Made by a program: the position numbers and the translations under genes
IMG/VR virus record: IMGVR_UViG_3300032331_001801
Reading direction: 5' to 3' (one strand)
Length of the DNA: 64,000 nt
Source: an uncultured virus (IMG/VR IMGVR_UViG_3300032331_001801)
Lineage: Duplodnaviria; Heunggongvirae; Uroviricota; Caudoviricetes
Shown here: positions 1 through 64,000 of the stretch, one piece after another
How positions within the stretch are numbered: the stretch's first letter is position 1
Layout: each line of letters opens with the position of its first letter
The notes under the pieces: generated by a model
Told to the model about the DNA's origin: nothing
Seen by the model: only the letters and a program-made list of their open reading frames with translations
The model's database searches: none

Positions 1-3000
1 AGACAAGTCAATATTTTGTGCTTCTAAACGTGTGGTAGATTTCCATACGTCTGAAGCGGGGTCCAACTTAACTGAGCCAATATAATTGACAATGTTAAAT
101 GGATTAATATTCATTGTCTTAGATGCTTTGTTTTGTGCAATAAATGTTGTATTGGTTGATGCCAACATTAATAGTGGTCCATCAAGTTCAACATTGAAGT
201 TTGCTGTGCTATTATTTGAAAACACCCGTGTGGATGCAATATTATAAGAGCCACGAAGTTGTCTACCAACAATATCAATAGCAGCATTAAAGTCTGGTGC
301 AGTAAGTTGAGCACCACCTTTATCTGCAAATGAATCGACAAATACACCATTTTTAGGCCTTGATAAACCAACTTGATCACGAACTGTGCGATCATTCTTA
401 TTCAATGTGGCAAGTTCAGCAATTGATAACGATGTATATAATTCCAGATTTTGAATACGTTTTTCCAAACCACCAATATCTTTCATCGTATAACGGCGAT
501 TATTAAACGTTTGAATTTGTGTTGATGATGGATATGTTAAGTATGCTGGAAATGAAAGCACATACAATGACATTGCATCATCCGGTTGAATTGGAGATAC
601 TGGATTTTGAGCAGGAGTTCCCTGTAAAACCTGGAACTGACGATTCTTATTCAAAACAAGTCTATCCACACGTGAAAGATAATAAGAATAATCTGTTAAA
701 ATATCCATACCAGGTTCAGATATCTTAGTACCCATTCCAGATTCATCCACATCAAGAACAAAAGCATTTGCCGCTTGAGTTGAAGGCCATGTTCCGGTAG
801 CATCTTTACGAACTGGTCTAAAGTCTAAGTAATCACTTAGTTTGTAATTTGCGCCATCCTCAGAAATAAAAATTGGAATATTTCCATAATCAAAACCACT
901 TCCACCATTTTCTTGTGATCCTAAACGAGTATAAGAATCGACGTTAAAGAAACCTGAACCCGTAGATTTGAATCTATTATAACGAACAACTAATGGTCCA
1001 CGTGGAGCAGTTTGACCGGGTTTAAGAACAATTCCACCCCAATCATAGTATGAGTCTTTTTGACCTGTACTCAAGTCATAACGTGATGTTACGTTTGAGG
1101 AAGAGCCGGAAGATTTATCTAATGCATTATAGTTTGCAGTGCTAACCGTTGTGCCATTAAAATCAAAAATTGCATTAATAGAATGAATATCGGATACAAA
1201 TAAAGTTTGTGGTATACCTGGACGTCTTGTTACGAATGCTTCACTAATTTGTGTTTGACCATCATTTGGAGCAACAAAAACTGCACTATTACCAAAAATA
1301 TCATAAGCAGCGGAACCAGAAGATTCTACGTATATTGTATTTGCTTTGACATATGTTTTAGTTTTAGATGTTGGATTTGATGAATTGATGGTAGCATATA
1401 TGTTCGCAGTCATACTACCACCAAGATCGACAGTAATAGTACGTGAGGCTGTAGAAATTGTAGTTGCTTGTGCTGGAACAATAAATCCAGAATCCCAACT
1501 ACCTGATCCCTTTGAAGTCACGACAACTGTATAATATTGTTGTTTAGATGTTGTGGTTGTTGCAGACTGTAACGATTCGCCTGTACCAATTGGTAAAGCA
1601 GTTGAAACGCCTGAAGTGAAACCAACACTCTGATATAATCTACGATAGGAATAACTAAAATCTGCAATTGTATTATCAGCAACGTTTAGTTCACCAACTT
1701 TTAATAATAAAGGTTCAGATGATCTATCTTGAACTGCGGTTGGTTGAAAACGACCTCCATTTAATGTGATTGATGCTGGAGGTGCACCTATAGATAAACT
1801 TTTAGAAAGTGGTGAAATATTTGCTGAAGCAAGTCTTAATCCAGAACCATTAAGTACAACTAATGATTCGGCACTTTCAAAAGTAGGATACATTACAAAA
1901 CGCCAATTGCTTGTCGGTACAGTTGAAAATGGTGGAGATACTGTGGCAATATTTCCAGAACCAGTATAATCTGTAATAATACGTGCTGTATTTTCACCAG
2001 GATTTCCGCTAGGAGTACCACCAACCATCTTGATAGTCATACCTTTATACACATCATTGTTAGATGCCCATTGACCAGCAGGTAGAACAATTGTTGATGT
2101 TGATGTTGCTGTTGAAGGACCTGCAATATTGGTGCCATATTCCGTAACATCACGATTCACATCTGGTGCTAATTTAGTGAAACCTGCATTTGCTCCAAGT
2201 GGTCGAGTATTAATATCTGTTACAAAAACTTTATAGATATAATTATTACTATCGGATGTATTACCTGACACACTATAAAAAGAAACTAATTTAATTTTAC
2301 AATTACCAATAATTGTATTTGCATAAATTGCGGTATTACCAGCGGTTGTTGGATTTAAACCAGATAGATATGCATTAGCAGTTCCCGTATCTAAAAGAGA
2401 AATCTGAGCATTAGAATACTGATTTGTTGCAAAGTTACCATATAAACTATTTGCAAAAACGTAATAACCAAAATCAGAATTGATTCGTTGATTATTAACA
2501 AGATTTACTGTTCTAGGTTTTGGTATGCTAATTACTGTTGGTGCTAATGTTTGGAATTCATAACCTTTGATATATGCTTTACCCGAACTCAAAGTTACGT
2601 TAGCATAAGCAGAGTTTGCCTCACTTGTTGTTAAAGTGATTCCAAAGTTTTTAATAACATAATCGCCAGACTCATCATATGTTCTACGTGCCATCTCATC
2701 ACCAACGCCAGCATAGATTGGAGTCTGAACAATCTTTTGTGGTAGTCCATCTTTTAATACACCTAACTCAACAAATTGTGTTAGGTCTGTGCTATCTAAA
2801 GCACGATTTGCTAAAGTTAAAGTAATCTTGTATCGATCTGCACCAGGTGCTTGGAAGTTAGATGAACTTTGCGCTGGATCAAGTAGTGTTGTATCTTCAG
2901 TATAATCTACGATATCTTCTGCAACTTCAAATCCAATAATAGAATTACCAGTACGTGAATACTTGTCAATTGCAACCGATTGAGGTTGATTCTTTACAAA

Positions 3001-3540
3001 ATAACCTTCATAGTAGAACACACCTTCATTGATAGAAAATGTTTGATTATTACCTGTTGGATTTGTTGCTGCCGTATTTGCATAATAACTTACTGCATTT
3101 GAAGATGCATTTGCAGTGTAAATAGTTTCACCAGCAGTGAACGGATCACCGAACATTTGATTAATAATCAAAGTAACTGGCTGACCAAGAGTTGCATCAG
3201 AACTATATGATTTTAAAACATAAGCACGTTTAGTATTTGCCGAATTATAGATTGGCTGTTTGTCAAAATTAAGGTATGATATGTCGTTATTTGCGTATGT
3301 TGAAGCAAGATTAAGATAAGCAGTATTTTGGATTGTAATCTGACCACCAGTTACAATTGAACCAGACTTAAATACATGATCACCAAACTTTTTAATTTGG
3401 TCTTGTAAGATTGTTTGAGATTGAATTAGTTCACGTGACTGAACCGCAAATCCTGGTTTATACAGAATCCGATGAAAATCTTTATTATCATCAAAATCGT
3501 CGTAGTATGGATCAGTATTAAAATTCGTAATGAGTGGCAT
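1..3540 (-). CDS. Large virion structural protein, VrlC/DUF4815-like (3'-truncated by window edge)
   Basis: Not in ORF track because it runs off the window. Manual translation from ATG at 3540 gives MPLITNFNTDPYYDDFDDNKDFHRILYKPGFAVQSRELIQSQTILQDQIKKFGDHVFK, the characteristic N-terminus of this family; directly downstream of gp8. Confidence 0.85.
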   Translation of the reverse strand, partial: MPLITNFNTDPYYDDFDDNKDFHRILYKPGFAVQSRELIQSQTILQDQIKKFGDHVFKSGSIVTGGQITIQNTAYLNLASTYANNDISYLNFDKQPIYNSANTKRAYVLKSYSSDATLGQPVTLIINQMFGDPFTAGETIYTANASSNAVSYYANTAATNPTGNNQTFSINEGVFYYEGYFVKNQPQSVAIDKYSRTGNSIIGFEVAEDIVDYTEDTTLLDPAQSSSNFQAPGADRYKITLTLANRALDSTDLTQFVELGVLKDGLPQKIVQTPIYAGVGDEMARRTYDESGDYVIKNFGITLTTSEANSAYANVTLSSGKAYIKGYEFQTLAPTVISIPKPRTVNLVNNQRINSDFGYYVFANSLYGNFATNQYSNAQISLLDTGTANAYLSGLNPTTAGNTAIYANTIIGNCKIKLVSFYSVSGNTSDSNNYIYKVFVTDINTRPLGANAGFTKLAPDVNRDVTEYGTNIAGPSTATSTSTIVLPAGQWASNNDVYKGMTIKMVGGTPSGNPGENTARIITDYTGSGNIATVSPPFSTVPTSNWRFVMYPTFESAESLVVLNGSGLRLASANISPLSKSLSIGAPPASITLNGGRFQPTAVQDRSSEPLLLKVGELNVADNTIADFSYSYRRLYQSVGFTSGVSTALPIGTGESLQSATTTTSKQQYYTVVVTSKGSGSWDSGFIVPAQATTISTASRTITVDLGGSMTANIYATINSSNPTSKTKTYVKANTIYVESSGSAAYDIFGNSAVFVAPNDGQTQISEAFVTRRPGIPQTLFVSDIHSINAIFDFNGTTVSTANYNALDKSSGSSSNVTSRYDLSTGQKDSYYDWGGIVLKPGQTAPRGPLVVRYNRFKSTGSGFFNVDSYTRLGSQENGGSGFDYGNIPIFISEDGANYKLSDYLDFRPVRKDATGTWPSTQAANAFVLDVDESGMGTKISEPGMDILTDYSYYLSRVDRLVLNKNRQFQVLQGTPAQNPVSPIQPDDAMSLYVLSFPAYLTYPSSTQIQTFNNRRYTMKDIGGLEKRIQNLELYTSLSIAELATLNKNDRTVRDQVGLSRPKNGVFVDSFADKGGAQLTAPDFNAAIDIVGRQLRGSYNIASTRVFSNNSTANFNVELDGPLLMLASTNTTFIAQNKASKTMNINPFNIVNYIGSVKLDPASDVWKSTTRLEAQNIDLS

Positions 3541-3550
3541 TTATTAACCT

Positions 3551-5107
3551 TTAAAATCTAACAATAAGTCTAATGTTTTCTGCTTGACCATCTGCTCTTG
3601 TAGTCTTTACCGCATTTTCTGTATAAAGAATATCACCAGAGTATGGTTGAAATTCTGGATTTGCTGTACCAATAACCAAACGACTTGTACCAGAACTTGC
3701 TCCAACCATTGAGGAACCAGTAGTAAAAACACCTTTTACATTGGTCAATTTAATTATACTTGAGGTTTGATCCAATACAAATCCATATGCACTTGCAGTT
3801 GATGGTGATGTTCCTTGATAAACAAATTCATCTAGTGTATATGTAGCACCAGTATCAACTGAAATATCTGTGGTTAATGACACAACCGAACTTGCATTTG
3901 CTTGTGTTACCACATTAGCATCACCATATTTATGCGGGTCTACAAAGATACCATATTGTCTAAACGTAGTATTAGCAGATATTTTTCCATTTTCTGACGA
4001 ATCAATCTCACCAATTTTAACAGCAACCATAACATTGTTTGCGCCAAGTTCTTTTCCTGGATTATAGGCATGTCCATATTTTGGATCAAGAATACAACGA
4101 AGAGTAGCATTACTTCCTGTTCCATAGACATAGGCATTGGCACGGGAATATCCACGACCAATTGTAGACACCGTAACTTTAGTTACGTATCCAGCAGAAT
4201 TTACAACAGGAGTTGCTGAAATACTTGTTCCATCACCATCAATATAAACTCTGGTGGACAAAGACAACTGATTTGCAGTTGTCCCGCCACCACCAGCAGC
4301 AGTTGTTGTTCTTGACAGTGCGATCTTATTATTAGGAACATCAATTGAAGATATGTAAGTTCCTGGAGTAATACCAGTTCCTGTTACTGACATATTTGCT
4401 GCCACGTTAGTCGTATTTGCTAGTGTTAAAACTGAACAACCAGTTGTAAATAATAACGTGACTGATACATTATTTTCATAGTAACTGGCACCAGTATTTG
4501 TAACAACAATTGTGGAAAGTTCACCATCAACAACATCAATTATATTTACGCCATAATCAAGTTGTGATGTGGAAGTTGGAACTGGAATCCAAGTATTTGT
4601 TAAAAATTTATTAGATGGTTTTACATTATACATATACTTCCAAATATAACCATCGGATGTAGCAATATTACCATTTGAAGATGTGTAGTCACCAGTTGGT
4701 TCTACAGAGGAATTCGCTGAAGCATTATTTGATAAACACTTATAAACACTTCTACTGGAAGTCACAATATACATCGGCTTAACATTCAAAGATGTATTAC
4801 CTGTCAGCAATTCATCAAACGAAACGACATCATCATATTGTTTGTATTTCGTGTTTGCTGTCCAAGAGACTCTAGGAATCACAAATTCTACATCATTACC
4901 AGTAATCTTCTTGGCACCAATCATGTTGTCCCAAGAATTCTTTTCATCAGAAATAGAATCTTTGATTGATGGTGGTGTATTTTCATCGGTATACGCTAAG
5001 TGATTACCCAGAAATACATAACCCACAGTTGGGGATGGTTCATAGAACGATTCCTTGAACTGTGATGCCGCAATATATGCTAGTTTTTTAGAGGTTGCTG
5101 AAGTCAT
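3551..5107 (-). CDS. gp8: Baseplate wedge subunit gp8
   Basis: VIPRVSW...YKCLSN...EPTG...DGYIWKYMY motifs, C-terminal YTEN...R...QAENIRLIVRF; synteny gp6-gp7-gp8. Confidence 0.9.
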   Translation of the reverse strand: MTSATSKKLAYIAASQFKESFYEPSPTVGYVFLGNHLAYTDENTPPSIKDSISDEKNSWDNMIGAKKITGNDVEFVIPRVSWTANTKYKQYDDVVSFDELLTGNTSLNVKPMYIVTSSRSVYKCLSNNASANSSVEPTGDYTSSNGNIATSDGYIWKYMYNVKPSNKFLTNTWIPVPTSTSQLDYGVNIIDVVDGELSTIVVTNTGASYYENNVSVTLLFTTGCSVLTLANTTNVAANMSVTGTGITPGTYISSIDVPNNKIALSRTTTAAGGGGTTANQLSLSTRVYIDGDGTSISATPVVNSAGYVTKVTVSTIGRGYSRANAYVYGTGSNATLRCILDPKYGHAYNPGKELGANNVMVAVKIGEIDSSENGKISANTTFRQYGIFVDPHKYGDANVVTQANASSVVSLTTDISVDTGATYTLDEFVYQGTSPSTASAYGFVLDQTSSIIKLTNVKGVFTTGSSMVGASSGTSRLVIGTANPEFQPYSGDILYTENAVKTTRADGQAENIRLIVRF

Positions 5108-5123
5108 ATCTTTTATTTATTCG

Positions 5124-8100
5124 TTATTTCCATATAATCATTTCCTGACCATTGGCGGTCTGGCTAAATGAACCTACACTATTAACTCTTATAACTGCTC
5201 CTGTGCCACCAGTATTCGGTGTAACAGTTGGAGCATAGAAATATTCACCATTTGAACTAATATTAACTCTACGGATTGCTCCATTTGAAGGATATACTTC
5301 AATTGAACTCTGTGCTGCCGTATTTGTTCCTGTAAATCCAACATCAATTACTGCTACAGTTTGAGTATTTGATACGCCAGACATCGTAAATGTTGCATTT
5401 GTTACTGAGTTACTATTTGCGGTAATTGATACCGTTGTTTTATATAAAGTATTTGCTGTTGTAGTAGAACTTAAAACTGGAACGTTTGTTGTGTTAGAGT
5501 TGACTGTAATAGCAAAGGTTGCACCAGAACCACCTTGAGGTAATCCTGTTACAAAACTGTTTAAAGTCTTTATTGTAATTGCACTATTACCTGTATATAT
5601 TCCCTGATCAAATATGACTGTTCTAACAATTGAACCTGCGGAATTTACATTGACAGAAACGTATGCATTCGAATTGGCTCCACCGCCTTCAAATACAATA
5701 TAACCGTTTGCATAACCAGTACCTCCTGTGATAGGTAAAACTTCAGTTATAGAAACCGGACTGCTATTAATCGTTACAGATGGAGCAGTCCGATATAAAC
5801 CAACTTCATTTACAGTTATTTTGCGGATTGAACCATTTGAAGGATATACTTCCACAGTGGCACTCGCATTAATGAGAGGATCACCTCCAGTAAATATAAC
5901 GTAACCATTAGATGCAAAACGACCATATGTAAAATCAGGTGCTGTATTTGAAACAACTGCACTAACTGAAATTGGACCTGTATTTAACACAGCAGTTGGT
6001 GGTGTTGCATATAGTCCAGAATCAACAATTGTTATGTTACGAATTGTGCCATCTAACAAATTTGGACTAATTGTAAATACAGCATTTGAAACATTACGAT
6101 AGACAGTGTTACCTGTACCAGTTGCACCACCACCAGAAACAAACGTGGAGTATGTGAATGGTGAAGTGACTGTTAAACTTACATTACTTGTAATAGAGGA
6201 TATAAAACGAGATTCTCCATTAATGTTAATCTTATCTCCAACAAGCAATTCACTTTGGAAATTTGTTCCCGCACCGACAACTGATGCTGATGCTGCTGTA
6301 ACTGTAGCAGTTCCACTAATCCGTGTATTTGTTGCGGGAATGTATGCAGTAGGTAATCCAGTATATAAACCACTAGATAAAACCGTAACATTTACAATAA
6401 ATCCAGTTGAATTAACATAGACTCTAGCATTTGCAGGAATAATTTGATTGCTATTCGTAAATGAAATATAACCATTTCCATTGCTTACCCATGCTCCAGC
6501 ATTTGCAGTGATCGTTCTAACATTCAATGAATATGGTGGATACGTTTCAACTCGAACAACTGCTGCTCTTGTTGGAGTACCACCAGAGAATGTTAAAACT
6601 CCATTCGAATGTCCGTTGCCACGTGGAGTTACGCTTCCATAACTTGATGTGGTTACACCAAAAATAACTACACTTTGTGCTGTACTTGGTGCTGCCGCAA
6701 TAGGATTAGTTTCGTATAATCCAGAATCAGTAACCGTAATTCCTGTGATTCCTCCTGAACCATCTACAGTAAAAGAAGCAACCGCATCTCGAATTGGCAC
6801 ACCACCGATGAAAGATAAAGTACCGCTAGTGTAACCAGCGCCAGGATTAGTAATTGTAATGCTATTAGCATAAAGAACTTTATGTGGAGTGCTTGCTGGT
6901 AGAGCAATTGGAAGACCTGAATACAAACCTTGATCTACTAAAGTAACACTCTGTAAGTGTCCTGTTGCATTAGCAACTACAGTAGCAACGGCAGGAATTG
7001 CCTCATCTGCTCCAGAGAATACAACATTACCACTTTCGTATCCCGAACCAGTATTAGTAATAGTCAGACTTGTTATTCTGCCACCTCCACCACTGAAAAT
7101 CAAATTACCGTTTGAATATCCCGAACCAGAATTTGCAATCCAAATATCATTGACATTTGAAGATACTATTAATGATGTATTACTTACCACAGAATTAACT
7201 GTACGAATTTCTCCATTTACAGCAACTCTGGAACCAGCAGTAAATGCACCACGTGAAACGGCAGCATTAAATTTAGTATTTGTGCCAGTAACAGCAATGC
7301 TACCGTTACCAACATTAACTTTACCAGAAACTGTTAAGAATTGGCTGTCAGTTGCAACATTGATTGTACTAACATCCACATCAGCCAATTCAACCGTATT
7401 CGTTTTATTGAATTCTGAGTAGTTTACAAAACCAACAGGATGCAGCAATTCTTTTAATATTTTTTTATAACGATAGAACTCAATTTGTGAAGATATGACA
7501 TATGAATAATCAACATAATAATCTTGACCAGCAAGTTTTCTTTCTGTTGAAGATAAGATTGAATCTGATGTTGTCCAACGTCCTGGCGATGACAGATAAG
7601 AACGTTCAATGTCAGCATTTGCCATTGCTGTTCCTGAACCACCAGTAATAGTTACAATAGGAATATACTCATAACCGGAACCAGGATCAAGAACTTGAAT
7701 TGCTAGAATTTCACCTGGTTGTCCAATACCAGTTGGGAAAATGTTTTCGCCATCGGAAACAAGAGAATCAATTTCAACATTAGCACCAACACCACTAACA
7801 GAAGTTACGGTAATTGATGGAAAACTATTTTGAGTATAATTGATACCGCCTTTTGGATGTCTACCAAAAACGCCAATCTTTTTACTTGATGCTGAGTATG
7901 TGAATGGTGAAGTGACTAATAAATTTGTATCATCAGAAATAGTTGAAACAATTCGTGACTCATTATTAATATCAATCTTATCACCAACACGGAGATCGGT
8001 TAAGAATTTTGTCGATGTACCCAGAACTGATGTGGATGTGGCAACAACAGTTCCAGTACCAACAAGTCGAGTATTTGCTGTTCCAATTGTAACAATACCA

Positions 8101-9665
8101 CCCGATGCGGTAACAGATTCTACAGTTGCTGCTGCGGCGTGTCCGTATGTGCCTATAGGATTAGCACCAAATACAACTTCATCACCAATAACATAACCTG
8201 TACCAGGATTATTAATCTTAAAGCGTCCAATCGACCTCAAACTTTTTGGTGAACGAATAGCACCAGGAAGAGGACCATATGGTGCACCAAGTGCATCAAT
8301 TATGGGAGTATTTGAAGATGCTCCAGAGGTTAATAAAACTTTTACGTTGGTAATTGGACCAACCGACAATGTTTGAAATCCAATAATATCAACAATTCGT
8401 GTGTTTACATTTGGACTTGTTACTGCAATAGAATTAGCAAATGCATAATTTGCTGAACTTAGTAATGTTGATCCGTAAGGAGATACAATATCAGTCGATA
8501 CGATAAAACTATTCGCAGCATTTACACCAGTTTGATCAATACCATCAACAACAATAGTTAAAGTAACTGCGCCATTACCAGAAACTGCAACAGGAGAAAG
8601 ATTTGAGAATACTGAACCGCCACGCGAAACTTGAATGGATTCAATTAAACCTTTAAAAACTGATGACACTGTACCAATTGCGTTGACCGCAGCATTACCT
8701 CCAGTAACTAAAACTGAATCACCAACAACATAATTATATCCACCATCAACTACATTAAACTGCTTAACAATCGAAAATGTTGAAACTTGAATGTTGATTG
8801 TATTACCATATGGATCATCTGGATTGATAATTGGTATAGTTACATACTCACCATTTAGAAAATTGCCATCTAAAGAATCGGTATTAATAAGCAGTTCAAT
8901 AGGTAAACCAAGATTCAACGTGTCTGTAATAATACGACGATTTGCTTGTTCAATAATTGCACTTGCGCCAGATTTAAGGCCAATGACTTTACGATTGACT
9001 AATAAATCTGTATCGAAGTAATCATATACAACACGAATCGTTGTATTGTTTGCTGGTGCATTCACAAAGTTTAATTTGCGGTATTCTTTATTAACAAAAA
9101 AATCACTTGTTTGAAGAACATCATTTACAAATACACTAATCTCATTTCTACCAACAATCTGTGCTAAACTAAATGTTTTGGTTACTCCATCACCAGAATA
9201 AACAGTTGCAACATCCTGATTAATACGAAGTTTATTATCGATTTGCCATCTACTACTTGATGCTTTTAGCACATTATTTTTAGGTAAAACTAAATCAATA
9301 TCTACACCAAAAATAAGACGAAACAGTAACTTGAATGAAGCATCACTACCTTTTGATTTATATAAAGGTACAAGATGTTTAAACAAAAGTGCTTTGTCTG
9401 CTTGAACATCAAGAGGTATTAATGATGCATAGGTATTATAAAAATTGGTTTCAAAATCATTTAATGAAGAATCAACATCACGAATATCACGAAGAGATTT
9501 GGTAGTTGAAATAAGATTATTTGCAGTTACGCCTGTATTAGCAGTACCCTCAAGAAACTGATAATACGCTTCTAAGAATGTAATGAATACGGGATATTCA
9601 TCCCTAACAAATTCGGGAACTTGGCGATTAACAAGTATCGATGTTTTTAAATCTACTGAGGACAT
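5124..9665 (-). CDS. gp7: Baseplate wedge initiator gp7-like, with long repetitive C-terminal extension
   Basis: QVPEFVRDEYPVFITFLEAYY, LYKSKGS..SFKLLFRLIFG, QDYYVDYSYVI...LLHPVG motifs; between gp6 and gp8. Confidence 0.85.
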   Translation of the reverse strand: MSSVDLKTSILVNRQVPEFVRDEYPVFITFLEAYYQFLEGTANTGVTANNLISTTKSLRDIRDVDSSLNDFETNFYNTYASLIPLDVQADKALLFKHLVPLYKSKGSDASFKLLFRLIFGVDIDLVLPKNNVLKASSSRWQIDNKLRINQDVATVYSGDGVTKTFSLAQIVGRNEISVFVNDVLQTSDFFVNKEYRKLNFVNAPANNTTIRVVYDYFDTDLLVNRKVIGLKSGASAIIEQANRRIITDTLNLGLPIELLINTDSLDGNFLNGEYVTIPIINPDDPYGNTINIQVSTFSIVKQFNVVDGGYNYVVGDSVLVTGGNAAVNAIGTVSSVFKGLIESIQVSRGGSVFSNLSPVAVSGNGAVTLTIVVDGIDQTGVNAANSFIVSTDIVSPYGSTLLSSANYAFANSIAVTSPNVNTRIVDIIGFQTLSVGPITNVKVLLTSGASSNTPIIDALGAPYGPLPGAIRSPKSLRSIGRFKINNPGTGYVIGDEVVFGANPIGTYGHAAAATVESVTASGGIVTIGTANTRLVGTGTVVATSTSVLGTSTKFLTDLRVGDKIDINNESRIVSTISDDTNLLVTSPFTYSASSKKIGVFGRHPKGGINYTQNSFPSITVTSVSGVGANVEIDSLVSDGENIFPTGIGQPGEILAIQVLDPGSGYEYIPIVTITGGSGTAMANADIERSYLSSPGRWTTSDSILSSTERKLAGQDYYVDYSYVISSQIEFYRYKKILKELLHPVGFVNYSEFNKTNTVELADVDVSTINVATDSQFLTVSGKVNVGNGSIAVTGTNTKFNAAVSRGAFTAGSRVAVNGEIRTVNSVVSNTSLIVSSNVNDIWIANSGSGYSNGNLIFSGGGGRITSLTITNTGSGYESGNVVFSGADEAIPAVATVVANATGHLQSVTLVDQGLYSGLPIALPASTPHKVLYANSITITNPGAGYTSGTLSFIGGVPIRDAVASFTVDGSGGITGITVTDSGLYETNPIAAAPSTAQSVVIFGVTTSSYGSVTPRGNGHSNGVLTFSGGTPTRAAVVRVETYPPYSLNVRTITANAGAWVSNGNGYISFTNSNQIIPANARVYVNSTGFIVNVTVLSSGLYTGLPTAYIPATNTRISGTATVTAASASVVGAGTNFQSELLVGDKININGESRFISSITSNVSLTVTSPFTYSTFVSGGGATGTGNTVYRNVSNAVFTISPNLLDGTIRNITIVDSGLYATPPTAVLNTGPISVSAVVSNTAPDFTYGRFASNGYVIFTGGDPLINASATVEVYPSNGSIRKITVNEVGLYRTAPSVTINSSPVSITEVLPITGGTGYANGYIVFEGGGANSNAYVSVNVNSAGSIVRTVIFDQGIYTGNSAITIKTLNSFVTGLPQGGSGATFAITVNSNTTNVPVLSSTTTANTLYKTTVSITANSNSVTNATFTMSGVSNTQTVAVIDVGFTGTNTAAQSSIEVYPSNGAIRRVNISSNGEYFYAPTVTPNTGGTGAVIRVNSVGSFSQTANGQEMIIWK

Positions 9666-11722
9666 TATGCAGTTTCTAGTGTTGTACTGATTGATGTTGG
9701 ATCATCTACATCTAATGTAACGATTGTATTTTTAACTGTACTAATAATACCTTTTTCAGATTCTACAGATAATCGAATATAACCATCAGTTGATGATACT
9801 GATTTTATGTAGATGTTATTAATTTTAATTATGCCCGTATCATATTCAATCGTACCTGCTGTTTCATCTACAATCTGACGTTGTGCATTATTGTCATAAT
9901 AAACTGTTCTTACCTCACCAGTACGAGCATCAATTGTTGCTTCAGCAGTTGCACCATATCCATCACCACCAGAAATTGTTACATTAGCACGAGTATAATC
10001 AACACCACGACTAGTAACTTCAATATTCTGTATTCTACCATTAACAATAGTTGCGGCAGCATTTGCACCAACTCCATCACCTAAAATTGTAATTGTTGGT
10101 GCGCTGGTAAAACCTTGACCTGGATTTGTTACAGTAATTCCAGAAACTCCGGAGAATGATTGTGGAATTTCATCAAACTGAACAACTCTATCTGTACCAG
10201 TAGAATCAACTACGGTAAAAAATGTAGAAGATAGTTTGTTACTGATTGTGCCACGCCGAAGTGGAACATTAAAATAAATGAAGTATGGTTTCGATTGATC
10301 TGTTGATGGTTTAAATCGTTTCTGTACACGAACAATTATTTTTGAACCAATAATAGAATTTGAGTCTGTAGCATCTACCGCATCTTGAACTTTAGAAAGA
10401 ATAAACTTAGAATCAAATTTATCCAGATATGTTGTTTTATATGTCAAAATAGAATTGCGAATACCAGTTCGTAATTGATCAGTAGTTAAAGAAGTTTTCT
10501 TAGAATCATAAGTAACGGTGGGTGCAATCAACAAATACAAATATTCAGGATCACGAATAATTGTTTGTACAGCAACAACTGCTTTAGGTTTAATAATCTC
10601 ATCAATAATTCTTTGCTTTTCAGTATCCGACAAGTAATAATTTTGTTTTGGTTTCATGGCGATGTATACCCGACCATATGTTGGTGGAGTTTCATCTTCT
10701 CCACCCCACACTGATACAGAATCTACAGCAGGATAGTTTTTCTTGATAAAAGATTCATAGTCTTTGAATGTCACCAAACGATTCTGTGTGGTAAACTGAA
10801 GTGGAGCACCAAATTTGATTTCATCAACTGTCTCACGTTCAGCACCACCCGCTGCTTCAGCAACTGGATCAATTGTAAAATTAGTTAAGCTGTTATTTAA
10901 TGAATCCGCAAGAGTTGCAGTTGCAACAAAGTTATTTGCTTTATTTGCAGCAGTACCATTCGTTATCAAATAAGTAATTAATACAATGGAACCGTCAGCA
11001 ATCTTTTTACCTATAACATCATCACCAAAATAGAGATCATATTTCTGACTCTTGTTTTCCTGTAGATAAAACACAGGAGAAGTTGTAGTCGCTTCTGTAG
11101 CATCGGAAGCAAGAGTAAAAACTTCCGATGCTGTGTTTGTTGCCGAAGGTTGAACAGATACTGTAATTGTCGAAATATCGACACCCTCATCCGGTATAGC
11201 AAAAATTTGTTTTGGATTAGTTGCTTGATCATAAGAATATGAATATGTAACTAATTGACCCTCATGAATTGGTAGATTCAAGAAGTTGAAACTTGTATTT
11301 GATTTAGTTACAATCGTTTCACCAAGAGTTACAAAACCATAACTAATACCGTCAATTTCATTTGATAGGAAACGAAACCCTTTAGGAATTGTTACAGTAG
11401 CTGAAGTATTTGAAGTTGACGATACAGTAAAATTAATATTTGCCTGTGGTGCTTTACGGGAATATGGAACATATCCAAGAACTTTGGCGTGTGAAACAAC
11501 AGAGTCACGAAGCAAAGCTGTGTCTAAGAATGCTTCATTAGCAACCATGTTTACATAATAGGCATTATAATGAGTATTATACGCAAGAATATCCAACAGA
11601 ACACTCAGTCCCGAACCTTCAAAATCATAATCAGTAAACTCTGTTTGCCCCTGCAAATAAGTTTTTAAATTCTGCTTGATCTGATCAAAATCAAGTTCAG
11701 TTACTCTTAGACGTTCTGTCAT
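9665..11722 (-). CDS. gp6: Baseplate wedge subunit gp6
   Basis: ELDFDQIKQNLK...FTDYDFEGSGLSVLLDILAYNTHY, TQNRLVT..DYE, VSVWGGED motifs. Confidence 0.95.
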   Translation of the reverse strand: MTERLRVTELDFDQIKQNLKTYLQGQTEFTDYDFEGSGLSVLLDILAYNTHYNAYYVNMVANEAFLDTALLRDSVVSHAKVLGYVPYSRKAPQANINFTVSSTSNTSATVTIPKGFRFLSNEIDGISYGFVTLGETIVTKSNTSFNFLNLPIHEGQLVTYSYSYDQATNPKQIFAIPDEGVDISTITVSVQPSATNTASEVFTLASDATEATTTSPVFYLQENKSQKYDLYFGDDVIGKKIADGSIVLITYLITNGTAANKANNFVATATLADSLNNSLTNFTIDPVAEAAGGAERETVDEIKFGAPLQFTTQNRLVTFKDYESFIKKNYPAVDSVSVWGGEDETPPTYGRVYIAMKPKQNYYLSDTEKQRIIDEIIKPKAVVAVQTIIRDPEYLYLLIAPTVTYDSKKTSLTTDQLRTGIRNSILTYKTTYLDKFDSKFILSKVQDAVDATDSNSIIGSKIIVRVQKRFKPSTDQSKPYFIYFNVPLRRGTISNKLSSTFFTVVDSTGTDRVVQFDEIPQSFSGVSGITVTNPGQGFTSAPTITILGDGVGANAAATIVNGRIQNIEVTSRGVDYTRANVTISGGDGYGATAEATIDARTGEVRTVYYDNNAQRQIVDETAGTIEYDTGIIKINNIYIKSVSSTDGYIRLSVESEKGIISTVKNTIVTLDVDDPTSISTTLETA

Positions 11723-11723
11723 T

Positions 11724-12146
11724 TTATCTTATACGCTCTAAAAAGAAGTTAATCGTTATTGGATTTGGCAAGGTATTAATAAAGAAAGACAATACCACTC
11801 TATATCCATTTTCATCGGGTGCCGGAACAGCAGTAACAAACTCTATGCTAACTCTCGGTTCAAAGTTATTAATAGCCTCAGAAATCTGCCTTTCCAATGC
11901 CGCACCAGAAACTGAATCAACCATTTCAAACAATATTCTTCGGACACCAGAACCTATCTCTGGACGAAATGGTCGTTCATAGAAATTGGTGGAAACCAAG
12001 TTTTTAACAGAATTGATTATCGCCTTTTCATTATAATGTCTGCTAATATCCTTTTTAATAGGATGTGCTTTAAAATTTAAATCCAAATCCTTGTAACCTC
12101 TTTCGGCTATAATTGTTGGATCGTTTGAAGTAATAGTAGTTGACAT
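11724..12146 (-). CDS. gp25: Baseplate wedge subunit gp25
   Basis: YKDLDLNF, AIINSVKNLV.T...ERPF.P.IGS, NFEPRV motifs. Confidence 0.92.
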   Translation of the reverse strand: MSTTITSNDPTIIAERGYKDLDLNFKAHPIKKDISRHYNEKAIINSVKNLVSTNFYERPFRPEIGSGVRRILFEMVDSVSGAALERQISEAINNFEPRVSIEFVTAVPAPDENGYRVVLSFFINTLPNPITINFFLERIR

Positions 12147-12156
12147 CTTTTATTTA

Positions 12157-13110
12157 TCAGTCTCCGATGAACACTGTACCTGAACCAGATTCAATTACGT
12201 TGGTTCCTGCCGAATTATTATCAGTATCGCTTCCTGTACCTTGATCACCAGTATCCGCAGTATCGCCAATACGAGCAGCACCCATCGTTCCTTTGTTAAT
12301 GTTGACGGTCTTACCATTGATCCTAATATCACCAGTTACGTTCAGATCATAATCCCCATCAACATACATCTTCACCGAACCTTGAACATAAATTGAATCA
12401 TCACCAACAACTACAGTAAATTTGTTACGCTGTATTCTTTCAGCACGATCACCTAGTGGACCATATTCAACATAAGAACCAGAACGATGATATGTGTGAA
12501 TTCGTTCAGCACCTTTAGTATCATCAAACTCTAATGCATGTCCAGACTCAGATTCATAAACATTGTTGTATGGATACTTGGCAGCATAGTATGAATCTGG
12601 TTCCACTTTGCTTGCCTTCTTTTTTTTCTTTGCAACATTAATTGCTGACGGATAATCAGAATCATTTCGTGCTAAACGTGAAGTTGTCGGCTCGTCTATC
12701 TTTCGTGGATAGTTTGTGGCAGACTCATCAGGCTTCACTGGTGCCGCTGCTAGTTCAGAAGATGAACGTGGATCGACAAATCCTTTTTGTGGGTTAGCTG
12801 CATCTAATGGAATGCCTGGCATAACACCCATAATTATGGGGTCTTGTCCACTTTCACCATCAGTGAAGAATCCAACAACCATATCACCTTCACGTGGTGG
12901 ATATGGGTTTGTATTGTTTGTCGGTAAAAGAACTTGCGCCCAAGGTAACGAATCTGAAGGCAATAACTGTTTATTATCAGTGTGCCAACCAACACATCGT
13001 ATACGACACCGACCAAGTTTCAATGGATCATTAATTCGTTCAACAACCGCAATGAACCAAATGAAACCACCTTTACCAGCAAAGTTTTTACTGTCTTCAG
13101 ATTGTTCCAT
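12157..13110 (-). CDS. gp5: Baseplate hub/needle gp5 (OB-fold + beta-helix, no lysozyme domain)
   Basis: WFIAVVERINDPLKLGRCRIRC, LPWA, YPYNNVYESESGHALEFDDT.GAERIH.YHRSG. Confidence 0.92.
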   Translation of the reverse strand: MEQSEDSKNFAGKGGFIWFIAVVERINDPLKLGRCRIRCVGWHTDNKQLLPSDSLPWAQVLLPTNNTNPYPPREGDMVVGFFTDGESGQDPIIMGVMPGIPLDAANPQKGFVDPRSSSELAAAPVKPDESATNYPRKIDEPTTSRLARNDSDYPSAINVAKKKKKASKVEPDSYYAAKYPYNNVYESESGHALEFDDTKGAERIHTYHRSGSYVEYGPLGDRAERIQRNKFTVVVGDDSIYVQGSVKMYVDGDYDLNVTGDIRINGKTVNINKGTMGAARIGDTADTGDQGTGSDTDNNSAGTNVIESGSGTVFIGD

Positions 13111-14440
13111 AATTCTCTACTTCTTTTGTTTGTTGAGCAGTTGCCGTTGGTATAAACGGTAATTCATTAGAACTTGTTGCAAGTTCAATTATAGTTTCAT
13201 GTTTCTGATAACCAATGATGTGACGGGTAGCGACAATCAAGTAACGACCACTCAATGAACGATCATCATTCTCACCACCACTTTCACGAATAGAGAAGTC
13301 TGGTGTGCGAAGATTTAAACTGAAACCTGAAGTCAACTGAAAATTACCAGGCATAACCAGCTTCACTCTTTTGTTCATCAGATTAGTAATGATTGCCTTA
13401 CGCTGAAAAATAAAATCTTCCTGTGTTTCCTGTTTAGAGATGGAAGTCGGATCGTATTTTTTAATGTAGGCACTGTCTCGACGAAATGCTCCAAACGAAC
13501 TAACAGTCTTTCTAGAATCAAATGCTTGAGATGAATCGTCACCACCGCGATTGATTGAAGAAAAGTAATTGGGGTTGGGGTTGCCATGTTTCATGGCATT
13601 GTAATGATCTTCATAATTAATCTTCTTGACACCAACGGAACGGGTAACTGGATCGAATCCAATAAACGTACCAGCATTAACACCAGATCGAGTTGATTTA
13701 ATCTTATCAACTTGATTAATAATTTCAAAGTTACGAGGACTTAACAAATCGTCAACTACATTAGTCTGTTCCAAGTTTTTGGGTGAAAACTTAATCGTGA
13801 ACAATTCTTTTTGTGAGAGGAGTGACGATAACGATGCAAAGTTGTATCCAAGATTATTCTCAAAGAATACAAAATTGGCTGAACGGTTTTCATCTATAGA
13901 ACGCTTGGCACACCACTCAATCGCATCAAGAGGTTTTAAATTCGGTATAACAACATCACGAATGCCAGTAGTAGTTTCAAACTTACCGTTCAATTTATTG
14001 TCGGGTGTTTTTAAATAGTTAACTAATATCTTTTTGACAATATCAGAGTACGTTGTTTTGTATGCTTGATTGATTAATTGTTGATCTGAAAACATTAATT
14101 CATCAGAAACAAAATGGAGTACATAGACTTCACTTGTCTGGTTGATGTTTTTACGGTCAGATTGTTTGTAAATTCTAAATGCTTTTTTAAGTTTTAGGAT
14201 ATCAGAATCTGTTGTCTTACCAACATCAATCAATATAGACTCAGAACCATCGAACAGTAGTTTAGAAGACAGACCAACAGAATCGTTGATGAGTACATTA
14301 CCATTCATAATTGGAATTAAAATTGAATCAAATATATTGATCTCTTGATATATGGAAGATATGTCAATCTTACCTGCCTTGGTTATAATAGAAAGTTCAT
14401 TTACTACAAACTTTGATGCCGACATAAGCTGTGAACTCAT
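13097..14440 (-). CDS. Baseplate hub protein (gp27-like position, conserved in T4-like aquatic phages)
   Basis: 447 aa, FVFFEN..GYNF and LSGRYLIVATRH motifs; lies between gp53 and gp5. Confidence 0.6.
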   Translation of the reverse strand: MSSQLMSASKFVVNELSIITKAGKIDISSIYQEINIFDSILIPIMNGNVLINDSVGLSSKLLFDGSESILIDVGKTTDSDILKLKKAFRIYKQSDRKNINQTSEVYVLHFVSDELMFSDQQLINQAYKTTYSDIVKKILVNYLKTPDNKLNGKFETTTGIRDVVIPNLKPLDAIEWCAKRSIDENRSANFVFFENNLGYNFASLSSLLSQKELFTIKFSPKNLEQTNVVDDLLSPRNFEIINQVDKIKSTRSGVNAGTFIGFDPVTRSVGVKKINYEDHYNAMKHGNPNPNYFSSINRGGDDSSQAFDSRKTVSSFGAFRRDSAYIKKYDPTSISKQETQEDFIFQRKAIITNLMNKRVKLVMPGNFQLTSGFSLNLRTPDFSIRESGGENDDRSLSGRYLIVATRHIIGYQKHETIIELATSSNELPFIPTATAQQTKEVENYGTI

Positions 14441-15099
14441 GAACTAATCACTTTCTTAAATTCATTTATTAGTCCTTGTTCAGTCACATATTCAGATTTT
14501 AATAATTGTATCTTTCGTTTATTATCATTCAATTCAACTTCATAATCATAATATGTTTGTGTTGTTTTAGTGATAGTCTCAGTGATCTTACTGCCATCTT
14601 GCAATGTATATGTGGTAGTTGTTACAGGTAAGTTTGTATGAGTCGTAGCATCAATCTCAAGTTTCTCAACGATTTGATTCTTGGTTGGTTTAGAACTCAA
14701 ACGAGTCACTGTTTTATAGTATGCATTAACGTTACCCGCATCTTGCGCCCACTGAATTCCCGTTTGATATGGTGAATGTGTAGCACCTTGCTTAGAATAC
14801 TTGTCGTTAATATACTTGATAAGTGTTCGTTGATCTAATGGCCAATCATATTGTGGGTCGATGATGTCATTGAATAGAAGAACTATCCAATGTTTTTCTG
14901 ATGAACCATAATACTTGTTTGCAATCATCTCAGGAGTTTCACCATCCTGTACATCATAAGGATAAAAGAGTGAGGCGTTATCTTTTATTACATTTTCAAA
15001 AGCAAAACGAGCAATAACATTTGTTACAGTATCGAGAGCAGTAGACTCATTAGAATTACTGTAATAAGTTGTGGGAAAATAGTTGAAATACTTTGCCAT
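14437..15099 (-). CDS. gp53: Baseplate wedge protein gp53 (LysM-like)
   Basis: YFNYFP, GETPEMIANKYYG...HWIVLLFNDIIDPQYDWP, YEVELND.KRKI.LLK. Confidence 0.92.
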   Translation of the reverse strand: MAKYFNYFPTTYYSNSNESTALDTVTNVIARFAFENVIKDNASLFYPYDVQDGETPEMIANKYYGSSEKHWIVLLFNDIIDPQYDWPLDQRTLIKYINDKYSKQGATHSPYQTGIQWAQDAGNVNAYYKTVTRLSSKPTKNQIVEKLEIDATTHTNLPVTTTTYTLQDGSKITETITKTTQTYYDYEVELNDNKRKIQLLKSEYVTEQGLINEFKKVISS

Positions 15100-16304
15100 T
15101 ATGTTTTTTTACCACTCCATACAGTTTGATTCGATTGTTTGGTACCTCTAAAATCATTCTTAGTAAGAAATTGTGTTTCTTTAAATTCCAGTGTCAAACG
15201 GATTGCGGAAGGCATACCAGTACGACCTAATGCAGGACTAAATTCTCCCGGCATTTCATAGGATGACCAACCATTTGGAGCATAATCCATTGAAATGCTT
15301 GTCAGTACACATCGTGCAATTGGAGGTAAGTTTGGATTGGGTTTACCTGCATAATAAAACTGCAATTCAAACTCTGAAGGAGGTATTAAAAGAATACCAC
15401 CAGCCGAATCATTTATTTCGGGAGCTTGATGAAAACGAAGTCTTTCTAAAATGTTCTGCACTTCCAAAGCTTCACGTTCATCGCGTGGATAGAACATGAA
15501 TTCGAAGTTGAATGAACGAAAATCAGGAGAAGAATATAACATCTCCAACATTGGATTTACTACACCGCCAAGTTTATTAAAGATAAGTGCCTTTGCAGTG
15601 GCATCAGCACCAGTTAAATTACCCCCCGCTTTAGCTAAACTGGATAGGATACCAGCCTGTAATGCACCACTAATATTAGTTTCTTGTCCATTCTTTATTT
15701 TTGATAACTGATCCACACCAACTTGATATGTTTGACCTGCTAATTCCTTACCCATTTCTAAATTTTCATATCCTTGGGTATACGTGTGCTGCAACGTATC
15801 TGGCATATACAATGCAATAGAATCTGTGGTTTTTATTGTTGAATTTATAAAACCAGTTTTTTGAATTTGATCTACTTTATCAATATAAAGTTTATTGTCA
15901 TTCGTTGCTGCTGCTGCTTTGGTTGAACTGAATGCTGGTTTGTTTGCTTTAAAAAAAGATAGTTTCCCACCTACCGCAGTATTTACAGAAGAAAACGCAC
16001 TATCAATTTTACTGTTAATTGCGCTAGAAAATTTCTCTTTAATGTTTGGTAATCCTCTCACACTGCCAGGAGTTGCCTCATCTTTAGTTACGCTTGGTGC
16101 GCCACCCTTGTCTTGTTCAATACCTGTGAACTGACTATTCTGTTGTTTAAATATGTGGATAACCATGTAGTGGGCTTTATCATAGTTACCCACATCCATC
16201 GGATACCTGAAGGTATTAGTCACCTCACCTTGAAAAAGAGGAGAAAGCGGTCCTTTATTATTTTCTGAAGAAATTTTTATATCGGAAAGACCAAAGAAAG
16301 CCAT
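15099..16304 (-). CDS. gp48: Baseplate tail-tube cap gp48
   Basis: FRYP, IALYMP, NPMLEMLYSSPDFRSFNFEFMFYPR...E, CVLTSISMDYAP, LTLEFKE. Confidence 0.88.
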   Translation of the reverse strand: MAFFGLSDIKISSENNKGPLSPLFQGEVTNTFRYPMDVGNYDKAHYMVIHIFKQQNSQFTGIEQDKGGAPSVTKDEATPGSVRGLPNIKEKFSSAINSKIDSAFSSVNTAVGGKLSFFKANKPAFSSTKAAAATNDNKLYIDKVDQIQKTGFINSTIKTTDSIALYMPDTLQHTYTQGYENLEMGKELAGQTYQVGVDQLSKIKNGQETNISGALQAGILSSLAKAGGNLTGADATAKALIFNKLGGVVNPMLEMLYSSPDFRSFNFEFMFYPRDEREALEVQNILERLRFHQAPEINDSAGGILLIPPSEFELQFYYAGKPNPNLPPIARCVLTSISMDYAPNGWSSYEMPGEFSPALGRTGMPSAIRLTLEFKETQFLTKNDFRGTKQSNQTVWSGKKT

Positions 16305-16336
16305 AGTTGTCCTAGTAGGTTGACTAGATAGTATTT

Positions 16337-16768
16337 ATGTCATATAAAGGTAAATTTACTCCCAAAAACCCAACAAAATACAAGGGTGATGCGACCAATA
16401 TCATCTATCGATCATCATGGGAATTGAAGGTAATGCATTATTTAGATGACCATCCAGACGTAATCTGGTGGGGTTCTGAAGAATTAGTCATACCTTATTG
16501 GAGTCCAGTGGACAATAGGAAGCATCGTTACTTCCCCGATTTTGTTGCTAAGATTAAACAAAAGAATGGCATCATCAAGACTTTTGTGATTGAAGTTAAA
16601 CCAGACGCACAGACTAAGCCGCCAACTCAGAAACGTAAGACCAAACGGTACATCCAAGAGGCGGCAACCTATGTTATCAATCAATCCAAGTGGAAAGCCG
16701 CCACAGAATTCTGTAAAGATCATGGGTGGGAATTTCAAGTTCTTACTGAAAAGCATCTAGGAATTTGA
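16337..16768 (+). CDS. gp4: Head completion nuclease gp4
   Basis: YKGKFTPKNPTKYKGD...IIYRSSWE, HRYFPDF, IEVKP..QT, NQSKWKAA. Confidence 0.95.
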   Translation: MSYKGKFTPKNPTKYKGDATNIIYRSSWELKVMHYLDDHPDVIWWGSEELVIPYWSPVDNRKHRYFPDFVAKIKQKNGIIKTFVIEVKPDAQTKPPTQKRKTKRYIQEAATYVINQSKWKAATEFCKDHGWEFQVLTEKHLGI

Positions 16769-16780
16769 GATAAATACCTC

Positions 16781-17362
16781 ATGGCAAAAAAATTAATAGA
16801 CAGAATTAAAGACTCCCTTGCCAAAAAGGGATTTGAGCCTAGATCGCGTGATGCTCGAAACTGGCTCCGTTCCAAGATTCCTACATTAAGGCCAACCAAA
16901 GCACAACTGATGCAGGATAGGAATAGGCTTAGAAGTGCATCGATTATAGGTAGGATGTACTTTTATTTTTATGATCCAAAAACGAAGGATAAGCTGCCAT
17001 ATTACGATAAGTTCCCATTGGTTATACCAATAGAACGATACTCAGACGGTTTTCTAGGGTTAAATTTGCATTACATACACCCAAAGCAGCGTATCATTCT
17101 TTTAGATAAGTTGAGTGAAATAGCAACAGATAATAACTTTGATGCCAATACAAAGTTGAGGATTAGTTACGATTATCTTTCTAGGGCATCAAGATTGTAT
17201 CAGGCTAAACCTTGTATTAAACGCTATCTTTTCAGTCATGTGCAATCGAGGTTTCTGGAAATAACCGCCGATGAATGGGATATCGCCGCATTATTACCAG
17301 TTGAATCTTTTATGAAAGCCGACAAGAGCAAAGTTTTTGCAGACTCAGAGGACAAATTTTAA
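16781..17362 (+). CDS. gp2: DNA end protector gp2
   Basis: GRMYFYFYDPKTKDKLPYYDKFPLV...FLGLNLHY, IKRYLFSHV. Confidence 0.93.
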   Translation: MAKKLIDRIKDSLAKKGFEPRSRDARNWLRSKIPTLRPTKAQLMQDRNRLRSASIIGRMYFYFYDPKTKDKLPYYDKFPLVIPIERYSDGFLGLNLHYIHPKQRIILLDKLSEIATDNNFDANTKLRISYDYLSRASRLYQAKPCIKRYLFSHVQSRFLEITADEWDIAALLPVESFMKADKSKVFADSEDKF

Positions 17363-18108
17363 TGTCATTTTCACCCAATTTATTTTTATCAAATATCAAT
17401 GCCAAAGGTGGACTAGCCAAATCATCTAGGTTTGAAGTAATCCTACCGATCCCACCCTACATTGGAAGTGCTGTTGGTAACTCAGTTATTGAGAAGATTC
17501 TAAACTTCCCCAATTCCATCTTCAGTGATGTCTCGGATGCAATTAATACCGCATTAGGGACAACGGATATGGACGGTCCGATGAAGTCATCCAACCCAAC
17601 CGTTTCACGATATCTTGCACTGCAATGTGAAACGGCAGAACTGCCAGGTAAAAGTTTAGACACCGCAGACGTAAGAATTTATGGGCAATCATTTAAAGTT
17701 CCATATCGTATACAACAAACTGCCGATACAAACTTAACCTTTATTTGTACCAATGATTTTTATGAACGTAAGTTATTTGATCGATGGATGGAAGCAATTA
17801 TTCCACCCGATACGAATAATGTACGTTTTCCAAAAAGTAATGCTTCACGCTTCATGACCAATATTCGAATCATTCAATACGATGATGTGGTTCGCCAGAT
17901 TTTTGCAGTAGATTTAATTGATGCATTCCCGACTGCAATAGCACCACAATCTCTTTCTTGGCAGGATGATGGTTTCCATCGATTGTCGGTAAGTTTTACT
18001 TACCAGAAGTATCGCCCAATCTATGAGGGTAATTTTGATGTTGGTCAGACCTTGACCACTTTAGGGGCTACAGGCATCTCAGCTTTAACAAGAGGACTTG
18101 GATTTTAA
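17362..18108 (+). CDS. gp54: Tail tube initiator gp54 / gp19-like fold
   Basis: GGLAKSSRFEV, CETAELPGKS, FDRWM, DAFPTAI...LSW; synteny gp2-gp54-gp26. Confidence 0.7.
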   Translation: MSFSPNLFLSNINAKGGLAKSSRFEVILPIPPYIGSAVGNSVIEKILNFPNSIFSDVSDAINTALGTTDMDGPMKSSNPTVSRYLALQCETAELPGKSLDTADVRIYGQSFKVPYRIQQTADTNLTFICTNDFYERKLFDRWMEAIIPPDTNNVRFPKSNASRFMTNIRIIQYDDVVRQIFAVDLIDAFPTAIAPQSLSWQDDGFHRLSVSFTYQKYRPIYEGNFDVGQTLTTLGATGISALTRGLGF

Positions 18109-18125
18109 TTATTTGAGAGGAAATT

Positions 18126-18857
18126 ATGTTACCAAAACTTGATGTACCAATTTATAACATTAAATTGATTTCGACAGGAGAAGATGTACGCATTCGACCA
18201 TTTTTGGTCAAAGAGCAAAAGTTGTTTCTTATGGCAGCAGAATCTGATGATCCAAAAGAAACGATTAATACTATTCGTCAAGTACTGAAGAATTGTATTC
18301 TGGATGATGTGGATATTAACAATTTACCAACATTTGATTTGGAATATTTGTTCATGAATCTCCGTGCTCGATCAGTGGAGGAAGTTGTTGAACTGAAGTA
18401 CAAATGTAACAACGATATCAAAGATGATAAAGGTGAAGAAAAGAAATGTACAGGGTCGCTAGATTTCTCTGTTAATCTTTTGGAAATACAGCCAACTAAA
18501 CATGAGGGTCACGAAACCAAGTTTCAATTAACTGAAAAGTTAGGTATATGTTTAAAGTATCCTACATTTGAGATGATTCAGAAGTATGAAGAACTTGACG
18601 AAAATGAGATTCTTGTCAATATATTAATTGATTGTATTGATTATCTTTATGACAATGAACAAGTATATTATGCCAAAGATACTACACGTTCCGAATTAGA
18701 AGAGTTTGTTGATTCCATGCAGCAAAAAGATTTAGAAAAGATCAAGGTTTTCTTTGACACGATGCCTGAGATTAAGAAAGATGTTCACTTCGTATGCCCG
18801 AAATGTGCGTATGAAGAAGACATCACGATTAGGGGTCTACAAAATTTTTTCGCCTGA
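18126..18857 (+). CDS. gp26: Baseplate hub assembly chaperone gp26-like
   Basis: MLPKLDVPIY, RPFLVKEQKLFLMA.ES, FDLEYLFMNLRARSVEE, FFDTMP, CPKC...GLQNFF. Confidence 0.9.
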   Translation: MLPKLDVPIYNIKLISTGEDVRIRPFLVKEQKLFLMAAESDDPKETINTIRQVLKNCILDDVDINNLPTFDLEYLFMNLRARSVEEVVELKYKCNNDIKDDKGEEKKCTGSLDFSVNLLEIQPTKHEGHETKFQLTEKLGICLKYPTFEMIQKYEELDENEILVNILIDCIDYLYDNEQVYYAKDTTRSELEEFVDSMQQKDLEKIKVFFDTMPEIKKDVHFVCPKCAYEEDITIRGLQNFFA

Positions 18858-19045
18858 TCTTTCGTTATGACACACTAGGTAATTACTATCAGACGAACTT
18901 TGCTTTAATGCAACACCATAAGTACAGTCTGTCTGAACTTGAGAATATGATACCTTGGGAAAGAAATATTTACATTAGTTTACTGATTAAATATTTGGAA
19001 GAAGAAAAAGAACGTATTAACGCACAAAAACAGGCTAGACGATAA
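18845..19045 (+). CDS. gp51: gp51-like hub assembly catalyst segment (-1 frame relative to gp26; probably reached by frameshift)
   Basis: Manual translation FFRLIFRYDTLGNYYQTNFALMQHHKYSLSELENMIPWERNIYISLLIKYLEEEKERINAQKQARR*; first in-frame ATG only at 18908, after the conserved YYxxNFAL block. Confidence 0.85.
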   Translation, partial: FFRLIFRYDTLGNYYQTNFALMQHHKYSLSELENMIPWERNIYISLLIKYLEEEKERINAQKQARR

Positions 19046-20763
19046 TGGCAAACAAAACGTTTGAAGATTTAGCAAAAAATTTAGGATATAACAGTTTTTT
19101 TGATATGAAAACCACTATTGGTAAATCCGATAGAAGTGTTCTGTCCGATATTTTTGCTAAACGGAAGAAAAAGGAAACTTCACCATCCAGAGAAGGTGCT
19201 GGCGGTGATACAATCAATTCTGATATTATACCTTTTCTAAACATCATTGCTAAGAATTCTCTTGCTTTACCTGGTATGGCGCGTGATATGAATGTGTTGC
19301 GTCAGAACATTGTTAAGTTGGTTAAACTTAAAAGTGCAGAAGCCGTAACCACTAAAGCCGACAAATTCTTCAAGACGGAAGATCAACGTGAAGCAGAACT
19401 GGAAGAAGCCAAGAAAAAAGAAAAAGTTACATTAGTTGAAGGTGAAGATGGTAAAAAGAAACGTGGTGCTGGCAGAGAAGAAAAAGATATGGCTAATAGT
19501 ATCTTTGACTTTCTGTGGGGTATAATCAAAAAAGTAGGTGGCGCATTATTATTTGGACTCTTTGCAGCTTTTGCAACTGTTTTTAAAATTGGTGATTTCT
19601 TATCCGAATTGATGGATAAGTTTACTCCACTTAAATGGATTGAAAATTTATTTAAAGCTATTGAAGACGGTTGGACTAAACTTACCGAAACCGACATACT
19701 TAAAGAGTCTTTAATTAAAGGTCTTGGTAATTTCTTAGATTTTATTACCAATGGATTATTTGGTGAAAAAGAATTACGTAAATCTTTAGATGAATTGACT
19801 GAGTATATAACTCCAATGATAACTGTGATATCTGAAGTGTTTACCCGAATGGTTGATTGGATGAAGAATAATATTGGATGGGATACATTTACCATTCCTT
19901 TATCCAAAGCAAACAAATTACCTATAATTGGTACTGCATTATCTAAACTAGGTATTTCTTTACCTGATATAGAAATACCAGGCTTCAGACCATTTCAAAA
20001 AAAGAAGCAAGAAGGACCTAAAGAAGTTGGCGGTTCTATCGCACCGCCACCCGTACCGCAACAAGATTTATCCAAAGCAAACGTGGGTGCTGGTGGTGAA
20101 GAAATACAAACTGATGCACAAGGTAATGTAATATCTGGTGGTGGGTTTTCACCCACACCAGACAAAGCGGTTCCTTCTGTTGGTCGTAATCCAACTCCAA
20201 TCGCACCACCAAAGAAACAAAGTGATGCCAAAGCTGCAACACAAAATAAAGATAAAGCTTTAGACTTCTTAAAATTTAAAGTTGGTGTTGTTCCTAGCGA
20301 CAAATCTCCTACAGGATTTGCTGATATCAAAGGTAATCCCATTTCGGAAATAGCAGTTCGTGATCGTATTGTTGATATGCGTGGTGATCCAGATAAGATT
20401 TTATCTTTGGTTAAAGCAGCCCCTACAGCAGTTCCATCGGCGGCACCTGCATCAACAATACCAGCGCAAAATGCAGCAGCAGGTTCTGCATCTGGAAGTC
20501 AAACTGCTGCTTCGGCAGGTTCTGCTGCACCCAGTGCAAGTCCATCTGCATCTTCTAGTTCAATGGCACCATCGGGTTCATCAATAGGTCAAATGTCTTC
20601 TGATGTTGCAGAAGGTCAACGTTTAGATTCTGCTGCGGATAAGGGAACAACAATTAATGCTCCTACAGTAAACAATAGTTCCGGTAGTACAGGTAAAGCA
20701 CCTAAGACTATTGCCGATGCTTACAATAAATCGTTTGTAGGTGAATATTATTCTGCCGCATAA
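19045..20763 (+). CDS. Tape-measure/gp29-like protein, paralogue 1
   Basis: Follows gp26/gp51; charged helical N-terminus, hydrophobic segment, Ala/Ser/Pro-rich tail; shares motifs with the next two ORFs. Confidence 0.55.
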   Translation: MANKTFEDLAKNLGYNSFFDMKTTIGKSDRSVLSDIFAKRKKKETSPSREGAGGDTINSDIIPFLNIIAKNSLALPGMARDMNVLRQNIVKLVKLKSAEAVTTKADKFFKTEDQREAELEEAKKKEKVTLVEGEDGKKKRGAGREEKDMANSIFDFLWGIIKKVGGALLFGLFAAFATVFKIGDFLSELMDKFTPLKWIENLFKAIEDGWTKLTETDILKESLIKGLGNFLDFITNGLFGEKELRKSLDELTEYITPMITVISEVFTRMVDWMKNNIGWDTFTIPLSKANKLPIIGTALSKLGISLPDIEIPGFRPFQKKKQEGPKEVGGSIAPPPVPQQDLSKANVGAGGEEIQTDAQGNVISGGGFSPTPDKAVPSVGRNPTPIAPPKKQSDAKAATQNKDKALDFLKFKVGVVPSDKSPTGFADIKGNPISEIAVRDRIVDMRGDPDKILSLVKAAPTAVPSAAPASTIPAQNAAAGSASGSQTAASAGSAAPSASPSASSSSMAPSGSSIGQMSSDVAEGQRLDSAADKGTTINAPTVNNSSGSTGKAPKTIADAYNKSFVGEYYSAA

Positions 20764-20766
20764 AAA

Positions 20767-23085
20767 ATGATATCCGAAAAACTAGGATTATCTATAAAGA
20801 AGAGTATATTAAATTCTTCTCCATCCAACAAAGTTTCCCCCGCAAGCACAATCCGAAAGACTGCAAAGAACTATCTTGCGCTTGGTAACATAGCGCAAGA
20901 TTTACATATTGCCAATCTTAATTTTATCACATATGTAAACTTTTATGGTGGTAAAGCACGGAATAAAGCCGATGGACATATTTTAAGTGATGATGAACGT
21001 ACCAGAAAATTTGGTGTTCTTCGTCAGAAGTTTCTAAGTTCATTCATTTCAAAAGATTCGAAAGACGGTTTAAGTCAACATAGAGGGAAATCTTTATTTG
21101 GTTTGCAGCATTATTTGAGAAAGAAATTTACTAAAAGATTTGAACGTAAGATTAACGCTAAAGTTATGCGTCAGTTACGGAAAATAAAAATTGTTCGTAA
21201 ATTTTTCGCATTTAAACGACAAGTTCTAAAAGCATTAGCTAATGTTCTTAGTCGCTTTAATTTTAAAAAAATGGTTTTTAATTTTATTAAAACCAACTAT
21301 AAAAAACTTATAACTCCCATGTTTAAAGCAATTGAACGGTCATGGGCTAAAATTGGAATACGATTAGGGGCAAGGGCAGCCGCAACAGCATTAGGGGCTG
21401 CGGCTTCTTCCTGGTCAGGTCCTGGCGCAATTGCTGTCGCTGCTGTGATTTGGTTCGGTTATCCACTTTACGAAGGAATTCGGGATGCAATAAAATCATT
21501 CTCGGAGGATGGTGATTTAGCAAAAGCTGGAAAAACGTTTATAGTTTCATTTCTAGAATCAACTGCAATGGGTTTATTTGAACGTGAAGATATTAGTACA
21601 TTTGTAGATAGTTTTGCTGGTTGGTATATGAAGATTTTTGCAAAACTTTTTGAAGTAATTAATAAAGTCGTTACCTTTATTAGTAATAAATTAGAAATAG
21701 GTTTCACAAAGTTATTAACTAAAGGTAAAAGTGTTGTTGATACATTAAAGGATTTCTTTCGACCAGGTGAGTATCTGGATGAAATGTCTGATAAGAATAA
21801 AGCTTTAGCCGAACAGCAAGCTGCCGATGAGAAAAGAGCAAGATACAACGAATATCTTTCAGACCAAATATACCTTAAACGTAAAGAGATCACTCGCCTT
21901 AAAGGTGAAATACAGGCTCTTGAATTAGAAGAAGAACAGGGAGTCCTAAGTCCTGCCGCACAGAAAAAAGATGAGGAACAAGCAGAGTTTGAACGTAAAA
22001 ATGAAGAACTTCGTTTACTGGAAAAAGAAAAAGAAGTTGGATATACGGGTGATGATCCTACAGTACGTAAACGTTTAGGTTTACCTGAACAATCATACAA
22101 TAAAAGAAAAGAAGAAGAGAAGAAAGAAGAAAAGAAAGCACGTGACGAACAACTCGAAAATCTTTCAAAACAAGTTGAAAAGGAAGGATACAATCGTGGT
22201 GAAAAGATTGGTAAATCTGCATCCTTAGATAAAGGTCTAGGCGGCTATACCGCACCAGCAGCAAAACCAACGCAAGCACCCGTAGAAACTACATTTGATG
22301 AGAGTTCAAGTAAAGGTGTTATATCTTCAGCAGAACAATTTGTTAGTATTATGTATGAACCTGCAAGGAAAGCAGCAGCAAAATTAAATGTACCTGTGTT
22401 GGGTTTGTTAGCGCAGTGGGCAACAGAAAGTGGTTGGGGAAAAAAACCTGCGGGAGATTACAACTATTTTGGATTGAAATCGTTTGGTAAACCACCACAA
22501 AAATTAGTCACCACAAGAGAAAGCAATTTATCTAAAGCACAAATAGATTACTATAAACAGAAGGGTTGGTTTATTAAACAAGCTGGCAGTTCAGTTATTG
22601 TAAAAGATTTGTTTAAGTCCTATTCTTCAGTAGATCAGGCTGTAATGGCTCAAGCGGATTTCCTTTTAACGAATCCTCGTTATGCTAAAGCTGGCGTTTT
22701 CGGTACAAAGACTCCTTTAGAATATGGCGAAGCATTAAGAAAAGCTGGATATGCTACTGATCCAAAATACGCCAAAGCTATTGAATCAACTGCAAAGAGT
22801 GTAAGAACTAGGTTGGCATCAGCAGAGAAATTACAATATGCTGACAATGGTGAATTTGTTGGTAGTGGTGGAACAAAACTTGCACAGGCATCACCACCAC
22901 CTGCGGGTCCAGCAATAAATCAAAAATCAAAACAAGTTGCACAGGCACAACGAGAACAATTAAAACCGACTGATGTTGATGTTATCAATGTTGCAAAAAC
23001 AAACAATCAAAAAGTAGATAAGAATACTACTGTGGCAGCAACAAAACCAGTTAATTCGGATGCATTAGTAGAAAGAATGACGTAA
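20767..23085 (+). CDS. Tape-measure-like protein, paralogue 2, with C-terminal GH73 glucosaminidase (FlgJ-like) domain
   Basis: LAQWATESGWG...NYFGLK...FKSYSS...NPRY...AGYATDPKYA is the GH73 signature. Confidence 0.75.
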   Translation: MISEKLGLSIKKSILNSSPSNKVSPASTIRKTAKNYLALGNIAQDLHIANLNFITYVNFYGGKARNKADGHILSDDERTRKFGVLRQKFLSSFISKDSKDGLSQHRGKSLFGLQHYLRKKFTKRFERKINAKVMRQLRKIKIVRKFFAFKRQVLKALANVLSRFNFKKMVFNFIKTNYKKLITPMFKAIERSWAKIGIRLGARAAATALGAAASSWSGPGAIAVAAVIWFGYPLYEGIRDAIKSFSEDGDLAKAGKTFIVSFLESTAMGLFEREDISTFVDSFAGWYMKIFAKLFEVINKVVTFISNKLEIGFTKLLTKGKSVVDTLKDFFRPGEYLDEMSDKNKALAEQQAADEKRARYNEYLSDQIYLKRKEITRLKGEIQALELEEEQGVLSPAAQKKDEEQAEFERKNEELRLLEKEKEVGYTGDDPTVRKRLGLPEQSYNKRKEEEKKEEKKARDEQLENLSKQVEKEGYNRGEKIGKSASLDKGLGGYTAPAAKPTQAPVETTFDESSSKGVISSAEQFVSIMYEPARKAAAKLNVPVLGLLAQWATESGWGKKPAGDYNYFGLKSFGKPPQKLVTTRESNLSKAQIDYYKQKGWFIKQAGSSVIVKDLFKSYSSVDQAVMAQADFLLTNPRYAKAGVFGTKTPLEYGEALRKAGYATDPKYAKAIESTAKSVRTRLASAEKLQYADNGEFVGSGGTKLAQASPPPAGPAINQKSKQVAQAQREQLKPTDVDVINVAKTNNQKVDKNTTVAATKPVNSDALVERMT

Positions 23086-24863
23086 TGTTCGAAAAACTTT
23101 TTAATAAGCCAAAAGAAAACAGTAAAGTAGAACAACACAAAGATACTACACTTGGCGTATCTTCTATGAAGATTATTGCCAAGGACACATTAATTATTCC
23201 AAGACTTGCAAAAGAATTAAAGGTAATTAATAAATCCTTCAAACAACTTGTTCGTCTTGAGGGTGGACAACCAGCCGAATCTGAATCATTAAAGTCATAC
23301 AATAACAAATATGGCAGCATGAAAGAATTACATATTGCTGACAGAAAAGTTAAGCGTATGAAAGAAGAACAACGTCCAGCAGATTTTCTGGTTGTATTAT
23401 TTGAAAAATTTACGACAGTTTTAAAACTTGTATTTCTTGGAACTCTTTTTTCTGGTGTACTTCTTGCTGAAAAAATATCCGAATTAATAGACTTTAGCGG
23501 TCTGTATAAAAGTATAACATCTTTTTTTACCGATATAACTAATGGTGTTGTTAATTTTTTTACAAGTATTGATTGGCTTGGTGAATTTAAAAATAAGATT
23601 GGTGATCTTATAGAATTCATAAGTTTTGGTATGTTTACCAAAAAAGATGCTATGCTGATTGTTGAGGGTGCTGGTAATTTCACTTCAGAAATATTGCATA
23701 GGTTTGGTGAAATATTGGTAGTGGCAGCAAAAATAGTAAAAGAACATTTTGAAAAACTTGGCAGATTTCTTGCCATAGATTTATTGGGTGTTGATTATGA
23801 AGAAATAGATCGACAGAAGAAAGAAAGAAGTGCTGCTGTGGAAATGTCGGAATCCTTAAAGAAGGATAATGACGCTCTTGATGTTGAAGTGAAATCTCTT
23901 CAAAATAAACGCAACACGCTTAATGAAAAGAAGTATAAACGTGAAAAGGATGCCAGAGAACAAAAGATTAAGCAGCAAGAAGAAGAAGCTAAGAAAAAAG
24001 AAACCGTTGGTGATAAATTAAAAAAAATATTTACACCAAAAGAAGCTGTTGTTGAAGAAAAACCTGTAAACATCAGTACTGGTGCATCAGGGTTTGGTTT
24101 AACTGCGCCATCTGTTACTCCCACACCTGCCCCTGCTCCCGTTAAACCAGCACCTGCACCCACACCTGCGGCACCTACTCCAGCACCTGCGGCACCTAAA
24201 CCTGCCGATAAAAAAGAAAAGGCTCCAGCAAAAGCGGGTACGGTTGACGCTTCTCCTAAATTAGACACACCCACACCAACTAAATTTGAAGCAGCAAGTG
24301 AAATTACATTAGGTGCTATCAGTTCTAAATCTGGTAAAAAGGCATATGTGAACGAGCAAGTGGCACCAAGATTTCAAAAATTAATTGATTGGTTTGAATC
24401 TATTAATTATGAAATTAAAGTTTTGGGTGGATATAATCAAAGAAAAATTGCTGGAACTGACAAATGGAGTACACATAGTTACGGTGTCGCTATTGATATC
24501 AATCCAGCTAAAAATCCAATGGTTTCACCAACAAAATCGGATTGGACTGATATGCCAATTGAAGAAACATCCCAAATGGCAAAAAAATTAGGACTTGGTT
24601 GGGGTGGTGATTGGAAAAGTAAAAAAGATGCTATGCACTTCAGTATTGCGAAAAATGAAGGTGGTGATACACCATTGTCTACTATCGAATCTGCTGGTCT
24701 TCCAACAATCACAAAAAATGGAAAACAACTTGCACAGAATTCTTCTGATCTTGAACTGGAGAAACGTGAACAAGAAAAACGAAAAAATGCATTGGTGATT
24801 AATGCTGGTACAACAAACAATACCGTAATAAAAAATCAAAACAACGTTGTAGCAGCAACATAA
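23085..24863 (+). CDS. Tape-measure-like protein, paralogue 3, with C-terminal M15-family peptidase domain
   Basis: GGYNQR...WSTHSYGVAIDINP...WGGDW...DAMHF is the M15 Zn-peptidase signature; preceded by a Pro/Ala linker. Confidence 0.75.
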   Translation: MFEKLFNKPKENSKVEQHKDTTLGVSSMKIIAKDTLIIPRLAKELKVINKSFKQLVRLEGGQPAESESLKSYNNKYGSMKELHIADRKVKRMKEEQRPADFLVVLFEKFTTVLKLVFLGTLFSGVLLAEKISELIDFSGLYKSITSFFTDITNGVVNFFTSIDWLGEFKNKIGDLIEFISFGMFTKKDAMLIVEGAGNFTSEILHRFGEILVVAAKIVKEHFEKLGRFLAIDLLGVDYEEIDRQKKERSAAVEMSESLKKDNDALDVEVKSLQNKRNTLNEKKYKREKDAREQKIKQQEEEAKKKETVGDKLKKIFTPKEAVVEEKPVNISTGASGFGLTAPSVTPTPAPAPVKPAPAPTPAAPTPAPAAPKPADKKEKAPAKAGTVDASPKLDTPTPTKFEAASEITLGAISSKSGKKAYVNEQVAPRFQKLIDWFESINYEIKVLGGYNQRKIAGTDKWSTHSYGVAIDINPAKNPMVSPTKSDWTDMPIEETSQMAKKLGLGWGGDWKSKKDAMHFSIAKNEGGDTPLSTIESAGLPTITKNGKQLAQNSSDLELEKREQEKRKNALVINAGTTNNTVIKNQNNVVAAT

Positions 24864-24892
24864 AAAAACCCCACACCTTTCAATGTGGGGTC
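24864..24892. terminator. Intrinsic terminator between convergent tail and gp32 operons
   Basis: A-run + ACCCCACA-loop-TGTGGGGT hairpin. Confidence 0.7.
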
Positions 24893-24910
24893 AAAGAACA
24901 GGACTAGGTT

Positions 24911-25768
24911 TTAACCCTGTTCTGCGAGAGATCGGAAATAATCCACTTCATCATCATCTCCAAGACTTGGTGCTGATGTGAGAGTAGTATCTTCGGCTTT
25001 GCTACTAATTTGTGTTACACCATTCAAGCCTAGAACCAGAGTCAGTCGAGCTTTCAACTGATCATATGATTTGAAGTGTTTGGCATCAATGAACTCTTTG
25101 AGTGAATGCTCAGACTTCCAGATTTTCTCAAGCTTTGCATCATCATCTGACAATGCTGCTGGTGTATCAAACTCGGATTTATCGTAGTTGCGATAACCTT
25201 CAACTTGACGAATCTTGATTTTGAAGTTGGCACCTTCCCAAAAATCAAATGGATTCATTGGTGTTTCATCAGCAAACTCTGGATTCATTGCTTCAGAGAT
25301 TTTGTCAAAGATTTTCTTACCAAACTTATACAGCTTGATTTGACCTTCATTTGCTGGATTCTTAGGATCAGAGATCACCAAGACGTTTGCAATGTAAGTA
25401 AGCTTACGCTTTTGCTTACGTACAATTTCTTTGTTTGCTTCGATGCCAGAATTCCAAAGAATAGAATTGTGTTCGCATACAGGACATGTCTGAGCATTTG
25501 TAGTCAGACAATTATCAATCAACCAGCCGCCAGTTCCCTGAAATGCGTGATTGAAACGACGAACCCAAGGAAGAGCGTCATCGCCATCTGCTGCGGGTGC
25601 AGGTAGAAAACGAATGATTGCCATACCGTTTCCTGCTTTGTCTACTTCAGGTTGCCAGAAACGTTCATCGTCTTTTTCGTAGACACCTTCTGTTGGTTGA
25701 CTAACCTTCAATACTTCTTTAGTGAGTGATTCTGTGCTGCGACTGCGTTTAAGTTTTTCGAAATCCAT
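24911..25768 (-). CDS. gp32: Single-stranded DNA-binding protein gp32
   Basis: DERFWQP..DKAGNGMAIIRFLPA, CLTT...CPVCE, YKFGKKIFDKI, FDFWEGANFKIKIR.VEGYRNYDKSEF. Confidence 0.97.
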   Translation of the reverse strand: MDFEKLKRSRSTESLTKEVLKVSQPTEGVYEKDDERFWQPEVDKAGNGMAIIRFLPAPAADGDDALPWVRRFNHAFQGTGGWLIDNCLTTNAQTCPVCEHNSILWNSGIEANKEIVRKQKRKLTYIANVLVISDPKNPANEGQIKLYKFGKKIFDKISEAMNPEFADETPMNPFDFWEGANFKIKIRQVEGYRNYDKSEFDTPAALSDDDAKLEKIWKSEHSLKEFIDAKHFKSYDQLKARLTLVLGLNGVTQISSKAEDTTLTSAPSLGDDDEVDYFRSLAEQG

Positions 25769-25791
25769 GTGTTTACCTCGTATGTTAAATA

Positions 25792-26334
25792 TTAAGAATG
25801 TATAACGTCTTGTCCACTTTGTTCATGATCAACTGCTACGTAAGTACCATCCACGATTGACTTTAAAGTTTTTAAAGTCTTGTTTAGATCATTATGAATG
25901 ATACCAATACCACCTGCCATATTAAAATCATCAATAACATCCTGCGTGTCATCAATAAGTATCACATTAGGCTTTGCATAGTCAGCTTTTAGGGCACGAC
26001 CAGGAACTATGTTTGCCTTGAAGTCGATATAGTGTTTCTTTAACCATATCTTCTTTTGCTTCTTAACTGCTTCATGATGTGTACGACCACCCGAAGAAGA
26101 AAGAATCTCTATCGGTATATCCAATGAAAGAACATACTGTAACAATTCTTTACCACCAGGATACCACTCTAATGTTTCAAAATTATTACCCTCAACAAAT
26201 TCATCCCATTTATGATCACGTTTTTCACCACGTTCACGATTGGGTTGAGGGTCTACTTTCCACATCTCTTTATAACGTTTGACAAAATCACTTAGTACAC
26301 CATCCATGTCAAGATATATTTTCTGTATTTTCAT
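25792..26334 (-). CDS. HAD-family 5'(3')-deoxyribonucleotidase-like protein
   Basis: IYLDMDGVLSDF, ILSS, K..W, ILIDD motifs. Confidence 0.8.
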   Translation of the reverse strand: MKIQKIYLDMDGVLSDFVKRYKEMWKVDPQPNRERGEKRDHKWDEFVEGNNFETLEWYPGGKELLQYVLSLDIPIEILSSSGGRTHHEAVKKQKKIWLKKHYIDFKANIVPGRALKADYAKPNVILIDDTQDVIDDFNMAGGIGIIHNDLNKTLKTLKSIVDGTYVAVDHEQSGQDVIHS

Positions 26335-26920
26335 TTAAAGTTTTCTTCAATAATAACTTATACTTCGTCAAGTCAAACTGTATAAACGGTGTGTACTTCT
26401 TTATCCGCAAACTAACTTTTGGATAGTGGATCGTATCCGAGATTTGTTTATCCCATCTTGGAATAAATCCAAGAATAGAATTCAGTATACACATTGTCTC
26501 TAATTGAATCTCACTGTGTAAATACTTCTGCAACAAATCTGGATACTGCCCATCTTGACACTGTAACATAGCATTTGGGTTGCTGTCAAACAAATTCTCT
26601 ATGTCATTTGTAAAAGTATATGTTAATGACTGAATAACTTTTTGTCTAGCACGATAACAAACTTCTGCTTCATCCTGCAATAGATTGCCCACCCATACAT
26701 TAGAATCGGCAATAAAGTTGGCAACCAAAAAATCCTGCATCATCTGTTCACTGGAACACCGACGAGAAAGTTTATAGTATTGCCACTTATCTTTCCGATT
26801 CTCAAATGCCTCTACACTTGTTCTTGATTTACCTCGATACTTCAGGAAATCATACTGCTCTTGTGTAAAATGTAACTTGAGTGAGGAAAATAAACAAAAC
26901 GCCTCATAGCCTGTCATCAT
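26309..26920 (-). CDS. gp59: Helicase loader gp59
   Basis: LKLHFT...YDFLKYRGKSR....FENRKD..., LET..IL...LGF, KKYTPF; synteny with gp33 and gp32. Confidence 0.9.
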   Translation of the reverse strand: MMTGYEAFCLFSSLKLHFTQEQYDFLKYRGKSRTSVEAFENRKDKWQYYKLSRRCSSEQMMQDFLVANFIADSNVWVGNLLQDEAEVCYRARQKVIQSLTYTFTNDIENLFDSNPNAMLQCQDGQYPDLLQKYLHSEIQLETMCILNSILGFIPRWDKQISDTIHYPKVSLRIKKYTPFIQFDLTKYKLLLKKTLNENTENIS

Positions 26921-26926
26921 AGCCTG

Positions 26927-27151
26927 TCATATTGGTAAACGACTACTCTTCGTTTTTAACATATTCATATTTTCAGCTTGTTCATGTATCTTTGCTTTTA
27001 AGTTTGGAGAAATAAGTGTTGCTGCCACCTCAGTCTCCAAACCTGTTTTATTACAATACTCTATGATAGCTTCTAGATAATTATAATCCGTAGTTGCGAC
27101 GATTTCTTCTATCTCACCTGCAAATTTTATCATCTCTTCTTTTGTTGGCAT
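26927..27151 (-). CDS. gp33: Late transcription coactivator gp33
   Basis: F..EIE.IV....NYLEAIIEYC...LISPNLKAKI..A...NMLK...LPI. Confidence 0.88.
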   Translation of the reverse strand: MPTKEEMIKFAGEIEEIVATTDYNYLEAIIEYCNKTGLETEVAATLISPNLKAKIHEQAENMNMLKTKSSRLPI

Positions 27152-27152
27152 A

Positions 27153-27767
27153 TTAAAACTTTACTTTTGCACCGCCAGAAGTACCAGGCATTTCAAAATT
27201 TAATATATCACTAACAGATAAAGACTTCAAATCTTTACTGCTGAAAGACCACGATTGAATTTGCTCTTGCGTCAACGGTGCCATCGTTGGTAATGAACCT
27301 ATTTTAGCCCAATCGGAATATGAATGTGATGTCATTGTCCCCAAATCAGTCACACTAATTGGTGCTAAAGAAGTAGTAGTCAATCCACCAAATGGCCATC
27401 CATTGTTAGGTAAGTTATCCATAGAGAACTTATCTTGTGTTGGATTTTGCTTCAATCTATCTTTTGGTTCAAACTGTGTTCGTTCCATTGGACCATCTTC
27501 GTATTGTCCCACCCATTCATCTTCTTTTGATTCATCATAATCATATATTTCACCAATTTCATTCTCAATATCATGACCCGATGCAATTAGAAATTTCTTG
27601 AATTGCTGAAATACCACAGACAAATCATATTCAGGTTCTGCCTGAAATGACATACTTACATGAGTACCTTGCCTGTCTGTAAAATTAAAACTATAACTAC
27701 ATGTACCATCATCACTATCGTAATGACCAAGTGTTGCTTGTTGTTTATACATAATCCCCACCCCCAT
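27153..27767 (-). CDS. Hypothetical protein
   Basis: 204-aa ORF tightly packed in operon; start may be a few codons downstream. Confidence 0.6.
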   Translation of the reverse strand: MGVGIMYKQQATLGHYDSDDGTCSYSFNFTDRQGTHVSMSFQAEPEYDLSVVFQQFKKFLIASGHDIENEIGEIYDYDESKEDEWVGQYEDGPMERTQFEPKDRLKQNPTQDKFSMDNLPNNGWPFGGLTTTSLAPISVTDLGTMTSHSYSDWAKIGSLPTMAPLTQEQIQSWSFSSKDLKSLSVSDILNFEMPGTSGGAKVKF

Positions 27768-28040
27768 TTAAAAAGATTTTTTCCCCGCAAATGCTGCATG
27801 TGTTATACAAATTATATCATCACCTCTAGCATAGGAGCAGCGCACTGACAACGGATCAATACCTTTTACAATTGCATTTTCAATGTTAGATGCCATCAAT
27901 TTACGTTCATTGATGTAATAGATGCAGATTGCAGCTATCACTGAAAGTAGAACCAATGTAACTGAAAATATTATTATAGCATTCAAACTCTTCTGCTCCA
28001 TCATCAACTTCTCCTTTTTACTATTTAATATAGCCATCAA
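27768..28040 (-). CDS. Hypothetical membrane protein
   Basis: One hydrophobic segment, then GIDPLSVRCSY. Confidence 0.6.
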   Translation of the reverse strand: MMAILNSKKEKLMMEQKSLNAIIIFSVTLVLLSVIAAICIYYINERKLMASNIENAIVKGIDPLSVRCSYARGDDIICITHAAFAGKKSF

Positions 28041-28591
28041 ACGTTCCTTTGTTTTACTCTGTTGTAGAAAATGTGCCTACCGATATAGGCAGTCCTTCTC
28101 ATATTGTTCCAAGTCGGCTTAACATAGTCTGCATGATAAAACAATGCCCCCTTAGATGGGTCATCATATTCTTCTGGATTTAAATAAAAATTCATTGATA
28201 AATCCACAATACTATTATATAACAAATTGCTATCAGGTGTCAATGCTTTTCTACTAATAATTGCTTTGGCTCGATCTTGACAGAACCACGAAAATTGGCA
28301 TACACCATCTGCCTTTTGTTTTACTACACCACAATAAGTAGTTGGATATTTACCGCTAATCATGCGGTTACGGGTTACATGAGCAACAGCAATTTGTCCT
28401 TCTCTAGGTTCTTGTGCTGCTTCAAAGTAAATGTTCTGTGCAAGACACTCAATCTCGGTTCTTGCTTCTTTAGTTAGGTCGCGTAGTTCTACATTTAATT
28501 TGGTAGGCACAACAATCTGCGCCATAGTCTGACCAAAAAATAAAATGAAAGACGCAAAACACGCGCACAGTAATAGGGTTAAAAAACGCAT
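28037..28591 (-). CDS. Cell wall hydrolase, SleB/Hydrolase_2 family
   Basis: CLAQNIYFEA..EP..GQIAVA.VT.NR, CQFSW, GALFYHADYVKP.W, IGRHIFY; N-terminal signal; AAGGAG RBS. Confidence 0.9.
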   Translation of the reverse strand: MRFLTLLLCACFASFILFFGQTMAQIVVPTKLNVELRDLTKEARTEIECLAQNIYFEAAQEPREGQIAVAHVTRNRMISGKYPTTYCGVVKQKADGVCQFSWFCQDRAKAIISRKALTPDSNLLYNSIVDLSMNFYLNPEEYDDPSKGALFYHADYVKPTWNNMRRTAYIGRHIFYNRVKQRNV

Positions 28592-28610
28592 TATTTCTCC
28601 TTGTTAGTTA

Positions 28611-28630
28611 GGGAGGTGCCGAAGCACCTC
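28611..28630 (-). terminator. Hairpin between ORFs (terminator or processing stem)
   Basis: GAGGTGC-CGAA-GCACCTC (UUCG loop on the minus strand); no clear U-tract. Confidence 0.45.
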
Positions 28631-28638
28631 TTGTCCCA

Positions 28639-28911
28639 TCAGGTAGATGATTTTGCTTTAGGTTTATCTACTGAAATGTTTGAAACAAAACCGTTCAAGG
28701 CTTGCGCCTTTGCGATGATCTCTGCTTCAGGGGGGTATGGTGGGAATACGGGATGGTCTGGAATCTGACCGCCATTTAGTTTAGCGGTTTCGACTTTAAC
28801 AGTCCAATCAGTGCTTATTTGTTGACACTTTCCGTGGTAATCTTCGGAAAGCATATCTTTTGCCATTTTTAAAAGTTCAAGACGAATCTCGAATGGGGTC
28901 AAATTACTCAT
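28639..28911 (-). CDS. Conserved hypothetical phage protein
   Basis: PFEIRLELLKMAKDML...EIIAKAQALNGFVS; AGGAG RBS. Confidence 0.75.
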   Translation of the reverse strand: MSNLTPFEIRLELLKMAKDMLSEDYHGKCQQISTDWTVKVETAKLNGGQIPDHPVFPPYPPEAEIIAKAQALNGFVSNISVDKPKAKSST

Positions 28912-28968
28912 GTGTTTCTCCTGTGTGTGTAATACTGGCGAATATGTGTGTGATGCCAGTATATCTAT

Positions 28969-29223
28969 TTAGTCTTTTTTTTCTGCTCCTGTAATACAAT
29001 AACCACCTTTGAACACATAAACATCAGAATCAACTCTTAGCTGTTCATATACTTCATTGTTGAAACATTTGTATGGATCACGATAGTTCTGTGTTGCATA
29101 GTATACACCATAACCGATACCTGCGAGAACCATTAGAATAGGTATATACTTTAGGAACTTTACAATTCCTGGCATTAACTCTAACAGCTTCGGGAGGATT
29201 TCTAGTAAGGCTTTCAATCCCAC
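28969..29223 (-). CDS. Hypothetical membrane protein
   Basis: One TM segment, two Cys in C-terminal part; overlaps stop of upstream ORF. Confidence 0.6.
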   Translation of the reverse strand: MGLKALLEILPKLLELMPGIVKFLKYIPILMVLAGIGYGVYYATQNYRDPYKCFNNEVYEQLRVDSDVYVFKGGYCITGAEKKD

Positions 29224-29774
29224 AGTCCTTGATAGTACTTACCAAATAGACGAAACCCATTCTCAACACGAAGACATTCTTCTTTAGTTGCTGACCAATC
29301 GGTGTCTCTTACTTTCATTTCAAATGCATAAATCATTTCACCCATCACCCAATCCCATCGGGCATGAATATCAAATTCACCTTCTTGTATTTGGTGTTCA
29401 TGATAAAAATCAAATACCGTCTGATGATCCCAACTTTCAGTAGTTATACAACGAAGATGCTCTGGAACATCTTCCATGTCAACGAATCCTGAACCATGCT
29501 TTGATGCTTTCAGTTGTTTCAGCATCGGTAGAATGATATTCGCTAATGTATGATCCATTGACCATGTATCATACTTGTCAATTTTTACATAGTCGATTCG
29601 GGGATGAACAAAGTCAAGAAAATTCATCCATGCTACAGAAAATGGATTGAGGAAATTGGAAAGTTTTTCGATGATTGGTTCACCGTAATCAATCTCACGC
29701 CAAAAGAAAATCTTCTCCAGAATAGTGTAAGGAGAAACCCAATGATTACGGTAATTTGACTTATAGATTTTCAT
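29214..29774 (-). CDS. Conserved hypothetical phage protein
   Basis: IDKYDTWSMDHTLA.IILPMLKQLK..KHG...RWDWV..EMIYAF...NGFRLFGKYY.GLWD. Confidence 0.75.
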   Translation of the reverse strand: MKIYKSNYRNHWVSPYTILEKIFFWREIDYGEPIIEKLSNFLNPFSVAWMNFLDFVHPRIDYVKIDKYDTWSMDHTLANIILPMLKQLKASKHGSGFVDMEDVPEHLRCITTESWDHQTVFDFYHEHQIQEGEFDIHARWDWVMGEMIYAFEMKVRDTDWSATKEECLRVENGFRLFGKYYQGLWD

Positions 29775-29784
29775 GGTATAAAAA

Positions 29785-30110
29785 TAGTTGGGAGTGATTG
29801 GTTAATAAGGACACTCCCGAAACCCCAAGTGAGTTACGCTGCTAGGCGATCCTCACCGTAAAATGCGTCATTTGCATTTGTAGTTTTGCTTGATTAACGA
29901 TCATCGCCTATCGTGTTGCCTTCTCTACTATCTCACGCTGTCGAAACCAATTCATCCCCATCAGAAGCACACTACCACACGTTGTATATTACTAAAGGTA
30001 GCGATCCTTTAGTAGTGTAGCGGGTAACTCCATAATGTGCTTCTGGTGGAGATGGGGGTATCGAAACCCCGTCCAACATGCCTTTGCTTTGAAGGAATTA
30101 CAACAATTCT
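29785..30110 (-). ncRNA. ssrA: Circularly permuted (two-piece) tmRNA
   Basis: Minus strand: acceptor piece ...GGAC GGGGT TTCGAT ACCCC CATCTCC ACCA (3' end 30044); 84-nt intervening segment; coding piece from 29959 GGGGATG AATTGGTTTCGAC (G3.U70 pair with CATCTCC); tag ORF 29875-29834 = ANDAFYGEDRLAA*; 3' hairpin GGGAGTG...CACTCCC. Outer ends approximate. Confidence 0.93.
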
Positions 30111-30255
30111 ATCTTATGTAATTGCCAGTGACAACCACATAAATGAACAAACACCAACCAAATCGGAGTGCTATATCAAACCAACGTTCAAAATGATCGA
30201 GTTTAGTTTTAGGTTCTTTTTTCTCATCACTCATATTCATAACGACTCCATAATA

Positions 30256-30936
30256 TTAGGCGAAAGAACCAGCAACCCTACCTGCGGCAGCAGTTACACG
30301 CTCTGCACCTGAACGAATTTTCTTTTTGATATTCGATACGCCTGTATTAATTTTATTCTTCAAACCAGCACGGGATTTCAGTCCAGACCGATGTGCATCA
30401 GATGCAGCTTGAGAAGCTTTGTATGCGGAATCCATATTTGCAGAAGTTTTCGCAGCACGTTTTGCTAATTGACTAGCTTTAGCTTTCTTAAACACACCAG
30501 AGAAACCCGATGAACCTTTTGCTGCCTTTGCTGCTTCTTTTGCTTTGTTGTGCATTTTAACATGTGCCTGAGTTGCAGATGTACTTGCGCTTGCTGCCTT
30601 TGCTGCTTTACGTTTACTCATAAAGTTTTTAATACCATGAACTGCGCCAGCAACAACACCACCAAGAGATTCGTCCAACGCCATTTCCATGAACTCTTCT
30701 ACTAATTCTTGATTAGGATCGTAGCCTGTCATGGATATGTTAGCAGCTTCTGCCAACGTATGCTCTTTGTAGTTTTCTACAAAGTAACTCATCATTACTT
30801 CTGCAATGTATGCATCATCTTCTGTTAATTCATATTGTTCACAACCTTCTTCATGGAATTCTTCGGCAAGCAAATCCACCATTTCCATGAACATATCTTC
30901 ACGTTTGATTATTTGTTGTTCTGTTAGATACATCAC
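30256..30936 (-). CDS. Hypothetical protein, acidic N-half and Lys/Ala-rich C-half (possible internal head protein)
   Basis: Composition split; several (L/I/A)xE sites. Confidence 0.6.
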   Translation of the reverse strand: MMYLTEQQIIKREDMFMEMVDLLAEEFHEEGCEQYELTEDDAYIAEVMMSYFVENYKEHTLAEAANISMTGYDPNQELVEEFMEMALDESLGGVVAGAVHGIKNFMSKRKAAKAASASTSATQAHVKMHNKAKEAAKAAKGSSGFSGVFKKAKASQLAKRAAKTSANMDSAYKASQAASDAHRSGLKSRAGLKNKINTGVSNIKKKIRSGAERVTAAAGRVAGSFA

Positions 30937-30971
30937 TATTCCTTTATGAGTTACTTACCTATTTTGGTAAT

Positions 30972-31283
30972 TTATTTTAATTTTCTTTCCAATTCACTTA
31001 AACGATTCATACCCGTTTGTTTAAGTTGATGCTCATAATCATGTAATGGTGCAATTGGATCGTCTTTAATGCTTATACCCAATTTTTTAAATTCTTCGTA
31101 AAACTCTTTTCGTCTTTGATCATACCACCCAATAACTGCGCTAAACCCCTTTGTAGGATTTGTTAAAACATTTTCACGATAATAATTTTGATAACGACTT
31201 ACATACTTGTTCAATTCAGATTCATATACAGACGAAATATTACTACTTTTTATTTCGTAAATTAAATTTTCAATTGTATCCAT
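30972..31283 (-). CDS. Hypothetical protein
   Basis: 103-aa ORF in operon. Confidence 0.6.
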   Translation of the reverse strand: MDTIENLIYEIKSSNISSVYESELNKYVSRYQNYYRENVLTNPTKGFSAVIGWYDQRRKEFYEEFKKLGISIKDDPIAPLHDYEHQLKQTGMNRLSELERKLK

Positions 31284-31298
31284 AATATATTGTACCTT

Positions 31299-31868
31299 CT
31301 AATCGTGTGAAGTAAACGAATGAGACGAACCCTTCAGTACAGTTCTACCTCTTCCCTTTTCCTTTTCTGCATCACTTTCCGCATTTGGATTTACTTTAAC
31401 ATTATAATGAAGTTTACCTTTATGTTCAACTTCTCCTTTTTTAGGTGAGTTGTTAAGGTGATGCCATTTAGCATCTTGAGTTTTATGGTGAACAGACAAA
31501 ACAGTTTCTTGTTTGTGTTTGTTGCCAATACCACTCAAAGAATGAACCATCTTTTTATGACCCTCTGCTCCTTCGTGTTTAGCGTGAACTAGGTATGAAC
31601 CTTCATGACTCACTTTTTCAGTACCCTCATCACTCTTATATTGATACTCACCTTTATGAGGTCCAGACCAGCCGCCAATGTGTCCAGATTTACGAGCATG
31701 TTCCAAATCTTTTTTTATCTCAGAGTGAGCATGTTTCAGTTTTTCGGGGGTGTCTGTATGAGCACCTTCTGGCGAAACCGCACCAATACTACGTCCATGA
31801 GACATGTGTTTATTTACCTTTTGTTGAAGTGGATTACCCTCAACAATATATTGTTTTAATGATAGCAT
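31299..31868 (-). CDS. Hypothetical His/Lys-rich protein (possible processed head protein)
   Basis: MLSLKQYIVE N-terminus; GGGAGG RBS; GATAAATA late-promoter-like element upstream. Confidence 0.65.
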   Translation of the reverse strand: MLSLKQYIVEGNPLQQKVNKHMSHGRSIGAVSPEGAHTDTPEKLKHAHSEIKKDLEHARKSGHIGGWSGPHKGEYQYKSDEGTEKVSHEGSYLVHAKHEGAEGHKKMVHSLSGIGNKHKQETVLSVHHKTQDAKWHHLNNSPKKGEVEHKGKLHYNVKVNPNAESDAEKEKGRGRTVLKGSSHSFTSHD

Positions 31869-31879
31869 ACTGCCTCCCT

Positions 31880-32545
31880 TTAGGCATATTTATCAATATA
31901 ATGCATTAGGGATTTACGGTAATCGTGAATCTGACGCTCAAACACCTGTGTCGGACCCCCTTCAGTTGCCACCAAAACCACAATATCATCAATCCACATT
32001 CCTGTCAACTCGGAAAACATCAGGGCATAAGCCGTACATTGCATAAAGTAGTTCTGAATGTGTTCTTCTTCCTTTGGTTTGGCAGAAGTTTTAAAGTCAA
32101 TTACCGATAATTTACCATTCCAGATGCCAATCAAATCGACTCGTCCCGCAACCCTCAATTGATGTGAATAAAGTGCCTGTTCCTGCGTATACACATCACC
32201 TAAATTTTCATCAATGATGGGTCGGAGTTTTACGAACAACTCCTTGACATCAGGCATCATGGTTTTGATTTTTAAATCGGTCAGCGAATTGTCAATGTAT
32301 TTTTCACATACCAAGTGAACTTTGGTACCACGATTTGCAGCTTTCTTTGAAATCTTGTTTGCTTGTTCTTCACCCACATTTCGTCGCCATTCCATGATAG
32401 CTTCTTTGTTGTGATGAGAAAGCACTGTAGTGATAGACTTATACTTTTCTCCTGTGGGAGTAGTATATCGTCTACCACTATCAGTTGTTTCTGCTTCTAA
32501 GTCAAAGTCAAGTGCTGCAAGTTTTACATGATTAAAAGTTCGCAT
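31880..32545 (-). CDS. PD-(D/E)XK exonuclease (Cas4/RecB-like, T4-like phage type)
   Basis: SITTVL, WRR.VG, RGT.VH, E..LYS..L.VAGRVDLI...IDFKTS, YFMQ.TAYA. Confidence 0.88.
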   Translation of the reverse strand: MRTFNHVKLAALDFDLEAETTDSGRRYTTPTGEKYKSITTVLSHHNKEAIMEWRRNVGEEQANKISKKAANRGTKVHLVCEKYIDNSLTDLKIKTMMPDVKELFVKLRPIIDENLGDVYTQEQALYSHQLRVAGRVDLIGIWNGKLSVIDFKTSAKPKEEEHIQNYFMQCTAYALMFSELTGMWIDDIVVLVATEGGPTQVFERQIHDYRKSLMHYIDKYA

Positions 32546-32727
32546 TATGTGATGTAGTGGTTCCTGCTATGATGGGGGTAATTCTGTCGTATAAACTTCT
32601 TTTCGTTCTTTGCAGTTATGTTATCTTTTTCCATGTTGTCAATTTCAGTTGACAGTTCTCGTTCTAATTCTTTGGTAATGTAGTCATTTAAAATTGCTAC
32701 TTTTTTCTGCAATGAACGTTTTGCCAT
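32545..32727 (-). CDS. Hypothetical protein
   Basis: 60-aa ORF with AAGGAG RBS. Confidence 0.55.
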   Translation of the reverse strand: MAKRSLQKKVAILNDYITKELERELSTEIDNMEKDNITAKNEKKFIRQNYPHHSRNHYIT

Positions 32728-32769
32728 ATTTGCTCCTTTACGACAAGGTTAGCATGACAAAGATACATC

Positions 32770-33066
32770 TCAATATTTTCCAATATGTTTATCTACCAAT
32801 TGTTTGGTTTTAATTTCTTTCATTGACTTACGACCATGTGCATTTGCGACAGCAGATGTCTTGTGGTTTTCGGAAACTTTGGATAGGACTTCTTTGAAAC
32901 CGTCTGGTACTTTACCAGTGATTGATACACCAGAAACCGTTGATGTGGCTCCTAGTACTTGTTGAATGTGTGGATTTTCTCTAAGGTATTCTTCACGTGC
33001 TGCCATGCTCATGAACACCTCAATTTCTTCACCTGTTTCAGTATTTACAAAATCATATGTTGGCAA
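32770..33066 (-). CDS. FmdB-like small regulatory protein
   Basis: (M)PTYDFVNTETGE..E..MS..., DGFKEVLSKV; probable TTG start at 33066. Confidence 0.65.
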   Translation of the reverse strand: MPTYDFVNTETGEEIEVFMSMAAREEYLRENPHIQQVLGATSTVSGVSITGKVPDGFKEVLSKVSENHKTSAVANAHGRKSMKEIKTKQLVDKHIGKY

Positions 33067-33634
33067 TTTTATTACTCCGATACCACTCTGGAACATCACG
33101 ATTTTTCCAGTTGGCTAAGTGTGTCTTACTTTGTATATAGTAATTCCGATATGATGCCAACGAATCTATTTCATATCGATCTGTGCATACCTCTTTCAAC
33201 ACCTTAATATCATCTGGCATGGCAGGTGTGGGTTCAGTAAACGGTGTCCACGGAATATTCTCAGGTAACCTAGCAAGATACATTTCCAACTTAGAACACG
33301 CATGAACTTTACCATACCTATGTGTATATTCATCCATCAGTGCTTGAAACAAAGCAAATAACCAATCATAGTTTTTATCTGATTGTCTTACCCATACCGA
33401 AGACGGATGGTTAACGTGAGTAGCAGAGTAAAGAACGGTATCACGGTTATCGGCAAGAGCATATACAGTTCTTTTCCGACCAGATGGACTGATGCCAGTA
33501 GAAAGAACACCGTCAAGAATACGGTGAGCAGTAGAAAGAAGTTGAGCATATTCTAGGATCATTTTGACCACGTGACTGTCATTATGCATCTCTGCACACT
33601 TACGGACATCGTGGTCTAGGTAAAAGATATTCAT
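33053..33634 (-). CDS. Pyrimidine-dimer DNA glycosylase (DenV-like)
   Basis: MNIFYLD....CAEMH.D.HVVKMILEYAQLLSTAH, THVNHPS.VWVR, EYT.RYGK.H, P.AMPD, YRNYY. Confidence 0.85.
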   Translation of the reverse strand: MNIFYLDHDVRKCAEMHNDSHVVKMILEYAQLLSTAHRILDGVLSTGISPSGRKRTVYALADNRDTVLYSATHVNHPSSVWVRQSDKNYDWLFALFQALMDEYTHRYGKVHACSKLEMYLARLPENIPWTPFTEPTPAMPDDIKVLKEVCTDRYEIDSLASYRNYYIQSKTHLANWKNRDVPEWYRSNKIANI

Positions 33635-33635
33635 C

Positions 33636-33899
33636 TTAGAAGCACAAGAAACGGCATTCGCTAGAACGCGCTTTTGTTTGCATTTGAACTTGAGTCAACT
33701 CTTTCATGTGTTGATATTTTAGATCGCTTTCGCGGCGTTCCATATCACGCTCAAGTTTAAGAATACGTTCCAACTGCGCTTGTACCAAATCACGATCACT
33801 CAAACCATCAGGATTGAATGCAGTCTTTTGCGGTGGAGGTGTAACACATGCAGTCAAGAACACAAGTGGAACAACAGCTAAGATTGATTTAACGTTCAT
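33636..33899 (-). CDS. Putative lipoprotein
   Basis: Signal peptide with LTAC lipobox, coiled-coil C-terminus. Confidence 0.6.
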   Translation of the reverse strand: MNVKSILAVVPLVFLTACVTPPPQKTAFNPDGLSDRDLVQAQLERILKLERDMERRESDLKYQHMKELTQVQMQTKARSSECRFLCF

Positions 33900-34123
33900 T
33901 TCGAATCCTCATCAGGTGTAAGCTTATTCATAATATAAAGAAACCCAAGTAACTGAACACCAGCAATACTGTTCAGCATAGCAAATAAAACCATGATCGA
34001 AGCAATTATATAAAACTTCTGTCTACTCGTCAATAGATTACCATAAAAGTTTGTGGATTCAATTGCCTTTAATGCTTGCGCTTGAATTCTTTCCCATATA
34101 GCAATTATTTTAGATTTAAACAT
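33896..34123 (-). CDS. Hypothetical membrane protein
   Basis: Hydrophobic C-terminal half; 4-nt overlap with next ORF. Confidence 0.55.
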   Translation of the reverse strand: MFKSKIIAIWERIQAQALKAIESTNFYGNLLTSRQKFYIIASIMVLFAMLNSIAGVQLLGFLYIMNKLTPDEDSK

Positions 34124-34168
34124 TTATCGCCTTTCATAAGTGGGGGATCAAAGACCCCCCATAGCCCA

Positions 34169-34507
34169 CTATTGTGTAACAGTTTCTTTTTCTGTAACTT
34201 GTGCTGATTGTGCATTTAGATCAGTTAGATTTTTGACAATTGGAAGAACTGAGAAACCTCGATCTTCTACCAGATGACGAACATCTTGTGGATTTAGCAA
34301 CTCATAACCCCAAACAGCTTTACCTTTACGATGTTGTTTGATTTGTGCACCACGTTCTTTGAGTTGCCAAATCTCGGCAGAGATACGATTAATGAGTTTG
34401 TAATTCATAGAAACAGCAATGTCTTCTTTGGAAATCGGACCACCATTCAAAAGAACCAACAAAAGTCGCTCCCAACGAATGGGTGTTTTTGATTTAGTAC
34501 GTGACAT
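34169..34507 (-). CDS. Hypothetical protein, possible winged-HTH
   Basis: Start reassigned to MSRTKS (AAGGAG RBS); TTGACA-17-TAAAGT promoter upstream; hairpin downstream at about 34141-34161. Confidence 0.55.
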   Translation of the reverse strand: MSRTKSKTPIRWERLLLVLLNGGPISKEDIAVSMNYKLINRISAEIWQLKERGAQIKQHRKGKAVWGYELLNPQDVRHLVEDRGFSVLPIVKNLTDLNAQSAQVTEKETVTQ

Positions 34508-34574
34508 GTAAAACTCCTTTACAGTTATTAGGAGTTTTACTTTACCACCAAAGGTAAATGATGTCAACCGTTAA

Positions 34575-36977
34575 TTATGTCCATTTGAGAATGACTGTAC
34601 CTGAACCACCATTACTTACTCCATATCCTAATGGACCATTTTGATGTCCTCCACCACCACCACCAGTTCCTGCTTGTCCAGCATTTCCGTTTGCAGCAGT
34701 GCCAGAAACAGCAGGTGGTGTCCCGACTGCGGCATTACCACCACCACCTAAACCACCCGCACCGCCCGGTATAACACCCGATTGAGCACCACCACCACCT
34801 GCATAATATACTGGAGTGCCTGTAATTGAAGATGTTAATCCTATACCTCCCGAACCACCAGTATATCCTGGACCACCATTTTGACCAGCCGCTCCAGCGC
34901 CACCACCACCGCCAGCATTACGATATGAACTATTATCACTACCTCCAGATCCACCATTATTACCTTCTGATGGTGTATATCCACCAGCATTTCCTGAACC
35001 CGCTGGACCAGAACCTGGAACTAATGAACCACCGCCACCGCCAGAACCACCCGAAGCACCCGAACCACGTGGAGAATGATATCCTGTACCGCCATAACCG
35101 CCACCAGTTGACCAGATAGCGGGGAATGGTGCTGCACCCCAAAACCCTGAATTGGAACCATTTGTTTGTGGTAAACCACCATTGCTGCCACCGCTAATAC
35201 CGCCACCGCCAATTGTGACTGAGTATTTTGCTCCTGGAGTTACGGACAATCCTGTACCTGTTCGGAATCCTCCTGCGCCACCGCCAGCAGAATCAGCACC
35301 TCCTCCACCAGCAACAACAAGATAATCAACAGTAGGACTTGCAGCAGTAAATGTTCCTGAACCTGTGTATATCGCAAGTTTGTTTTGTGATGTGGATACT
35401 TTAACGATGACTATACCAGAACCACCCGCACCACCAGCAAAATTAGGTTGACTTCCAACACCGCCACCACCACCGCCAGTGCCAGCAGTACCCGAATTAG
35501 TTGGAGTATTGAATGTTCCATTCCCTCCACCCGCACCACCGATACCTTGAGGTGCTCCTGATGGTTCACCACTTCCACCACCGCCTCCAGCATATCCTGT
35601 ATTGGAACCTGAAATAGAAGAGAATACTGCTACACCACCATTACCTCCACCACTACCACCACCAGCAACTCCAGCACCACCTCCACCTCCACCCCCACTT
35701 CCACTAAAAGGTGCTCCTGTGTAGTTTGTACTACCACCAGCAAAACCTTGACCAGGTGTCCCTGCTCCTCCACTTGATAATCCACCACCATCTTTATATC
35801 CACCACCACCACCAGAACCTCCAGCAGAACCATAAGCATCAGCACTAGCAGCACCTGGTGCACCACCACCTCCACCTCCACGTGCAACAATTGTTCCAAA
35901 AACAGAATTGGAACCATTTGCACCCCTATCACTTGTAACACCAGAACCACCAGCACCAACAATCACATTCATTAAAGAATTTGAACCTACTGCTAATCCT
36001 GTTCCTAATAATACACCACCAGCACCACCACCACCACCATTATTTCCACCGCCAGCACCTCCACCAGCAACGACAAGATAATCTACTGTAGTAAGATCAG
36101 CGGGAACCAACCAAAGTCCTGAATTTGCAAACGTCCATGTTGCATCGGCAGCGTATGAATAACGGAGCATTACAACACCAGAACCACCAGAAGCACCTTG
36201 AGGATTGCCAGAATTTGTATATCCACCGCCGCCACCGCCGCTGCCAGTGTTTGTAACTCCTGGAAGAGCAAGAGGACTAGCACCGTTTCCTCCAATGCCA
36301 GAACCACCTGCTCCACCATTTGAATTATAGATACCACCTCCACCACCACCACAATAAACAGTATTTGCGCCTGAGAATGAAGAGTATAATCCTAGACCGC
36401 CACCTGAACCGGAAGTATTATCTGTTCCCGCAGAACCAGCACCACCACCTCCTGCGCCAGCATTGGCAGGAACACTGGAACCACCAGCATTACCTTGACC
36501 CGCTGTACCTGGTACGGCAGGACTATTTGTGGCAGGAAAAGGTCTTGCTTGCCCTCCTCCAGAACCACCAGTTCTAGCAGTAGTGGTTTCATCTCCACCA
36601 CCACCTCCACCACCGATAGCAGTTAATGTTGAGAATGTTGAGTTTGAACCATTACCACCTGCCGCAGAAGGTACAGGAGAACCACCACCACCAACTGTAA
36701 TTGTATATGTTTGACCTGGTGTTACTGGATGTCCTGTACCTTGAAGAAAACCACCAGCACCACCACCACCTGCAAGTTGATGACCACCCGCACCACCACC
36801 AGCAATAAGAACATAATCAACGGATGTTGTGCCTGTGGGAACTGTAAAAGAAGTTGTTGCAAAATATGTTTGTGTAGCGGGTGGACCACTAGCACCACCA
36901 GCACCGCTGAAAGTACGTCTAATTAAACCATAAGATCGGATTGAGGCAGCACCAAAAGAAGCAAAAATAGGAGGCAT
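34575..36977 (-). CDS. Glycine-rich repeat protein (three DY(V/L)(L/V)(I/V)AGGG...GGSG.V domains), probable fibre/virion protein
   Basis: 800 aa, three repeated Gly-rich modules; exact T4 late promoter upstream. Confidence 0.8.
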   Translation of the reverse strand: MPPIFASFGAASIRSYGLIRRTFSGAGGASGPPATQTYFATTSFTVPTGTTSVDYVLIAGGGAGGHQLAGGGGAGGFLQGTGHPVTPGQTYTITVGGGGSPVPSAAGGNGSNSTFSTLTAIGGGGGGGDETTTARTGGSGGGQARPFPATNSPAVPGTAGQGNAGGSSVPANAGAGGGGAGSAGTDNTSGSGGGLGLYSSFSGANTVYCGGGGGGIYNSNGGAGGSGIGGNGASPLALPGVTNTGSGGGGGGYTNSGNPQGASGGSGVVMLRYSYAADATWTFANSGLWLVPADLTTVDYLVVAGGGAGGGNNGGGGGAGGVLLGTGLAVGSNSLMNVIVGAGGSGVTSDRGANGSNSVFGTIVARGGGGGGAPGAASADAYGSAGGSGGGGGYKDGGGLSSGGAGTPGQGFAGGSTNYTGAPFSGSGGGGGGGAGVAGGGSGGGNGGVAVFSSISGSNTGYAGGGGGSGEPSGAPQGIGGAGGGNGTFNTPTNSGTAGTGGGGGGVGSQPNFAGGAGGSGIVIVKVSTSQNKLAIYTGSGTFTAASPTVDYLVVAGGGGADSAGGGAGGFRTGTGLSVTPGAKYSVTIGGGGISGGSNGGLPQTNGSNSGFWGAAPFPAIWSTGGGYGGTGYHSPRGSGASGGSGGGGGSLVPGSGPAGSGNAGGYTPSEGNNGGSGGSDNSSYRNAGGGGGAGAAGQNGGPGYTGGSGGIGLTSSITGTPVYYAGGGGAQSGVIPGGAGGLGGGGNAAVGTPPAVSGTAANGNAGQAGTGGGGGGHQNGPLGYGVSNGGSGTVILKWT

Positions 36978-37007
36978 AAGAAATAGATGAAAAAAGGTTA
37001 TTTCATC

Positions 37008-37015
37008 TATTTATA
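37008..37015 (-). promoter_or_regulatory. T4-type late promoter TATAAATA
   Basis: Exact match 30 nt upstream of the Gly-rich gene; NATAAATA variants also precede gp8, gp25, gp48, gp2 and the 31868, 43021 and 45440 ORFs; gp33 is present. Confidence 0.7.
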
Positions 37016-37027
37016 CTTACTCTTATG

Positions 37028-37198
37028 TTATCCCTTGAGGAGTTGTGCAGATTCGTTTTGTTGACTTTCGCCGAAGTCGTGAACGGATAGTTTGATTAGT
37101 TCTCTTCGAAGATTTTCCAACTCAGTTCTGTCATTTTCGGATGCTGCCATCTTTGCTTCTAGTGTGGCAATCCGTTTAAGTAATAGGTCTTTAAACAT
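37028..37198 (-). CDS. Hypothetical coiled-coil protein (56 aa)
   Basis: Manual translation MFKDLLLKRIATLEAKMAASENDRTELENLRRELIKLSVHDFGESQQNESAQLLKG*. Confidence 0.55.
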   Translation of the reverse strand: MFKDLLLKRIATLEAKMAASENDRTELENLRRELIKLSVHDFGESQQNESAQLLKG

Positions 37199-37337
37199 AG
37201 TCTTTTTCCTGTTTCATTAGTCGGTACAGGGTTTTATCATGGTGTTTTTGTTGCTTGACATTTTTAGGTTCGCTTTCTTGGTGCTTGCGAAACTTAGTTC
37301 TTTCGGGTTTTTGAAACTTCTTGCCTCCAGACAACAT
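37191..37337 (-). CDS. Small basic hypothetical protein
   Basis: MLSGGKKFQKPER...; AAGGAG RBS. Confidence 0.5.
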   Translation of the reverse strand: MLSGGKKFQKPERTKFRKHQESEPKNVKQQKHHDKTLYRLMKQEKDYV

Positions 37338-37351
37338 CTCTATATATCTCC

Positions 37352-37885
37352 TTAAAAAATATGGTCTGCTATACCTAACTTTATTACTTCTTCTGGTGAT
37401 AACCAAACATCTGTAGGTTTCAATAGTTTGGAACGTATGAGATTCTTCTGCATACCACATGCAAAAAAAAGCACATCTATCATGCGTTCATTAATACGTT
37501 CAGTCTCAGCAAAACTGTTCTTTATGTCATGATACTTTCCAGATAGTTCATGAGAAAACTGGTGACACATTAAACTTGAATTTTTACCGATTAAACGTTT
37601 ACCTTTTTTGCCCGATGCAAATATCAGAAATCCAGCACTCATGACACTACCCAATCCTACAGTAGTAATCGGAATTTCTGATTGGTGCATAATATCAATA
37701 ATTGCCAAAGCATCATTTAGACTACCACCCTCAGAATTGATGTAAAGCTGAAGAGTTTCACCGCTAGGATTCCTATTCTCAGATAAAATCCATCGAATGG
37801 TTGCTTCAGCTTTCTCACCATCAATTTCCCCTGTAAGAAAATGATTATGCCGTTCAAACGGCGGTAGTTCGATTGTTTTTTCCAT
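37352..37885 (-). CDS. clpP: ClpP-like ATP-dependent protease proteolytic subunit
   Basis: LTGEID, LYINSEGGS...ALAIID.M, G.VMSAG (catalytic Ser), LMCHQ (His), DVWLSPEE..KLGIADHI. Confidence 0.9.
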   Translation of the reverse strand: MEKTIELPPFERHNHFLTGEIDGEKAEATIRWILSENRNPSGETLQLYINSEGGSLNDALAIIDIMHQSEIPITTVGLGSVMSAGFLIFASGKKGKRLIGKNSSLMCHQFSHELSGKYHDIKNSFAETERINERMIDVLFFACGMQKNLIRSKLLKPTDVWLSPEEVIKLGIADHIF

Positions 37886-38810
37886 GCCAAGCATATGCCG
37901 TTCTCAATATAGATTTTAAGTCGTGTTTGGGTTTGAATTTGAGGTGTTTTTTAGCAAGGTCAATAATGGCAACAAGTCGTGGTGGATCACCTTCACGCTT
38001 CTGTCCAAATGTGTAATTGATAGGAGTTTTGAGTTCTTCAACCGCAGTGTGAATCACTTCCAATACTGAATGTCCCTTGCCAGTTCCTAGATTGAATAGA
38101 GTTGGTTGATTTGCCATCCGTGTCTGCATATAGTCAGCAGCAGCAACGTGGGCATCAGCAACATCAGACACGTGTACATAGTCCCGAATACATGTACCAT
38201 CTGGTGTTCTGTAATCTTTACCATTGATGATAAAACTATTTAGATTTTCAAACATTACTGGAATCAGATGAGTCTCTGGATTGTGCATCTCACCCATTTC
38301 ACCATCCGGATCAGCACCAGCAAGATTGAAGAACCTAAAGATAATATGATTTAATGTTGAATTGCGAATTGCACATTCCGCAGCATACTTACTATTCGCA
38401 TACGGATTGTTTTCTGCTACATCATCTTTTTCCGAAAGATCAGTACCAGCAGACCGATATAAACCAGCAGTAGATGAATAAACAATATTCTCAACATTGT
38501 ATCCCCTCATCATCCTTAAAAGATTTGTTGTGCCGCCTACATTGACATCCCAAAACAATTCTGGATGGTCTACAGATTCACCAACTTCGATACGACCCGC
38601 TAAATGAAATACCACATCGATTCGATGTTTAATAAAGGGTGTTTCTAAAAACATATCACGAACATCGCCAGAAAAAACATCATCCCAATACCGCATGTGG
38701 GATGGGAATTTTTTATCGTAGCAGATTGTTGTGTAACCTGCGTTCTTTAATGCTTTTGCTAAATGACTACCAAGATAACCTGCACCGCCTGTTACCAATG
38801 CTGTTCTCAT
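37854..38810 (-). CDS. galE: UDP-glucose 4-epimerase
   Basis: LVTGGAGYLGSH, HLAG...VGESV..P, YSSTA, PYANSK, RFFNLAGA, PETHLIP, DGTCIRDYVHVSDVADAH. Confidence 0.92.
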   Translation of the reverse strand: MRTALVTGGAGYLGSHLAKALKNAGYTTICYDKKFPSHMRYWDDVFSGDVRDMFLETPFIKHRIDVVFHLAGRIEVGESVDHPELFWDVNVGGTTNLLRMMRGYNVENIVYSSTAGLYRSAGTDLSEKDDVAENNPYANSKYAAECAIRNSTLNHIIFRFFNLAGADPDGEMGEMHNPETHLIPVMFENLNSFIINGKDYRTPDGTCIRDYVHVSDVADAHVAAADYMQTRMANQPTLFNLGTGKGHSVLEVIHTAVEELKTPINYTFGQKREGDPPRLVAIIDLAKKHLKFKPKHDLKSILRTAYAWHGKNNRTTAV

Positions 38811-39304
38811 GCATCTCTTTCCGAAAGAATAGGATTCTTGATTGGCCAATAGAAATCATGCATCGGATCATTCCATTTGATTGTGAACTGTGATTCACGA
38901 TGATAATACTGATTCAACTTGTAACTAAACACCGCCTCATCCGACATAACCAAGTGACCATTACCAAACTTTGGCGGTATTAGCAATTGATATTTGTTAC
39001 GGTCTGATAATGTGATAGTGAACCATTGATTGTATTGTTTAGAACCCTGATCACGATTGATGATGACCATGTGAATCGTACCATACAAACAAGTTACCAA
39101 TTTTGTTGTCACATCATCACCATGAATACCACGGAGAGTATGTTTGCGTGATGTTGAAATGCTATCTACAACAAACTCACTAAATGGAATCTCATCACGA
39201 TATTTTGCTTCATTGTATGACTCGAAATTTGTACCACGAAAATCTTCATAGACAACGGGTTGAATTAATTTTACACCATCAAGTACAGTATCTAAAATTC
39301 TCAT
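38807..39304 (-). CDS. rmlC: dTDP-4-dehydrorhamnose 3,5-epimerase family
   Basis: D.RG..FESYN, S.SRKHTLRGIH, KLVTC..G, LLIP..FGNG, YK....Y, IKWNDP...WP...PILSERD. Confidence 0.88.
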   Translation of the reverse strand: MRILDTVLDGVKLIQPVVYEDFRGTNFESYNEAKYRDEIPFSEFVVDSISTSRKHTLRGIHGDDVTTKLVTCLYGTIHMVIINRDQGSKQYNQWFTITLSDRNKYQLLIPPKFGNGHLVMSDEAVFSYKLNQYYHRESQFTIKWNDPMHDFYWPIKNPILSERDA

Positions 39305-40057
39305 CTATGCTCCCACGATTGTTATACCAGGTCCAACAACGAATTCTTTTCCATCTTTATTTTTCCAAGGAAAACCATTTGGATACTGCTTCTCGTTCTC
39401 GGCATTACCCTTTTCAAAGAATTCTTTATTAACAGAATTGTCATTACCATCCAATCGATAGTTCAAAGAATATTCTTTAGTACATGCAAAGTTTGGAAAG
39501 TACTGTTTCAAAGAACCAAAGAATTGACGATCTGCACCCCATTGACCATACCATGTCTGACCAATACGAATAGCAATATCACGCTTCACCATAAATGATG
39601 ATGTGTCGATGTGAAATTGGTCTTTATTGAAATAAACTGGCCACTTACCTAATGATTCGCAGTTATCTTCACAAAGATATTCGCCATCTTTGTCAACAAT
39701 CTTTCTTAGTGAGTATGCCCAATCAGCACCTGCTTTGATCTTCTCAACCAGTGTCTCAACGTGATTAGGCTCCAACCAGTTGTCCTCATCAAGGTAACAT
39801 ATAACATCAGCATTGACCAGAAAACCACATGCAGCATATACACGATGACCATACCAACCTTTACCAACATTCTCTTCAAGATGGACGGTTCGGATTCGTG
39901 ATGCGCCAACAATTTCTTTATTAACTGTATCAGCATACTGTTCACCGTCAACGTAAATGTAATGTACTAAGTCTTCATACGTTTGATTATCAACCGACTC
40001 GATGCACTTCTTTAGTGTCTTTGATCCGATTGTTGGAGTCACTACCGCTACTTTCAT
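39305..40057 (-). CDS. Glycosyltransferase family 2
   Basis: VAVVTPT...CIESVDNQTY, YVDG, YLDEDNW (DxD). Confidence 0.85.
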   Translation of the reverse strand: MKVAVVTPTIGSKTLKKCIESVDNQTYEDLVHYIYVDGEQYADTVNKEIVGASRIRTVHLEENVGKGWYGHRVYAACGFLVNADVICYLDEDNWLEPNHVETLVEKIKAGADWAYSLRKIVDKDGEYLCEDNCESLGKWPVYFNKDQFHIDTSSFMVKRDIAIRIGQTWYGQWGADRQFFGSLKQYFPNFACTKEYSLNYRLDGNDNSVNKEFFEKGNAENEKQYPNGFPWKNKDGKEFVVGPGITIVGA

Positions 40058-40140
40058 GTTTCACCTTTTTCTTAAAAATTGCATCCCAATTAGCATTAAA
40101 CTTTTCCATAGGTATTTCTATGGGTCTTGGTTTTGATCCT

Positions 40141-40566
40141 TTACTCATTCCACGCTTTCAATATTAAAGATGATGAATTCTTTTTATCAGACCCACCAAT
40201 ACCATACATAAATTTCCAACCATAAGCGTTTGCTTCGGCATTGTTTGTTTCATTTCGATCACCACCATTTACAAATACATATTCACTTGCTCTGGTGTAA
40301 TAATATGTTCGCACTTTGTCGAGAAAGTCATACGCAGTTCCATCAGAGTCATCAAACTCCCAAACCGAATCAACCCATTTGATTGCCAATAGAATTCCTT
40401 TACGTTCTTCAATAGGCATAAATGGTTTACCCTTCTTACGAGTTAACCATGCATCAGAATTCACACCAACAACTAATCTATCACCCAATGCTGCCGCTTG
40501 ACGAAGCATAGCAAGGTGACCAGAATGAATTGGATCAAATCCACCAGATACCGCAACTATTCTCAT
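40141..40566 (-). CDS. Cytidylyltransferase-like nucleotidyltransferase (TagD/RfaE-II family)
   Basis: VSGGFDPIHSGH, LVVGVNSD.WL.RKKGKPF, NGGDR, KNSSS. Confidence 0.88.
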   Translation of the reverse strand: MRIVAVSGGFDPIHSGHLAMLRQAAALGDRLVVGVNSDAWLTRKKGKPFMPIEERKGILLAIKWVDSVWEFDDSDGTAYDFLDKVRTYYYTRASEYVFVNGGDRNETNNAEANAYGWKFMYGIGGSDKKNSSSLILKAWNE

Positions 40567-40994
40567 ACATTAATTTCCGGAAATGCTTCTTTGACTAAAG
40601 CAACAGTTAAACCTTTAACTTTAAATTTACCCTGAATAAGTTGAGCAAAGATAGCAGACTCATCTTTGTGAAGTGCTTCCAGAATAACTTGTAATTGTGA
40701 AGTAGCTTTCTCAGCAGTAAATCCCGCTGGTCGCATAGGATGATTTTTAATGAATCGATACATCTTGGGCATTTCTGTATCCAAGTATGCAAAGTTCAAT
40801 CCAGCAGGTTCTACAGCAGGTCGATACTTTTCTGGTATCGTGACATCCCATTCGACCTTTGGATTTAAAATTAATTCCAAAAAGAATTTAAATCGGGGAT
40901 CGCCATTTTTACGAAGAATATGTAACTTTTCTTCTTTAGTTTTTGCATTTGTAAATTCTTCAATTATTTCAGAATACAGGAGTTCAGAACTCAT
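40563..40994 (-). CDS. Conserved T4-like phage protein downstream of RNase H
   Basis: SEI.......K.EK...LR...LE.LH.DE....., GLT..LVKEAFP. Confidence 0.7.
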   Translation of the reverse strand: MSSELLYSEIIEEFTNAKTKEEKLHILRKNGDPRFKFFLELILNPKVEWDVTIPEKYRPAVEPAGLNFAYLDTEMPKMYRFIKNHPMRPAGFTAEKATSQLQVILEALHKDESAIFAQLIQGKFKVKGLTVALVKEAFPEINV

Positions 40995-41832
40995 CGAGTA
41001 CCTCAATTAGATTTTTAAGTTTGTTGGCTATCATATAATTCATAAAATGTTGCTTGGTCTTTGCTTGCGTAGTTTCGTAGACTTCAACAATTCGTTGTTT
41101 TATCTCATCGGGTATTTTAGTCAAATCGATGAGCATCTCATTTCGTGCATAGTTCCGCAGCATATCTTCGTTACAGAACTCTTTTGGTTCTTGATTCAAC
41201 CAAACTATAATCTTTGCTTCTGTGATTGGTTTCTGCCGACCACCTTCTGTGAATACGTTGTCGGGTGACATGATGTTTGGAATACCATCACCTTTATCAC
41301 CACGAATGATCATCTGTTTTAATTGTGCAGCGGGAAGTGGTTCTTTAATGAACTTTTTAAGAATAGGAGAAAACTGTTCAACATTCGAAAGCTTTTGTAA
41401 TTGAGCAAAGTCTTTATCCGATGAAAGGATCATAACCTTTTCATGTGCAGATTGACGCATAGCTAAAACGGCTATTATATCATCTGCTTCAGCCGATTCA
41501 ACATCAACTACTTTGTATGGAGAAAACTCTTTCAGTTCTTCTTTGATCTTGTTCAGGCAATCAAAGATTGAACCCCAATCATGTCCAGATGCATCCCGAT
41601 TCTTTTTACGAGAAGCTTTGTACTGTGGAAAGATGTCACGCCGCCAGTAATTACGATTGTCACAAGCAATTACAATTTCTGGTCCGTGAGTGGCTTTAAA
41701 CTTCTTAACGTATGTTCGAATTACATTCAATATCATGTGGCGAACTAAATCTTCTTCTACGGGTTTCTTAGAAGAACCAATCTGTTCCATCAAGGATGAT
41801 ATAGCCACTTGATTATAATCAAAGATTATCAT
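40984..41832 (-). CDS. rnh: T4-type RNase H (5'-3' exonuclease)
   Basis: LVRHMILN, IACD..NYWRRDIFPQYKASR, EADDII, ILSSDKDF.QLQ, GDKGDGIPN. Confidence 0.95.
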   Translation of the reverse strand: MIIFDYNQVAISSLMEQIGSSKKPVEEDLVRHMILNVIRTYVKKFKATHGPEIVIACDNRNYWRRDIFPQYKASRKKNRDASGHDWGSIFDCLNKIKEELKEFSPYKVVDVESAEADDIIAVLAMRQSAHEKVMILSSDKDFAQLQKLSNVEQFSPILKKFIKEPLPAAQLKQMIIRGDKGDGIPNIMSPDNVFTEGGRQKPITEAKIIVWLNQEPKEFCNEDMLRNYARNEMLIDLTKIPDEIKQRIVEVYETTQAKTKQHFMNYMIANKLKNLIEVLDEF

Positions 41833-42896
41833 TTTATAATTCTCAGTAATATAGTATCTGTATTTAATCGACCAGATAACGCAGATTCGACTGCCTTTAT
41901 ACTATCTAGTGCAGTTCGCAAATAAACTTTGCCGCCATCAATAATTTCGGGCAAAACTGTTTCGGGTTTACGTAATGTTTTCTGTTTCGATTTACTTTCT
42001 GAATAACCAGTAAGCGATGTACCCTTTACCGAAAAACCACTGGCATCTTCAGAAATATAACAACCTAATTTTCGTGTCTTGGTATTATACACCCAAAGCT
42101 GTGTTGCACCTAAAATTGTTTTGGGTTCGATGGATTGTAGTTTTAAATCTGCAAACTCTTTACAGTATTGTAATTTTGACAATACTTGTTCTGGTGACTT
42201 TGCTTTACGTTTACGAGGTTTTCGAGTCTTTATTGACTCACCTGCAATTTGTGCCCCGACCAAAATAACCTGATCACAATAAAAAATCAGTTTTTTAAGT
42301 TGTGGTTTTGTAAAGTTGGAATAACCTTCTTTGATTAAACCATCATCTGTTGTCAAAATAGAATCATACTCTGCTCGACGAATTTTGAAATGTTCAGTGA
42401 TGTGTTTGGTATGTGCACCTTTCACTTCCAGACTGTTCATAACAGCAATCGGTGCAGGATTTGATTTGAAATCTGAAAGTATTATTTCGTCAAGCTGACC
42501 TTCCAACTCTCCGATACACTCACTCGATTTTCTTTTAATGTGATCTTGTATTGATATGACATTTGCAGTTTTGGCAGGTTTGGTATCATCTACGGTTCCT
42601 CTCAATTCATTGATAGTTTTCTCAAACCACTCTTTATCTTTACCGACAAGAATCCCACCGTTGGTAACGATGCGGCAAACGAATCCAAAGGTCTGTGGCT
42701 GCGATTTGATACCTGTGGGTACGGCAACCTTCAACTTCTTTTTGAAGTAGTCTGTGGCGTACTTAAATGCGTCCTTGTTATCCCGATTTTGGGAATACCA
42801 AGACAAAGCTTGCGTCAGGTCAATTTGACTCAACTCAGCGGAGATTTTGGGTTCGGCACCCGAAAATATAATGTTAACGTCAGTCGGCTTATTCAT
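41829..42896 (-). CDS. Conserved hypothetical T4-like phage protein
   Basis: ILGA.QLWVYNTKTRKL..Y, VKGTSL.GY, KTLRKPE..L, GRLN.DTILLR. Confidence 0.75.
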   Translation of the reverse strand: MNKPTDVNIIFSGAEPKISAELSQIDLTQALSWYSQNRDNKDAFKYATDYFKKKLKVAVPTGIKSQPQTFGFVCRIVTNGGILVGKDKEWFEKTINELRGTVDDTKPAKTANVISIQDHIKRKSSECIGELEGQLDEIILSDFKSNPAPIAVMNSLEVKGAHTKHITEHFKIRRAEYDSILTTDDGLIKEGYSNFTKPQLKKLIFYCDQVILVGAQIAGESIKTRKPRKRKAKSPEQVLSKLQYCKEFADLKLQSIEPKTILGATQLWVYNTKTRKLGCYISEDASGFSVKGTSLTGYSESKSKQKTLRKPETVLPEIIDGGKVYLRTALDSIKAVESALSGRLNTDTILLRIIK

Positions 42897-43020
42897 AAAT
42901 TCCTCAACTTACTATATATCTGCCTATTATGCCTTGTAGCATAAATATACTGTGATTGTCAACTATTGTTTTTTTTGAACTATTTTATGTTTCTTATAGG
43001 AAAGTTACTTAAAGGACAAG

Positions 43021-43803
43021 ATGGACCCGCTAACCCTCTTTGCCTTGGCAAATGGTGCAGTCGCAGCAGTCAAGCAAGGTTGTAAACTTTATAAAGAAAT
43101 AGCATCGGCAGCGAGTGATGTCAAGGGAATTCTAGGTGACCTTGAATCACAATTTCATGCCGCCCATAAAGAACGTCCCCCTACAGTAGCAGAACACAAT
43201 CAGTACGTCCAAGAAAAAAATCGGGTAATTGAACTAAGTAAAAAACAACCCGATGATGTATATACAGCCATTGGTGAGAGTTTAGGTGCTTACTTTGAAA
43301 ACATGGCTACATGCATGGCAATCTTCCAAGAGGAGGAAAGGCATGATAATGAAGTGTATGAAGGACCACATAGTGTAGGTAAACGCGCACTATCCAGAGT
43401 TTTGATGCAAACCAAACTTGTAGCAATGCAAGCTGAACTTCGTGAAATTATGGTATATCAATGCCCACCCGAATTAGGTGATTTATATACCCGTGTTGAA
43501 AAAATGATGGTAAAAATGCAAGAGCAACAAAGTATTGCTATTGCTAAAAGAATGCAAGATGAAAGAGCAGCGACAATAAGGAAAAAAAGAAGACTTGAAA
43601 AAATACGTTGTGAAGCATGGAAGTATGGTGTGACTGTACTTTTTATTGCCTACATCTTCATATTAGGTTGGTCAGTTGTAGAACTACGAATAGAACACTC
43701 ACCAGAGTTAGGTCGTTGTCTGATACCTAAAGGAAGTTGGATGTATGATCGTTACAATAACTTAAAAGGAATTGATTGTGAAGTTCAGGGATACAAACAA
43801 TGA
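43021..43803 (+). CDS. Hypothetical coiled-coil membrane protein
   Basis: MDPLTLFALANGAVAAVK..., C-terminal TM segment; CATAAATA upstream. Confidence 0.7.
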   Translation: MDPLTLFALANGAVAAVKQGCKLYKEIASAASDVKGILGDLESQFHAAHKERPPTVAEHNQYVQEKNRVIELSKKQPDDVYTAIGESLGAYFENMATCMAIFQEEERHDNEVYEGPHSVGKRALSRVLMQTKLVAMQAELREIMVYQCPPELGDLYTRVEKMMVKMQEQQSIAIAKRMQDERAATIRKKRRLEKIRCEAWKYGVTVLFIAYIFILGWSVVELRIEHSPELGRCLIPKGSWMYDRYNNLKGIDCEVQGYKQ

Positions 43804-43985
43804 TATACAAAGAAAAGATAGATGACGAGACAAAGTATTATGTTCGGACAAATTCAACCGATAGTTTGATTCTTGTCACATCGGATCAAATGTTAGCGCG
43901 ACGAATAGAACATGCTATTAGCAGCGTGAAGGATGATTCTCAGATTAGAATAAAAGCAGTGAGGGGAAATAAAAAAGGACCGTGA
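43800..43985 (+). CDS. Hypothetical protein
   Basis: ATGA overlap with upstream ORF. Confidence 0.55.
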   Translation: MIYKEKIDDETKYYVRTNSTDSLILVTSDQMLARRIEHAISSVKDDSQIRIKAVRGNKKGP

Positions 43986-43999
43986 GGTCCTTTCTTTTT
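43970..43999. terminator. Bidirectional intrinsic terminator
   Basis: AAAAAAGGACC-GTGA-GGTCCTTTCTTTT between convergent genes. Confidence 0.8.
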
Positions 44000-44072
44000 A
44001 CCGATTTGCAATGTACATTGTGATTTCAAAACCAAAACGCATATCTTGTGCCGAGGGTGTAGTCCACTTCAT
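43998..44072 (-). CDS. pqqA: Pyrroloquinoline quinone precursor peptide PqqA
   Basis: MKWTTPSAQDMRFGFEITMYIANR* (24 aa): W..P....(M/L)R.GFE(I/V)T.Y consensus with the E-x3-Y pair; AAGGAG RBS 6 nt upstream; terminator directly downstream. Confidence 0.95.
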   Translation of the reverse strand: MKWTTPSAQDMRFGFEITMYIANR

Positions 44073-44108
44073 AGTTTTCTCCTTAGTTGGTACTGCTGAT
44101 CTATTTAA

Positions 44109-44300
44109 TCATTTTTGATCGTCAGAACTCTCAGGATTTTCATTAATCTTTGATAGTATCCAAGAACCATTACCGTTATCAGTCCACTTCAAAGTATCGC
44201 CGGGCTGCCATCCTGCTTCATCCATCACTTCTTGTGGAAACTCCAGATACTCATCACCATCTTCAAACTTCTGTACTGTTAGTGTCCATGTTTTGCTCAT
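44109..44300 (-). CDS. AbrB/MazE-like small DNA-binding protein
   Basis: L.FP.EV...GW..GDTL.W......W.L. Confidence 0.65.
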   Translation of the reverse strand: MSKTWTLTVQKFEDGDEYLEFPQEVMDEAGWQPGDTLKWTDNGNGSWILSKINENPESSDDQK

Positions 44301-44312
44301 GTTTTACCTTTA

Positions 44313-44386
44313 TGGCCTCGGTGTACGGAATCGAACCGCAATCAATGGGTTTGGAGTCCATTGTGTTACCACTACACCACACCGAG
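44313..44386 (-). tRNA. tRNA-Trp(CCA)
   Basis: CTCGGTG...CACCGAG acceptor, discriminator G, encoded CCA end; anticodon loop CT-CCA-AA; T-arm TGCGG-TTCGATT-CCGTA; one A.C mismatch in anticodon stem. Confidence 0.9.
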
Positions 44387-44390
44387 AGAA

Positions 44391-44681
44391 TTATTTGATA
44401 AGAATTTCTTTGGGTTCGTTGGTATCACCGTTTGGATAACGGTATGCCACAAAACCATCGGCATCTTTGTATGAAACGCCATTCCAGAAATATTCTTTTT
44501 CTTTAAAATAAGCAATTCGTTCTTCAGTATACTCATTGATGTCAATTGTTGTTGTACCAAGAAACTTCTGCCAGTTGTCATCGGCATTTTCTGCAATCAC
44601 TGTAGCTTCTTTTTCGTTGTCAGCTTCAACGACATAGACATTACGATAAATCATTAATTGTTCAACAATATATTTTGGCAT
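44391..44681 (-). CDS. Hypothetical protein
   Basis: 96 aa, YVVEADNEKEA; GGAG RBS. Confidence 0.65.
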   Translation of the reverse strand: MPKYIVEQLMIYRNVYVVEADNEKEATVIAENADDNWQKFLGTTTIDINEYTEERIAYFKEKEYFWNGVSYKDADGFVAYRYPNGDTNEPKEILIK

Positions 44682-44683
44682 GT

Positions 44684-45118
44684 TTACTCCGCTAAATTAG
44701 AAAACGCTTCTTTCACTTTTAATTTAAAATCACCACCAGTTACATAATTTAGGTAGTCTTCAAACCAAAGTTCCGATTTGTCGGTTTTCCGACAGATGCA
44801 ACCAGATAGTCCTGTACCCACAAGGTTGTTCACATAGATGATTGGATCGGCTAGGATGGCTTCAAACGAGTCATCGAACACTGGAGAACCGTCATCAGCC
44901 TGTGTAAAGAACGCCAAATGGAATTTATTGCCCACATCTGACGTTTCTACGGGTTTGGCATTTGCCATTTCTGCTTTAAAGTTGAAAAATGCTAGTTGAT
45001 AGCTTTCTTCAGAGTCTTCATAAGTGGGAACAAAGTAAAAACCATCATATTCTTCGGGAAATGTCGAAATTTCGTCAATTTCATCATCTACTTTTTTCTC
45101 TTTTTTGAATAAATTCAT
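44684..45118 (-). CDS. Hypothetical acidic protein
   Basis: 144-aa ORF in operon. Confidence 0.65.
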   Translation of the reverse strand: MNLFKKEKKVDDEIDEISTFPEEYDGFYFVPTYEDSEESYQLAFFNFKAEMANAKPVETSDVGNKFHLAFFTQADDGSPVFDDSFEAILADPIIYVNNLVGTGLSGCICRKTDKSELWFEDYLNYVTGGDFKLKVKEAFSNLAE

Positions 45119-45167
45119 GTTTTTTCTTTAGTTTTTGCATAAAAACGTTAATGGATGCATAAAAACG

Positions 45168-45368
45168 TTATTTTTCTTCGTTTTCGTCAAAATTCCACAT
45201 GCGAACATGGAAGTGACTACCGCAAGAATCGATTTCTCTCTGCGGATAACCCTCTTTTAGCATCCATTTGGTCATGTCTCCATCGGTTTCTTGTTCATAA
45301 ACCTTTGGAAAGCCGTATTTCCAACCCGCTGGTGGGTCAACCCATATTTTTTTAGCAGTCATGGTCAT
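45168..45368 (-). CDS. Conserved small phage protein
   Basis: VDPPAGWKYGFPK...W...GYP motif. Confidence 0.7.
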   Translation of the reverse strand: MTMTAKKIWVDPPAGWKYGFPKVYEQETDGDMTKWMLKEGYPQREIDSCGSHFHVRMWNFDENEEK

Positions 45369-45439
45369 ATTTTCACATAAAAAATCAATTAAGTCAAGAA
45401 CGGATAAATATTAGTATCATCATTTTACTGGAAACCACA

Positions 45440-47053
45440 ATGGCAAAAGTTAACACCAAAGAATTAGCGCAATGTTTAGCACTTTCGTACTTTGCCGAAC
45501 ACCCCAAGTACGAAAAACCTGTAGGTAACAAAGATACTGATCACGCCATACGATTCTACACTCTTTTTTCTGGTAAAGAAAACGTTACCAACTATAAGAA
45601 GAAATATTTATCGAATACTTTTCCAATCGATAAAGTAAAGACAGAATTTGCCGTTACTAAAACTGCCACAGGTAAACAATCATTCCATACAACGGCTAAA
45701 AAAGTTTACAATGTAGCAAGAGCCTGTGTGGAATCTCGAATGTTTAAGTTTCCGCTAAATCAATACGAATTCCTTGATCAAGATGATCCTTTCACCAAAA
45801 CAGTCAAAGACAATTGTCTAACAAATATTAAAACTGCGTTTGGTTATCCAAAATCTGTAAAAGTTGACATCTTTTCTGCTGTTGATGTATTCTTTGTTAA
45901 GTCATCGGAAAAGAAAAAGATCATGGATGATTTTAAACGTACATTCAATGATCCTAAAACCATTTTGAAAGAAGGGGTATGGGGTAAATCTGGAACCAAT
46001 GACTATGCAAGCATGATGGGTAAGTATATGAAAGAAGGATCGTTGATTCCTGTGTCATTAAAGCTTCCAACAAATGTAACAAGTTTACCGAAAATATCAT
46101 TGGTTAGTTTGGATACAAAAAATAATTCCAGCGAAGACATTGATCCATTTATGAAGATGCTTGCGGCAATATTAGATGAACCCAATAAGACCAAGCATAT
46201 CATTGATACGGTAATTGAGATTGACTTTGATAAGTTTATTATGCATGAATTATTGAATTGGGTATTTCCAGTAAATTTCAATTTTAAGAAGTTAATTGAT
46301 CGTAAAACAAATAAACCAATTGAGGATTACAACTTACGATTTAATCTCTATGCACAGGGTCACAGTGCAGGTTGGAATGGACAGTTTGATGCCAGTACCC
46401 GTGAGTTTAAAGACAAACAATGGGTTGGTGGTGCTAGTATTCCAGCGTTTGAGCGAATAGCTAAAGAGTATCCAGAATACGGTAGAACAGTCAAAAAGAT
46501 GGTAGAACTTAGAATGTCTGTATTTGATAAGTTTACCGAAAATCTTCAATCAAAGAATCCAGAAGCATTTGAAAAAATTAAAGCATTAAAAACTACAGCA
46601 CATTCCGAGTTGTCTAAACAGAAGATTGTTTACGGAACGCTAGTAAAGGGTGTCAAAGAGTTTTTTGATCGGTATGATGATTTTACTGGTAACAAAGGAA
46701 TAAACAGTACTCCGTCATATACACAATACCAGAATGAATTTATTAATGCAGTAAGGCATTTTGATAAGAAGTATCCTGGTGCTAAGGATACGAGAGTTAA
46801 GACAATCAAAGCGCACTTTGCACATGCTCAGATTTCTTACTTTTTAAATGAAGGTAATAAGAACTTTCAATTGTACTTTAAACAGAAGATGTTTGTTACC
46901 ATCTATGGTTTAATTACTAAGAAAGCACATAAGGTGTTTGACTTGGATGACTATGTTGGAATGCGAAATGCCATCACACAATCCATTCAGGATACTGCTG
47001 GTAAGGAGATAATCCATGAATTCAAATCAGCACCTCATTACATTGTATCTTAA
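45440..47053 (+). CDS. Hypothetical protein, possible PD-(D/E)XK-like nuclease
   Basis: 537 aa; E near N-terminus, SAVDVFF...IPVSLK resembles a PD...SxK site; GATAAATA upstream; opposite strand to neighbours. Confidence 0.55.
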   Translation: MAKVNTKELAQCLALSYFAEHPKYEKPVGNKDTDHAIRFYTLFSGKENVTNYKKKYLSNTFPIDKVKTEFAVTKTATGKQSFHTTAKKVYNVARACVESRMFKFPLNQYEFLDQDDPFTKTVKDNCLTNIKTAFGYPKSVKVDIFSAVDVFFVKSSEKKKIMDDFKRTFNDPKTILKEGVWGKSGTNDYASMMGKYMKEGSLIPVSLKLPTNVTSLPKISLVSLDTKNNSSEDIDPFMKMLAAILDEPNKTKHIIDTVIEIDFDKFIMHELLNWVFPVNFNFKKLIDRKTNKPIEDYNLRFNLYAQGHSAGWNGQFDASTREFKDKQWVGGASIPAFERIAKEYPEYGRTVKKMVELRMSVFDKFTENLQSKNPEAFEKIKALKTTAHSELSKQKIVYGTLVKGVKEFFDRYDDFTGNKGINSTPSYTQYQNEFINAVRHFDKKYPGAKDTRVKTIKAHFAHAQISYFLNEGNKNFQLYFKQKMFVTIYGLITKKAHKVFDLDDYVGMRNAITQSIQDTAGKEIIHEFKSAPHYIVS

Positions 47054-47139
47054 TAATTACCATTAATTCTTCATTGGCGACAAAGCATTATACTCATACT
47101 TTAAAACACTTGTCAAGCTTTATTTGCAAATTTTTGAAT

Positions 47140-47164
47140 AAAAAAAAGCCACATTTCTGTGGCT
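47140..47164 (-). terminator. Intrinsic terminator
   Basis: A-run + AGCCACA-TTTC-TGTGGCT. Confidence 0.75.
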
Positions 47165-47184
47165 CGTTTACCGTTAATTACGGA

Positions 47185-47352
47185 TTAATTACTTAGACCG
47201 CAAATTGCTTGAATCTCCACCGCAGCGTAACCTTTCTCGATTGCTGACAGTTTACAATCATTGCGAAGGGTGGATGTGTAACTCAATGCACCAAACAGAA
47301 TACCGAAAAATATTAATAATCCTACAACCATCTTCAAAAAATCATTTTCCAT
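47185..47352 (-). CDS. Small membrane protein
   Basis: MENDFLKMVVGLLIFFGILFGALSY...C...EIQAIC; GGAG RBS. Confidence 0.55.
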   Translation of the reverse strand: MENDFLKMVVGLLIFFGILFGALSYTSTLRNDCKLSAIEKGYAAVEIQAICGLSN

Positions 47353-47560
47353 GTCTATCTCCATAAAGGTCAAATACTTTACCGCCAACATATACTGCAA
47401 CAAAATAAAAGTCCGGATTGCGTAAGTAAGCATTACGAAAGACACCTTTGTTGTAGTCTTCATAATAGTCTTTAGCTTCACCGCGAGTTTCGAACTCTTT
47501 TGTAAAAACCACATTGGGTTTTTTTCCGGTCATGTACCGGAGGACATCTACTCTATACAT
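47342..47560 (-). CDS. Hypothetical protein
   Basis: 72-aa ORF overlapping the next gene. Confidence 0.55.
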   Translation of the reverse strand: MYRVDVLRYMTGKKPNVVFTKEFETRGEAKDYYEDYNKGVFRNAYLRNPDFYFVAVYVGGKVFDLYGDRHGK

Positions 47561-48056
47561 TTAAAATAAGGAAGAAAGGATTGCAGCACCACTAAACGCT
47601 GATATAAACAAATATGTCCAGCCCCGTAAATTGTTATCTTCGATTTGGAAACTTTCAATAGCCCAAACCCAAAATAGAACCATAAAGATTACATTAAGAA
47701 TAAGCATGAACATCAGCAGCATCCTCCTGTACAACTCTGAAGCCTTTGTTTTCTAATTCTACTGCATAAACAAAGTCCTGTGTGTAGCCGATTTTATTAC
47801 CTTTGGGATCAAGTATCCACCATGTAGTTTTGATCATGGAGCCTCCGAATCATCAATATAACCAAGATACTCCGTGGCAACATATTCTACCATTGTCGGA
47901 GTAACACCTAACATGTTGGATACCTCTGTGACGCTTTTGTCAGCTTCCAACAATTCCATAATTTCTACGACCATCTTATTCAAGCCACTCATGATATGTT
48001 TCCTTTATTGAGAAAGTACGCATAGTTTACCATTATTGATTACTAGTGTCAAGTGT

Positions 48057-48308
48057 TTATTCCAGCAGTGTACGATTCTGAATATCCCAAAAATGCATCA
48101 CAGCATCTTTCGCAAAACTTAAATCAATGTATTGTCCTAGATGTTTTTCATCATCAAGAGTAAATGTATATTGACCCACATAGACTAATCCTATCCAGAT
48201 ATCGTTGGACATTAGTTTCGATACGGTGCCGACAATTTTACCAGTGTTAACATTATAGTAATAGTATGCCGACCCACGTTCTTTCCAATCAAATGTTTGT
48301 ATCATCAT
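48057..48308 (-). CDS. Hypothetical protein
   Basis: 83-aa ORF in packed operon. Confidence 0.6.
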   Translation of the reverse strand: MMIQTFDWKERGSAYYYYNVNTGKIVGTVSKLMSNDIWIGLVYVGQYTFTLDDEKHLGQYIDLSFAKDAVMHFWDIQNRTLLE

Positions 48309-48480
48309 TTAGTCCAAAGTATTTTGCGATTTCAACGCCAGGTGCGGCATCAGGATTATCTACATCTATTTCAATACATTTACGAATAATCAACTCAGCA
48401 AACATCTCTTGGTCAAAGTGTAGACCGTCTGTTCGTTCATCCCAACACTTGTTTGCTAGTACAGTCCATTGAAGATTCAT
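48289..48480 (-). CDS. FAELI-family small protein (paralogue)
   Basis: EMFAELIIRKCI...IAKYFGL. Confidence 0.65.
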   Translation of the reverse strand: MNLQWTVLANKCWDERTDGLHFDQEMFAELIIRKCIEIDVDNPDAAPGVEIAKYFGLNDDTNI

Positions 48481-48765
48481 TTACAGTCCTTATCCACAGT
48501 AGTAACGTGCATAGCCCACTCATGTAGATTGTCCCACAGGTCTGGTTCACCCGCAAATAGAAATACTAAAATTAATATAGCAAACACCATTATCTACCTT
48601 TCCACATATCAATCGCCTGTTGCAATTGTTCCATCTGTTTAAAGCGAATGTCATCCATGATACCCATACCATACCCCGAATCCATTTGCGCTTGTGTCAT
48701 GTTCCACAGAACGTCATGTTGCTTCTGGAGAGTATTAATGACGATATCGAATTCATCGAGTACCT

Positions 48766-49134
48766 TCATTCCTTTATCCTTCCAATTCGTGCTTCATGGT
48801 GTTCATCACATAGTGTTACGAACCACGGACCACTTCGTATCTTACCACGTTCACCACAGATTTCACAGGTATGTCCTGACATATATTCTGCCAGTGTAAC
48901 CATACCGTGAATCACATTATCTTCCTTTGACAGATAGAATCGTAGTTTACCAAACTTCTCTTTGATTTGGTCAACGTATACCTCATCGGGATCATGCGTA
49001 TATTCGGTAATAGCACCACACAGATGGTCGAGTATATTGTACCAACCATCTCCACACTCAAAACCCCAAAACTGTTGGTTAGAAAACAGTTTAGGGTATT
49101 TGTCTAGTAGTTGTTGTGTCAAGTCAGGATTCAT
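48766..49134 (-). CDS. Conserved phage protein (QIKEKFG family, C-terminal Cys/His cluster)
   Basis: GFECGDGWY.I, QIKEKFGKLRFY, TCEICG...TLCDEH. Confidence 0.75.
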   Translation of the reverse strand: MNPDLTQQLLDKYPKLFSNQQFWGFECGDGWYNILDHLCGAITEYTHDPDEVYVDQIKEKFGKLRFYLSKEDNVIHGMVTLAEYMSGHTCEICGERGKIRSGPWFVTLCDEHHEARIGRIKE

Positions 49135-49430
49135 ATTCCACCCATGTCTCGATCAGGAGCAAGATTATACTTCCGTTTGTATTGTGTTTCAACTGACCAC
49201 GATTCGTCGGTAGCAGGATATATGATATCACTTTCCACAGGAAGACCAAAATGTTTCTTTAGGTATGCTTTATCTGCTTGGGAACCCACACTTGATATAC
49301 ATTCTTTCACAATCAACTCAGCAAACTTTTCAAAAGTTTCTTGCGTGGCCACATAGTATTGGACACCGTTGCCAAACTCAGCATTACCTAATTTAGACTG
49401 TACTGCAAGTTCTTTAATCTTCTGGTTCAT
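49131..49430 (-). CDS. FAELI-family small protein (paralogue)
   Basis: MNQKIKELA...EKFAELIVKECI...LKKHFGL. Confidence 0.7.
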   Translation of the reverse strand: MNQKIKELAVQSKLGNAEFGNGVQYYVATQETFEKFAELIVKECISSVGSQADKAYLKKHFGLPVESDIIYPATDESWSVETQYKRKYNLAPDRDMGGI

Positions 49431-49602
49431 TGAAATCTTTCATATCAGTATGTCCATGTTTGGCATAGAACTGAGCATATGCCCAACCCTTCTTAAATGC
49501 GTAGTATCGTGCATCTGCCATTTTCAATCCTTCGGCGGTCATAGGCACTTGATACGATTCGGAATCACGCCATGCATTGTATACTATTTTGTCAGCTTCC
49601 AT
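49414..49602 (-). CDS. Hypothetical protein
   Basis: 62-aa ORF overlapping neighbours. Confidence 0.55.
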   Translation of the reverse strand: MEADKIVYNAWRDSESYQVPMTAEGLKMADARYYAFKKGWAYAQFYAKHGHTDMKDFNEPED

Positions 49603-49756
49603 TAGACTTCTCCAACAGTTCTATTCGATCCGCTGCTTCTTCTAATAGATCAGCGATTCTATCACGTTCACCTTCTTGTACCGATTTGCGAGTAGTAATC
49701 TGCCTACGAATCTCAGCACGTTTTCGTAAACGGTAAACTAAATCATTCTCATTCAT
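49592..49756 (-). CDS. Conserved small phage protein (54 aa)
   Basis: Manual translation MNENDLVYRLRKRAEIRRQITTRKSVQEGERDRIADLLEEAADRIELLEKSNGS*. Confidence 0.65.
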   Translation of the reverse strand: MNENDLVYRLRKRAEIRRQITTRKSVQEGERDRIADLLEEAADRIELLEKSNGS

Positions 49757-50022
49757 GGATTATTCCCAAAGTATGTGGATCGGTTCCGCATATTGGAATG
49801 TGGAGTCTCGATACCAAAGTGTTTCAGTATGCATTCATACGGATCATGATCTTCTCTTAGTGCAATATCGGCACAGGTACGGATAATCGTTTCGGCAAAG
49901 GCAAACACATCCTCTTCGGTAGCCCATGCTGACATAAAGTAATGACGAGGCGTTTCATGTTCAACATAGTTCAACAGTCCTGCCGTAACACCCAAGTGTG
50001 CAAGTATCTTATTTTGTTCCAT
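49753..50022 (-). CDS. FAELI-family small protein (paralogue)
   Basis: FAFAETIIRTCA...ILKHFGI. Confidence 0.65.
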   Translation of the reverse strand: MEQNKILAHLGVTAGLLNYVEHETPRHYFMSAWATEEDVFAFAETIIRTCADIALREDHDPYECILKHFGIETPHSNMRNRSTYFGNNP

Positions 50023-50233
50023 GTTCTTCCTTAAAGAAGTATTCTTTTATCTTATCGGCATACGTCGAGGCGGGTTCACGATGATCCACACCATCCTCTA
50101 CGATATCAATACAAATGTCTATGATATCCCTAGCAAACTCATAATTGAACTTGCGAGTGTCGTAGGTACCGTTCTCACGGGTCTGTATTCGTTTCTCGAC
50201 CTTCTTGGCGATGTATTCAATACGTATACTCAT
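50009..50233 (-). CDS. FAELI-family small protein (divergent paralogue)
   Basis: Start reassigned to MSIRIE; YEFARDIIDICI...IKEYF. Confidence 0.6.
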   Translation of the reverse strand: MSIRIEYIAKKVEKRIQTRENGTYDTRKFNYEFARDIIDICIDIVEDGVDHREPASTYADKIKEYFFKEEHGTK

Positions 50234-50430
50234 TGTATCTTCTTCCTTATGTAGATAGGAACCTTGACGTACCAGAAATACTTGTCTGCGAGTTCGGCGG
50301 TTGTGACCAAACACTTTCTATTATTATCGTCCATGTAGTAGTTACCCAAATCCACGTGCTTGAATCCATCTTCCCGATTAGCATCAGGAACCGTAATCAA
50401 ACACATCTCTTCAGTCAGTCTAAAAGTCAT
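50230..50430 (-). CDS. Hypothetical protein
   Basis: 66-aa ORF following a motif copy. Confidence 0.55.
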   Translation of the reverse strand: MTFRLTEEMCLITVPDANREDGFKHVDLGNYYMDDNNRKCLVTTAELADKYFWYVKVPIYIRKKIQ

Positions 50431-50441
50431 ATCGTTTACCG

Positions 50442-50936
50442 TTAATTATGTCTAGCGAAGTCACCATGTAATTCTTTTCGACCTGCGATTGCTGCTGCTT
50501 CAGCTTCTTTCAGATCATCAAAGTATCCTAGATGTATATTCTTACCGTTTAGCGATACAGTTACTTTATACTTTTTCTTGGTCTTACACCATGCCACACC
50601 TTTGACTCCAGTAACATTGGTCGCAGATTTTCTAGTATTATATGAATTCTGTGCCCGTGTAACTTCACGGAGATTCTCGATACGATTGTTGGTTTTTTCC
50701 ATATTGATGTGATCTATTTCCATTCCTTGTGTTAAATACCCGTTATGATACAGGAAAATTAATCGGTGAAGTAAATACTTTTTACGGTCAATCCCCACTC
50801 GATAATACCCTGCATGGCGATCAAGAACACCAGCGATGTTGCCTCTTAGTGCTGAACTGGAGCTAGTCTTTTTCCATATCAGATTACCATCATCTTGATA
50901 ATCGAATAGTTCATGGAGTTTTTCTTGTGTTATCAT
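50442..50936 (-). CDS. HNH endonuclease with C-terminal AP2-like domain
   Basis: HRLIF, IDHIN..KTNNRIENLR, N..GVKGV.W, HLGYF...EA. Confidence 0.9.
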   Translation of the reverse strand: MITQEKLHELFDYQDDGNLIWKKTSSSSALRGNIAGVLDRHAGYYRVGIDRKKYLLHRLIFLYHNGYLTQGMEIDHINMEKTNNRIENLREVTRAQNSYNTRKSATNVTGVKGVAWCKTKKKYKVTVSLNGKNIHLGYFDDLKEAEAAAIAGRKELHGDFARHN

Positions 50937-50947
50937 ATCGTTTACCG

Positions 50948-51427
50948 TTAATTATGTCTTGCATGAGTACCGTGATAAAAATTCCGTGCTGCAATTGCTG
51001 CTGCTTCAGCTTCCTCTAGTATATCATAGTAACCTATAAATTTATTCTTACCATCTACCATTACTCTCACTTCCCATTTCTGCTTGGCTTTATTCCACGA
51101 TACGCCTTTAATACCTGACTTATTCCTAGAGGAAGTTTTAGCATTAAACTGATTTTGTTGATTGGTAACTTCACGGAGATTGTCGATACAATTATTATTA
51201 CGATTCCCATCAACATGGTCGATCTGCAACCCATCAGTTAGATACCCGTTATGATACAGGAAAATCATTCGATGAAGACGATACATCTTTTTATCAATGT
51301 TTATACGCCAGTAACCTGTAGAAGTATCGAGAGTACCAGCAATCTTTCCCACATTTCTAGTTGTTTTCCATATCAGAGAACCATCCCGATATTCGAATAG
51401 TTCATGGAGTCTTTGTTGTGTAATCAT
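50948..51427 (-). CDS. HNH endonuclease with C-terminal AP2-like domain (tandem paralogue)
   Basis: HRMIF, IDHVDGNRNNNCIDNLR, NKSGIKGVSW, FIGYY...EEA. Confidence 0.9.
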   Translation of the reverse strand: MITQQRLHELFEYRDGSLIWKTTRNVGKIAGTLDTSTGYWRINIDKKMYRLHRMIFLYHNGYLTDGLQIDHVDGNRNNNCIDNLREVTNQQNQFNAKTSSRNKSGIKGVSWNKAKQKWEVRVMVDGKNKFIGYYDILEEAEAAAIAARNFYHGTHARHN

Positions 51428-51440
51428 AGTTCGTTTACCG

Positions 51441-51719
51441 TTAATCCCACTTTAACCAAGCTTTGATGTTATGCTTGAGAGCAATAGAATCAGATTCTTC
51501 ACACCCTACGTAATCGACATGATCTAAACAATCTTGCACAATTAATTCGGCGAATTTTACTTCAAATGCCTCATTTGAATCTTTATACAAATCTTTTACA
51601 TTATTAGGATTATTGGCATAGTGCCAAGCTTTGTGCCGCAGTGTGTGAAGGCGAAAATTTTTAAAGATTCCCTTTCTGCTGACGATCCTTCGTTGTATGT
51701 CAAGTTCAGAACGAGTCAT
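51441..51719 (-). CDS. FAELI-family small protein (paralogue)
   Basis: VKFAELIVQDCL...IKAWL; GGAG RBS. Confidence 0.65.
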   Translation of the reverse strand: MTRSELDIQRRIVSRKGIFKNFRLHTLRHKAWHYANNPNNVKDLYKDSNEAFEVKFAELIVQDCLDHVDYVGCEESDSIALKHNIKAWLKWD

Positions 51720-51742
51720 AATGATTCTCCAATCGTTTACCG

Positions 51743-51994
51743 TTAATTACTGTTAATCTCAAAGTGACGTTTAATTGCATCAGTGCATTCTTTGGCAAAC
51801 AATGCAGTTGGTGCTTGATCATGTAAGAATCTACCACCCTCTATAACACCCATACATTCCTCAAGAATCAGTGAAACAAATTTTTCACGACGAAGTGTAA
51901 TGATACCTTCATTACTCCAAAACCCTGATCGTTTAACTGTAGTACTTACATAATCTTCAGCTTGTTCAGCAAGTTCTTTGACTATTGGATTCAT
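51743..51994 (-). CDS. FAELI-family small protein (paralogue)
   Basis: MNPIVKELAEQA...EKFVSLILEECM...IKRHFEI; GGAG RBS. Confidence 0.65.
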   Translation of the reverse strand: MNPIVKELAEQAEDYVSTTVKRSGFWSNEGIITLRREKFVSLILEECMGVIEGGRFLHDQAPTALFAKECTDAIKRHFEINSN

Positions 51995-52046
51995 TGTGTT
52001 TCTCCGTTATTTACTGTTCGTTTACCGTTAATTACTAATTGAACTA

Positions 52047-52075
52047 AGTTTACCGCAAAAAAAATTCTGTGTCAA
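52047..52075 (-). promoter_or_regulatory. sigma70-type promoter for the 52.0-48.1 kb operon
   Basis: TTGACA-17 nt-TAAACT; the -10 overlaps a CGGTAAAC core. Confidence 0.7.
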
Positions 52076-52237
52076 GTTTTTACTGGAAAAAAAAATTTGG
52101 ATGCTCATTCATACATTCGTAAGAGTTCTCTTTTGAAATAGCATGTTCCTTCTAGCGTTCAGTACAGTAGTAGAATAGCAATTGTCGTTTTGGTATCATG
52201 TGTTGTATTTGCACCACACATACACAAAATACTTGAC

Positions 52238-52298
52238 ATGCTGTGCTTTCTGTGCTCTGCTGCCCACCTGCTGTGCCCCTGCTGCTCTGCTCCGCAGG
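52238..52298. repeat. Strand-biased CTG/GCT-rich low-complexity tract
   Basis: TGCTGTGCTTTCTGTGCTCTGCTGCCCACCTGCTGTGCCCCTGCTGCTCTGCTCCGCAG; GC-rich in an AT-rich genome. Confidence 0.75.
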
Positions 52299-52336
52299 TA
52301 TCCGGTTTTTCCGGATAACCCGCAGAAAGTCAAGCT

Positions 52337-52483
52337 TTATTTTAAATTCGTTGCTTTCCAAGTTTCAACCTGATCGTACAAGTTGCTAAGATCGTAAGAA
52401 ATCCAAGTGCCAATGCAAACCCCATTTTTTTCCAATTTGGCAACGTAGCCCATTTTTCCGTATGTGTAAACTGTTTCTAACAT
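52337..52483 (-). CDS. Small hypothetical protein (48 aa)
   Basis: MLETVYTYGKMGYVAKLEKNG...; AGGGGG RBS. Confidence 0.5.
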   Translation of the reverse strand: MLETVYTYGKMGYVAKLEKNGVCIGTWISYDLSNLYDQVETWKATNLK

Positions 52484-52497
52484 GGCAAGCCCCCTGA

Positions 52498-52629
52498 TTA
52501 CGAAATTAAATTAATTGCTGTTTTAACACCAGAATTTGCTGCGTCCACGGCATCCCCGAAAATGTCCTTAGTGACAGCAGGGTAAACCAGAGCTAACATA
52601 AACAATGCACCTGCCAGAAATTTAATCAT
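52498..52629 (-). CDS. Small membrane/secreted protein (43 aa)
   Basis: MIKFLAGALFMLALVYPAVTKDIFG...; TAGGGG RBS. Confidence 0.55.
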   Translation of the reverse strand: MIKFLAGALFMLALVYPAVTKDIFGDAVDAANSGVKTAINLIS

Positions 52630-52642
52630 TGTACGCCCCTAA

Positions 52643-52825
52643 TTAAGCTGCTATTAAGTCGGTCAAGTTACAAGCTTTTAAAAATTTCGCGGTATCAAAA
52701 CGTGGGTTGCTCTGTTTCAAGATTGGCAAAATAGCCATTGCACGATTTTTCCGATCTGTATCATTTTGGATTAATTTCACGCTGAAGGCAAAAGCTTGGA
52801 AGTCTTTTTTTGTCATCATTTTCAA
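52643..52825 (-). CDS. Conserved small phage protein
   Basis: MTKKDF..FA...NPRFD..KFL.AC; start probably the ATG at 52819. Confidence 0.7.
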   Translation of the reverse strand: MKMMTKKDFQAFAFSVKLIQNDTDRKNRAMAILPILKQSNPRFDTAKFLKACNLTDLIAA

Positions 52826-52904
52826 TCCCCTTATTAATCAGTCAGTAAACGTATAGTATCAATAAACGGTAAACGTGTCAACTGTTTTTTTAAAAATAAA
52901 CCAC

Positions 52905-52933
52905 TTGATTTTTTACCGATTATCAGGTATAAT
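52905..52933 (+). promoter_or_regulatory. sigma70-type promoter firing into noncoding DNA
   Basis: TTGATT-17 nt (containing TTTACCG)-TATAAT. Confidence 0.65.
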
Positions 52934-53023
52934 GGTTGCAATGGTTCGAACAGCGTGTCTGGGGGTGGACGTGGAGAGTGGGCGTTATATTAGTAGTTTA
53001 CTAATACTAACGGTGAACCTTTC

Positions 53024-53052
53024 AGTATAGCATAGATTTTCAGGATTGTCAA
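53024..53052 (-). promoter_or_regulatory. sigma70-type promoter convergent with 52905
   Basis: TTGACA-17 nt-TATACT. Confidence 0.7.
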
Positions 53053-53142
53053 GTGGTCGGCGGTGTGTTGCGGAAATACAACAATGGTACTCGGTGCTTG
53101 ACTTTGGCGCGATTCTGTGTTATATGGCGCGATACTCTGAAT

Positions 53143-53161
53143 GGTAATGAGAATGATTCGC
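53143..53161. promoter_or_regulatory. Fur-box-like site 1
   Basis: GGTAATGAGAATGATTCGC, 14/19 match to GATAATGATAATCATTATC. Confidence 0.55.
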
Positions 53162-53289
53162 AGTTAGCTGTACCACAATGTCCCACAAAAACACACCAAA
53201 TCAACTAGTGCGTTTACATTGTGACTGACCAGTCATAAAACGACTGACAATACAAATTAATTTATTGTTTGCAAATACAAATCACCATT

Positions 53290-53308
53290 GCAAATGATTC
53301 TCATTTAC
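53290..53308. promoter_or_regulatory. Fur-box-like site 2
   Basis: GCAAATGATTCTCATTTAC, 13/19 match to the same consensus. Confidence 0.55.
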
Positions 53309-53325
53309 ACTTTATCGATGGTCGT

Positions 53326-53352
53326 AAAAAAACCCGCCAAGTTTCAGCGGGT
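53326..53352 (-). terminator. Intrinsic terminator closing the cassette array
   Basis: A7 + CCCGC-loop-GCGGG. Confidence 0.75.
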
Positions 53353-53378
53353 AAGGGGAGAGTTACTAATTAGCTATG

Positions 53379-53528
53379 CTATACTGTCACCATGTCATTA
53401 GCAGAAAAATAAGACGTTTTCATGTATTGTACCAGTAGTGCTGTTTTGGTCGATAACTTCGTGCAGAAATTACCATTAAATTCAAACGAATCGCCTACAT
53501 TCAAATCCGAAAATTTTACTTTTTTCAT
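53379..53528 (-). CDS. Small hypothetical protein (49 aa)
   Basis: MKKVKFSDLNVGDSFEFNGNFCTKLSTKTA...; GAGG RBS. Confidence 0.55.
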   Translation of the reverse strand: MKKVKFSDLNVGDSFEFNGNFCTKLSTKTALLVQYMKTSYFSANDMVTV

Positions 53529-53543
53529 AATGATAATCCTCTA

Positions 53544-53774
53544 TTAAGCTGTTTCTTTTTTGTCAATCATTTCGAACAGTATAAATTTTGCTACATTCAA
53601 TTGCTGACGTACTTGCTCTGATCTACCCATTGCTGTTAGCTCTTGACAATCCGACAATATACCTGCCACGACCATCTCCAGACCAGAAAATTTCGCGGTT
53701 ATACTATCCATATATTGTGTGCGTATTGAATCTTCTGTCATACCAAACATTTTAACTTGATCTGCTGTAGTCAT
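53544..53774 (-). CDS. Cassette ORF, hypothetical
   Basis: Own promoter and TAGGGG RBS; ILSDCQE...RQQLNVAKFIL. Confidence 0.7.
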   Translation of the reverse strand: MTTADQVKMFGMTEDSIRTQYMDSITAKFSGLEMVVAGILSDCQELTAMGRSEQVRQQLNVAKFILFEMIDKKETA

Positions 53775-53842
53775 TTATCGCCCCTATGTGATTAACCAAC
53801 AAATGAATTATCGCATAATCGGTAAACGTTGTCAAGCATTAT

Positions 53843-54184
53843 TTAAACTAATTTCAATAATTTATTGTAATTCTCTGGACTAACGAACACACTAGCAGTT
53901 GCAGGTTTACCACAAAATACACCAGTTTCAATAATAGCAATATCATTATCGATTTTGACAACTGGTTCTGTGCCGCCAAACTGTGGTGGTGCATATTGAG
54001 CGCAGGTAGTAATCTGACCTGTTACAATATTAACAATGGTATAACTAGAACGACTACCGCCATCCCAATAGGTATTTGACAATGTTATTTTTTCTCTGCT
54101 CTGAATGAATGCCTTGCGTTTTTTGTAACCTGCTGGCATCAATCGAGCAATTTCAGGAAAACCAGATAATGTAACTGTTTGCAT
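53843..54184 (-). CDS. Cassette ORF, conserved hypothetical (YWDGGSR motif)
   Basis: Own promoter and RBS; YWDGGSRS.Y...G.FCGK. Confidence 0.75.
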   Translation of the reverse strand: MQTVTLSGFPEIARLMPAGYKKRKAFIQSREKITLSNTYWDGGSRSSYTIVNIVTGQITTCAQYAPPQFGGTEPVVKIDNDIAIIETGVFCGKPATASVFVSPENYNKLLKLV

Positions 54185-54242
54185 TTTTCGCCCCTAATTA
54201 ATCAATCAACAGAACAAATTATATTATAATCGGTAAACAATG

Positions 54243-54641
54243 TCAAGCGATAAATTCGTATGGTTTATCCCATTTTCCCACGTTTACGTCAACGTAGTAC
54301 GCTGTATCGAAATAATCACTTTGACTATCTGTTCTGTCGTACCAATCCGCACTTTTCATTGCAGGAACCAACTCAGACAATGCTGCTTTGGCAACACCGT
54401 TGAAGTGCTCATGATACCAATACGTATTAACCTGTATCGATTTTTCAGCACCCTGAAAACGTGGAGTTGACGCATTTGTCAAGTTAAAATTACCGATAAA
54501 ATCAATTGAACCTGATTTTAGTGTCAACACAATTGTCATATGATTACTAACCGACAATGTGCCTTTGAGTTTATATTTTGCTAATATCGGTTTGATTGCC
54601 GCCGCGATTTTCGCTTTTTTCTCTTGATTCATATATGCCAT
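54243..54641 (-). CDS. Cassette ORF, LPD29-like (D.Q.DYF motif) hypothetical
   Basis: MAYMNQEKK..., WYDRTDSQSDYFDTAYY..V.VGKWDKPY; stop codon lies within next TTGACA. Confidence 0.7.
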   Translation of the reverse strand: MAYMNQEKKAKIAAAIKPILAKYKLKGTLSVSNHMTIVLTLKSGSIDFIGNFNLTNASTPRFQGAEKSIQVNTYWYHEHFNGVAKAALSELVPAMKSADWYDRTDSQSDYFDTAYYVDVNVGKWDKPYEFIA

Positions 54642-54700
54642 TTTGTATCCCCTAATTAATCAATCAACAGAACAAATTATATTATAAACGGTAAACAATG

Positions 54701-54877
54701 TCAAGCGTTTTCTGTACCGCAAACTAAACAAGTGCAACCTTCATGCGGTGTATCATCCTCGCAGGGTTCGCAGAGTTTCCACGAATCGGCAAATAGTGTA
54801 CCATTTTTGACCGCATCATAAACAGCATACTGACCGCCATTTTCGTAAATTTCAACGGCTTTTTCGTAATTTGTCAT
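54701..54877 (-). CDS. Cassette ORF, small Cys-rich protein (58 aa)
   Basis: Manual translation ...WKLCEPCEDDTPHEGCTCLVCGTENA*; two CxxC. Confidence 0.65.
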   Translation of the reverse strand: MTNYEKAVEIYENGGQYAVYDAVKNGTLFADSWKLCEPCEDDTPHEGCTCLVCGTENA

Positions 54878-54944
54878 TTTTGCACCCCTATTAATTAACC
54901 AGAAATGATATGGTACTATAAACGGTAAACAATGTCAAGAGATA

Positions 54945-55181
54945 TTATGCATCTTTTTTGCAAAAATAATTCTTAGCACTATTCCAAAAATTTGAACAAT
55001 CAAGCATTAACGTATAATCGTGACCATCATAATTTAAACCTAATTTTCGTAATGCCAGATAACGTAATACATTTTCTTCTTCTACGTCCATATCAGCCAT
55101 TGCCTCAATAAATGCTTTTTCTTCATTATTAATACCGTTGCGCTTAAATTCGTTCAAATCGACTGTAATTGTAAGTTCCAT
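54945..55181 (-). CDS. Cassette ORF, paralogue of 55660-55902
   Basis: EFKRN...AFIEAM..M.VEEENVLRYLAL.KLGL.Y. Confidence 0.75.
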   Translation of the reverse strand: MELTITVDLNEFKRNGINNEEKAFIEAMADMDVEEENVLRYLALRKLGLNYDGHDYTLMLDCSNFWNSAKNYFCKKDA

Positions 55182-55250
55182 TTTTTGCCCCTAATGATTA
55201 ACCAGAAACAACAGTATACTATTAACGGTAAACAATGTCAAGCATTAATT

Positions 55251-55601
55251 TTAAATAATTGCGGTAATTCTACGATCTTTCAAGTGAACTTCACGCGCAT
55301 GAAAAATAGGCTGCTTTGTGTCTGCTGTCACGAATGAATCGTACAGATAAGGGTTATATGTTACCGATACGCCGGAATCCATCGCCTGAACTGTGCCGTA
55401 CCATTCACCGACCACACCCGCATGAACATTTTTACGCTTTTCCAATAGAACACGCTTACGCCCCGCTTGCGACACTTTGAATGTAGCCTGACCAAGATTC
55501 AATTCTGACAAGTGCGCTATAACACGACCTTTGTCTGCACCTTCCAGAGCTTTAACTGAAAATACTTTCTTATGTAAATTGTAATAAACAAATACTTTCA
55601 T
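55251..55601 (-). CDS. Cassette ORF, conserved phage protein
   Basis: VFVYYNLHKKVFSVK, F.VSQAGR.RVL.EKRKNVHA.V.G, VTYNPY. Confidence 0.8.
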   Translation of the reverse strand: MKVFVYYNLHKKVFSVKALEGADKGRVIAHLSELNLGQATFKVSQAGRKRVLLEKRKNVHAGVVGEWYGTVQAMDSGVSVTYNPYLYDSFVTADTKQPIFHAREVHLKDRRITAII

Positions 55602-55659
55602 TTTCGCGCCCCTATGTGAACAATCAACAAAGACAGTATCTCATAAACGGTAAACAATG

Positions 55660-55902
55660 TCAAGCGGTTTTTGCTTCCTTACGGAAAAAACTAGCCGCCG
55701 AACCCCAAATACTCGCACCATCTTGCATCAATGTGCGATCCTCGTCCTCATAGTCCAAACCCAACTTAGTCAATGCCAAATATTTCAATACATTTTCTTC
55801 TTCTACGCCTACATGACCCATCGCTTCAATGAATGCACGATCTGATTGGCTAGTTGAATTACGCTTAAATTCTTTTACATCAATGTCAAGTGTAATATTC
55901 AT
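55660..55902 (-). CDS. Cassette ORF, paralogue of 54945-55181
   Basis: Start reassigned to MNITLD; EFKRN...AFIEAM...VEEENVLKYLAL.KLGL.Y. Confidence 0.75.
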   Translation of the reverse strand: MNITLDIDVKEFKRNSTSQSDRAFIEAMGHVGVEEENVLKYLALTKLGLDYEDEDRTLMQDGASIWGSAASFFRKEAKTA

Positions 55903-55959
55903 TTTGTCGCCCCTATTAATCAATCAACAAACGTATGGTATCATTAACGGTAAACAATG

Positions 55960-56244
55960 TCAAGCAATAATTTTACCGTCTGAATTTACCAACACTTCAT
56001 TATCGGTGATTGTCACATTATTACGCAAACCCGCAACCATTGCCAAAAGTCTATTTGCTGCTGCTTCTGGTGAAGTCTCTGCAATCCATGCTACCATACG
56101 CAATTCAGATACCAACGACGATAACAAAACAGCATTAGCACGATCACGTGAATTTTTGTCAGATAGTGACATAGCAACGTCAACCAGTTTATTTGTGGTT
56201 AGTTCGATAGAACGTAGATCATCAGTATTGAAGTCGAAAAACAT
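55960..56244 (-). CDS. Cassette ORF, paralogue of 58406-58645
   Basis: L.SIE.TTNKLVD...ELR.VA..AE....AA.NRLLAMVA. Confidence 0.72.
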   Translation of the reverse strand: MFFDFNTDDLRSIELTTNKLVDVAMSLSDKNSRDRANAVLLSSLVSELRMVAWIAETSPEAAANRLLAMVAGLRNNVTITDNEVLVNSDGKIIA

Positions 56245-56300
56245 TTTTATCCCCTATTAATTAACCAGAAATGATATGGTACTATAAACGGTAAACAATG

Positions 56301-56492
56301 TCAAGCAATTTGTGATAAAAGATATTTTGCCAATACGACAACAGCCTGTGGGTATGTCACGAATTCTGTTTCACCTAGAGCACCACGCAGTCTAACAGGC
56401 GTATCATCATTGATACCGTCATACTCTGTTGTCTGAATGACAAATGAACCGTTATCTAATTCGCAAATTGCATAACTATTAAGCTTTTCCAT
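56301..56492 (-). CDS. Cassette ORF, hypothetical
   Basis: TAGGGG RBS; stop within TTGACA. Confidence 0.65.
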   Translation of the reverse strand: MEKLNSYAICELDNGSFVIQTTEYDGINDDTPVRLRGALGETEFVTYPQAVVVLAKYLLSQIA

Positions 56493-56505
56493 TTTTCGCC
56501 CCTAA

Positions 56506-56649
56506 TTAATATGCGTCAGCCATAGTTTCCATAAATGCATCAAATATCAATTCAACATCGGCAATGCTCACATTATACTTTTCGGCGATCTGTCTAAATG
56601 ACAACTCACCCAACGAAAATTCTTCCTCGATTTTGTAAACTGTGCTCAT
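56506..56649 (-). CDS. Cassette ORF, small HTH-like protein (47 aa)
   Basis: MSTVYKIEEEFSLGELSFRQIAEKYNVSIADVELIF...; GAGG RBS. Confidence 0.6.
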   Translation of the reverse strand: MSTVYKIEEEFSLGELSFRQIAEKYNVSIADVELIFDAFMETMADAY

Positions 56650-56713
56650 AATCACCTCACTAATAATTAACCAATGAACAGATTATAACCAATAATGGTA
56701 AACGTGTCAAGCA

Positions 56714-56887
56714 TTATTTTACGTTTATTTCACCTACTTTGTTGCCATTTGAATCATACACATAATCCGAAAAATCGCCGCTTTCTCTGTAACGTGTAGC
56801 AATCGATTCTAATATATCCGACAATTCTGTAGGGTTATCCTCAAATGCTGCATTGTCGGTAGTTATCTGAATAGTAATTGTGCTCAT
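56714..56887 (-). CDS. Cassette ORF, conserved small protein (57 aa)
   Basis: I.I.TDNAAFED...EL..IL..IA...D.NGNKVG. Confidence 0.65.
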   Translation of the reverse strand: MSTITIQITTDNAAFEDNPTELSDILESIATRYRESGDFSDYVYDSNGNKVGEINVK

Positions 56888-56899
56888 TGTATGCCCCTA

Positions 56900-57256
56900 T
56901 TAAATTGACCACTTAGCTTCATTGTAACCATCTAGCTTATACAATGCTGAATTGATAATTTGATTAATTACTTTTTTGGCGGTGCTAGTTTCATAACCAT
57001 CAAACTCGCATGACTGATAATCTAAGCATTTCGCTGCTTTGATTGCCTGAACTGGTGTTAGCAATTTTTTAGGGGTTGACGCATAGTCAATGGTTGCTGT
57101 ATTTTTTTCATTATAACGCACATTGACACTTGTAATATTTGCATCGAGTAATGTAGTTGCTGCGGTTTGAGCTAAATCGGCGGTGAATGCATTATTGGCA
57201 ACAGCAAAACTTACCAATGATGCAATGTGCTCATTACTTACGATAAATGCTGACAT
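56900..57256 (-). CDS. Cassette ORF, conserved hypothetical (YQSCE motif)
   Basis: MSAFIVSNEHI..LV, N..SVN.RY, CLDYQSCE. Confidence 0.78.
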   Translation of the reverse strand: MSAFIVSNEHIASLVSFAVANNAFTADLAQTAATTLLDANITSVNVRYNEKNTATIDYASTPKKLLTPVQAIKAAKCLDYQSCEFDGYETSTAKKVINQIINSALYKLDGYNEAKWSI

Positions 57257-57325
57257 TTTTTTCTCCTAATTAATTAACCAATGAACAGAGTATATCAATA
57301 AACGGTAAACGTGTCAAGCATTAAT

Positions 57326-57595
57326 TTAAATATTTCCTGCTTCCAATCCAGAAATTTTACCTGTTGCTAGTATGATATCACGAACACGCTCACGATCTAA
57401 GGTATCGCCGCAAAATTCTTCATCGTTTACATCTAAGCAAGTAATGTATAATTTTGTTGCCAAAACGATTTGTTCTACGGTAAAACCTAGCGGATAGATG
57501 CCAAGTGCACCATAAAAACTAAATGTATAATCCACAAAATCATTAATGAATTCAGTTGTTGGAATGCTACCGCAATTAGTCATTTGTGTTGTCAT
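57326..57595 (-). CDS. Cassette ORF, hypothetical
   Basis: FVDY..SFYG..GIYP, F.GDTLDRERVRDI. Confidence 0.72.
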   Translation of the reverse strand: MTTQMTNCGSIPTTEFINDFVDYTFSFYGALGIYPLGFTVEQIVLATKLYITCLDVNDEEFCGDTLDRERVRDIILATGKISGLEAGNI

Positions 57596-57654
57596 TTCAA
57601 TCCCCTAATTAATTAGTCCCAATAAACAGAGTATATCAATAAACGGTAAACGTG

Positions 57655-57885
57655 TCAAGCATCAACTACTGATGCATAAACAGATTTATATGGTACATTA
57701 TATACATAATTTGCAAAGTTTTTTGCGTCATCATGAGACTTAAATTCGAAAAGATAGCCTTTATCTGTAGCATTGTAATGTGTCCCATCATACATCTTTA
57801 AACCAGCCTCAACATATTTTACATCTTTAGGATGTGGTTTATTTCCGTATATGCTACCGTCATCAACATGAACAAGAATTTCCAT
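57655..57885 (-). CDS. Cassette ORF, hypothetical
   Basis: Own promoter and RBS; stop within TTGACA. Confidence 0.68.
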   Translation of the reverse strand: MEILVHVDDGSIYGNKPHPKDVKYVEAGLKMYDGTHYNATDKGYLFEFKSHDDAKNFANYVYNVPYKSVYASVVDA

Positions 57886-57951
57886 TTTAATCCCCTAATT
57901 AATTAACCAATGAACAGATTATACCTATTAACGGTAAACGTGTCAAGTGTT

Positions 57952-58155
57952 TTATAAATTAATTTGTAAATCGTATTTTGTATCATTAGTGTAACAAGTG
58001 TACCCTAAACCTGCATATTTACCCTCGATACACTCTTTATAGATTTTTCTGCAATAATTATTGAGTTCAATAAAATCACCCACACCCTCTGCAATCTGCT
58101 TTTTGGTTGTGTAAAATGAAACACCATTAACAATGATTCGAATTTTCTTAGCCAT
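57952..58155 (-). CDS. Cassette ORF, hypothetical
   Basis: GGAG RBS. Confidence 0.62.
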   Translation of the reverse strand: MAKKIRIIVNGVSFYTTKKQIAEGVGDFIELNNYCRKIYKECIEGKYAGLGYTCYTNDTKYDLQINL

Positions 58156-58170
58156 GTGATATGCTCCCGA

Positions 58171-58338
58171 TTATGCTACGCAATAACCACTACGAATCAA
58201 TTCAGATGCCATGCGACCATAGGAACCTTGCAATTGCCATGCCAAGCCAGAATTAATTAGACTTTGAAACAATTCAATGGTTTGTTCTGCATCTAATTCA
58301 CCTTCTTCGTATGCCATCATTTGTGAGACTTGATCCAT
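58171..58338 (-). CDS. Cassette ORF, conserved small protein
   Basis: Start reassigned to MDQVSQ; YE.GEL.....[22 protein letters not shown]. Confidence 0.75.
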
Positions 58339-58405
58339 TTTTTTCTCCCTAGAATTAATCAACCAACACACACATAGTATCAATAAACGGTAAACGTGTC
58401 AAGCA

Positions 58406-58645
58406 TTATTTTACTAAAATTTCTTGGCTTTCCAAATCAGCAACTAACGCCAATAGTCTATCAGTTGCAGCACCTTTATCATATTCTGCCATCATTGCCA
58501 CAGAACGTAGTTCTTTCATAATAATAGATAATTGTTGTGTATTTGTTAATCCAATCGAATTTTCTGACCATACCAAATTAACAATGTCAAGTAAACGATT
58601 AGTTGTCTTTTCGATACTTGCTAAGTTTTCAAGTGTATAATTCAT
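58406..58645 (-). CDS. Cassette ORF, paralogue of 55960-56244
   Basis: Start reassigned to MNYTLE; LASIEKTTNRLLD...ELRSVA..AE...AATDRLLALVA. Confidence 0.72.
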   Translation of the reverse strand: MNYTLENLASIEKTTNRLLDIVNLVWSENSIGLTNTQQLSIIMKELRSVAMMAEYDKGAATDRLLALVADLESQEILVK

Positions 58646-58646
58646 T

Positions 58647-59003
58647 TTACATACTCCAATAAGTTTCACTAGCAGGATTGCAGCACCACGGCGTATCAGC
58701 AGGTATAACCACATCTTTACCTGTCATTAGATTTTTGACAGTTTTTGTTGCACCTTCTATCATATAATGACGGTAGCTGCGTATTTTAGAATTACGATTT
58801 GTATGCTTATTAACCACTTGCAAATAATTCAAACCATACGCATTTGCAAATATTGCATAATCGATATCTTCTTCCAGATATGCGTATTCACCACGTTGAT
58901 AACTAAAATTTGATATCTTACCTGCAATACCCAATTTTTCGAGTAATGCTTTTGGAACTTTCAACCAACCGTGACCTGCATCTGTGTAATATGTGAATTT
59001 CAT
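58647..59003 (-). CDS. Cassette ORF, conserved hypothetical
   Basis: DAGHGWLKV...IS.FSY....YLEED.D, plus C-terminal KNLMTGK....DTP.CC.P.SETYWSM module. Confidence 0.78.
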   Translation of the reverse strand: MKFTYYTDAGHGWLKVPKALLEKLGIAGKISNFSYQRGEYAYLEEDIDYAIFANAYGLNYLQVVNKHTNRNSKIRSYRHYMIEGATKTVKNLMTGKDVVIPADTPWCCNPASETYWSM

Positions 59004-59061
59004 TTTTATCTCCCAATAAAATCAATCAACAAACATATAGTAACAATAAACGGTAAACGTG

Positions 59062-59280
59062 TCAATCTCTTTTTGATGATGCCACGCGATTAATATATTT
59101 GTGTTCCATAATTACCACATCACGTTCAGCACCATACACATTAATAGGTGTATCTAATTTGACATGATGACTAACGCCACCGCCATAGGTAACACGCGAT
59201 AAGCTTACAGTACCACGAATTGGAAACTCACCCATATAGTTACCAAAAACTGTCATACCTTCAAGATTCCATGTGCTCAT
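59062..59280 (-). CDS. Conserved small phage protein
   Basis: WNLEG..V.G.YMG.FP..G.V.LSRV.YGG.V.H.V.LD.PI.VYGA.R. Confidence 0.72.
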   Translation of the reverse strand: MSTWNLEGMTVFGNYMGEFPIRGTVSLSRVTYGGGVSHHVKLDTPINVYGAERDVVIMEHKYINRVASSKRD

Positions 59281-59379
59281 AATTAAATCCCCATGCGATC
59301 AAGTAATGCTTCAATGACAAGATAGATGCCGCCAACAATTCCTGCTATAACAAAGAATATTTCGATTGTTTCCATTTTA

Positions 59380-59565
59380 TCACTCCCAATCTTCATCAGT
59401 ATTATTAACAACCACAACGCTATTATTACCGATAATCGGTTCGCTGTCAACAACTATTTTCGGTAATTCAATTATTTCTGGTAATGTATAAGATAGCGCA
59501 ATAATACCAACGCAAGCGGCAATTAGTATTATTTGAAATAAAATTATAAAAAGAATAAACATCAT
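59380..59565 (-). CDS. Small membrane protein
   Basis: N-terminal TM segment, acidic tail. Confidence 0.55.
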   Translation of the reverse strand: MMFILFIILFQIILIAACVGIIALSYTLPEIIELPKIVVDSEPIIGNNSVVVVNNTDEDWE

Positions 59566-59750
59566 TCATCCAGTATTGATAACTGTTGAACATGATATTC
59601 GTTTTTAATTTGTGAGATATAATCTTCTGTTAGCTGTTCTTTCTTAAATGCTAACAGTTTTTCTTTGGTAGAGTGTGCGGATAGATTTATCCACGGATTG
59701 ACTTTTGCGTTTGTCTTAGGACGAAATTGTAAAATCCAGATGTGTTTCAT
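59562..59750 (-). CDS. Hypothetical protein
   Basis: First ORF after the promoter at about 59.8 kb; AAGGTG RBS. Confidence 0.6.
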   Translation of the reverse strand: MKHIWILQFRPKTNAKVNPWINLSAHSTKEKLLAFKKEQLTEDYISQIKNEYHVQQLSILDE

Positions 59751-59984
59751 AATGCACCTTAATTAAGTTATTTAATTTAAGTGTACACATAAACGGTAAA
59801 CCTGTCAAGTATTATTTTGCGGGAACACAACGAAAACGCTCTGTTGAAATACTCATTAATTTTGCAGCATCTTTACAACTTTCTAGCGTATGATGTGTGG
59901 TAAGATAACGCCAATCGTGTGCCTGTACCAATGATGAATTTTGACCTGACATTGCAACTACGGTATAGATCATTAGTGCGAAAT

Positions 59985-60191
59985 TCATGATTCACCTTTC
60001 AGTTTAATAATAATATCTTTTTTAATGCACAATTGTGCATCGCGTGTGCGTAGATAATATCCGCTTTTGGATATACATTCCTGCTCTTTTGCATCCCATT
60101 TGTTTTTTTCTGTTGCCACAACAAATGCAACCATACTACCAATAATAAACAATAGTAGTATAAAACCTAGTTTATCATTGTACCATATCAT
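59985..60191 (-). CDS. Small membrane protein
   Basis: TM segment then C...G......C. Confidence 0.6.
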   Translation of the reverse strand: MIWYNDKLGFILLLFIIGSMVAFVVATEKNKWDAKEQECISKSGYYLRTRDAQLCIKKDIIIKLKGES

Positions 60192-60325
60192 TTTAATGGT
60201 ATTTGTTCTTTAGGTGAAACCCATGCACCCGCAGATTGTAAATCTTTACCTGCACCTTGCAAGATACCCGCTGTGGTATTACATGCAGCCAATGATACTA
60301 ACATAATCAACAAAACTATTTTCAT
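60188..60325 (-). CDS. Entericidin EcnA/B-like lipoprotein (45 aa)
   Basis: Manual translation MKIVLLIMLVSLAACNTTAGILQGAGKDLQSAGAWVSPKEQIPLK*; lipobox LAAC + NT..G.G.D...AG. Confidence 0.7.
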   Translation of the reverse strand: MKIVLLIMLVSLAACNTTAGILQGAGKDLQSAGAWVSPKEQIPLK

Positions 60326-60488
60326 GATTGTTCTTTCAATTCTTTAATTCGTTCAGCCAATACAGATGCGGCAGTATTATAATGTCCTGTTGCACCTGTG
60401 TTCGGATTGTAATAATATCGTAAAAGAGTTTCCATTTCAGTTTGTAGAACTGCAATGTATTCCTCTCTGCTAGTAAAAAACTGTTTCA

Positions 60489-60806
60489 TTAAGAAATTCC
60501 TGTCCAGCTTAATGTTGGATAATCGTTATTCAATACATTACCTCTTGGATAGTTTTTTGCTGGTGTTTTGTATGTTGCTGCTTTCCATATATCACCAGTA
60601 GATTTGTCAATAAACGAATGTACATATTTTTTGATACTGTTTTTGCTGCTCCACGGTTTGAATGATACCTTAACATATTTGTTGCCAATTTTGAATTCAA
60701 CGCTATGATCGACAATTGTAGATTCTGTAACATTTACATAAGAAGATATGATAGCATCTTTGTAACCAATCAATGCCACCGCTAATTCGTCAGATACTTT
60801 TTTCAT
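60489..60806 (-). CDS. Conserved phage protein
   Basis: G.KY.KV, VHSFIDK.TGDI.KAA.YK.PAK..RGNV. Confidence 0.75.
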   Translation of the reverse strand: MKKVSDELAVALIGYKDAIISSYVNVTESTIVDHSVEFKIGNKYVKVSFKPWSSKNSIKKYVHSFIDKSTGDIWKAATYKTPAKNYPRGNVLNNDYPTLSWTGIS

Positions 60807-61036
60807 TATACCATTTCTCCGTAAGCAATTGAATCATTAGTGTAGGATTGTGAAGCATACAACAATTGTTCGTGACCTGCAAACATTTCAAAAACCATTT
60901 CTTCGTACTCTGCCTCAACAACAGCATTTATAGCATCATCAGCCAACTTAGTCAAGAACAGATTTACTTGATCAATAGTCATAACATCCTCGAATTAATT
61001 ACCATAAACAGATAATATCAAATATCGGTAATCGTG

Positions 61037-61312
61037 TCAAGTAATATCTATAAAATCGTGCTTAGTTTTTATTATGTGTATGAATTCTTGTATTTGTGAC
61101 AAGTCTGGACGTTCTTTATATGTTCCAATGTATAATCCACGAATTCTATCTAATCCACGAATAGAATCGACATCACGAACATATCTGTATTCAAAATGAA
61201 AACCCATTTGTCGCTTCTTTATGACAAAATTCTGAAACTCTTGAAAATTGCCAGCAACAATATAAATTGGATATTCATCACCCCTGAACAACTGTTTTAT
61301 GTATAAAAACAT
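61037..61312 (-). CDS. Hypothetical protein
   Basis: IVAGN..EF, Y.YV.....IRGL, G.YIGTY.ER.D; AGGAG RBS. Confidence 0.68.
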   Translation of the reverse strand: MFLYIKQLFRGDEYPIYIVAGNFQEFQNFVIKKRQMGFHFEYRYVRDVDSIRGLDRIRGLYIGTYKERPDLSQIQEFIHIIKTKHDFIDIT

Positions 61313-61357
61313 TATTGCTCCTATCGGTTAGGAAACTTTCTTTTACGCCATAGTGAT

Positions 61358-61849
61358 TTACGTTGGTTTTCCTGCACTTTTTAACTCCCTAATAATACGA
61401 ACTTGTGTATCAGGTACAGCATGAATTCTAGCACGATAAACTATTTCATCAGAATCTACTGCTCTCATTTTTGTAAATTCTATACACTTTGCTCTAAACA
61501 ATTCATGCACTATTTTTTCCATTAACTCTGCTTTAATTACGGCTTCATCTTCTTTCGTTAACTCTATACTGGTATAAATTGGAGTTATATGTTCAACCGA
61601 TATTGTCTGACCTTGAATTTCATGATCTTTAATGAAATGATTCAGAACACTATCATCATACGGATATAGATGTGGTGGTGGTAATGGTAGTGATAATCCG
61701 CTACCATTATTAACAATACCTGAACTACCAGTACCACCACCGACTGCTCCAAATGTACCGCCACTACCGCCACCACCACCAGCACCCACCGATATAGTAT
61801 AAATTCCTGTTGGATTTGGTGGTACTACGATTGTTGTATCTGTAGTCAT
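61358..61849 (-). CDS. Hypothetical protein with Gly-rich N-terminal linker
   Basis: 163 aa; GGAG RBS. Confidence 0.65.
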   Translation of the reverse strand: MTTDTTIVVPPNPTGIYTISVGAGGGGGSGGTFGAVGGGTGSSGIVNNGSGLSLPLPPPHLYPYDDSVLNHFIKDHEIQGQTISVEHITPIYTSIELTKEDEAVIKAELMEKIVHELFRAKCIEFTKMRAVDSDEIVYRARIHAVPDTQVRIIRELKSAGKPT

Positions 61850-61868
61850 AATATATTTACTCCGTCAA

Positions 61869-62654
61869 TTAGATTGAACCGCCACGACCATCTTTTGGTT
61901 TATCAATTTTAGTTTTACGCCATTGTGACACATCAACAGGATCACCAGTATGTAATGCCGTTAAACTATTTTCTTCACCAATATAACCTTTTAAGAATGT
62001 ATTGAATGATAAACTAATTCGTGTATCTTTGCTTTCTGTTTGTTCTACCATGTGTGTTAGATATGATGGAAATAATACCATATCACATGTTCCCACGTTA
62101 AACCACCATGATTCTGAATTGAATTGATTATACCGTTCAGTTGGTAATGATATGCGCTTATATCCATTCTTGTAGAAATAGATTTTATCTTTTTCTGGAT
62201 CAGCATTTATATACAATACACCTGAGATATAACTATTTGGGTGTTCATGCTTATGATGAAATTCGCCTGGTTGTGTAAAGTTTAACCATGATTGTGTAAT
62301 GTATGCTTCGACAGGCATGTATGGTGATTCAATCTCAGTCATATAATAATTCACATAAAACTGTACAAATGATTTTAAATCAGCCAACGCTGGTTCTTCG
62401 AATACATAACGATCAACGCTTGTAGTGTTACCAGTATTTTTGGTAACCTGATTTGCACAACTCTTGATGAAGTTAACTTCATCATCTGTAAATTTTCTAG
62501 GTAACTTAGTAAAGAGTACAGGTGTGGGGAATAATTGATTTGTTACTGGTTCAGGATAAAATGTAATTTTACTGTTAGTATTAGCACTAATTGTGCTGCT
62601 TACATTAGTATCAATTATTTCATTCTTCTGAATCTTTTGTTTTTTCGTTGACAT
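61869..62654 (-). CDS. 2OG-Fe(II) oxygenase-like protein (TIGR02466-type)
   Basis: LFPTPV, ITQSWLN...G.FH..H.HPNSYISGVLY, LFPSYL.H.V, RISLSFN. Confidence 0.85.
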   Translation of the reverse strand: MSTKKQKIQKNEIIDTNVSSTISANTNSKITFYPEPVTNQLFPTPVLFTKLPRKFTDDEVNFIKSCANQVTKNTGNTTSVDRYVFEEPALADLKSFVQFYVNYYMTEIESPYMPVEAYITQSWLNFTQPGEFHHKHEHPNSYISGVLYINADPEKDKIYFYKNGYKRISLPTERYNQFNSESWWFNVGTCDMVLFPSYLTHMVEQTESKDTRISLSFNTFLKGYIGEENSLTALHTGDPVDVSQWRKTKIDKPKDGRGGSI

Positions 62655-62746
62655 TTTCATCCTCTTTGTATTCGTCAATTGCAGTCTGCGACCACATTTC
62701 TTCTGTTTCTAATACTGGCATGTCGTATTCATCCGACATCCACGGC

Positions 62747-62959
62747 TTATTTGTATTTGCCTTCGAAGTATTCATTTGCTTTGAACCTTGCTTCCTCTAA
62801 TGATTCTGCAACAACTTTAACAAAAGCAGTGCCACCTGAAATACTCATATCAAACGGAACTACGCCATCAAACTCAAATCCATCTGGAAATGGGACTTGC
62901 ACCTCATATTCATTCAAATTTTGAATGCGTTCCATAATGTGTTTAAATTCTTTATTCAT
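62747..62959 (-). CDS. Hypothetical protein
   Basis: 70-aa ORF in operon. Confidence 0.6.
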   Translation of the reverse strand: MNKEFKHIMERIQNLNEYEVQVPFPDGFEFDGVVPFDMSISGGTAFVKVVAESLEEARFKANEYFEGKYK

Positions 62960-62967
62960 TATATACC

Positions 62968-63858
62968 TTACGCATGAATGATACGTTTAACTGTATCTGC
63001 TCGTTGAATTGGATTTTTAGCACCCATCACAACCACAATTCGATGATGTGTTTCATAATTAATTTCACGTTCAATCAATATAGCCACACAAAAACCCGCA
63101 GGATTAGTAAACCCTGTTTTGCTTAATTGTATGCCACCGACACTATCCAATAATACATGATTAGTGTTATGAATGATAGTATGTCGTGTTTTATTTTTAG
63201 TGTAAGTTAAAATATCTGCTTCTTTTTTAGTGCTTATTTGTCTTATTATTGGATAATATTGTGCTGCTGTGGCAACCATTGTGGTAACATCCGATGCTGT
63301 GCTTACATTACCATTACTTAAACCCGATGGATCATCAAAATGTGTGCCGTACATACCCATTAGTTCAGCACGGGTATTCATGTCTTGAATGAATTTACTA
63401 CGTCCACCTTCATAATCTGCTGCTAATGTCTCGGCTGCTGCGTTATCTGATTTGATTAGCAACATGTGAAACAATTCGCCCCTAGAATACTGTCGAACTG
63501 GTATCCTACTGTGAGTTAATTTACTCAGACTTAGCATTTTATTCATATCAGTGCTGCTATCCAACGCTACCATAGCAGTCATTAATTTGGTAATACTAGC
63601 CAATCCTCGAACCTGATCTATATTCTGTCCACGTATAATTGAATTCGTAGTCACATCAGTTACCAAAAAAGATAAATTATTATTTGTTATTGTTTTGGCA
63701 ACACGATGCTTATGTGGTTTTGCTTCTGCAAAACCAACTATAAGAAAGCATAATACCACAATATACACAATCATTTCCGCTAATGTGTATGGGATTGCAT
63801 TATATGTGTTCTCGATGGCATATTGCCAATCTTTTAACTTCTCTCGTATTTTTTTCAT
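62968..63858 (-). CDS. Serine-type D-Ala-D-Ala peptidase (peptidase S11, PBP7/PbpG-like)
   Basis: ASITKLMTAMV (SxxK), KSDNAAA (SxN), SKTGFT..AG.C (KTG); N-terminal TM/signal; TTGACA-17-TAGTAT just upstream. Confidence 0.92.
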   Translation of the reverse strand: MKKIREKLKDWQYAIENTYNAIPYTLAEMIVYIVVLCFLIVGFAEAKPHKHRVAKTITNNNLSFLVTDVTTNSIIRGQNIDQVRGLASITKLMTAMVALDSSTDMNKMLSLSKLTHSRIPVRQYSRGELFHMLLIKSDNAAAETLAADYEGGRSKFIQDMNTRAELMGMYGTHFDDPSGLSNGNVSTASDVTTMVATAAQYYPIIRQISTKKEADILTYTKNKTRHTIIHNTNHVLLDSVGGIQLSKTGFTNPAGFCVAILIEREINYETHHRIVVVMGAKNPIQRADTVKRIIHA

Positions 63859-64000
63859 TTGGATATACTACAATAGATTTGAATTGGTGTCAATCACCAT
63901 TTTTCTGCGCGTTGCCATGTCCAATCATAATCAGCAGAATAATCAGTAACATCTGGAATACCTACAGCAAAATCATCTACACCGATTTCTTCCCATTCTT

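Follow-up and report, generated by a model that had tools for sequence, protein, structure and literature searches.

The closest described counterparts of this locus are the PeSLs (promoter-early stem-loops) of T4-type phages, found in RB49/phi1, PST/T4, and nt-1/KVP40 (PMC2839356; PMC4122927; all statements on PeSLs refer to excerpts of these two papers). PeSLs are conserved promoter modules through which insertions and deletions take place, and half-PeSLs in a degraded state are also described (PMC4122927). The locus described here shares with them a repeated sigma70-like early promoter that, together with a Shine-Dalgarno sequence and a start codon, precedes small ORFans in a hyperplastic T4-like region. 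Indels and replacements between close relatives are likewise jointed in the modules and, as in RB49/phi1, the promoters are near-perfect versions of TTGACA-N17-TATAAT. Unlike the PeSLs as excerpted, the modules lack a stem-loop before the promoter (z is below −2 in only 1 of 17 upstream 60-mers), their spacers contain an invariant 8-bp core that is conserved at the level of the −35 hexamer, and the same word recurs, inverted, at a second type of junction that has no promoter.

At a probability of about 0.5, we favour the reading that these are PeSL-like junction modules with an operator-like core for a putative DNA-binding regulator, and that the flip in core orientation is the border of two arrays. 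One short word would then serve in two kinds of junctions, i.e. in promoters and, inverted, between the genes of an operon, so that the flip marks an array boundary. The window, i.e. the whole stretch of 64,000 nt that was analysed, is, judged from its gene content, part of a distant T4-like myophage: PHROG matches include baseplate proteins, gp2, gp3, gp4, gp32, gp59, and a dexA-type protein, the gp2-type DNA end protector is encoded (phrog_429), and the identity of gp32 to its cyanophage counterparts does not exceed 53.5%. For comparison, we used an independent contig of 53,984 bp (G001) from a relative that is about 90% identical.

The exact 8-mer CGGTAAAC/GTTTACCG has 25 copies on both strands of the window, compared with 1.17 expected (100 shuffles, sd 0.93, maximum 4). 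All 25 lie between 46.0 and 59.8 kb, and positions 1-46082 contain none, in agreement with the preliminary description, which had seen no intergenic copies in the left 46 kb. Fifteen copies are on the + strand (52867-59794) and nine on the − strand (46083-52048), and a single copy of contrary orientation is found at 49731; the orientation thus switches between 52.05 and 52.87 kb, as had been proposed. With up to two mismatches, the 13-mer ATWAACGGTAAAC yields 36 matches, compared with 4.68 expected. The six left 14-mers CGTTTACCGTTAAT were recovered exactly where they had been placed, at 47165, 50433, 50939, 51432, 51734, and 52019. The copies at 46083, 46531, and 49731 had been assigned to coding sequences, and all three are indeed coding; the former two belong to a common coding repeat, AAGTTTACCGAAAAT, in a 537-aa ORF on the + strand. 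A count by strand in a relative had been suggested, and G001 has the same flip, with 13 forward and 6 reverse copies of a 10-mer (five of the reverse copies in the left array, one coding). It has an exact core at 44021, the counterpart of 46083, and none of its listed copies is at the counterparts of 46531 or 49731. Because G001 is independently assembled and collinear with the window across 53381-52018, an assembly artefact at the junction, which had been considered, is excluded.

The right-hand family (R) extends from 52.85 to 61.04 kb and precedes almost every small ORF. Each module consists of a near-consensus sigma70-type early promoter, a leader, and a Shine-Dalgarno sequence; the "early" timing would follow from T4 biology. 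The stop codons of the R cassettes often lie within or just ahead of the −35 hexamer. In total, 17 minus-strand promoters and one plus-strand promoter with TTGACA-17-TAnnnT architecture have the core in the spacer. The promoter anatomy confirms that every right copy occupies the 17-nt spacer of a minus-strand promoter TTGACA-N17-TAnnnT (or with GATAAT or GATACT as −10), and this fixed place means that the strand of the right copies is set by the direction of the genes. The exact core is present in the minus-strand promoters at 59780..59808, 59037..59065, 58374..58402, 57918..57946, 57630..57658, 57289..57317, 56276..56304 (with a 2-nt linker), 55935..55963, 55635..55663 (−10 GATACT), 55213..55241, 54910..54938, 54676..54704, 54218..54246, 53807..53835 (−10 GATAAT), and 52853..52881, the last of which drives three small ORFs (52825-52337). 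Variants are found at 61012..61040 (GATTACCG) and at 56682..56710 (GTTTACCA, with GTTTACCG in the G001 orthologue). The spacer of 57918..57946 contains the very 14-mer of the left set, CGTTTACCGTTAAT. The divergent R-like promoter on the + strand (52905..52933, TTGATT-17-TATAAT, with TTTTACCGATTAT in the spacer) points into ORF-less DNA and is kept in G001.

The motif is built from the invariant 8-bp core GTTTACCG followed by a W-rich stretch. Core positions 2-6 are conserved in 33 of 33 promoters of the window and G001, equal to the first four bases of the −35 hexamer, and the middle of the −10 hexamer is conserved in 18 of 33. The core starts 0-2 nt past the −35 hexamer, in 31 of the 33 promoters 1-2 nt past it (1 nt in 20, 2 nt in 11, 0 nt in 2). 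For 14 positionally paired promoters of the window and G001, we counted the differences: the core differs at 1 of 112 positions and the remainder of the spacer at 21 of 109, while the −35 hexamers differ at 0 of 84 and the −10 hexamers at 11 of 84. A promoter hexamer or ribosome-binding site as such is thus insufficient as an explanation, as had been argued in the preliminary description, and recognition of the motif by a DNA-binding factor is the best inference. Among phage regulators with binding sites inside early promoters is TF1 of SPO1, and T4 middle promoters carry the MotA box at −30. (The Mot box is also mentioned in the excerpt of PMC4122927.) As at those sites, a short, specific word lies in the RNA polymerase footprint of many early phage promoters, which suggests a switch of temporal class by a phage factor. 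Unlike the MotA box, which replaces the −35 hexamer, the core is at about −28 to −20 and leaves the −35 intact; also unlike TF1 and MotA sites, inverted copies are present here that have no −10 following on the other strand, and no matching regulator is found among the PHROG matches.

The left family (L) is located at 52.03-50.43 kb and at 47.17 kb. Its junction is the promoterless intercistronic (t)aATTAACGGTAAACGa, which contains the 14-mer in the orientation opposite to that of the R set; 11 of the 12 L copies in the two phages have an identical 14-mer, with variable flanks. The left operon, on the − strand, has a promoter of its own (52047..52075, TTGACA-17-TAAACT, kept in G001) with a core copy, 52048-52055, that overlaps the −10, and its 5′ leader carries the first L-type 14-mer (52019..52032, ATTAACGGTAAACG in mRNA sense). 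The left copies had been described as devoid of promoters; this does not hold at 52019, which is about 15-30 nt downstream of the sigma70-like promoter 52075-52047, and a second such promoter lies inside the left operon (48024..48052, − strand, TTGACA-17-TAAACT, kept in G001), and its −10 is covered by the variant AATAATGGTAAAC, in which 7 of 8 core bases are retained. In the next four minus-strand junctions, the TAA of the 14-mer is the stop codon of the preceding gene: 51734..51747 (ORF 51743-51994), 51432..51445 (ORF 51441-51719), 50939..50952 (50948-51427), and 50433..50446 (50442-50936). The former two ORFs are ORFan cassettes of 83 and 92 aa (51441..51994, − strand) that are absent from G001, and the latter two, also on the − strand, encode HNH_3 + AP2 endonucleases of 159 aa (50948..51427) and 164 aa (50442..50936) that are 57% identical to each other; 50939..50952 lies between the two genes and 50433..50446 past the second. 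The last copy (47165..47178, −) is at the end of the operon, abuts the hairpin of a predicted intrinsic terminator (47146..47165, −, folding z −4.17), and is degenerate in G001. A GGAG/GGAA ribosome-binding site follows the junction in 2 of 6 copies in the window and 3 of 6 in G001.

The opposite orientations could also be needed for RNA pairing. The two arrays share their transcribed strand, with few terminators between the R cassettes, and read-through RNA therefore carries CGUUUACCGUUWAU, which would bind AUUAACGGUAAACG just 5′ of the ribosome-binding sites of the L cassettes; the duplex would control their translation or processing, and inverted orientation would be required. The complementarity (direct reading) is 13-14 of 14, and just two terminators are predicted on the minus strand within the two arrays, 53332..53352 and that at 47165 (outside the arrays, 63116-63099 and 46791-46771 are predicted). 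We nevertheless regard this as very unlikely, because the complementarity ends exactly at the limit of the 14-mer, the copy at 47165 has no gene after it, and regulation of five ORFan junctions does not explain a strict core in all 18 R promoters. Furthermore, five of the six L junctions are no more structured than shuffled sequences (z +0.28 to +1.15), and the predicted pairing partners of the R core vary across the 16 R modules folded.

The similarity of the modules could also be due to inheritance only, without any trans-acting factor: duplication, gene conversion, and PeSL-type recombination would keep them alike, and the L junction would be a degraded half-promoter in which the shared word was inherited, for which the excerpted half-PeSLs and module-mediated indels (PMC4122927) are a precedent. 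The L junctions have TAGTAAT...GGTAAAC in common with the spacer and −10 of the promoter at 48052, and the junction at 51734 has TAAACG with TTGAGA 17 nt upstream. In addition, the spacers in the promoter array of a distant relative (L233/L244) are also partly conserved, so that part of the core conservation could be homogenisation of paralogous modules. However, homogenisation predicts that the whole module is alike, while the differences listed above are concentrated outside the core; the core sequence is constant although it is shifted by 1 nt relative to the −35, and the L 14-mer stays the same between unrelated cassettes and diverged HNH genes. Inheritance as the sole explanation is thus unlikely.

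If the core is an operator, it would be bound by one sequence-specific double-strand DNA-binding regulator, encoded by the phage or the host, and its position on the RNA polymerase footprint of 18 R and 2 L promoters would allow early transcription to be shut off or tuned. An L-type promoter, through its −10/operator half, would be the ancestor of the L junctions. The operator reading does not account for the five L copies that lie outside any promoter, which speaks against it; guesses for these copies are a roadblock, a relic, or a recombination site. The flip would be the border between two arrays, each amplified from one ancestral module, in which case no genome-scale axis is needed, and it coincides with an operon boundary, i.e. 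the promoter at 52075 and ORF-less stretches. A candidate regulator at most is the 52-aa ORF (47834..47992, −) downstream of the internal promoter 48024..48052, with weak helix-turn-helix signals (HTH_Tnp_ISL3, E 0.0035, below the cut-off; other leads under 0.9). Other candidates are only weak helix-turn-helix or HU-like matches below the family cut-offs, and none of the PHROG matches of the ORFs scanned is described as a transcription regulator.

The preliminary description had proposed an oriented DNA-level signal organised around the genome ends, a terminal-repeat junction (Chi-like or end-protection signal), or an origin near 52-53 kb. The switch is present in two phages, and its region comprises ORF-less DNA, promoters in both divergent and convergent arrangement, and a tract rich in purines that adjoins a long hairpin; in T4 origins, a promoter is coupled to an unwinding element. 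Chi, KOPS, and other polar motifs are scattered over the whole replicon, mostly within genes. The core is similar in being an oriented 8-bp word that switches strand at one place, but its meaningful copies are all fixed in repeated regulatory modules, at promoters and junctions, inside 14 kb; the other 46 kb of the window has none, and of only three in the extra 24 kb of G001, not one is associated with a TTGACA spacer or an L junction. Because the members of each class are paralogous repeats of a single module, the polarity of 15 versus 6 copies does not represent 21 independent events, and the flip amounts to about two. A check of GC skew had been suggested; neither GC skew nor AT skew has an inflection at 52-53 kb, and nothing that was tested points to an origin in the ORF-less DNA at 52.1-53.35 kb. 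Genomes of the T4 group are circularly permuted with terminal redundancy (excerpt of PMC4122927), so fixed ends would not be expected in a T4-like phage. The phage also encodes the gp2-type end protector, and the two assemblies are collinear across the switch. The motif stands as a real, strongly constrained DNA element, while its organisation around ends, a repeat junction, or an origin is without support and appears slightly less probable than RNA pairing.

Cassettes have been exchanged, inserted, and deleted at both R and L modules. For 8 of 16 R modules of the window, homology to G001 is one-sided or absent, e.g. restricted to the upstream side at 57918..57946, to the downstream side at 57630..57658, and missing on both flanks at 54910..54938. 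The L cassettes w83 and w92 of the window and g122, g131, and g99 of G001 have no counterpart in the other phage. In a contig from a different study (run X3), 51732 is joined to 52018 with 285 nt skipped and 19 letters common to both sides, an exact L-motif-to-L-motif deletion of the 83-aa cassette; in a second X3 contig, 54644 is joined to 54885, which removes one R cassette.

Breakpoints of homology and a natural deletion thus coincide exactly with the motif, which could indicate that the HNH-AP2 endonucleases encoded in the L array, or some other enzyme of the phage, recognise or cleave the 14-mer, and that breaks there drive cassette exchange in both arrays, integron-like but without an integrase. 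The HNH_3 + AP2 genes are L cassettes themselves, two in the window and one in G001, and although the three are only 55-61% identical, they are bordered by identical 14-mers; furthermore, orientation is irrelevant for an enzyme that acts on double strands. However, among 59 HNH-AP2 homologues on other viral contigs, only 1 has even the 7-mer within 100 nt, showing that the motif does not travel with this family, and a site left intact on both sides after insertion implies self-cutting at 20 or more places. The −35-like conservation at a fixed promoter place suggests direct selection on expression rather than second-order selection for shuffling, and recombination at short homologies alone is sufficient to explain the cassette joints, as shown for PeSL joints (PMC2839356, excerpt). 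Taken together, a nuclease or recombinase site is doubtful, about as much as inheritance alone.

Integron gene cassettes are bounded by attC sites, imperfect palindromes of 57-141 bp with a GTTRRRY core. The L array is similar in that promoterless, unrelated ORFs stand in a row behind one upstream promoter with a conserved site at each border, cassette content varies between close relatives, and single cassettes are precisely deleted. Unlike integrons, no tyrosine recombinase is among the PHROG/Pfam matches of the ORFs scanned, and the site has 14-19 bp, no match to GTTRRRY by eye, and no hairpin at the L junctions.

In 79 loci of relatives (31-63% identity in a nearby protein), the core array is present in none; these loci carry CTTGACA-N17-TAtACT arrays with different spacers. 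The motif is carried by only two genomes and three fragments, and its occurrence is lineage-specific.

The word CGGTAAAC was found 25 times in the window, compared with 1.17 copies expected, and the 13-mer yielded 36 matches when up to two mismatches were allowed (4.68 expected). The distribution is polar, as claimed in the preliminary description: 15 copies read on the + strand from 52867 to 59794, nine on the − strand from 46083 to 52048, and one contrary copy is located at 49731. Exact 14-mers were recovered at all six of its left-hand sites, and its impression that intergenic copies are missing from the left 46 kb holds, with zero copies in 1–46082. The matches that it had placed inside coding sequences (46083, 46531, and 49731) are all coding, and G001, a relative contig with ~90% identity, has retained the exact core only at the counterpart of 46083. 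The copies at 46083 and 46531 belong to identical 15-mers (AAGTTTACCGAAAAT), 448 nt apart, in the + strand ORF 45440–47053, an ORFan of 537 aa. They look like a coding repeat, and they were placed outside the motif system because only one of the two cores is kept in G001.

The right-hand copies are parts of promoter modules (R), with 17 minus-strand members between 61040 and 52881 and a single + strand member at 52905–52933, which faces DNA that lacks ORFs. Read on the minus strand, the layout is cTTGACA-(1–2 nt)-GTTTACCG-(T/A)T(T/A)(A/T)T...-TAnnnT with a spacer of 17 nt, and the hexamers of the 18 sites are TTGACA (or TTGATT)-17-TAnnnT or GATAAT/GATACT. Three R promoters have a variant of the 8-bp core with one changed base. 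A conserved leader (ctgttcattggttaattaatt) follows, then AGGGG or AGGAG and the start codon; all 17 minus-strand sites combine a promoter, a Shine–Dalgarno-like G-rich run, which is AGGGG/AGGAG in most of them, and the start of a small ORF. Translation of the ORF ahead of a module often stops just before the −35 element, and in G001 the stop codon lies several times within this element, as the TGA of TTGACA (e.g. at 29347, 32076, 32417, and 33362). The left-hand motif likewise supplies a stop, the TAA of ATTAACGG, and therefore the junction module terminates translation of whatever cassette precedes it. Terminator prediction gave only two minus-strand sites in the two arrays taken together.

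The left-hand copies (L) belong to one operon, which comprises the minus-strand genes from 51994 down to 47185, is preceded by a promoter at 52075–52047 (−; TTGACA-17-TAAACT) and ends at a predicted terminator at 47165–47146 (−). In mRNA sense, the L motif reads (t)aATTAACGGTAAACGa. On the minus strand, the leader of the operon holds one copy (52019), and successive gene junctions hold four (51734, 51432, 50939, and 50433), with the TAA as the stop codon of the upstream ORF; another directly precedes the terminator (47165). A seventh copy of the core (52048) overlaps the −10 element of the operon promoter, and a 7-of-8 variant (TGGTAAACT) covers the −10 element of an internal promoter at 48052–48024. 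The earlier statement that the left copies have no promoter needs correction at 52019, where the operon promoter at 52075–52047, with the core over its −10 element, lies upstream. At the junctions, no −35/−10 combination that would turn the L copies into promoters was found on either strand, the one exception being a weak TTGAGA-17-TAAACG at 51734. A role of the L copies as sigma70 promoters was rejected: the −10 element would have to be TAAACG, and a −35-like hexamer is present only at 51734. Antisense promoters do not fit either, as a + strand −35 or −10 element is absent at the L copies. Directly after the operon terminator, a perfect promoter (TTGACA-18-TATAAT; 47087–47116, −) has no ORF downstream and runs in antisense direction towards the 3′ end of the 537-aa gene on the + strand; its product may be a small or antisense RNA.

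G001, a contig of 53,984 bp that was reached by a pattern scan of IMG/VR, aligns with the window in reverse orientation in collinear blocks of 70–97% identity (most 82–96%) and extends 24 kb past the right end of the window. It contains GTTTACCGTT 13 times in forward and six times in reverse orientation, and the orientation switches at the homologous place, which excludes an assembly artefact at the junction. Pattern and protein scans of viral and metagenome collections retrieved only G001 and three further fragments (L152, L155, and L157). Other metagenome matches were single copies; most had no −10 element at the spacing of a promoter, and BLAST aligned none of them with the window. Besides G001, which has an array of five, the IMG/VR loci with the 16-mer also had single copies, nearly all of them coding matches to INGKR. 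An array with the core was absent from all 79 loci of relatives that are 31–63% identical in ORF 41829–42896; their arrays are of the type CTTGACA-N17-TAtACT, with different spacers. Closer homologues of this ORF (P0001–P0011) share 74–92% identity with it, and one is encoded on a contig of 105,868 bp. The array matches being confined to G001 and the fragments, and none of the 79 distant loci having one, the core word is considered specific to this phage lineage. Among the papers listed for GTTTACCGTT and AACGGTAAAC, titles and opening parts of abstracts mentioned neither a T4-like phage promoter nor this motif.

To quantify the constraint on the core, 33 R promoters of the window and G001 were compared, a set that omits two promoters per phage whose −10 element starts with G. 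Core positions 2–6 are invariant (33/33) and the remaining core positions are conserved in 30–32 of 33, similar to the −35 element (31–33/33), while the two middle positions of the −10 element reach 18/33. The core starts 1 nt after the −35 element in 20 promoters, 2 nt in 11, and 0 nt in two. For 14 positionally paired promoters, the two phages differ at 0/84 positions of the −35 element and 1/112 of the core, versus 21/109 in the rest of the spacer and 11/84 in the −10 element. The core, which overlaps the polymerase footprint, is therefore under stronger constraint than neighbouring non-contact bases. Of the 12 copies of the L 14-mer in the two phages together, 11 are identical, and the twelfth, at the end of the G001 operon, has one change. 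A word shared by pure homology, with no factor reading it, is contradicted by the contrast between core and spacer. Because homogenisation of whole modules cannot yield this contrast, we infer that the core has a sequence-specific function of its own; an operator would be expected to look like this, a word within the polymerase footprint that is conserved as strictly as the −35 element.

The preliminary description had proposed that the switch marks genome ends, a Chi-like signal or a replication origin. The R copies are paralogues of one promoter module and the L copies are paralogues of one junction module; the strand of the R copies is fixed by gene direction. The 15-to-6 polarity is therefore only apparent: effectively, about two orientations are independent, and two would differ by chance in half of all cases. 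The place of the switch is where the left operon begins. Amplified modules can thus mimic a polarity signal at the genome scale.

The type of phage also bears on the proposal. PHROG matches of T4 type in the window comprise baseplate wedge and hub, a gp4-like head closure protein and a gp2-like DNA end protector; further matches include the tail tube (phrog_45), gp32, the gp59 helicase loader, a dexA-type exonuclease, and others. The gp32 homologue is at best 53.5% identical to those in 2,469 matching phage records, with cyanophages nearest, and no meaningful match emerged among 50,697 phage records, whether by megablast of 50–56 kb or by blastn of a single R module. This profile, the distance of gp32, and the lack of a megablast match to 50–56 kb indicate that the window is a portion of the genome of an uncultured myophage, T4-like but distant; the lineage is a freshwater one. 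Genomes of the T4 group are circularly permuted, as described in PMC4122927, and this, together with the gp2-type end protector encoded by the phage and the collinearity of the two assemblies across the switch, argues against genome ends, Chi-like signals or an origin. Copies dispersed over the replicon with a strand bias, as expected for a Chi-like signal, were not observed: 1–46082 has none, in the 24 kb by which G001 exceeds the window three copies lie neither in a TTGACA spacer nor at an L junction, and the other copies sit in repeated modules. The skew has no inflection at 52–53 kb, and the proposal is unsupported in all three forms. The stretches without ORFs at 52.09–52.34 and 52.94–53.33 kb hold promoters and a hairpin, and a purine-rich tract is present; an origin in these stretches is improbable, and nothing supports one.

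The DNA without ORFs has several features of its own. One part (52905–53352, ~450 bp) is ~90% conserved in G001. Its promoters at 52905–52933 (+) and 53052–53024 (−) face each other, so that the predicted transcripts overlap by ~75 nt, and the minus transcript begins with the motif-like GTTCACCGTTAGT and an 8-bp hairpin. The untranslated segment 52085–52340 (−), which separates the last R cassette from the left-operon promoter, contains a 16-pair hairpin without a U-tract and then a purine-rich tract of CAG/GCA repeats (fold z −2.33). An Rfam search of 51.9–53.5 kb retrieved nothing at E values up to 1, and a 15-mer from the region matched G001 alone in a scan of the collections.

Both arrays have exchanged cassettes. 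For eight of the 16 R modules of the window, homology to G001 is confined to one flank or is absent from both, and the block ends correspond to cassette insertions (e.g. ORF 57655–57885 between two promoter copies) and replacements. When the L arrays of the two phages are compared, ORFs of 83 and 92 aa are confined to the window and ORFs of 122, 131, and 99 aa to G001. Logan contigs of four sequencing runs were placed on 46.5–62 kb. In a contig of a run from a different study (X3), position 51732 is joined directly to 52018, so that 285 nt are missing, and 19 letters at the joint fit both sides; this is the deletion of exactly one L cassette, from motif copy to motif copy. Further contigs of this run have a joint between 54644 and 54885, which removes one R cassette, and a joint between 54641 and 58647. 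The region is thus hyperplastic, with insertion, deletion, and replacement joints in the modules, and the joints behave like those of the promoter-early stem-loops (PeSLs) of T4-type phages, as described in PMC2839356 and PMC4122927. In contrast to PeSLs, the stem-loop is missing here (only one of 17 60-mers directly 5′ of the R promoters had z < −2; mean dG −7.0 kcal/mol), and a promoterless junction type is present. Judged from sequence, both module types are PeSL-type cassette junctions that carry an operator-like invariant core in two orientations. T4-like phages try out new genes in hyperplastic regions, and the regulation and exchange of cassettes there are understood only in outline, from PeSL work. 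Two aspects are absent from the PeSL descriptions consulted: an 8-bp spacer word as tight as the −35 element, pointing to a regulator of early genes, and a promoterless array with a 14-bp junction that is the same word inverted and with a natural motif-to-motif deletion. Integron attC sites, which would be imperfect palindromes that fold and are served by an integrase, were considered and rejected, as the L junctions are unstructured and no PHROG or Pfam match of the ORFs scanned is described as an integrase or recombinase.

The core would be a putative operator: at 18 R promoters it falls inside the polymerase footprint, at the left-operon promoter it covers the −10 element, and a 7-of-8 variant covers that of promoter 48052. 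The reader of the core would more likely be a repressor that shuts off early transcription than an activator, because the promoters are near consensus. The L junctions and promoter 48052 have TAGTAAT...GGTAAAC in common, and the junctions may represent half-promoters in which the operator was retained. There, the reader might act as a roadblock, do nothing, or help in recombination. An alternative at the RNA level, pairing of R copies in read-through transcripts with the L junctions, would require the observed inversion, but it explains neither why the core is so strictly conserved at each R promoter nor why a copy precedes the terminator, and it has no support from the folding of L junctions and R modules. 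Five of the six L junctions have no RNA structure (z +0.28 to +1.15), and no consistent pairing partner of the R spacer at the ribosome-binding site was found in 16 folded modules.

The position of the HNH-AP2 enzymes makes them attractive as readers or cutters of the 14-mer: the genes sit within the L array, and the three HNH_3+AP2 genes, two in the window and one in G001, are 55–61% identical, compared with 89% for a neighbouring 66-aa ORF. However, the 14-mer survives insertion, and the motif does not accompany these enzymes elsewhere. The 7-mer occurs within 100 nt in only one of 59 homologous loci, so that the association wherever the endonuclease family is present, as expected for a homing site, is lacking. 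No match described as a transcription regulator is among the PHROG matches (90 queries, three repeats, from an incomplete genome). Candidate DNA-binding ORFs with sub-threshold helix-turn-helix, HU or AbrB-like matches are 47834–47992 (52 aa), 56506–56655 (49 aa), and 44109–44300 (63 aa, −). The last, which adjoins tRNA-Trp, has a match of the MazE/AbrB swapped-hairpin type just under the cut-off (E 5.5e-5; phrog_661) and is possibly a small DNA-binding protein. That one dedicated phage protein, HNH-AP2 or the small HTH protein of the left operon, reads the 14-mer, switching early promoters off and also marking the junctions for a regulated, site-directed, integron-like exchange of cassettes with and without promoters, is an improbable extension of the operator reading. 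If one protein did read both R and L, it would couple regulation to gene shuffling.

The window also carries one tRNA and a permuted tmRNA of betaproteobacterial type, which hints at a betaproteobacterial host. This two-piece, phage-borne tmRNA is located at 29774–30157 (−; Rfam beta_tmRNA 132 bits, tmRNA_permuted 140 bits), and ARAGORN predicts the tag ANDAFYGEDRLAA. An 800-aa gene at 34575–36977 (−; phrog_2295, unknown function) lies in a stretch with a GC content of 46–50%, versus ~36% elsewhere in the window, and was possibly acquired or is compositionally constrained. A sugar-nucleotide cluster at 37854–40566 (−) encodes a nucleotide-sugar epimerase, a dTDP-4-dehydrorhamnose 3,5-epimerase-like protein, a GT2 glycosyltransferase, and a heptose kinase/adenylyltransferase-like protein; together with a 2OG-Fe(II) oxygenase gene at 61869–62678, it could serve the modification of DNA or surface sugars. 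A D-alanyl-D-alanine carboxypeptidase gene (Peptidase_S11, E 5e-39) at 62968–63858 (−) adjoins the early array.
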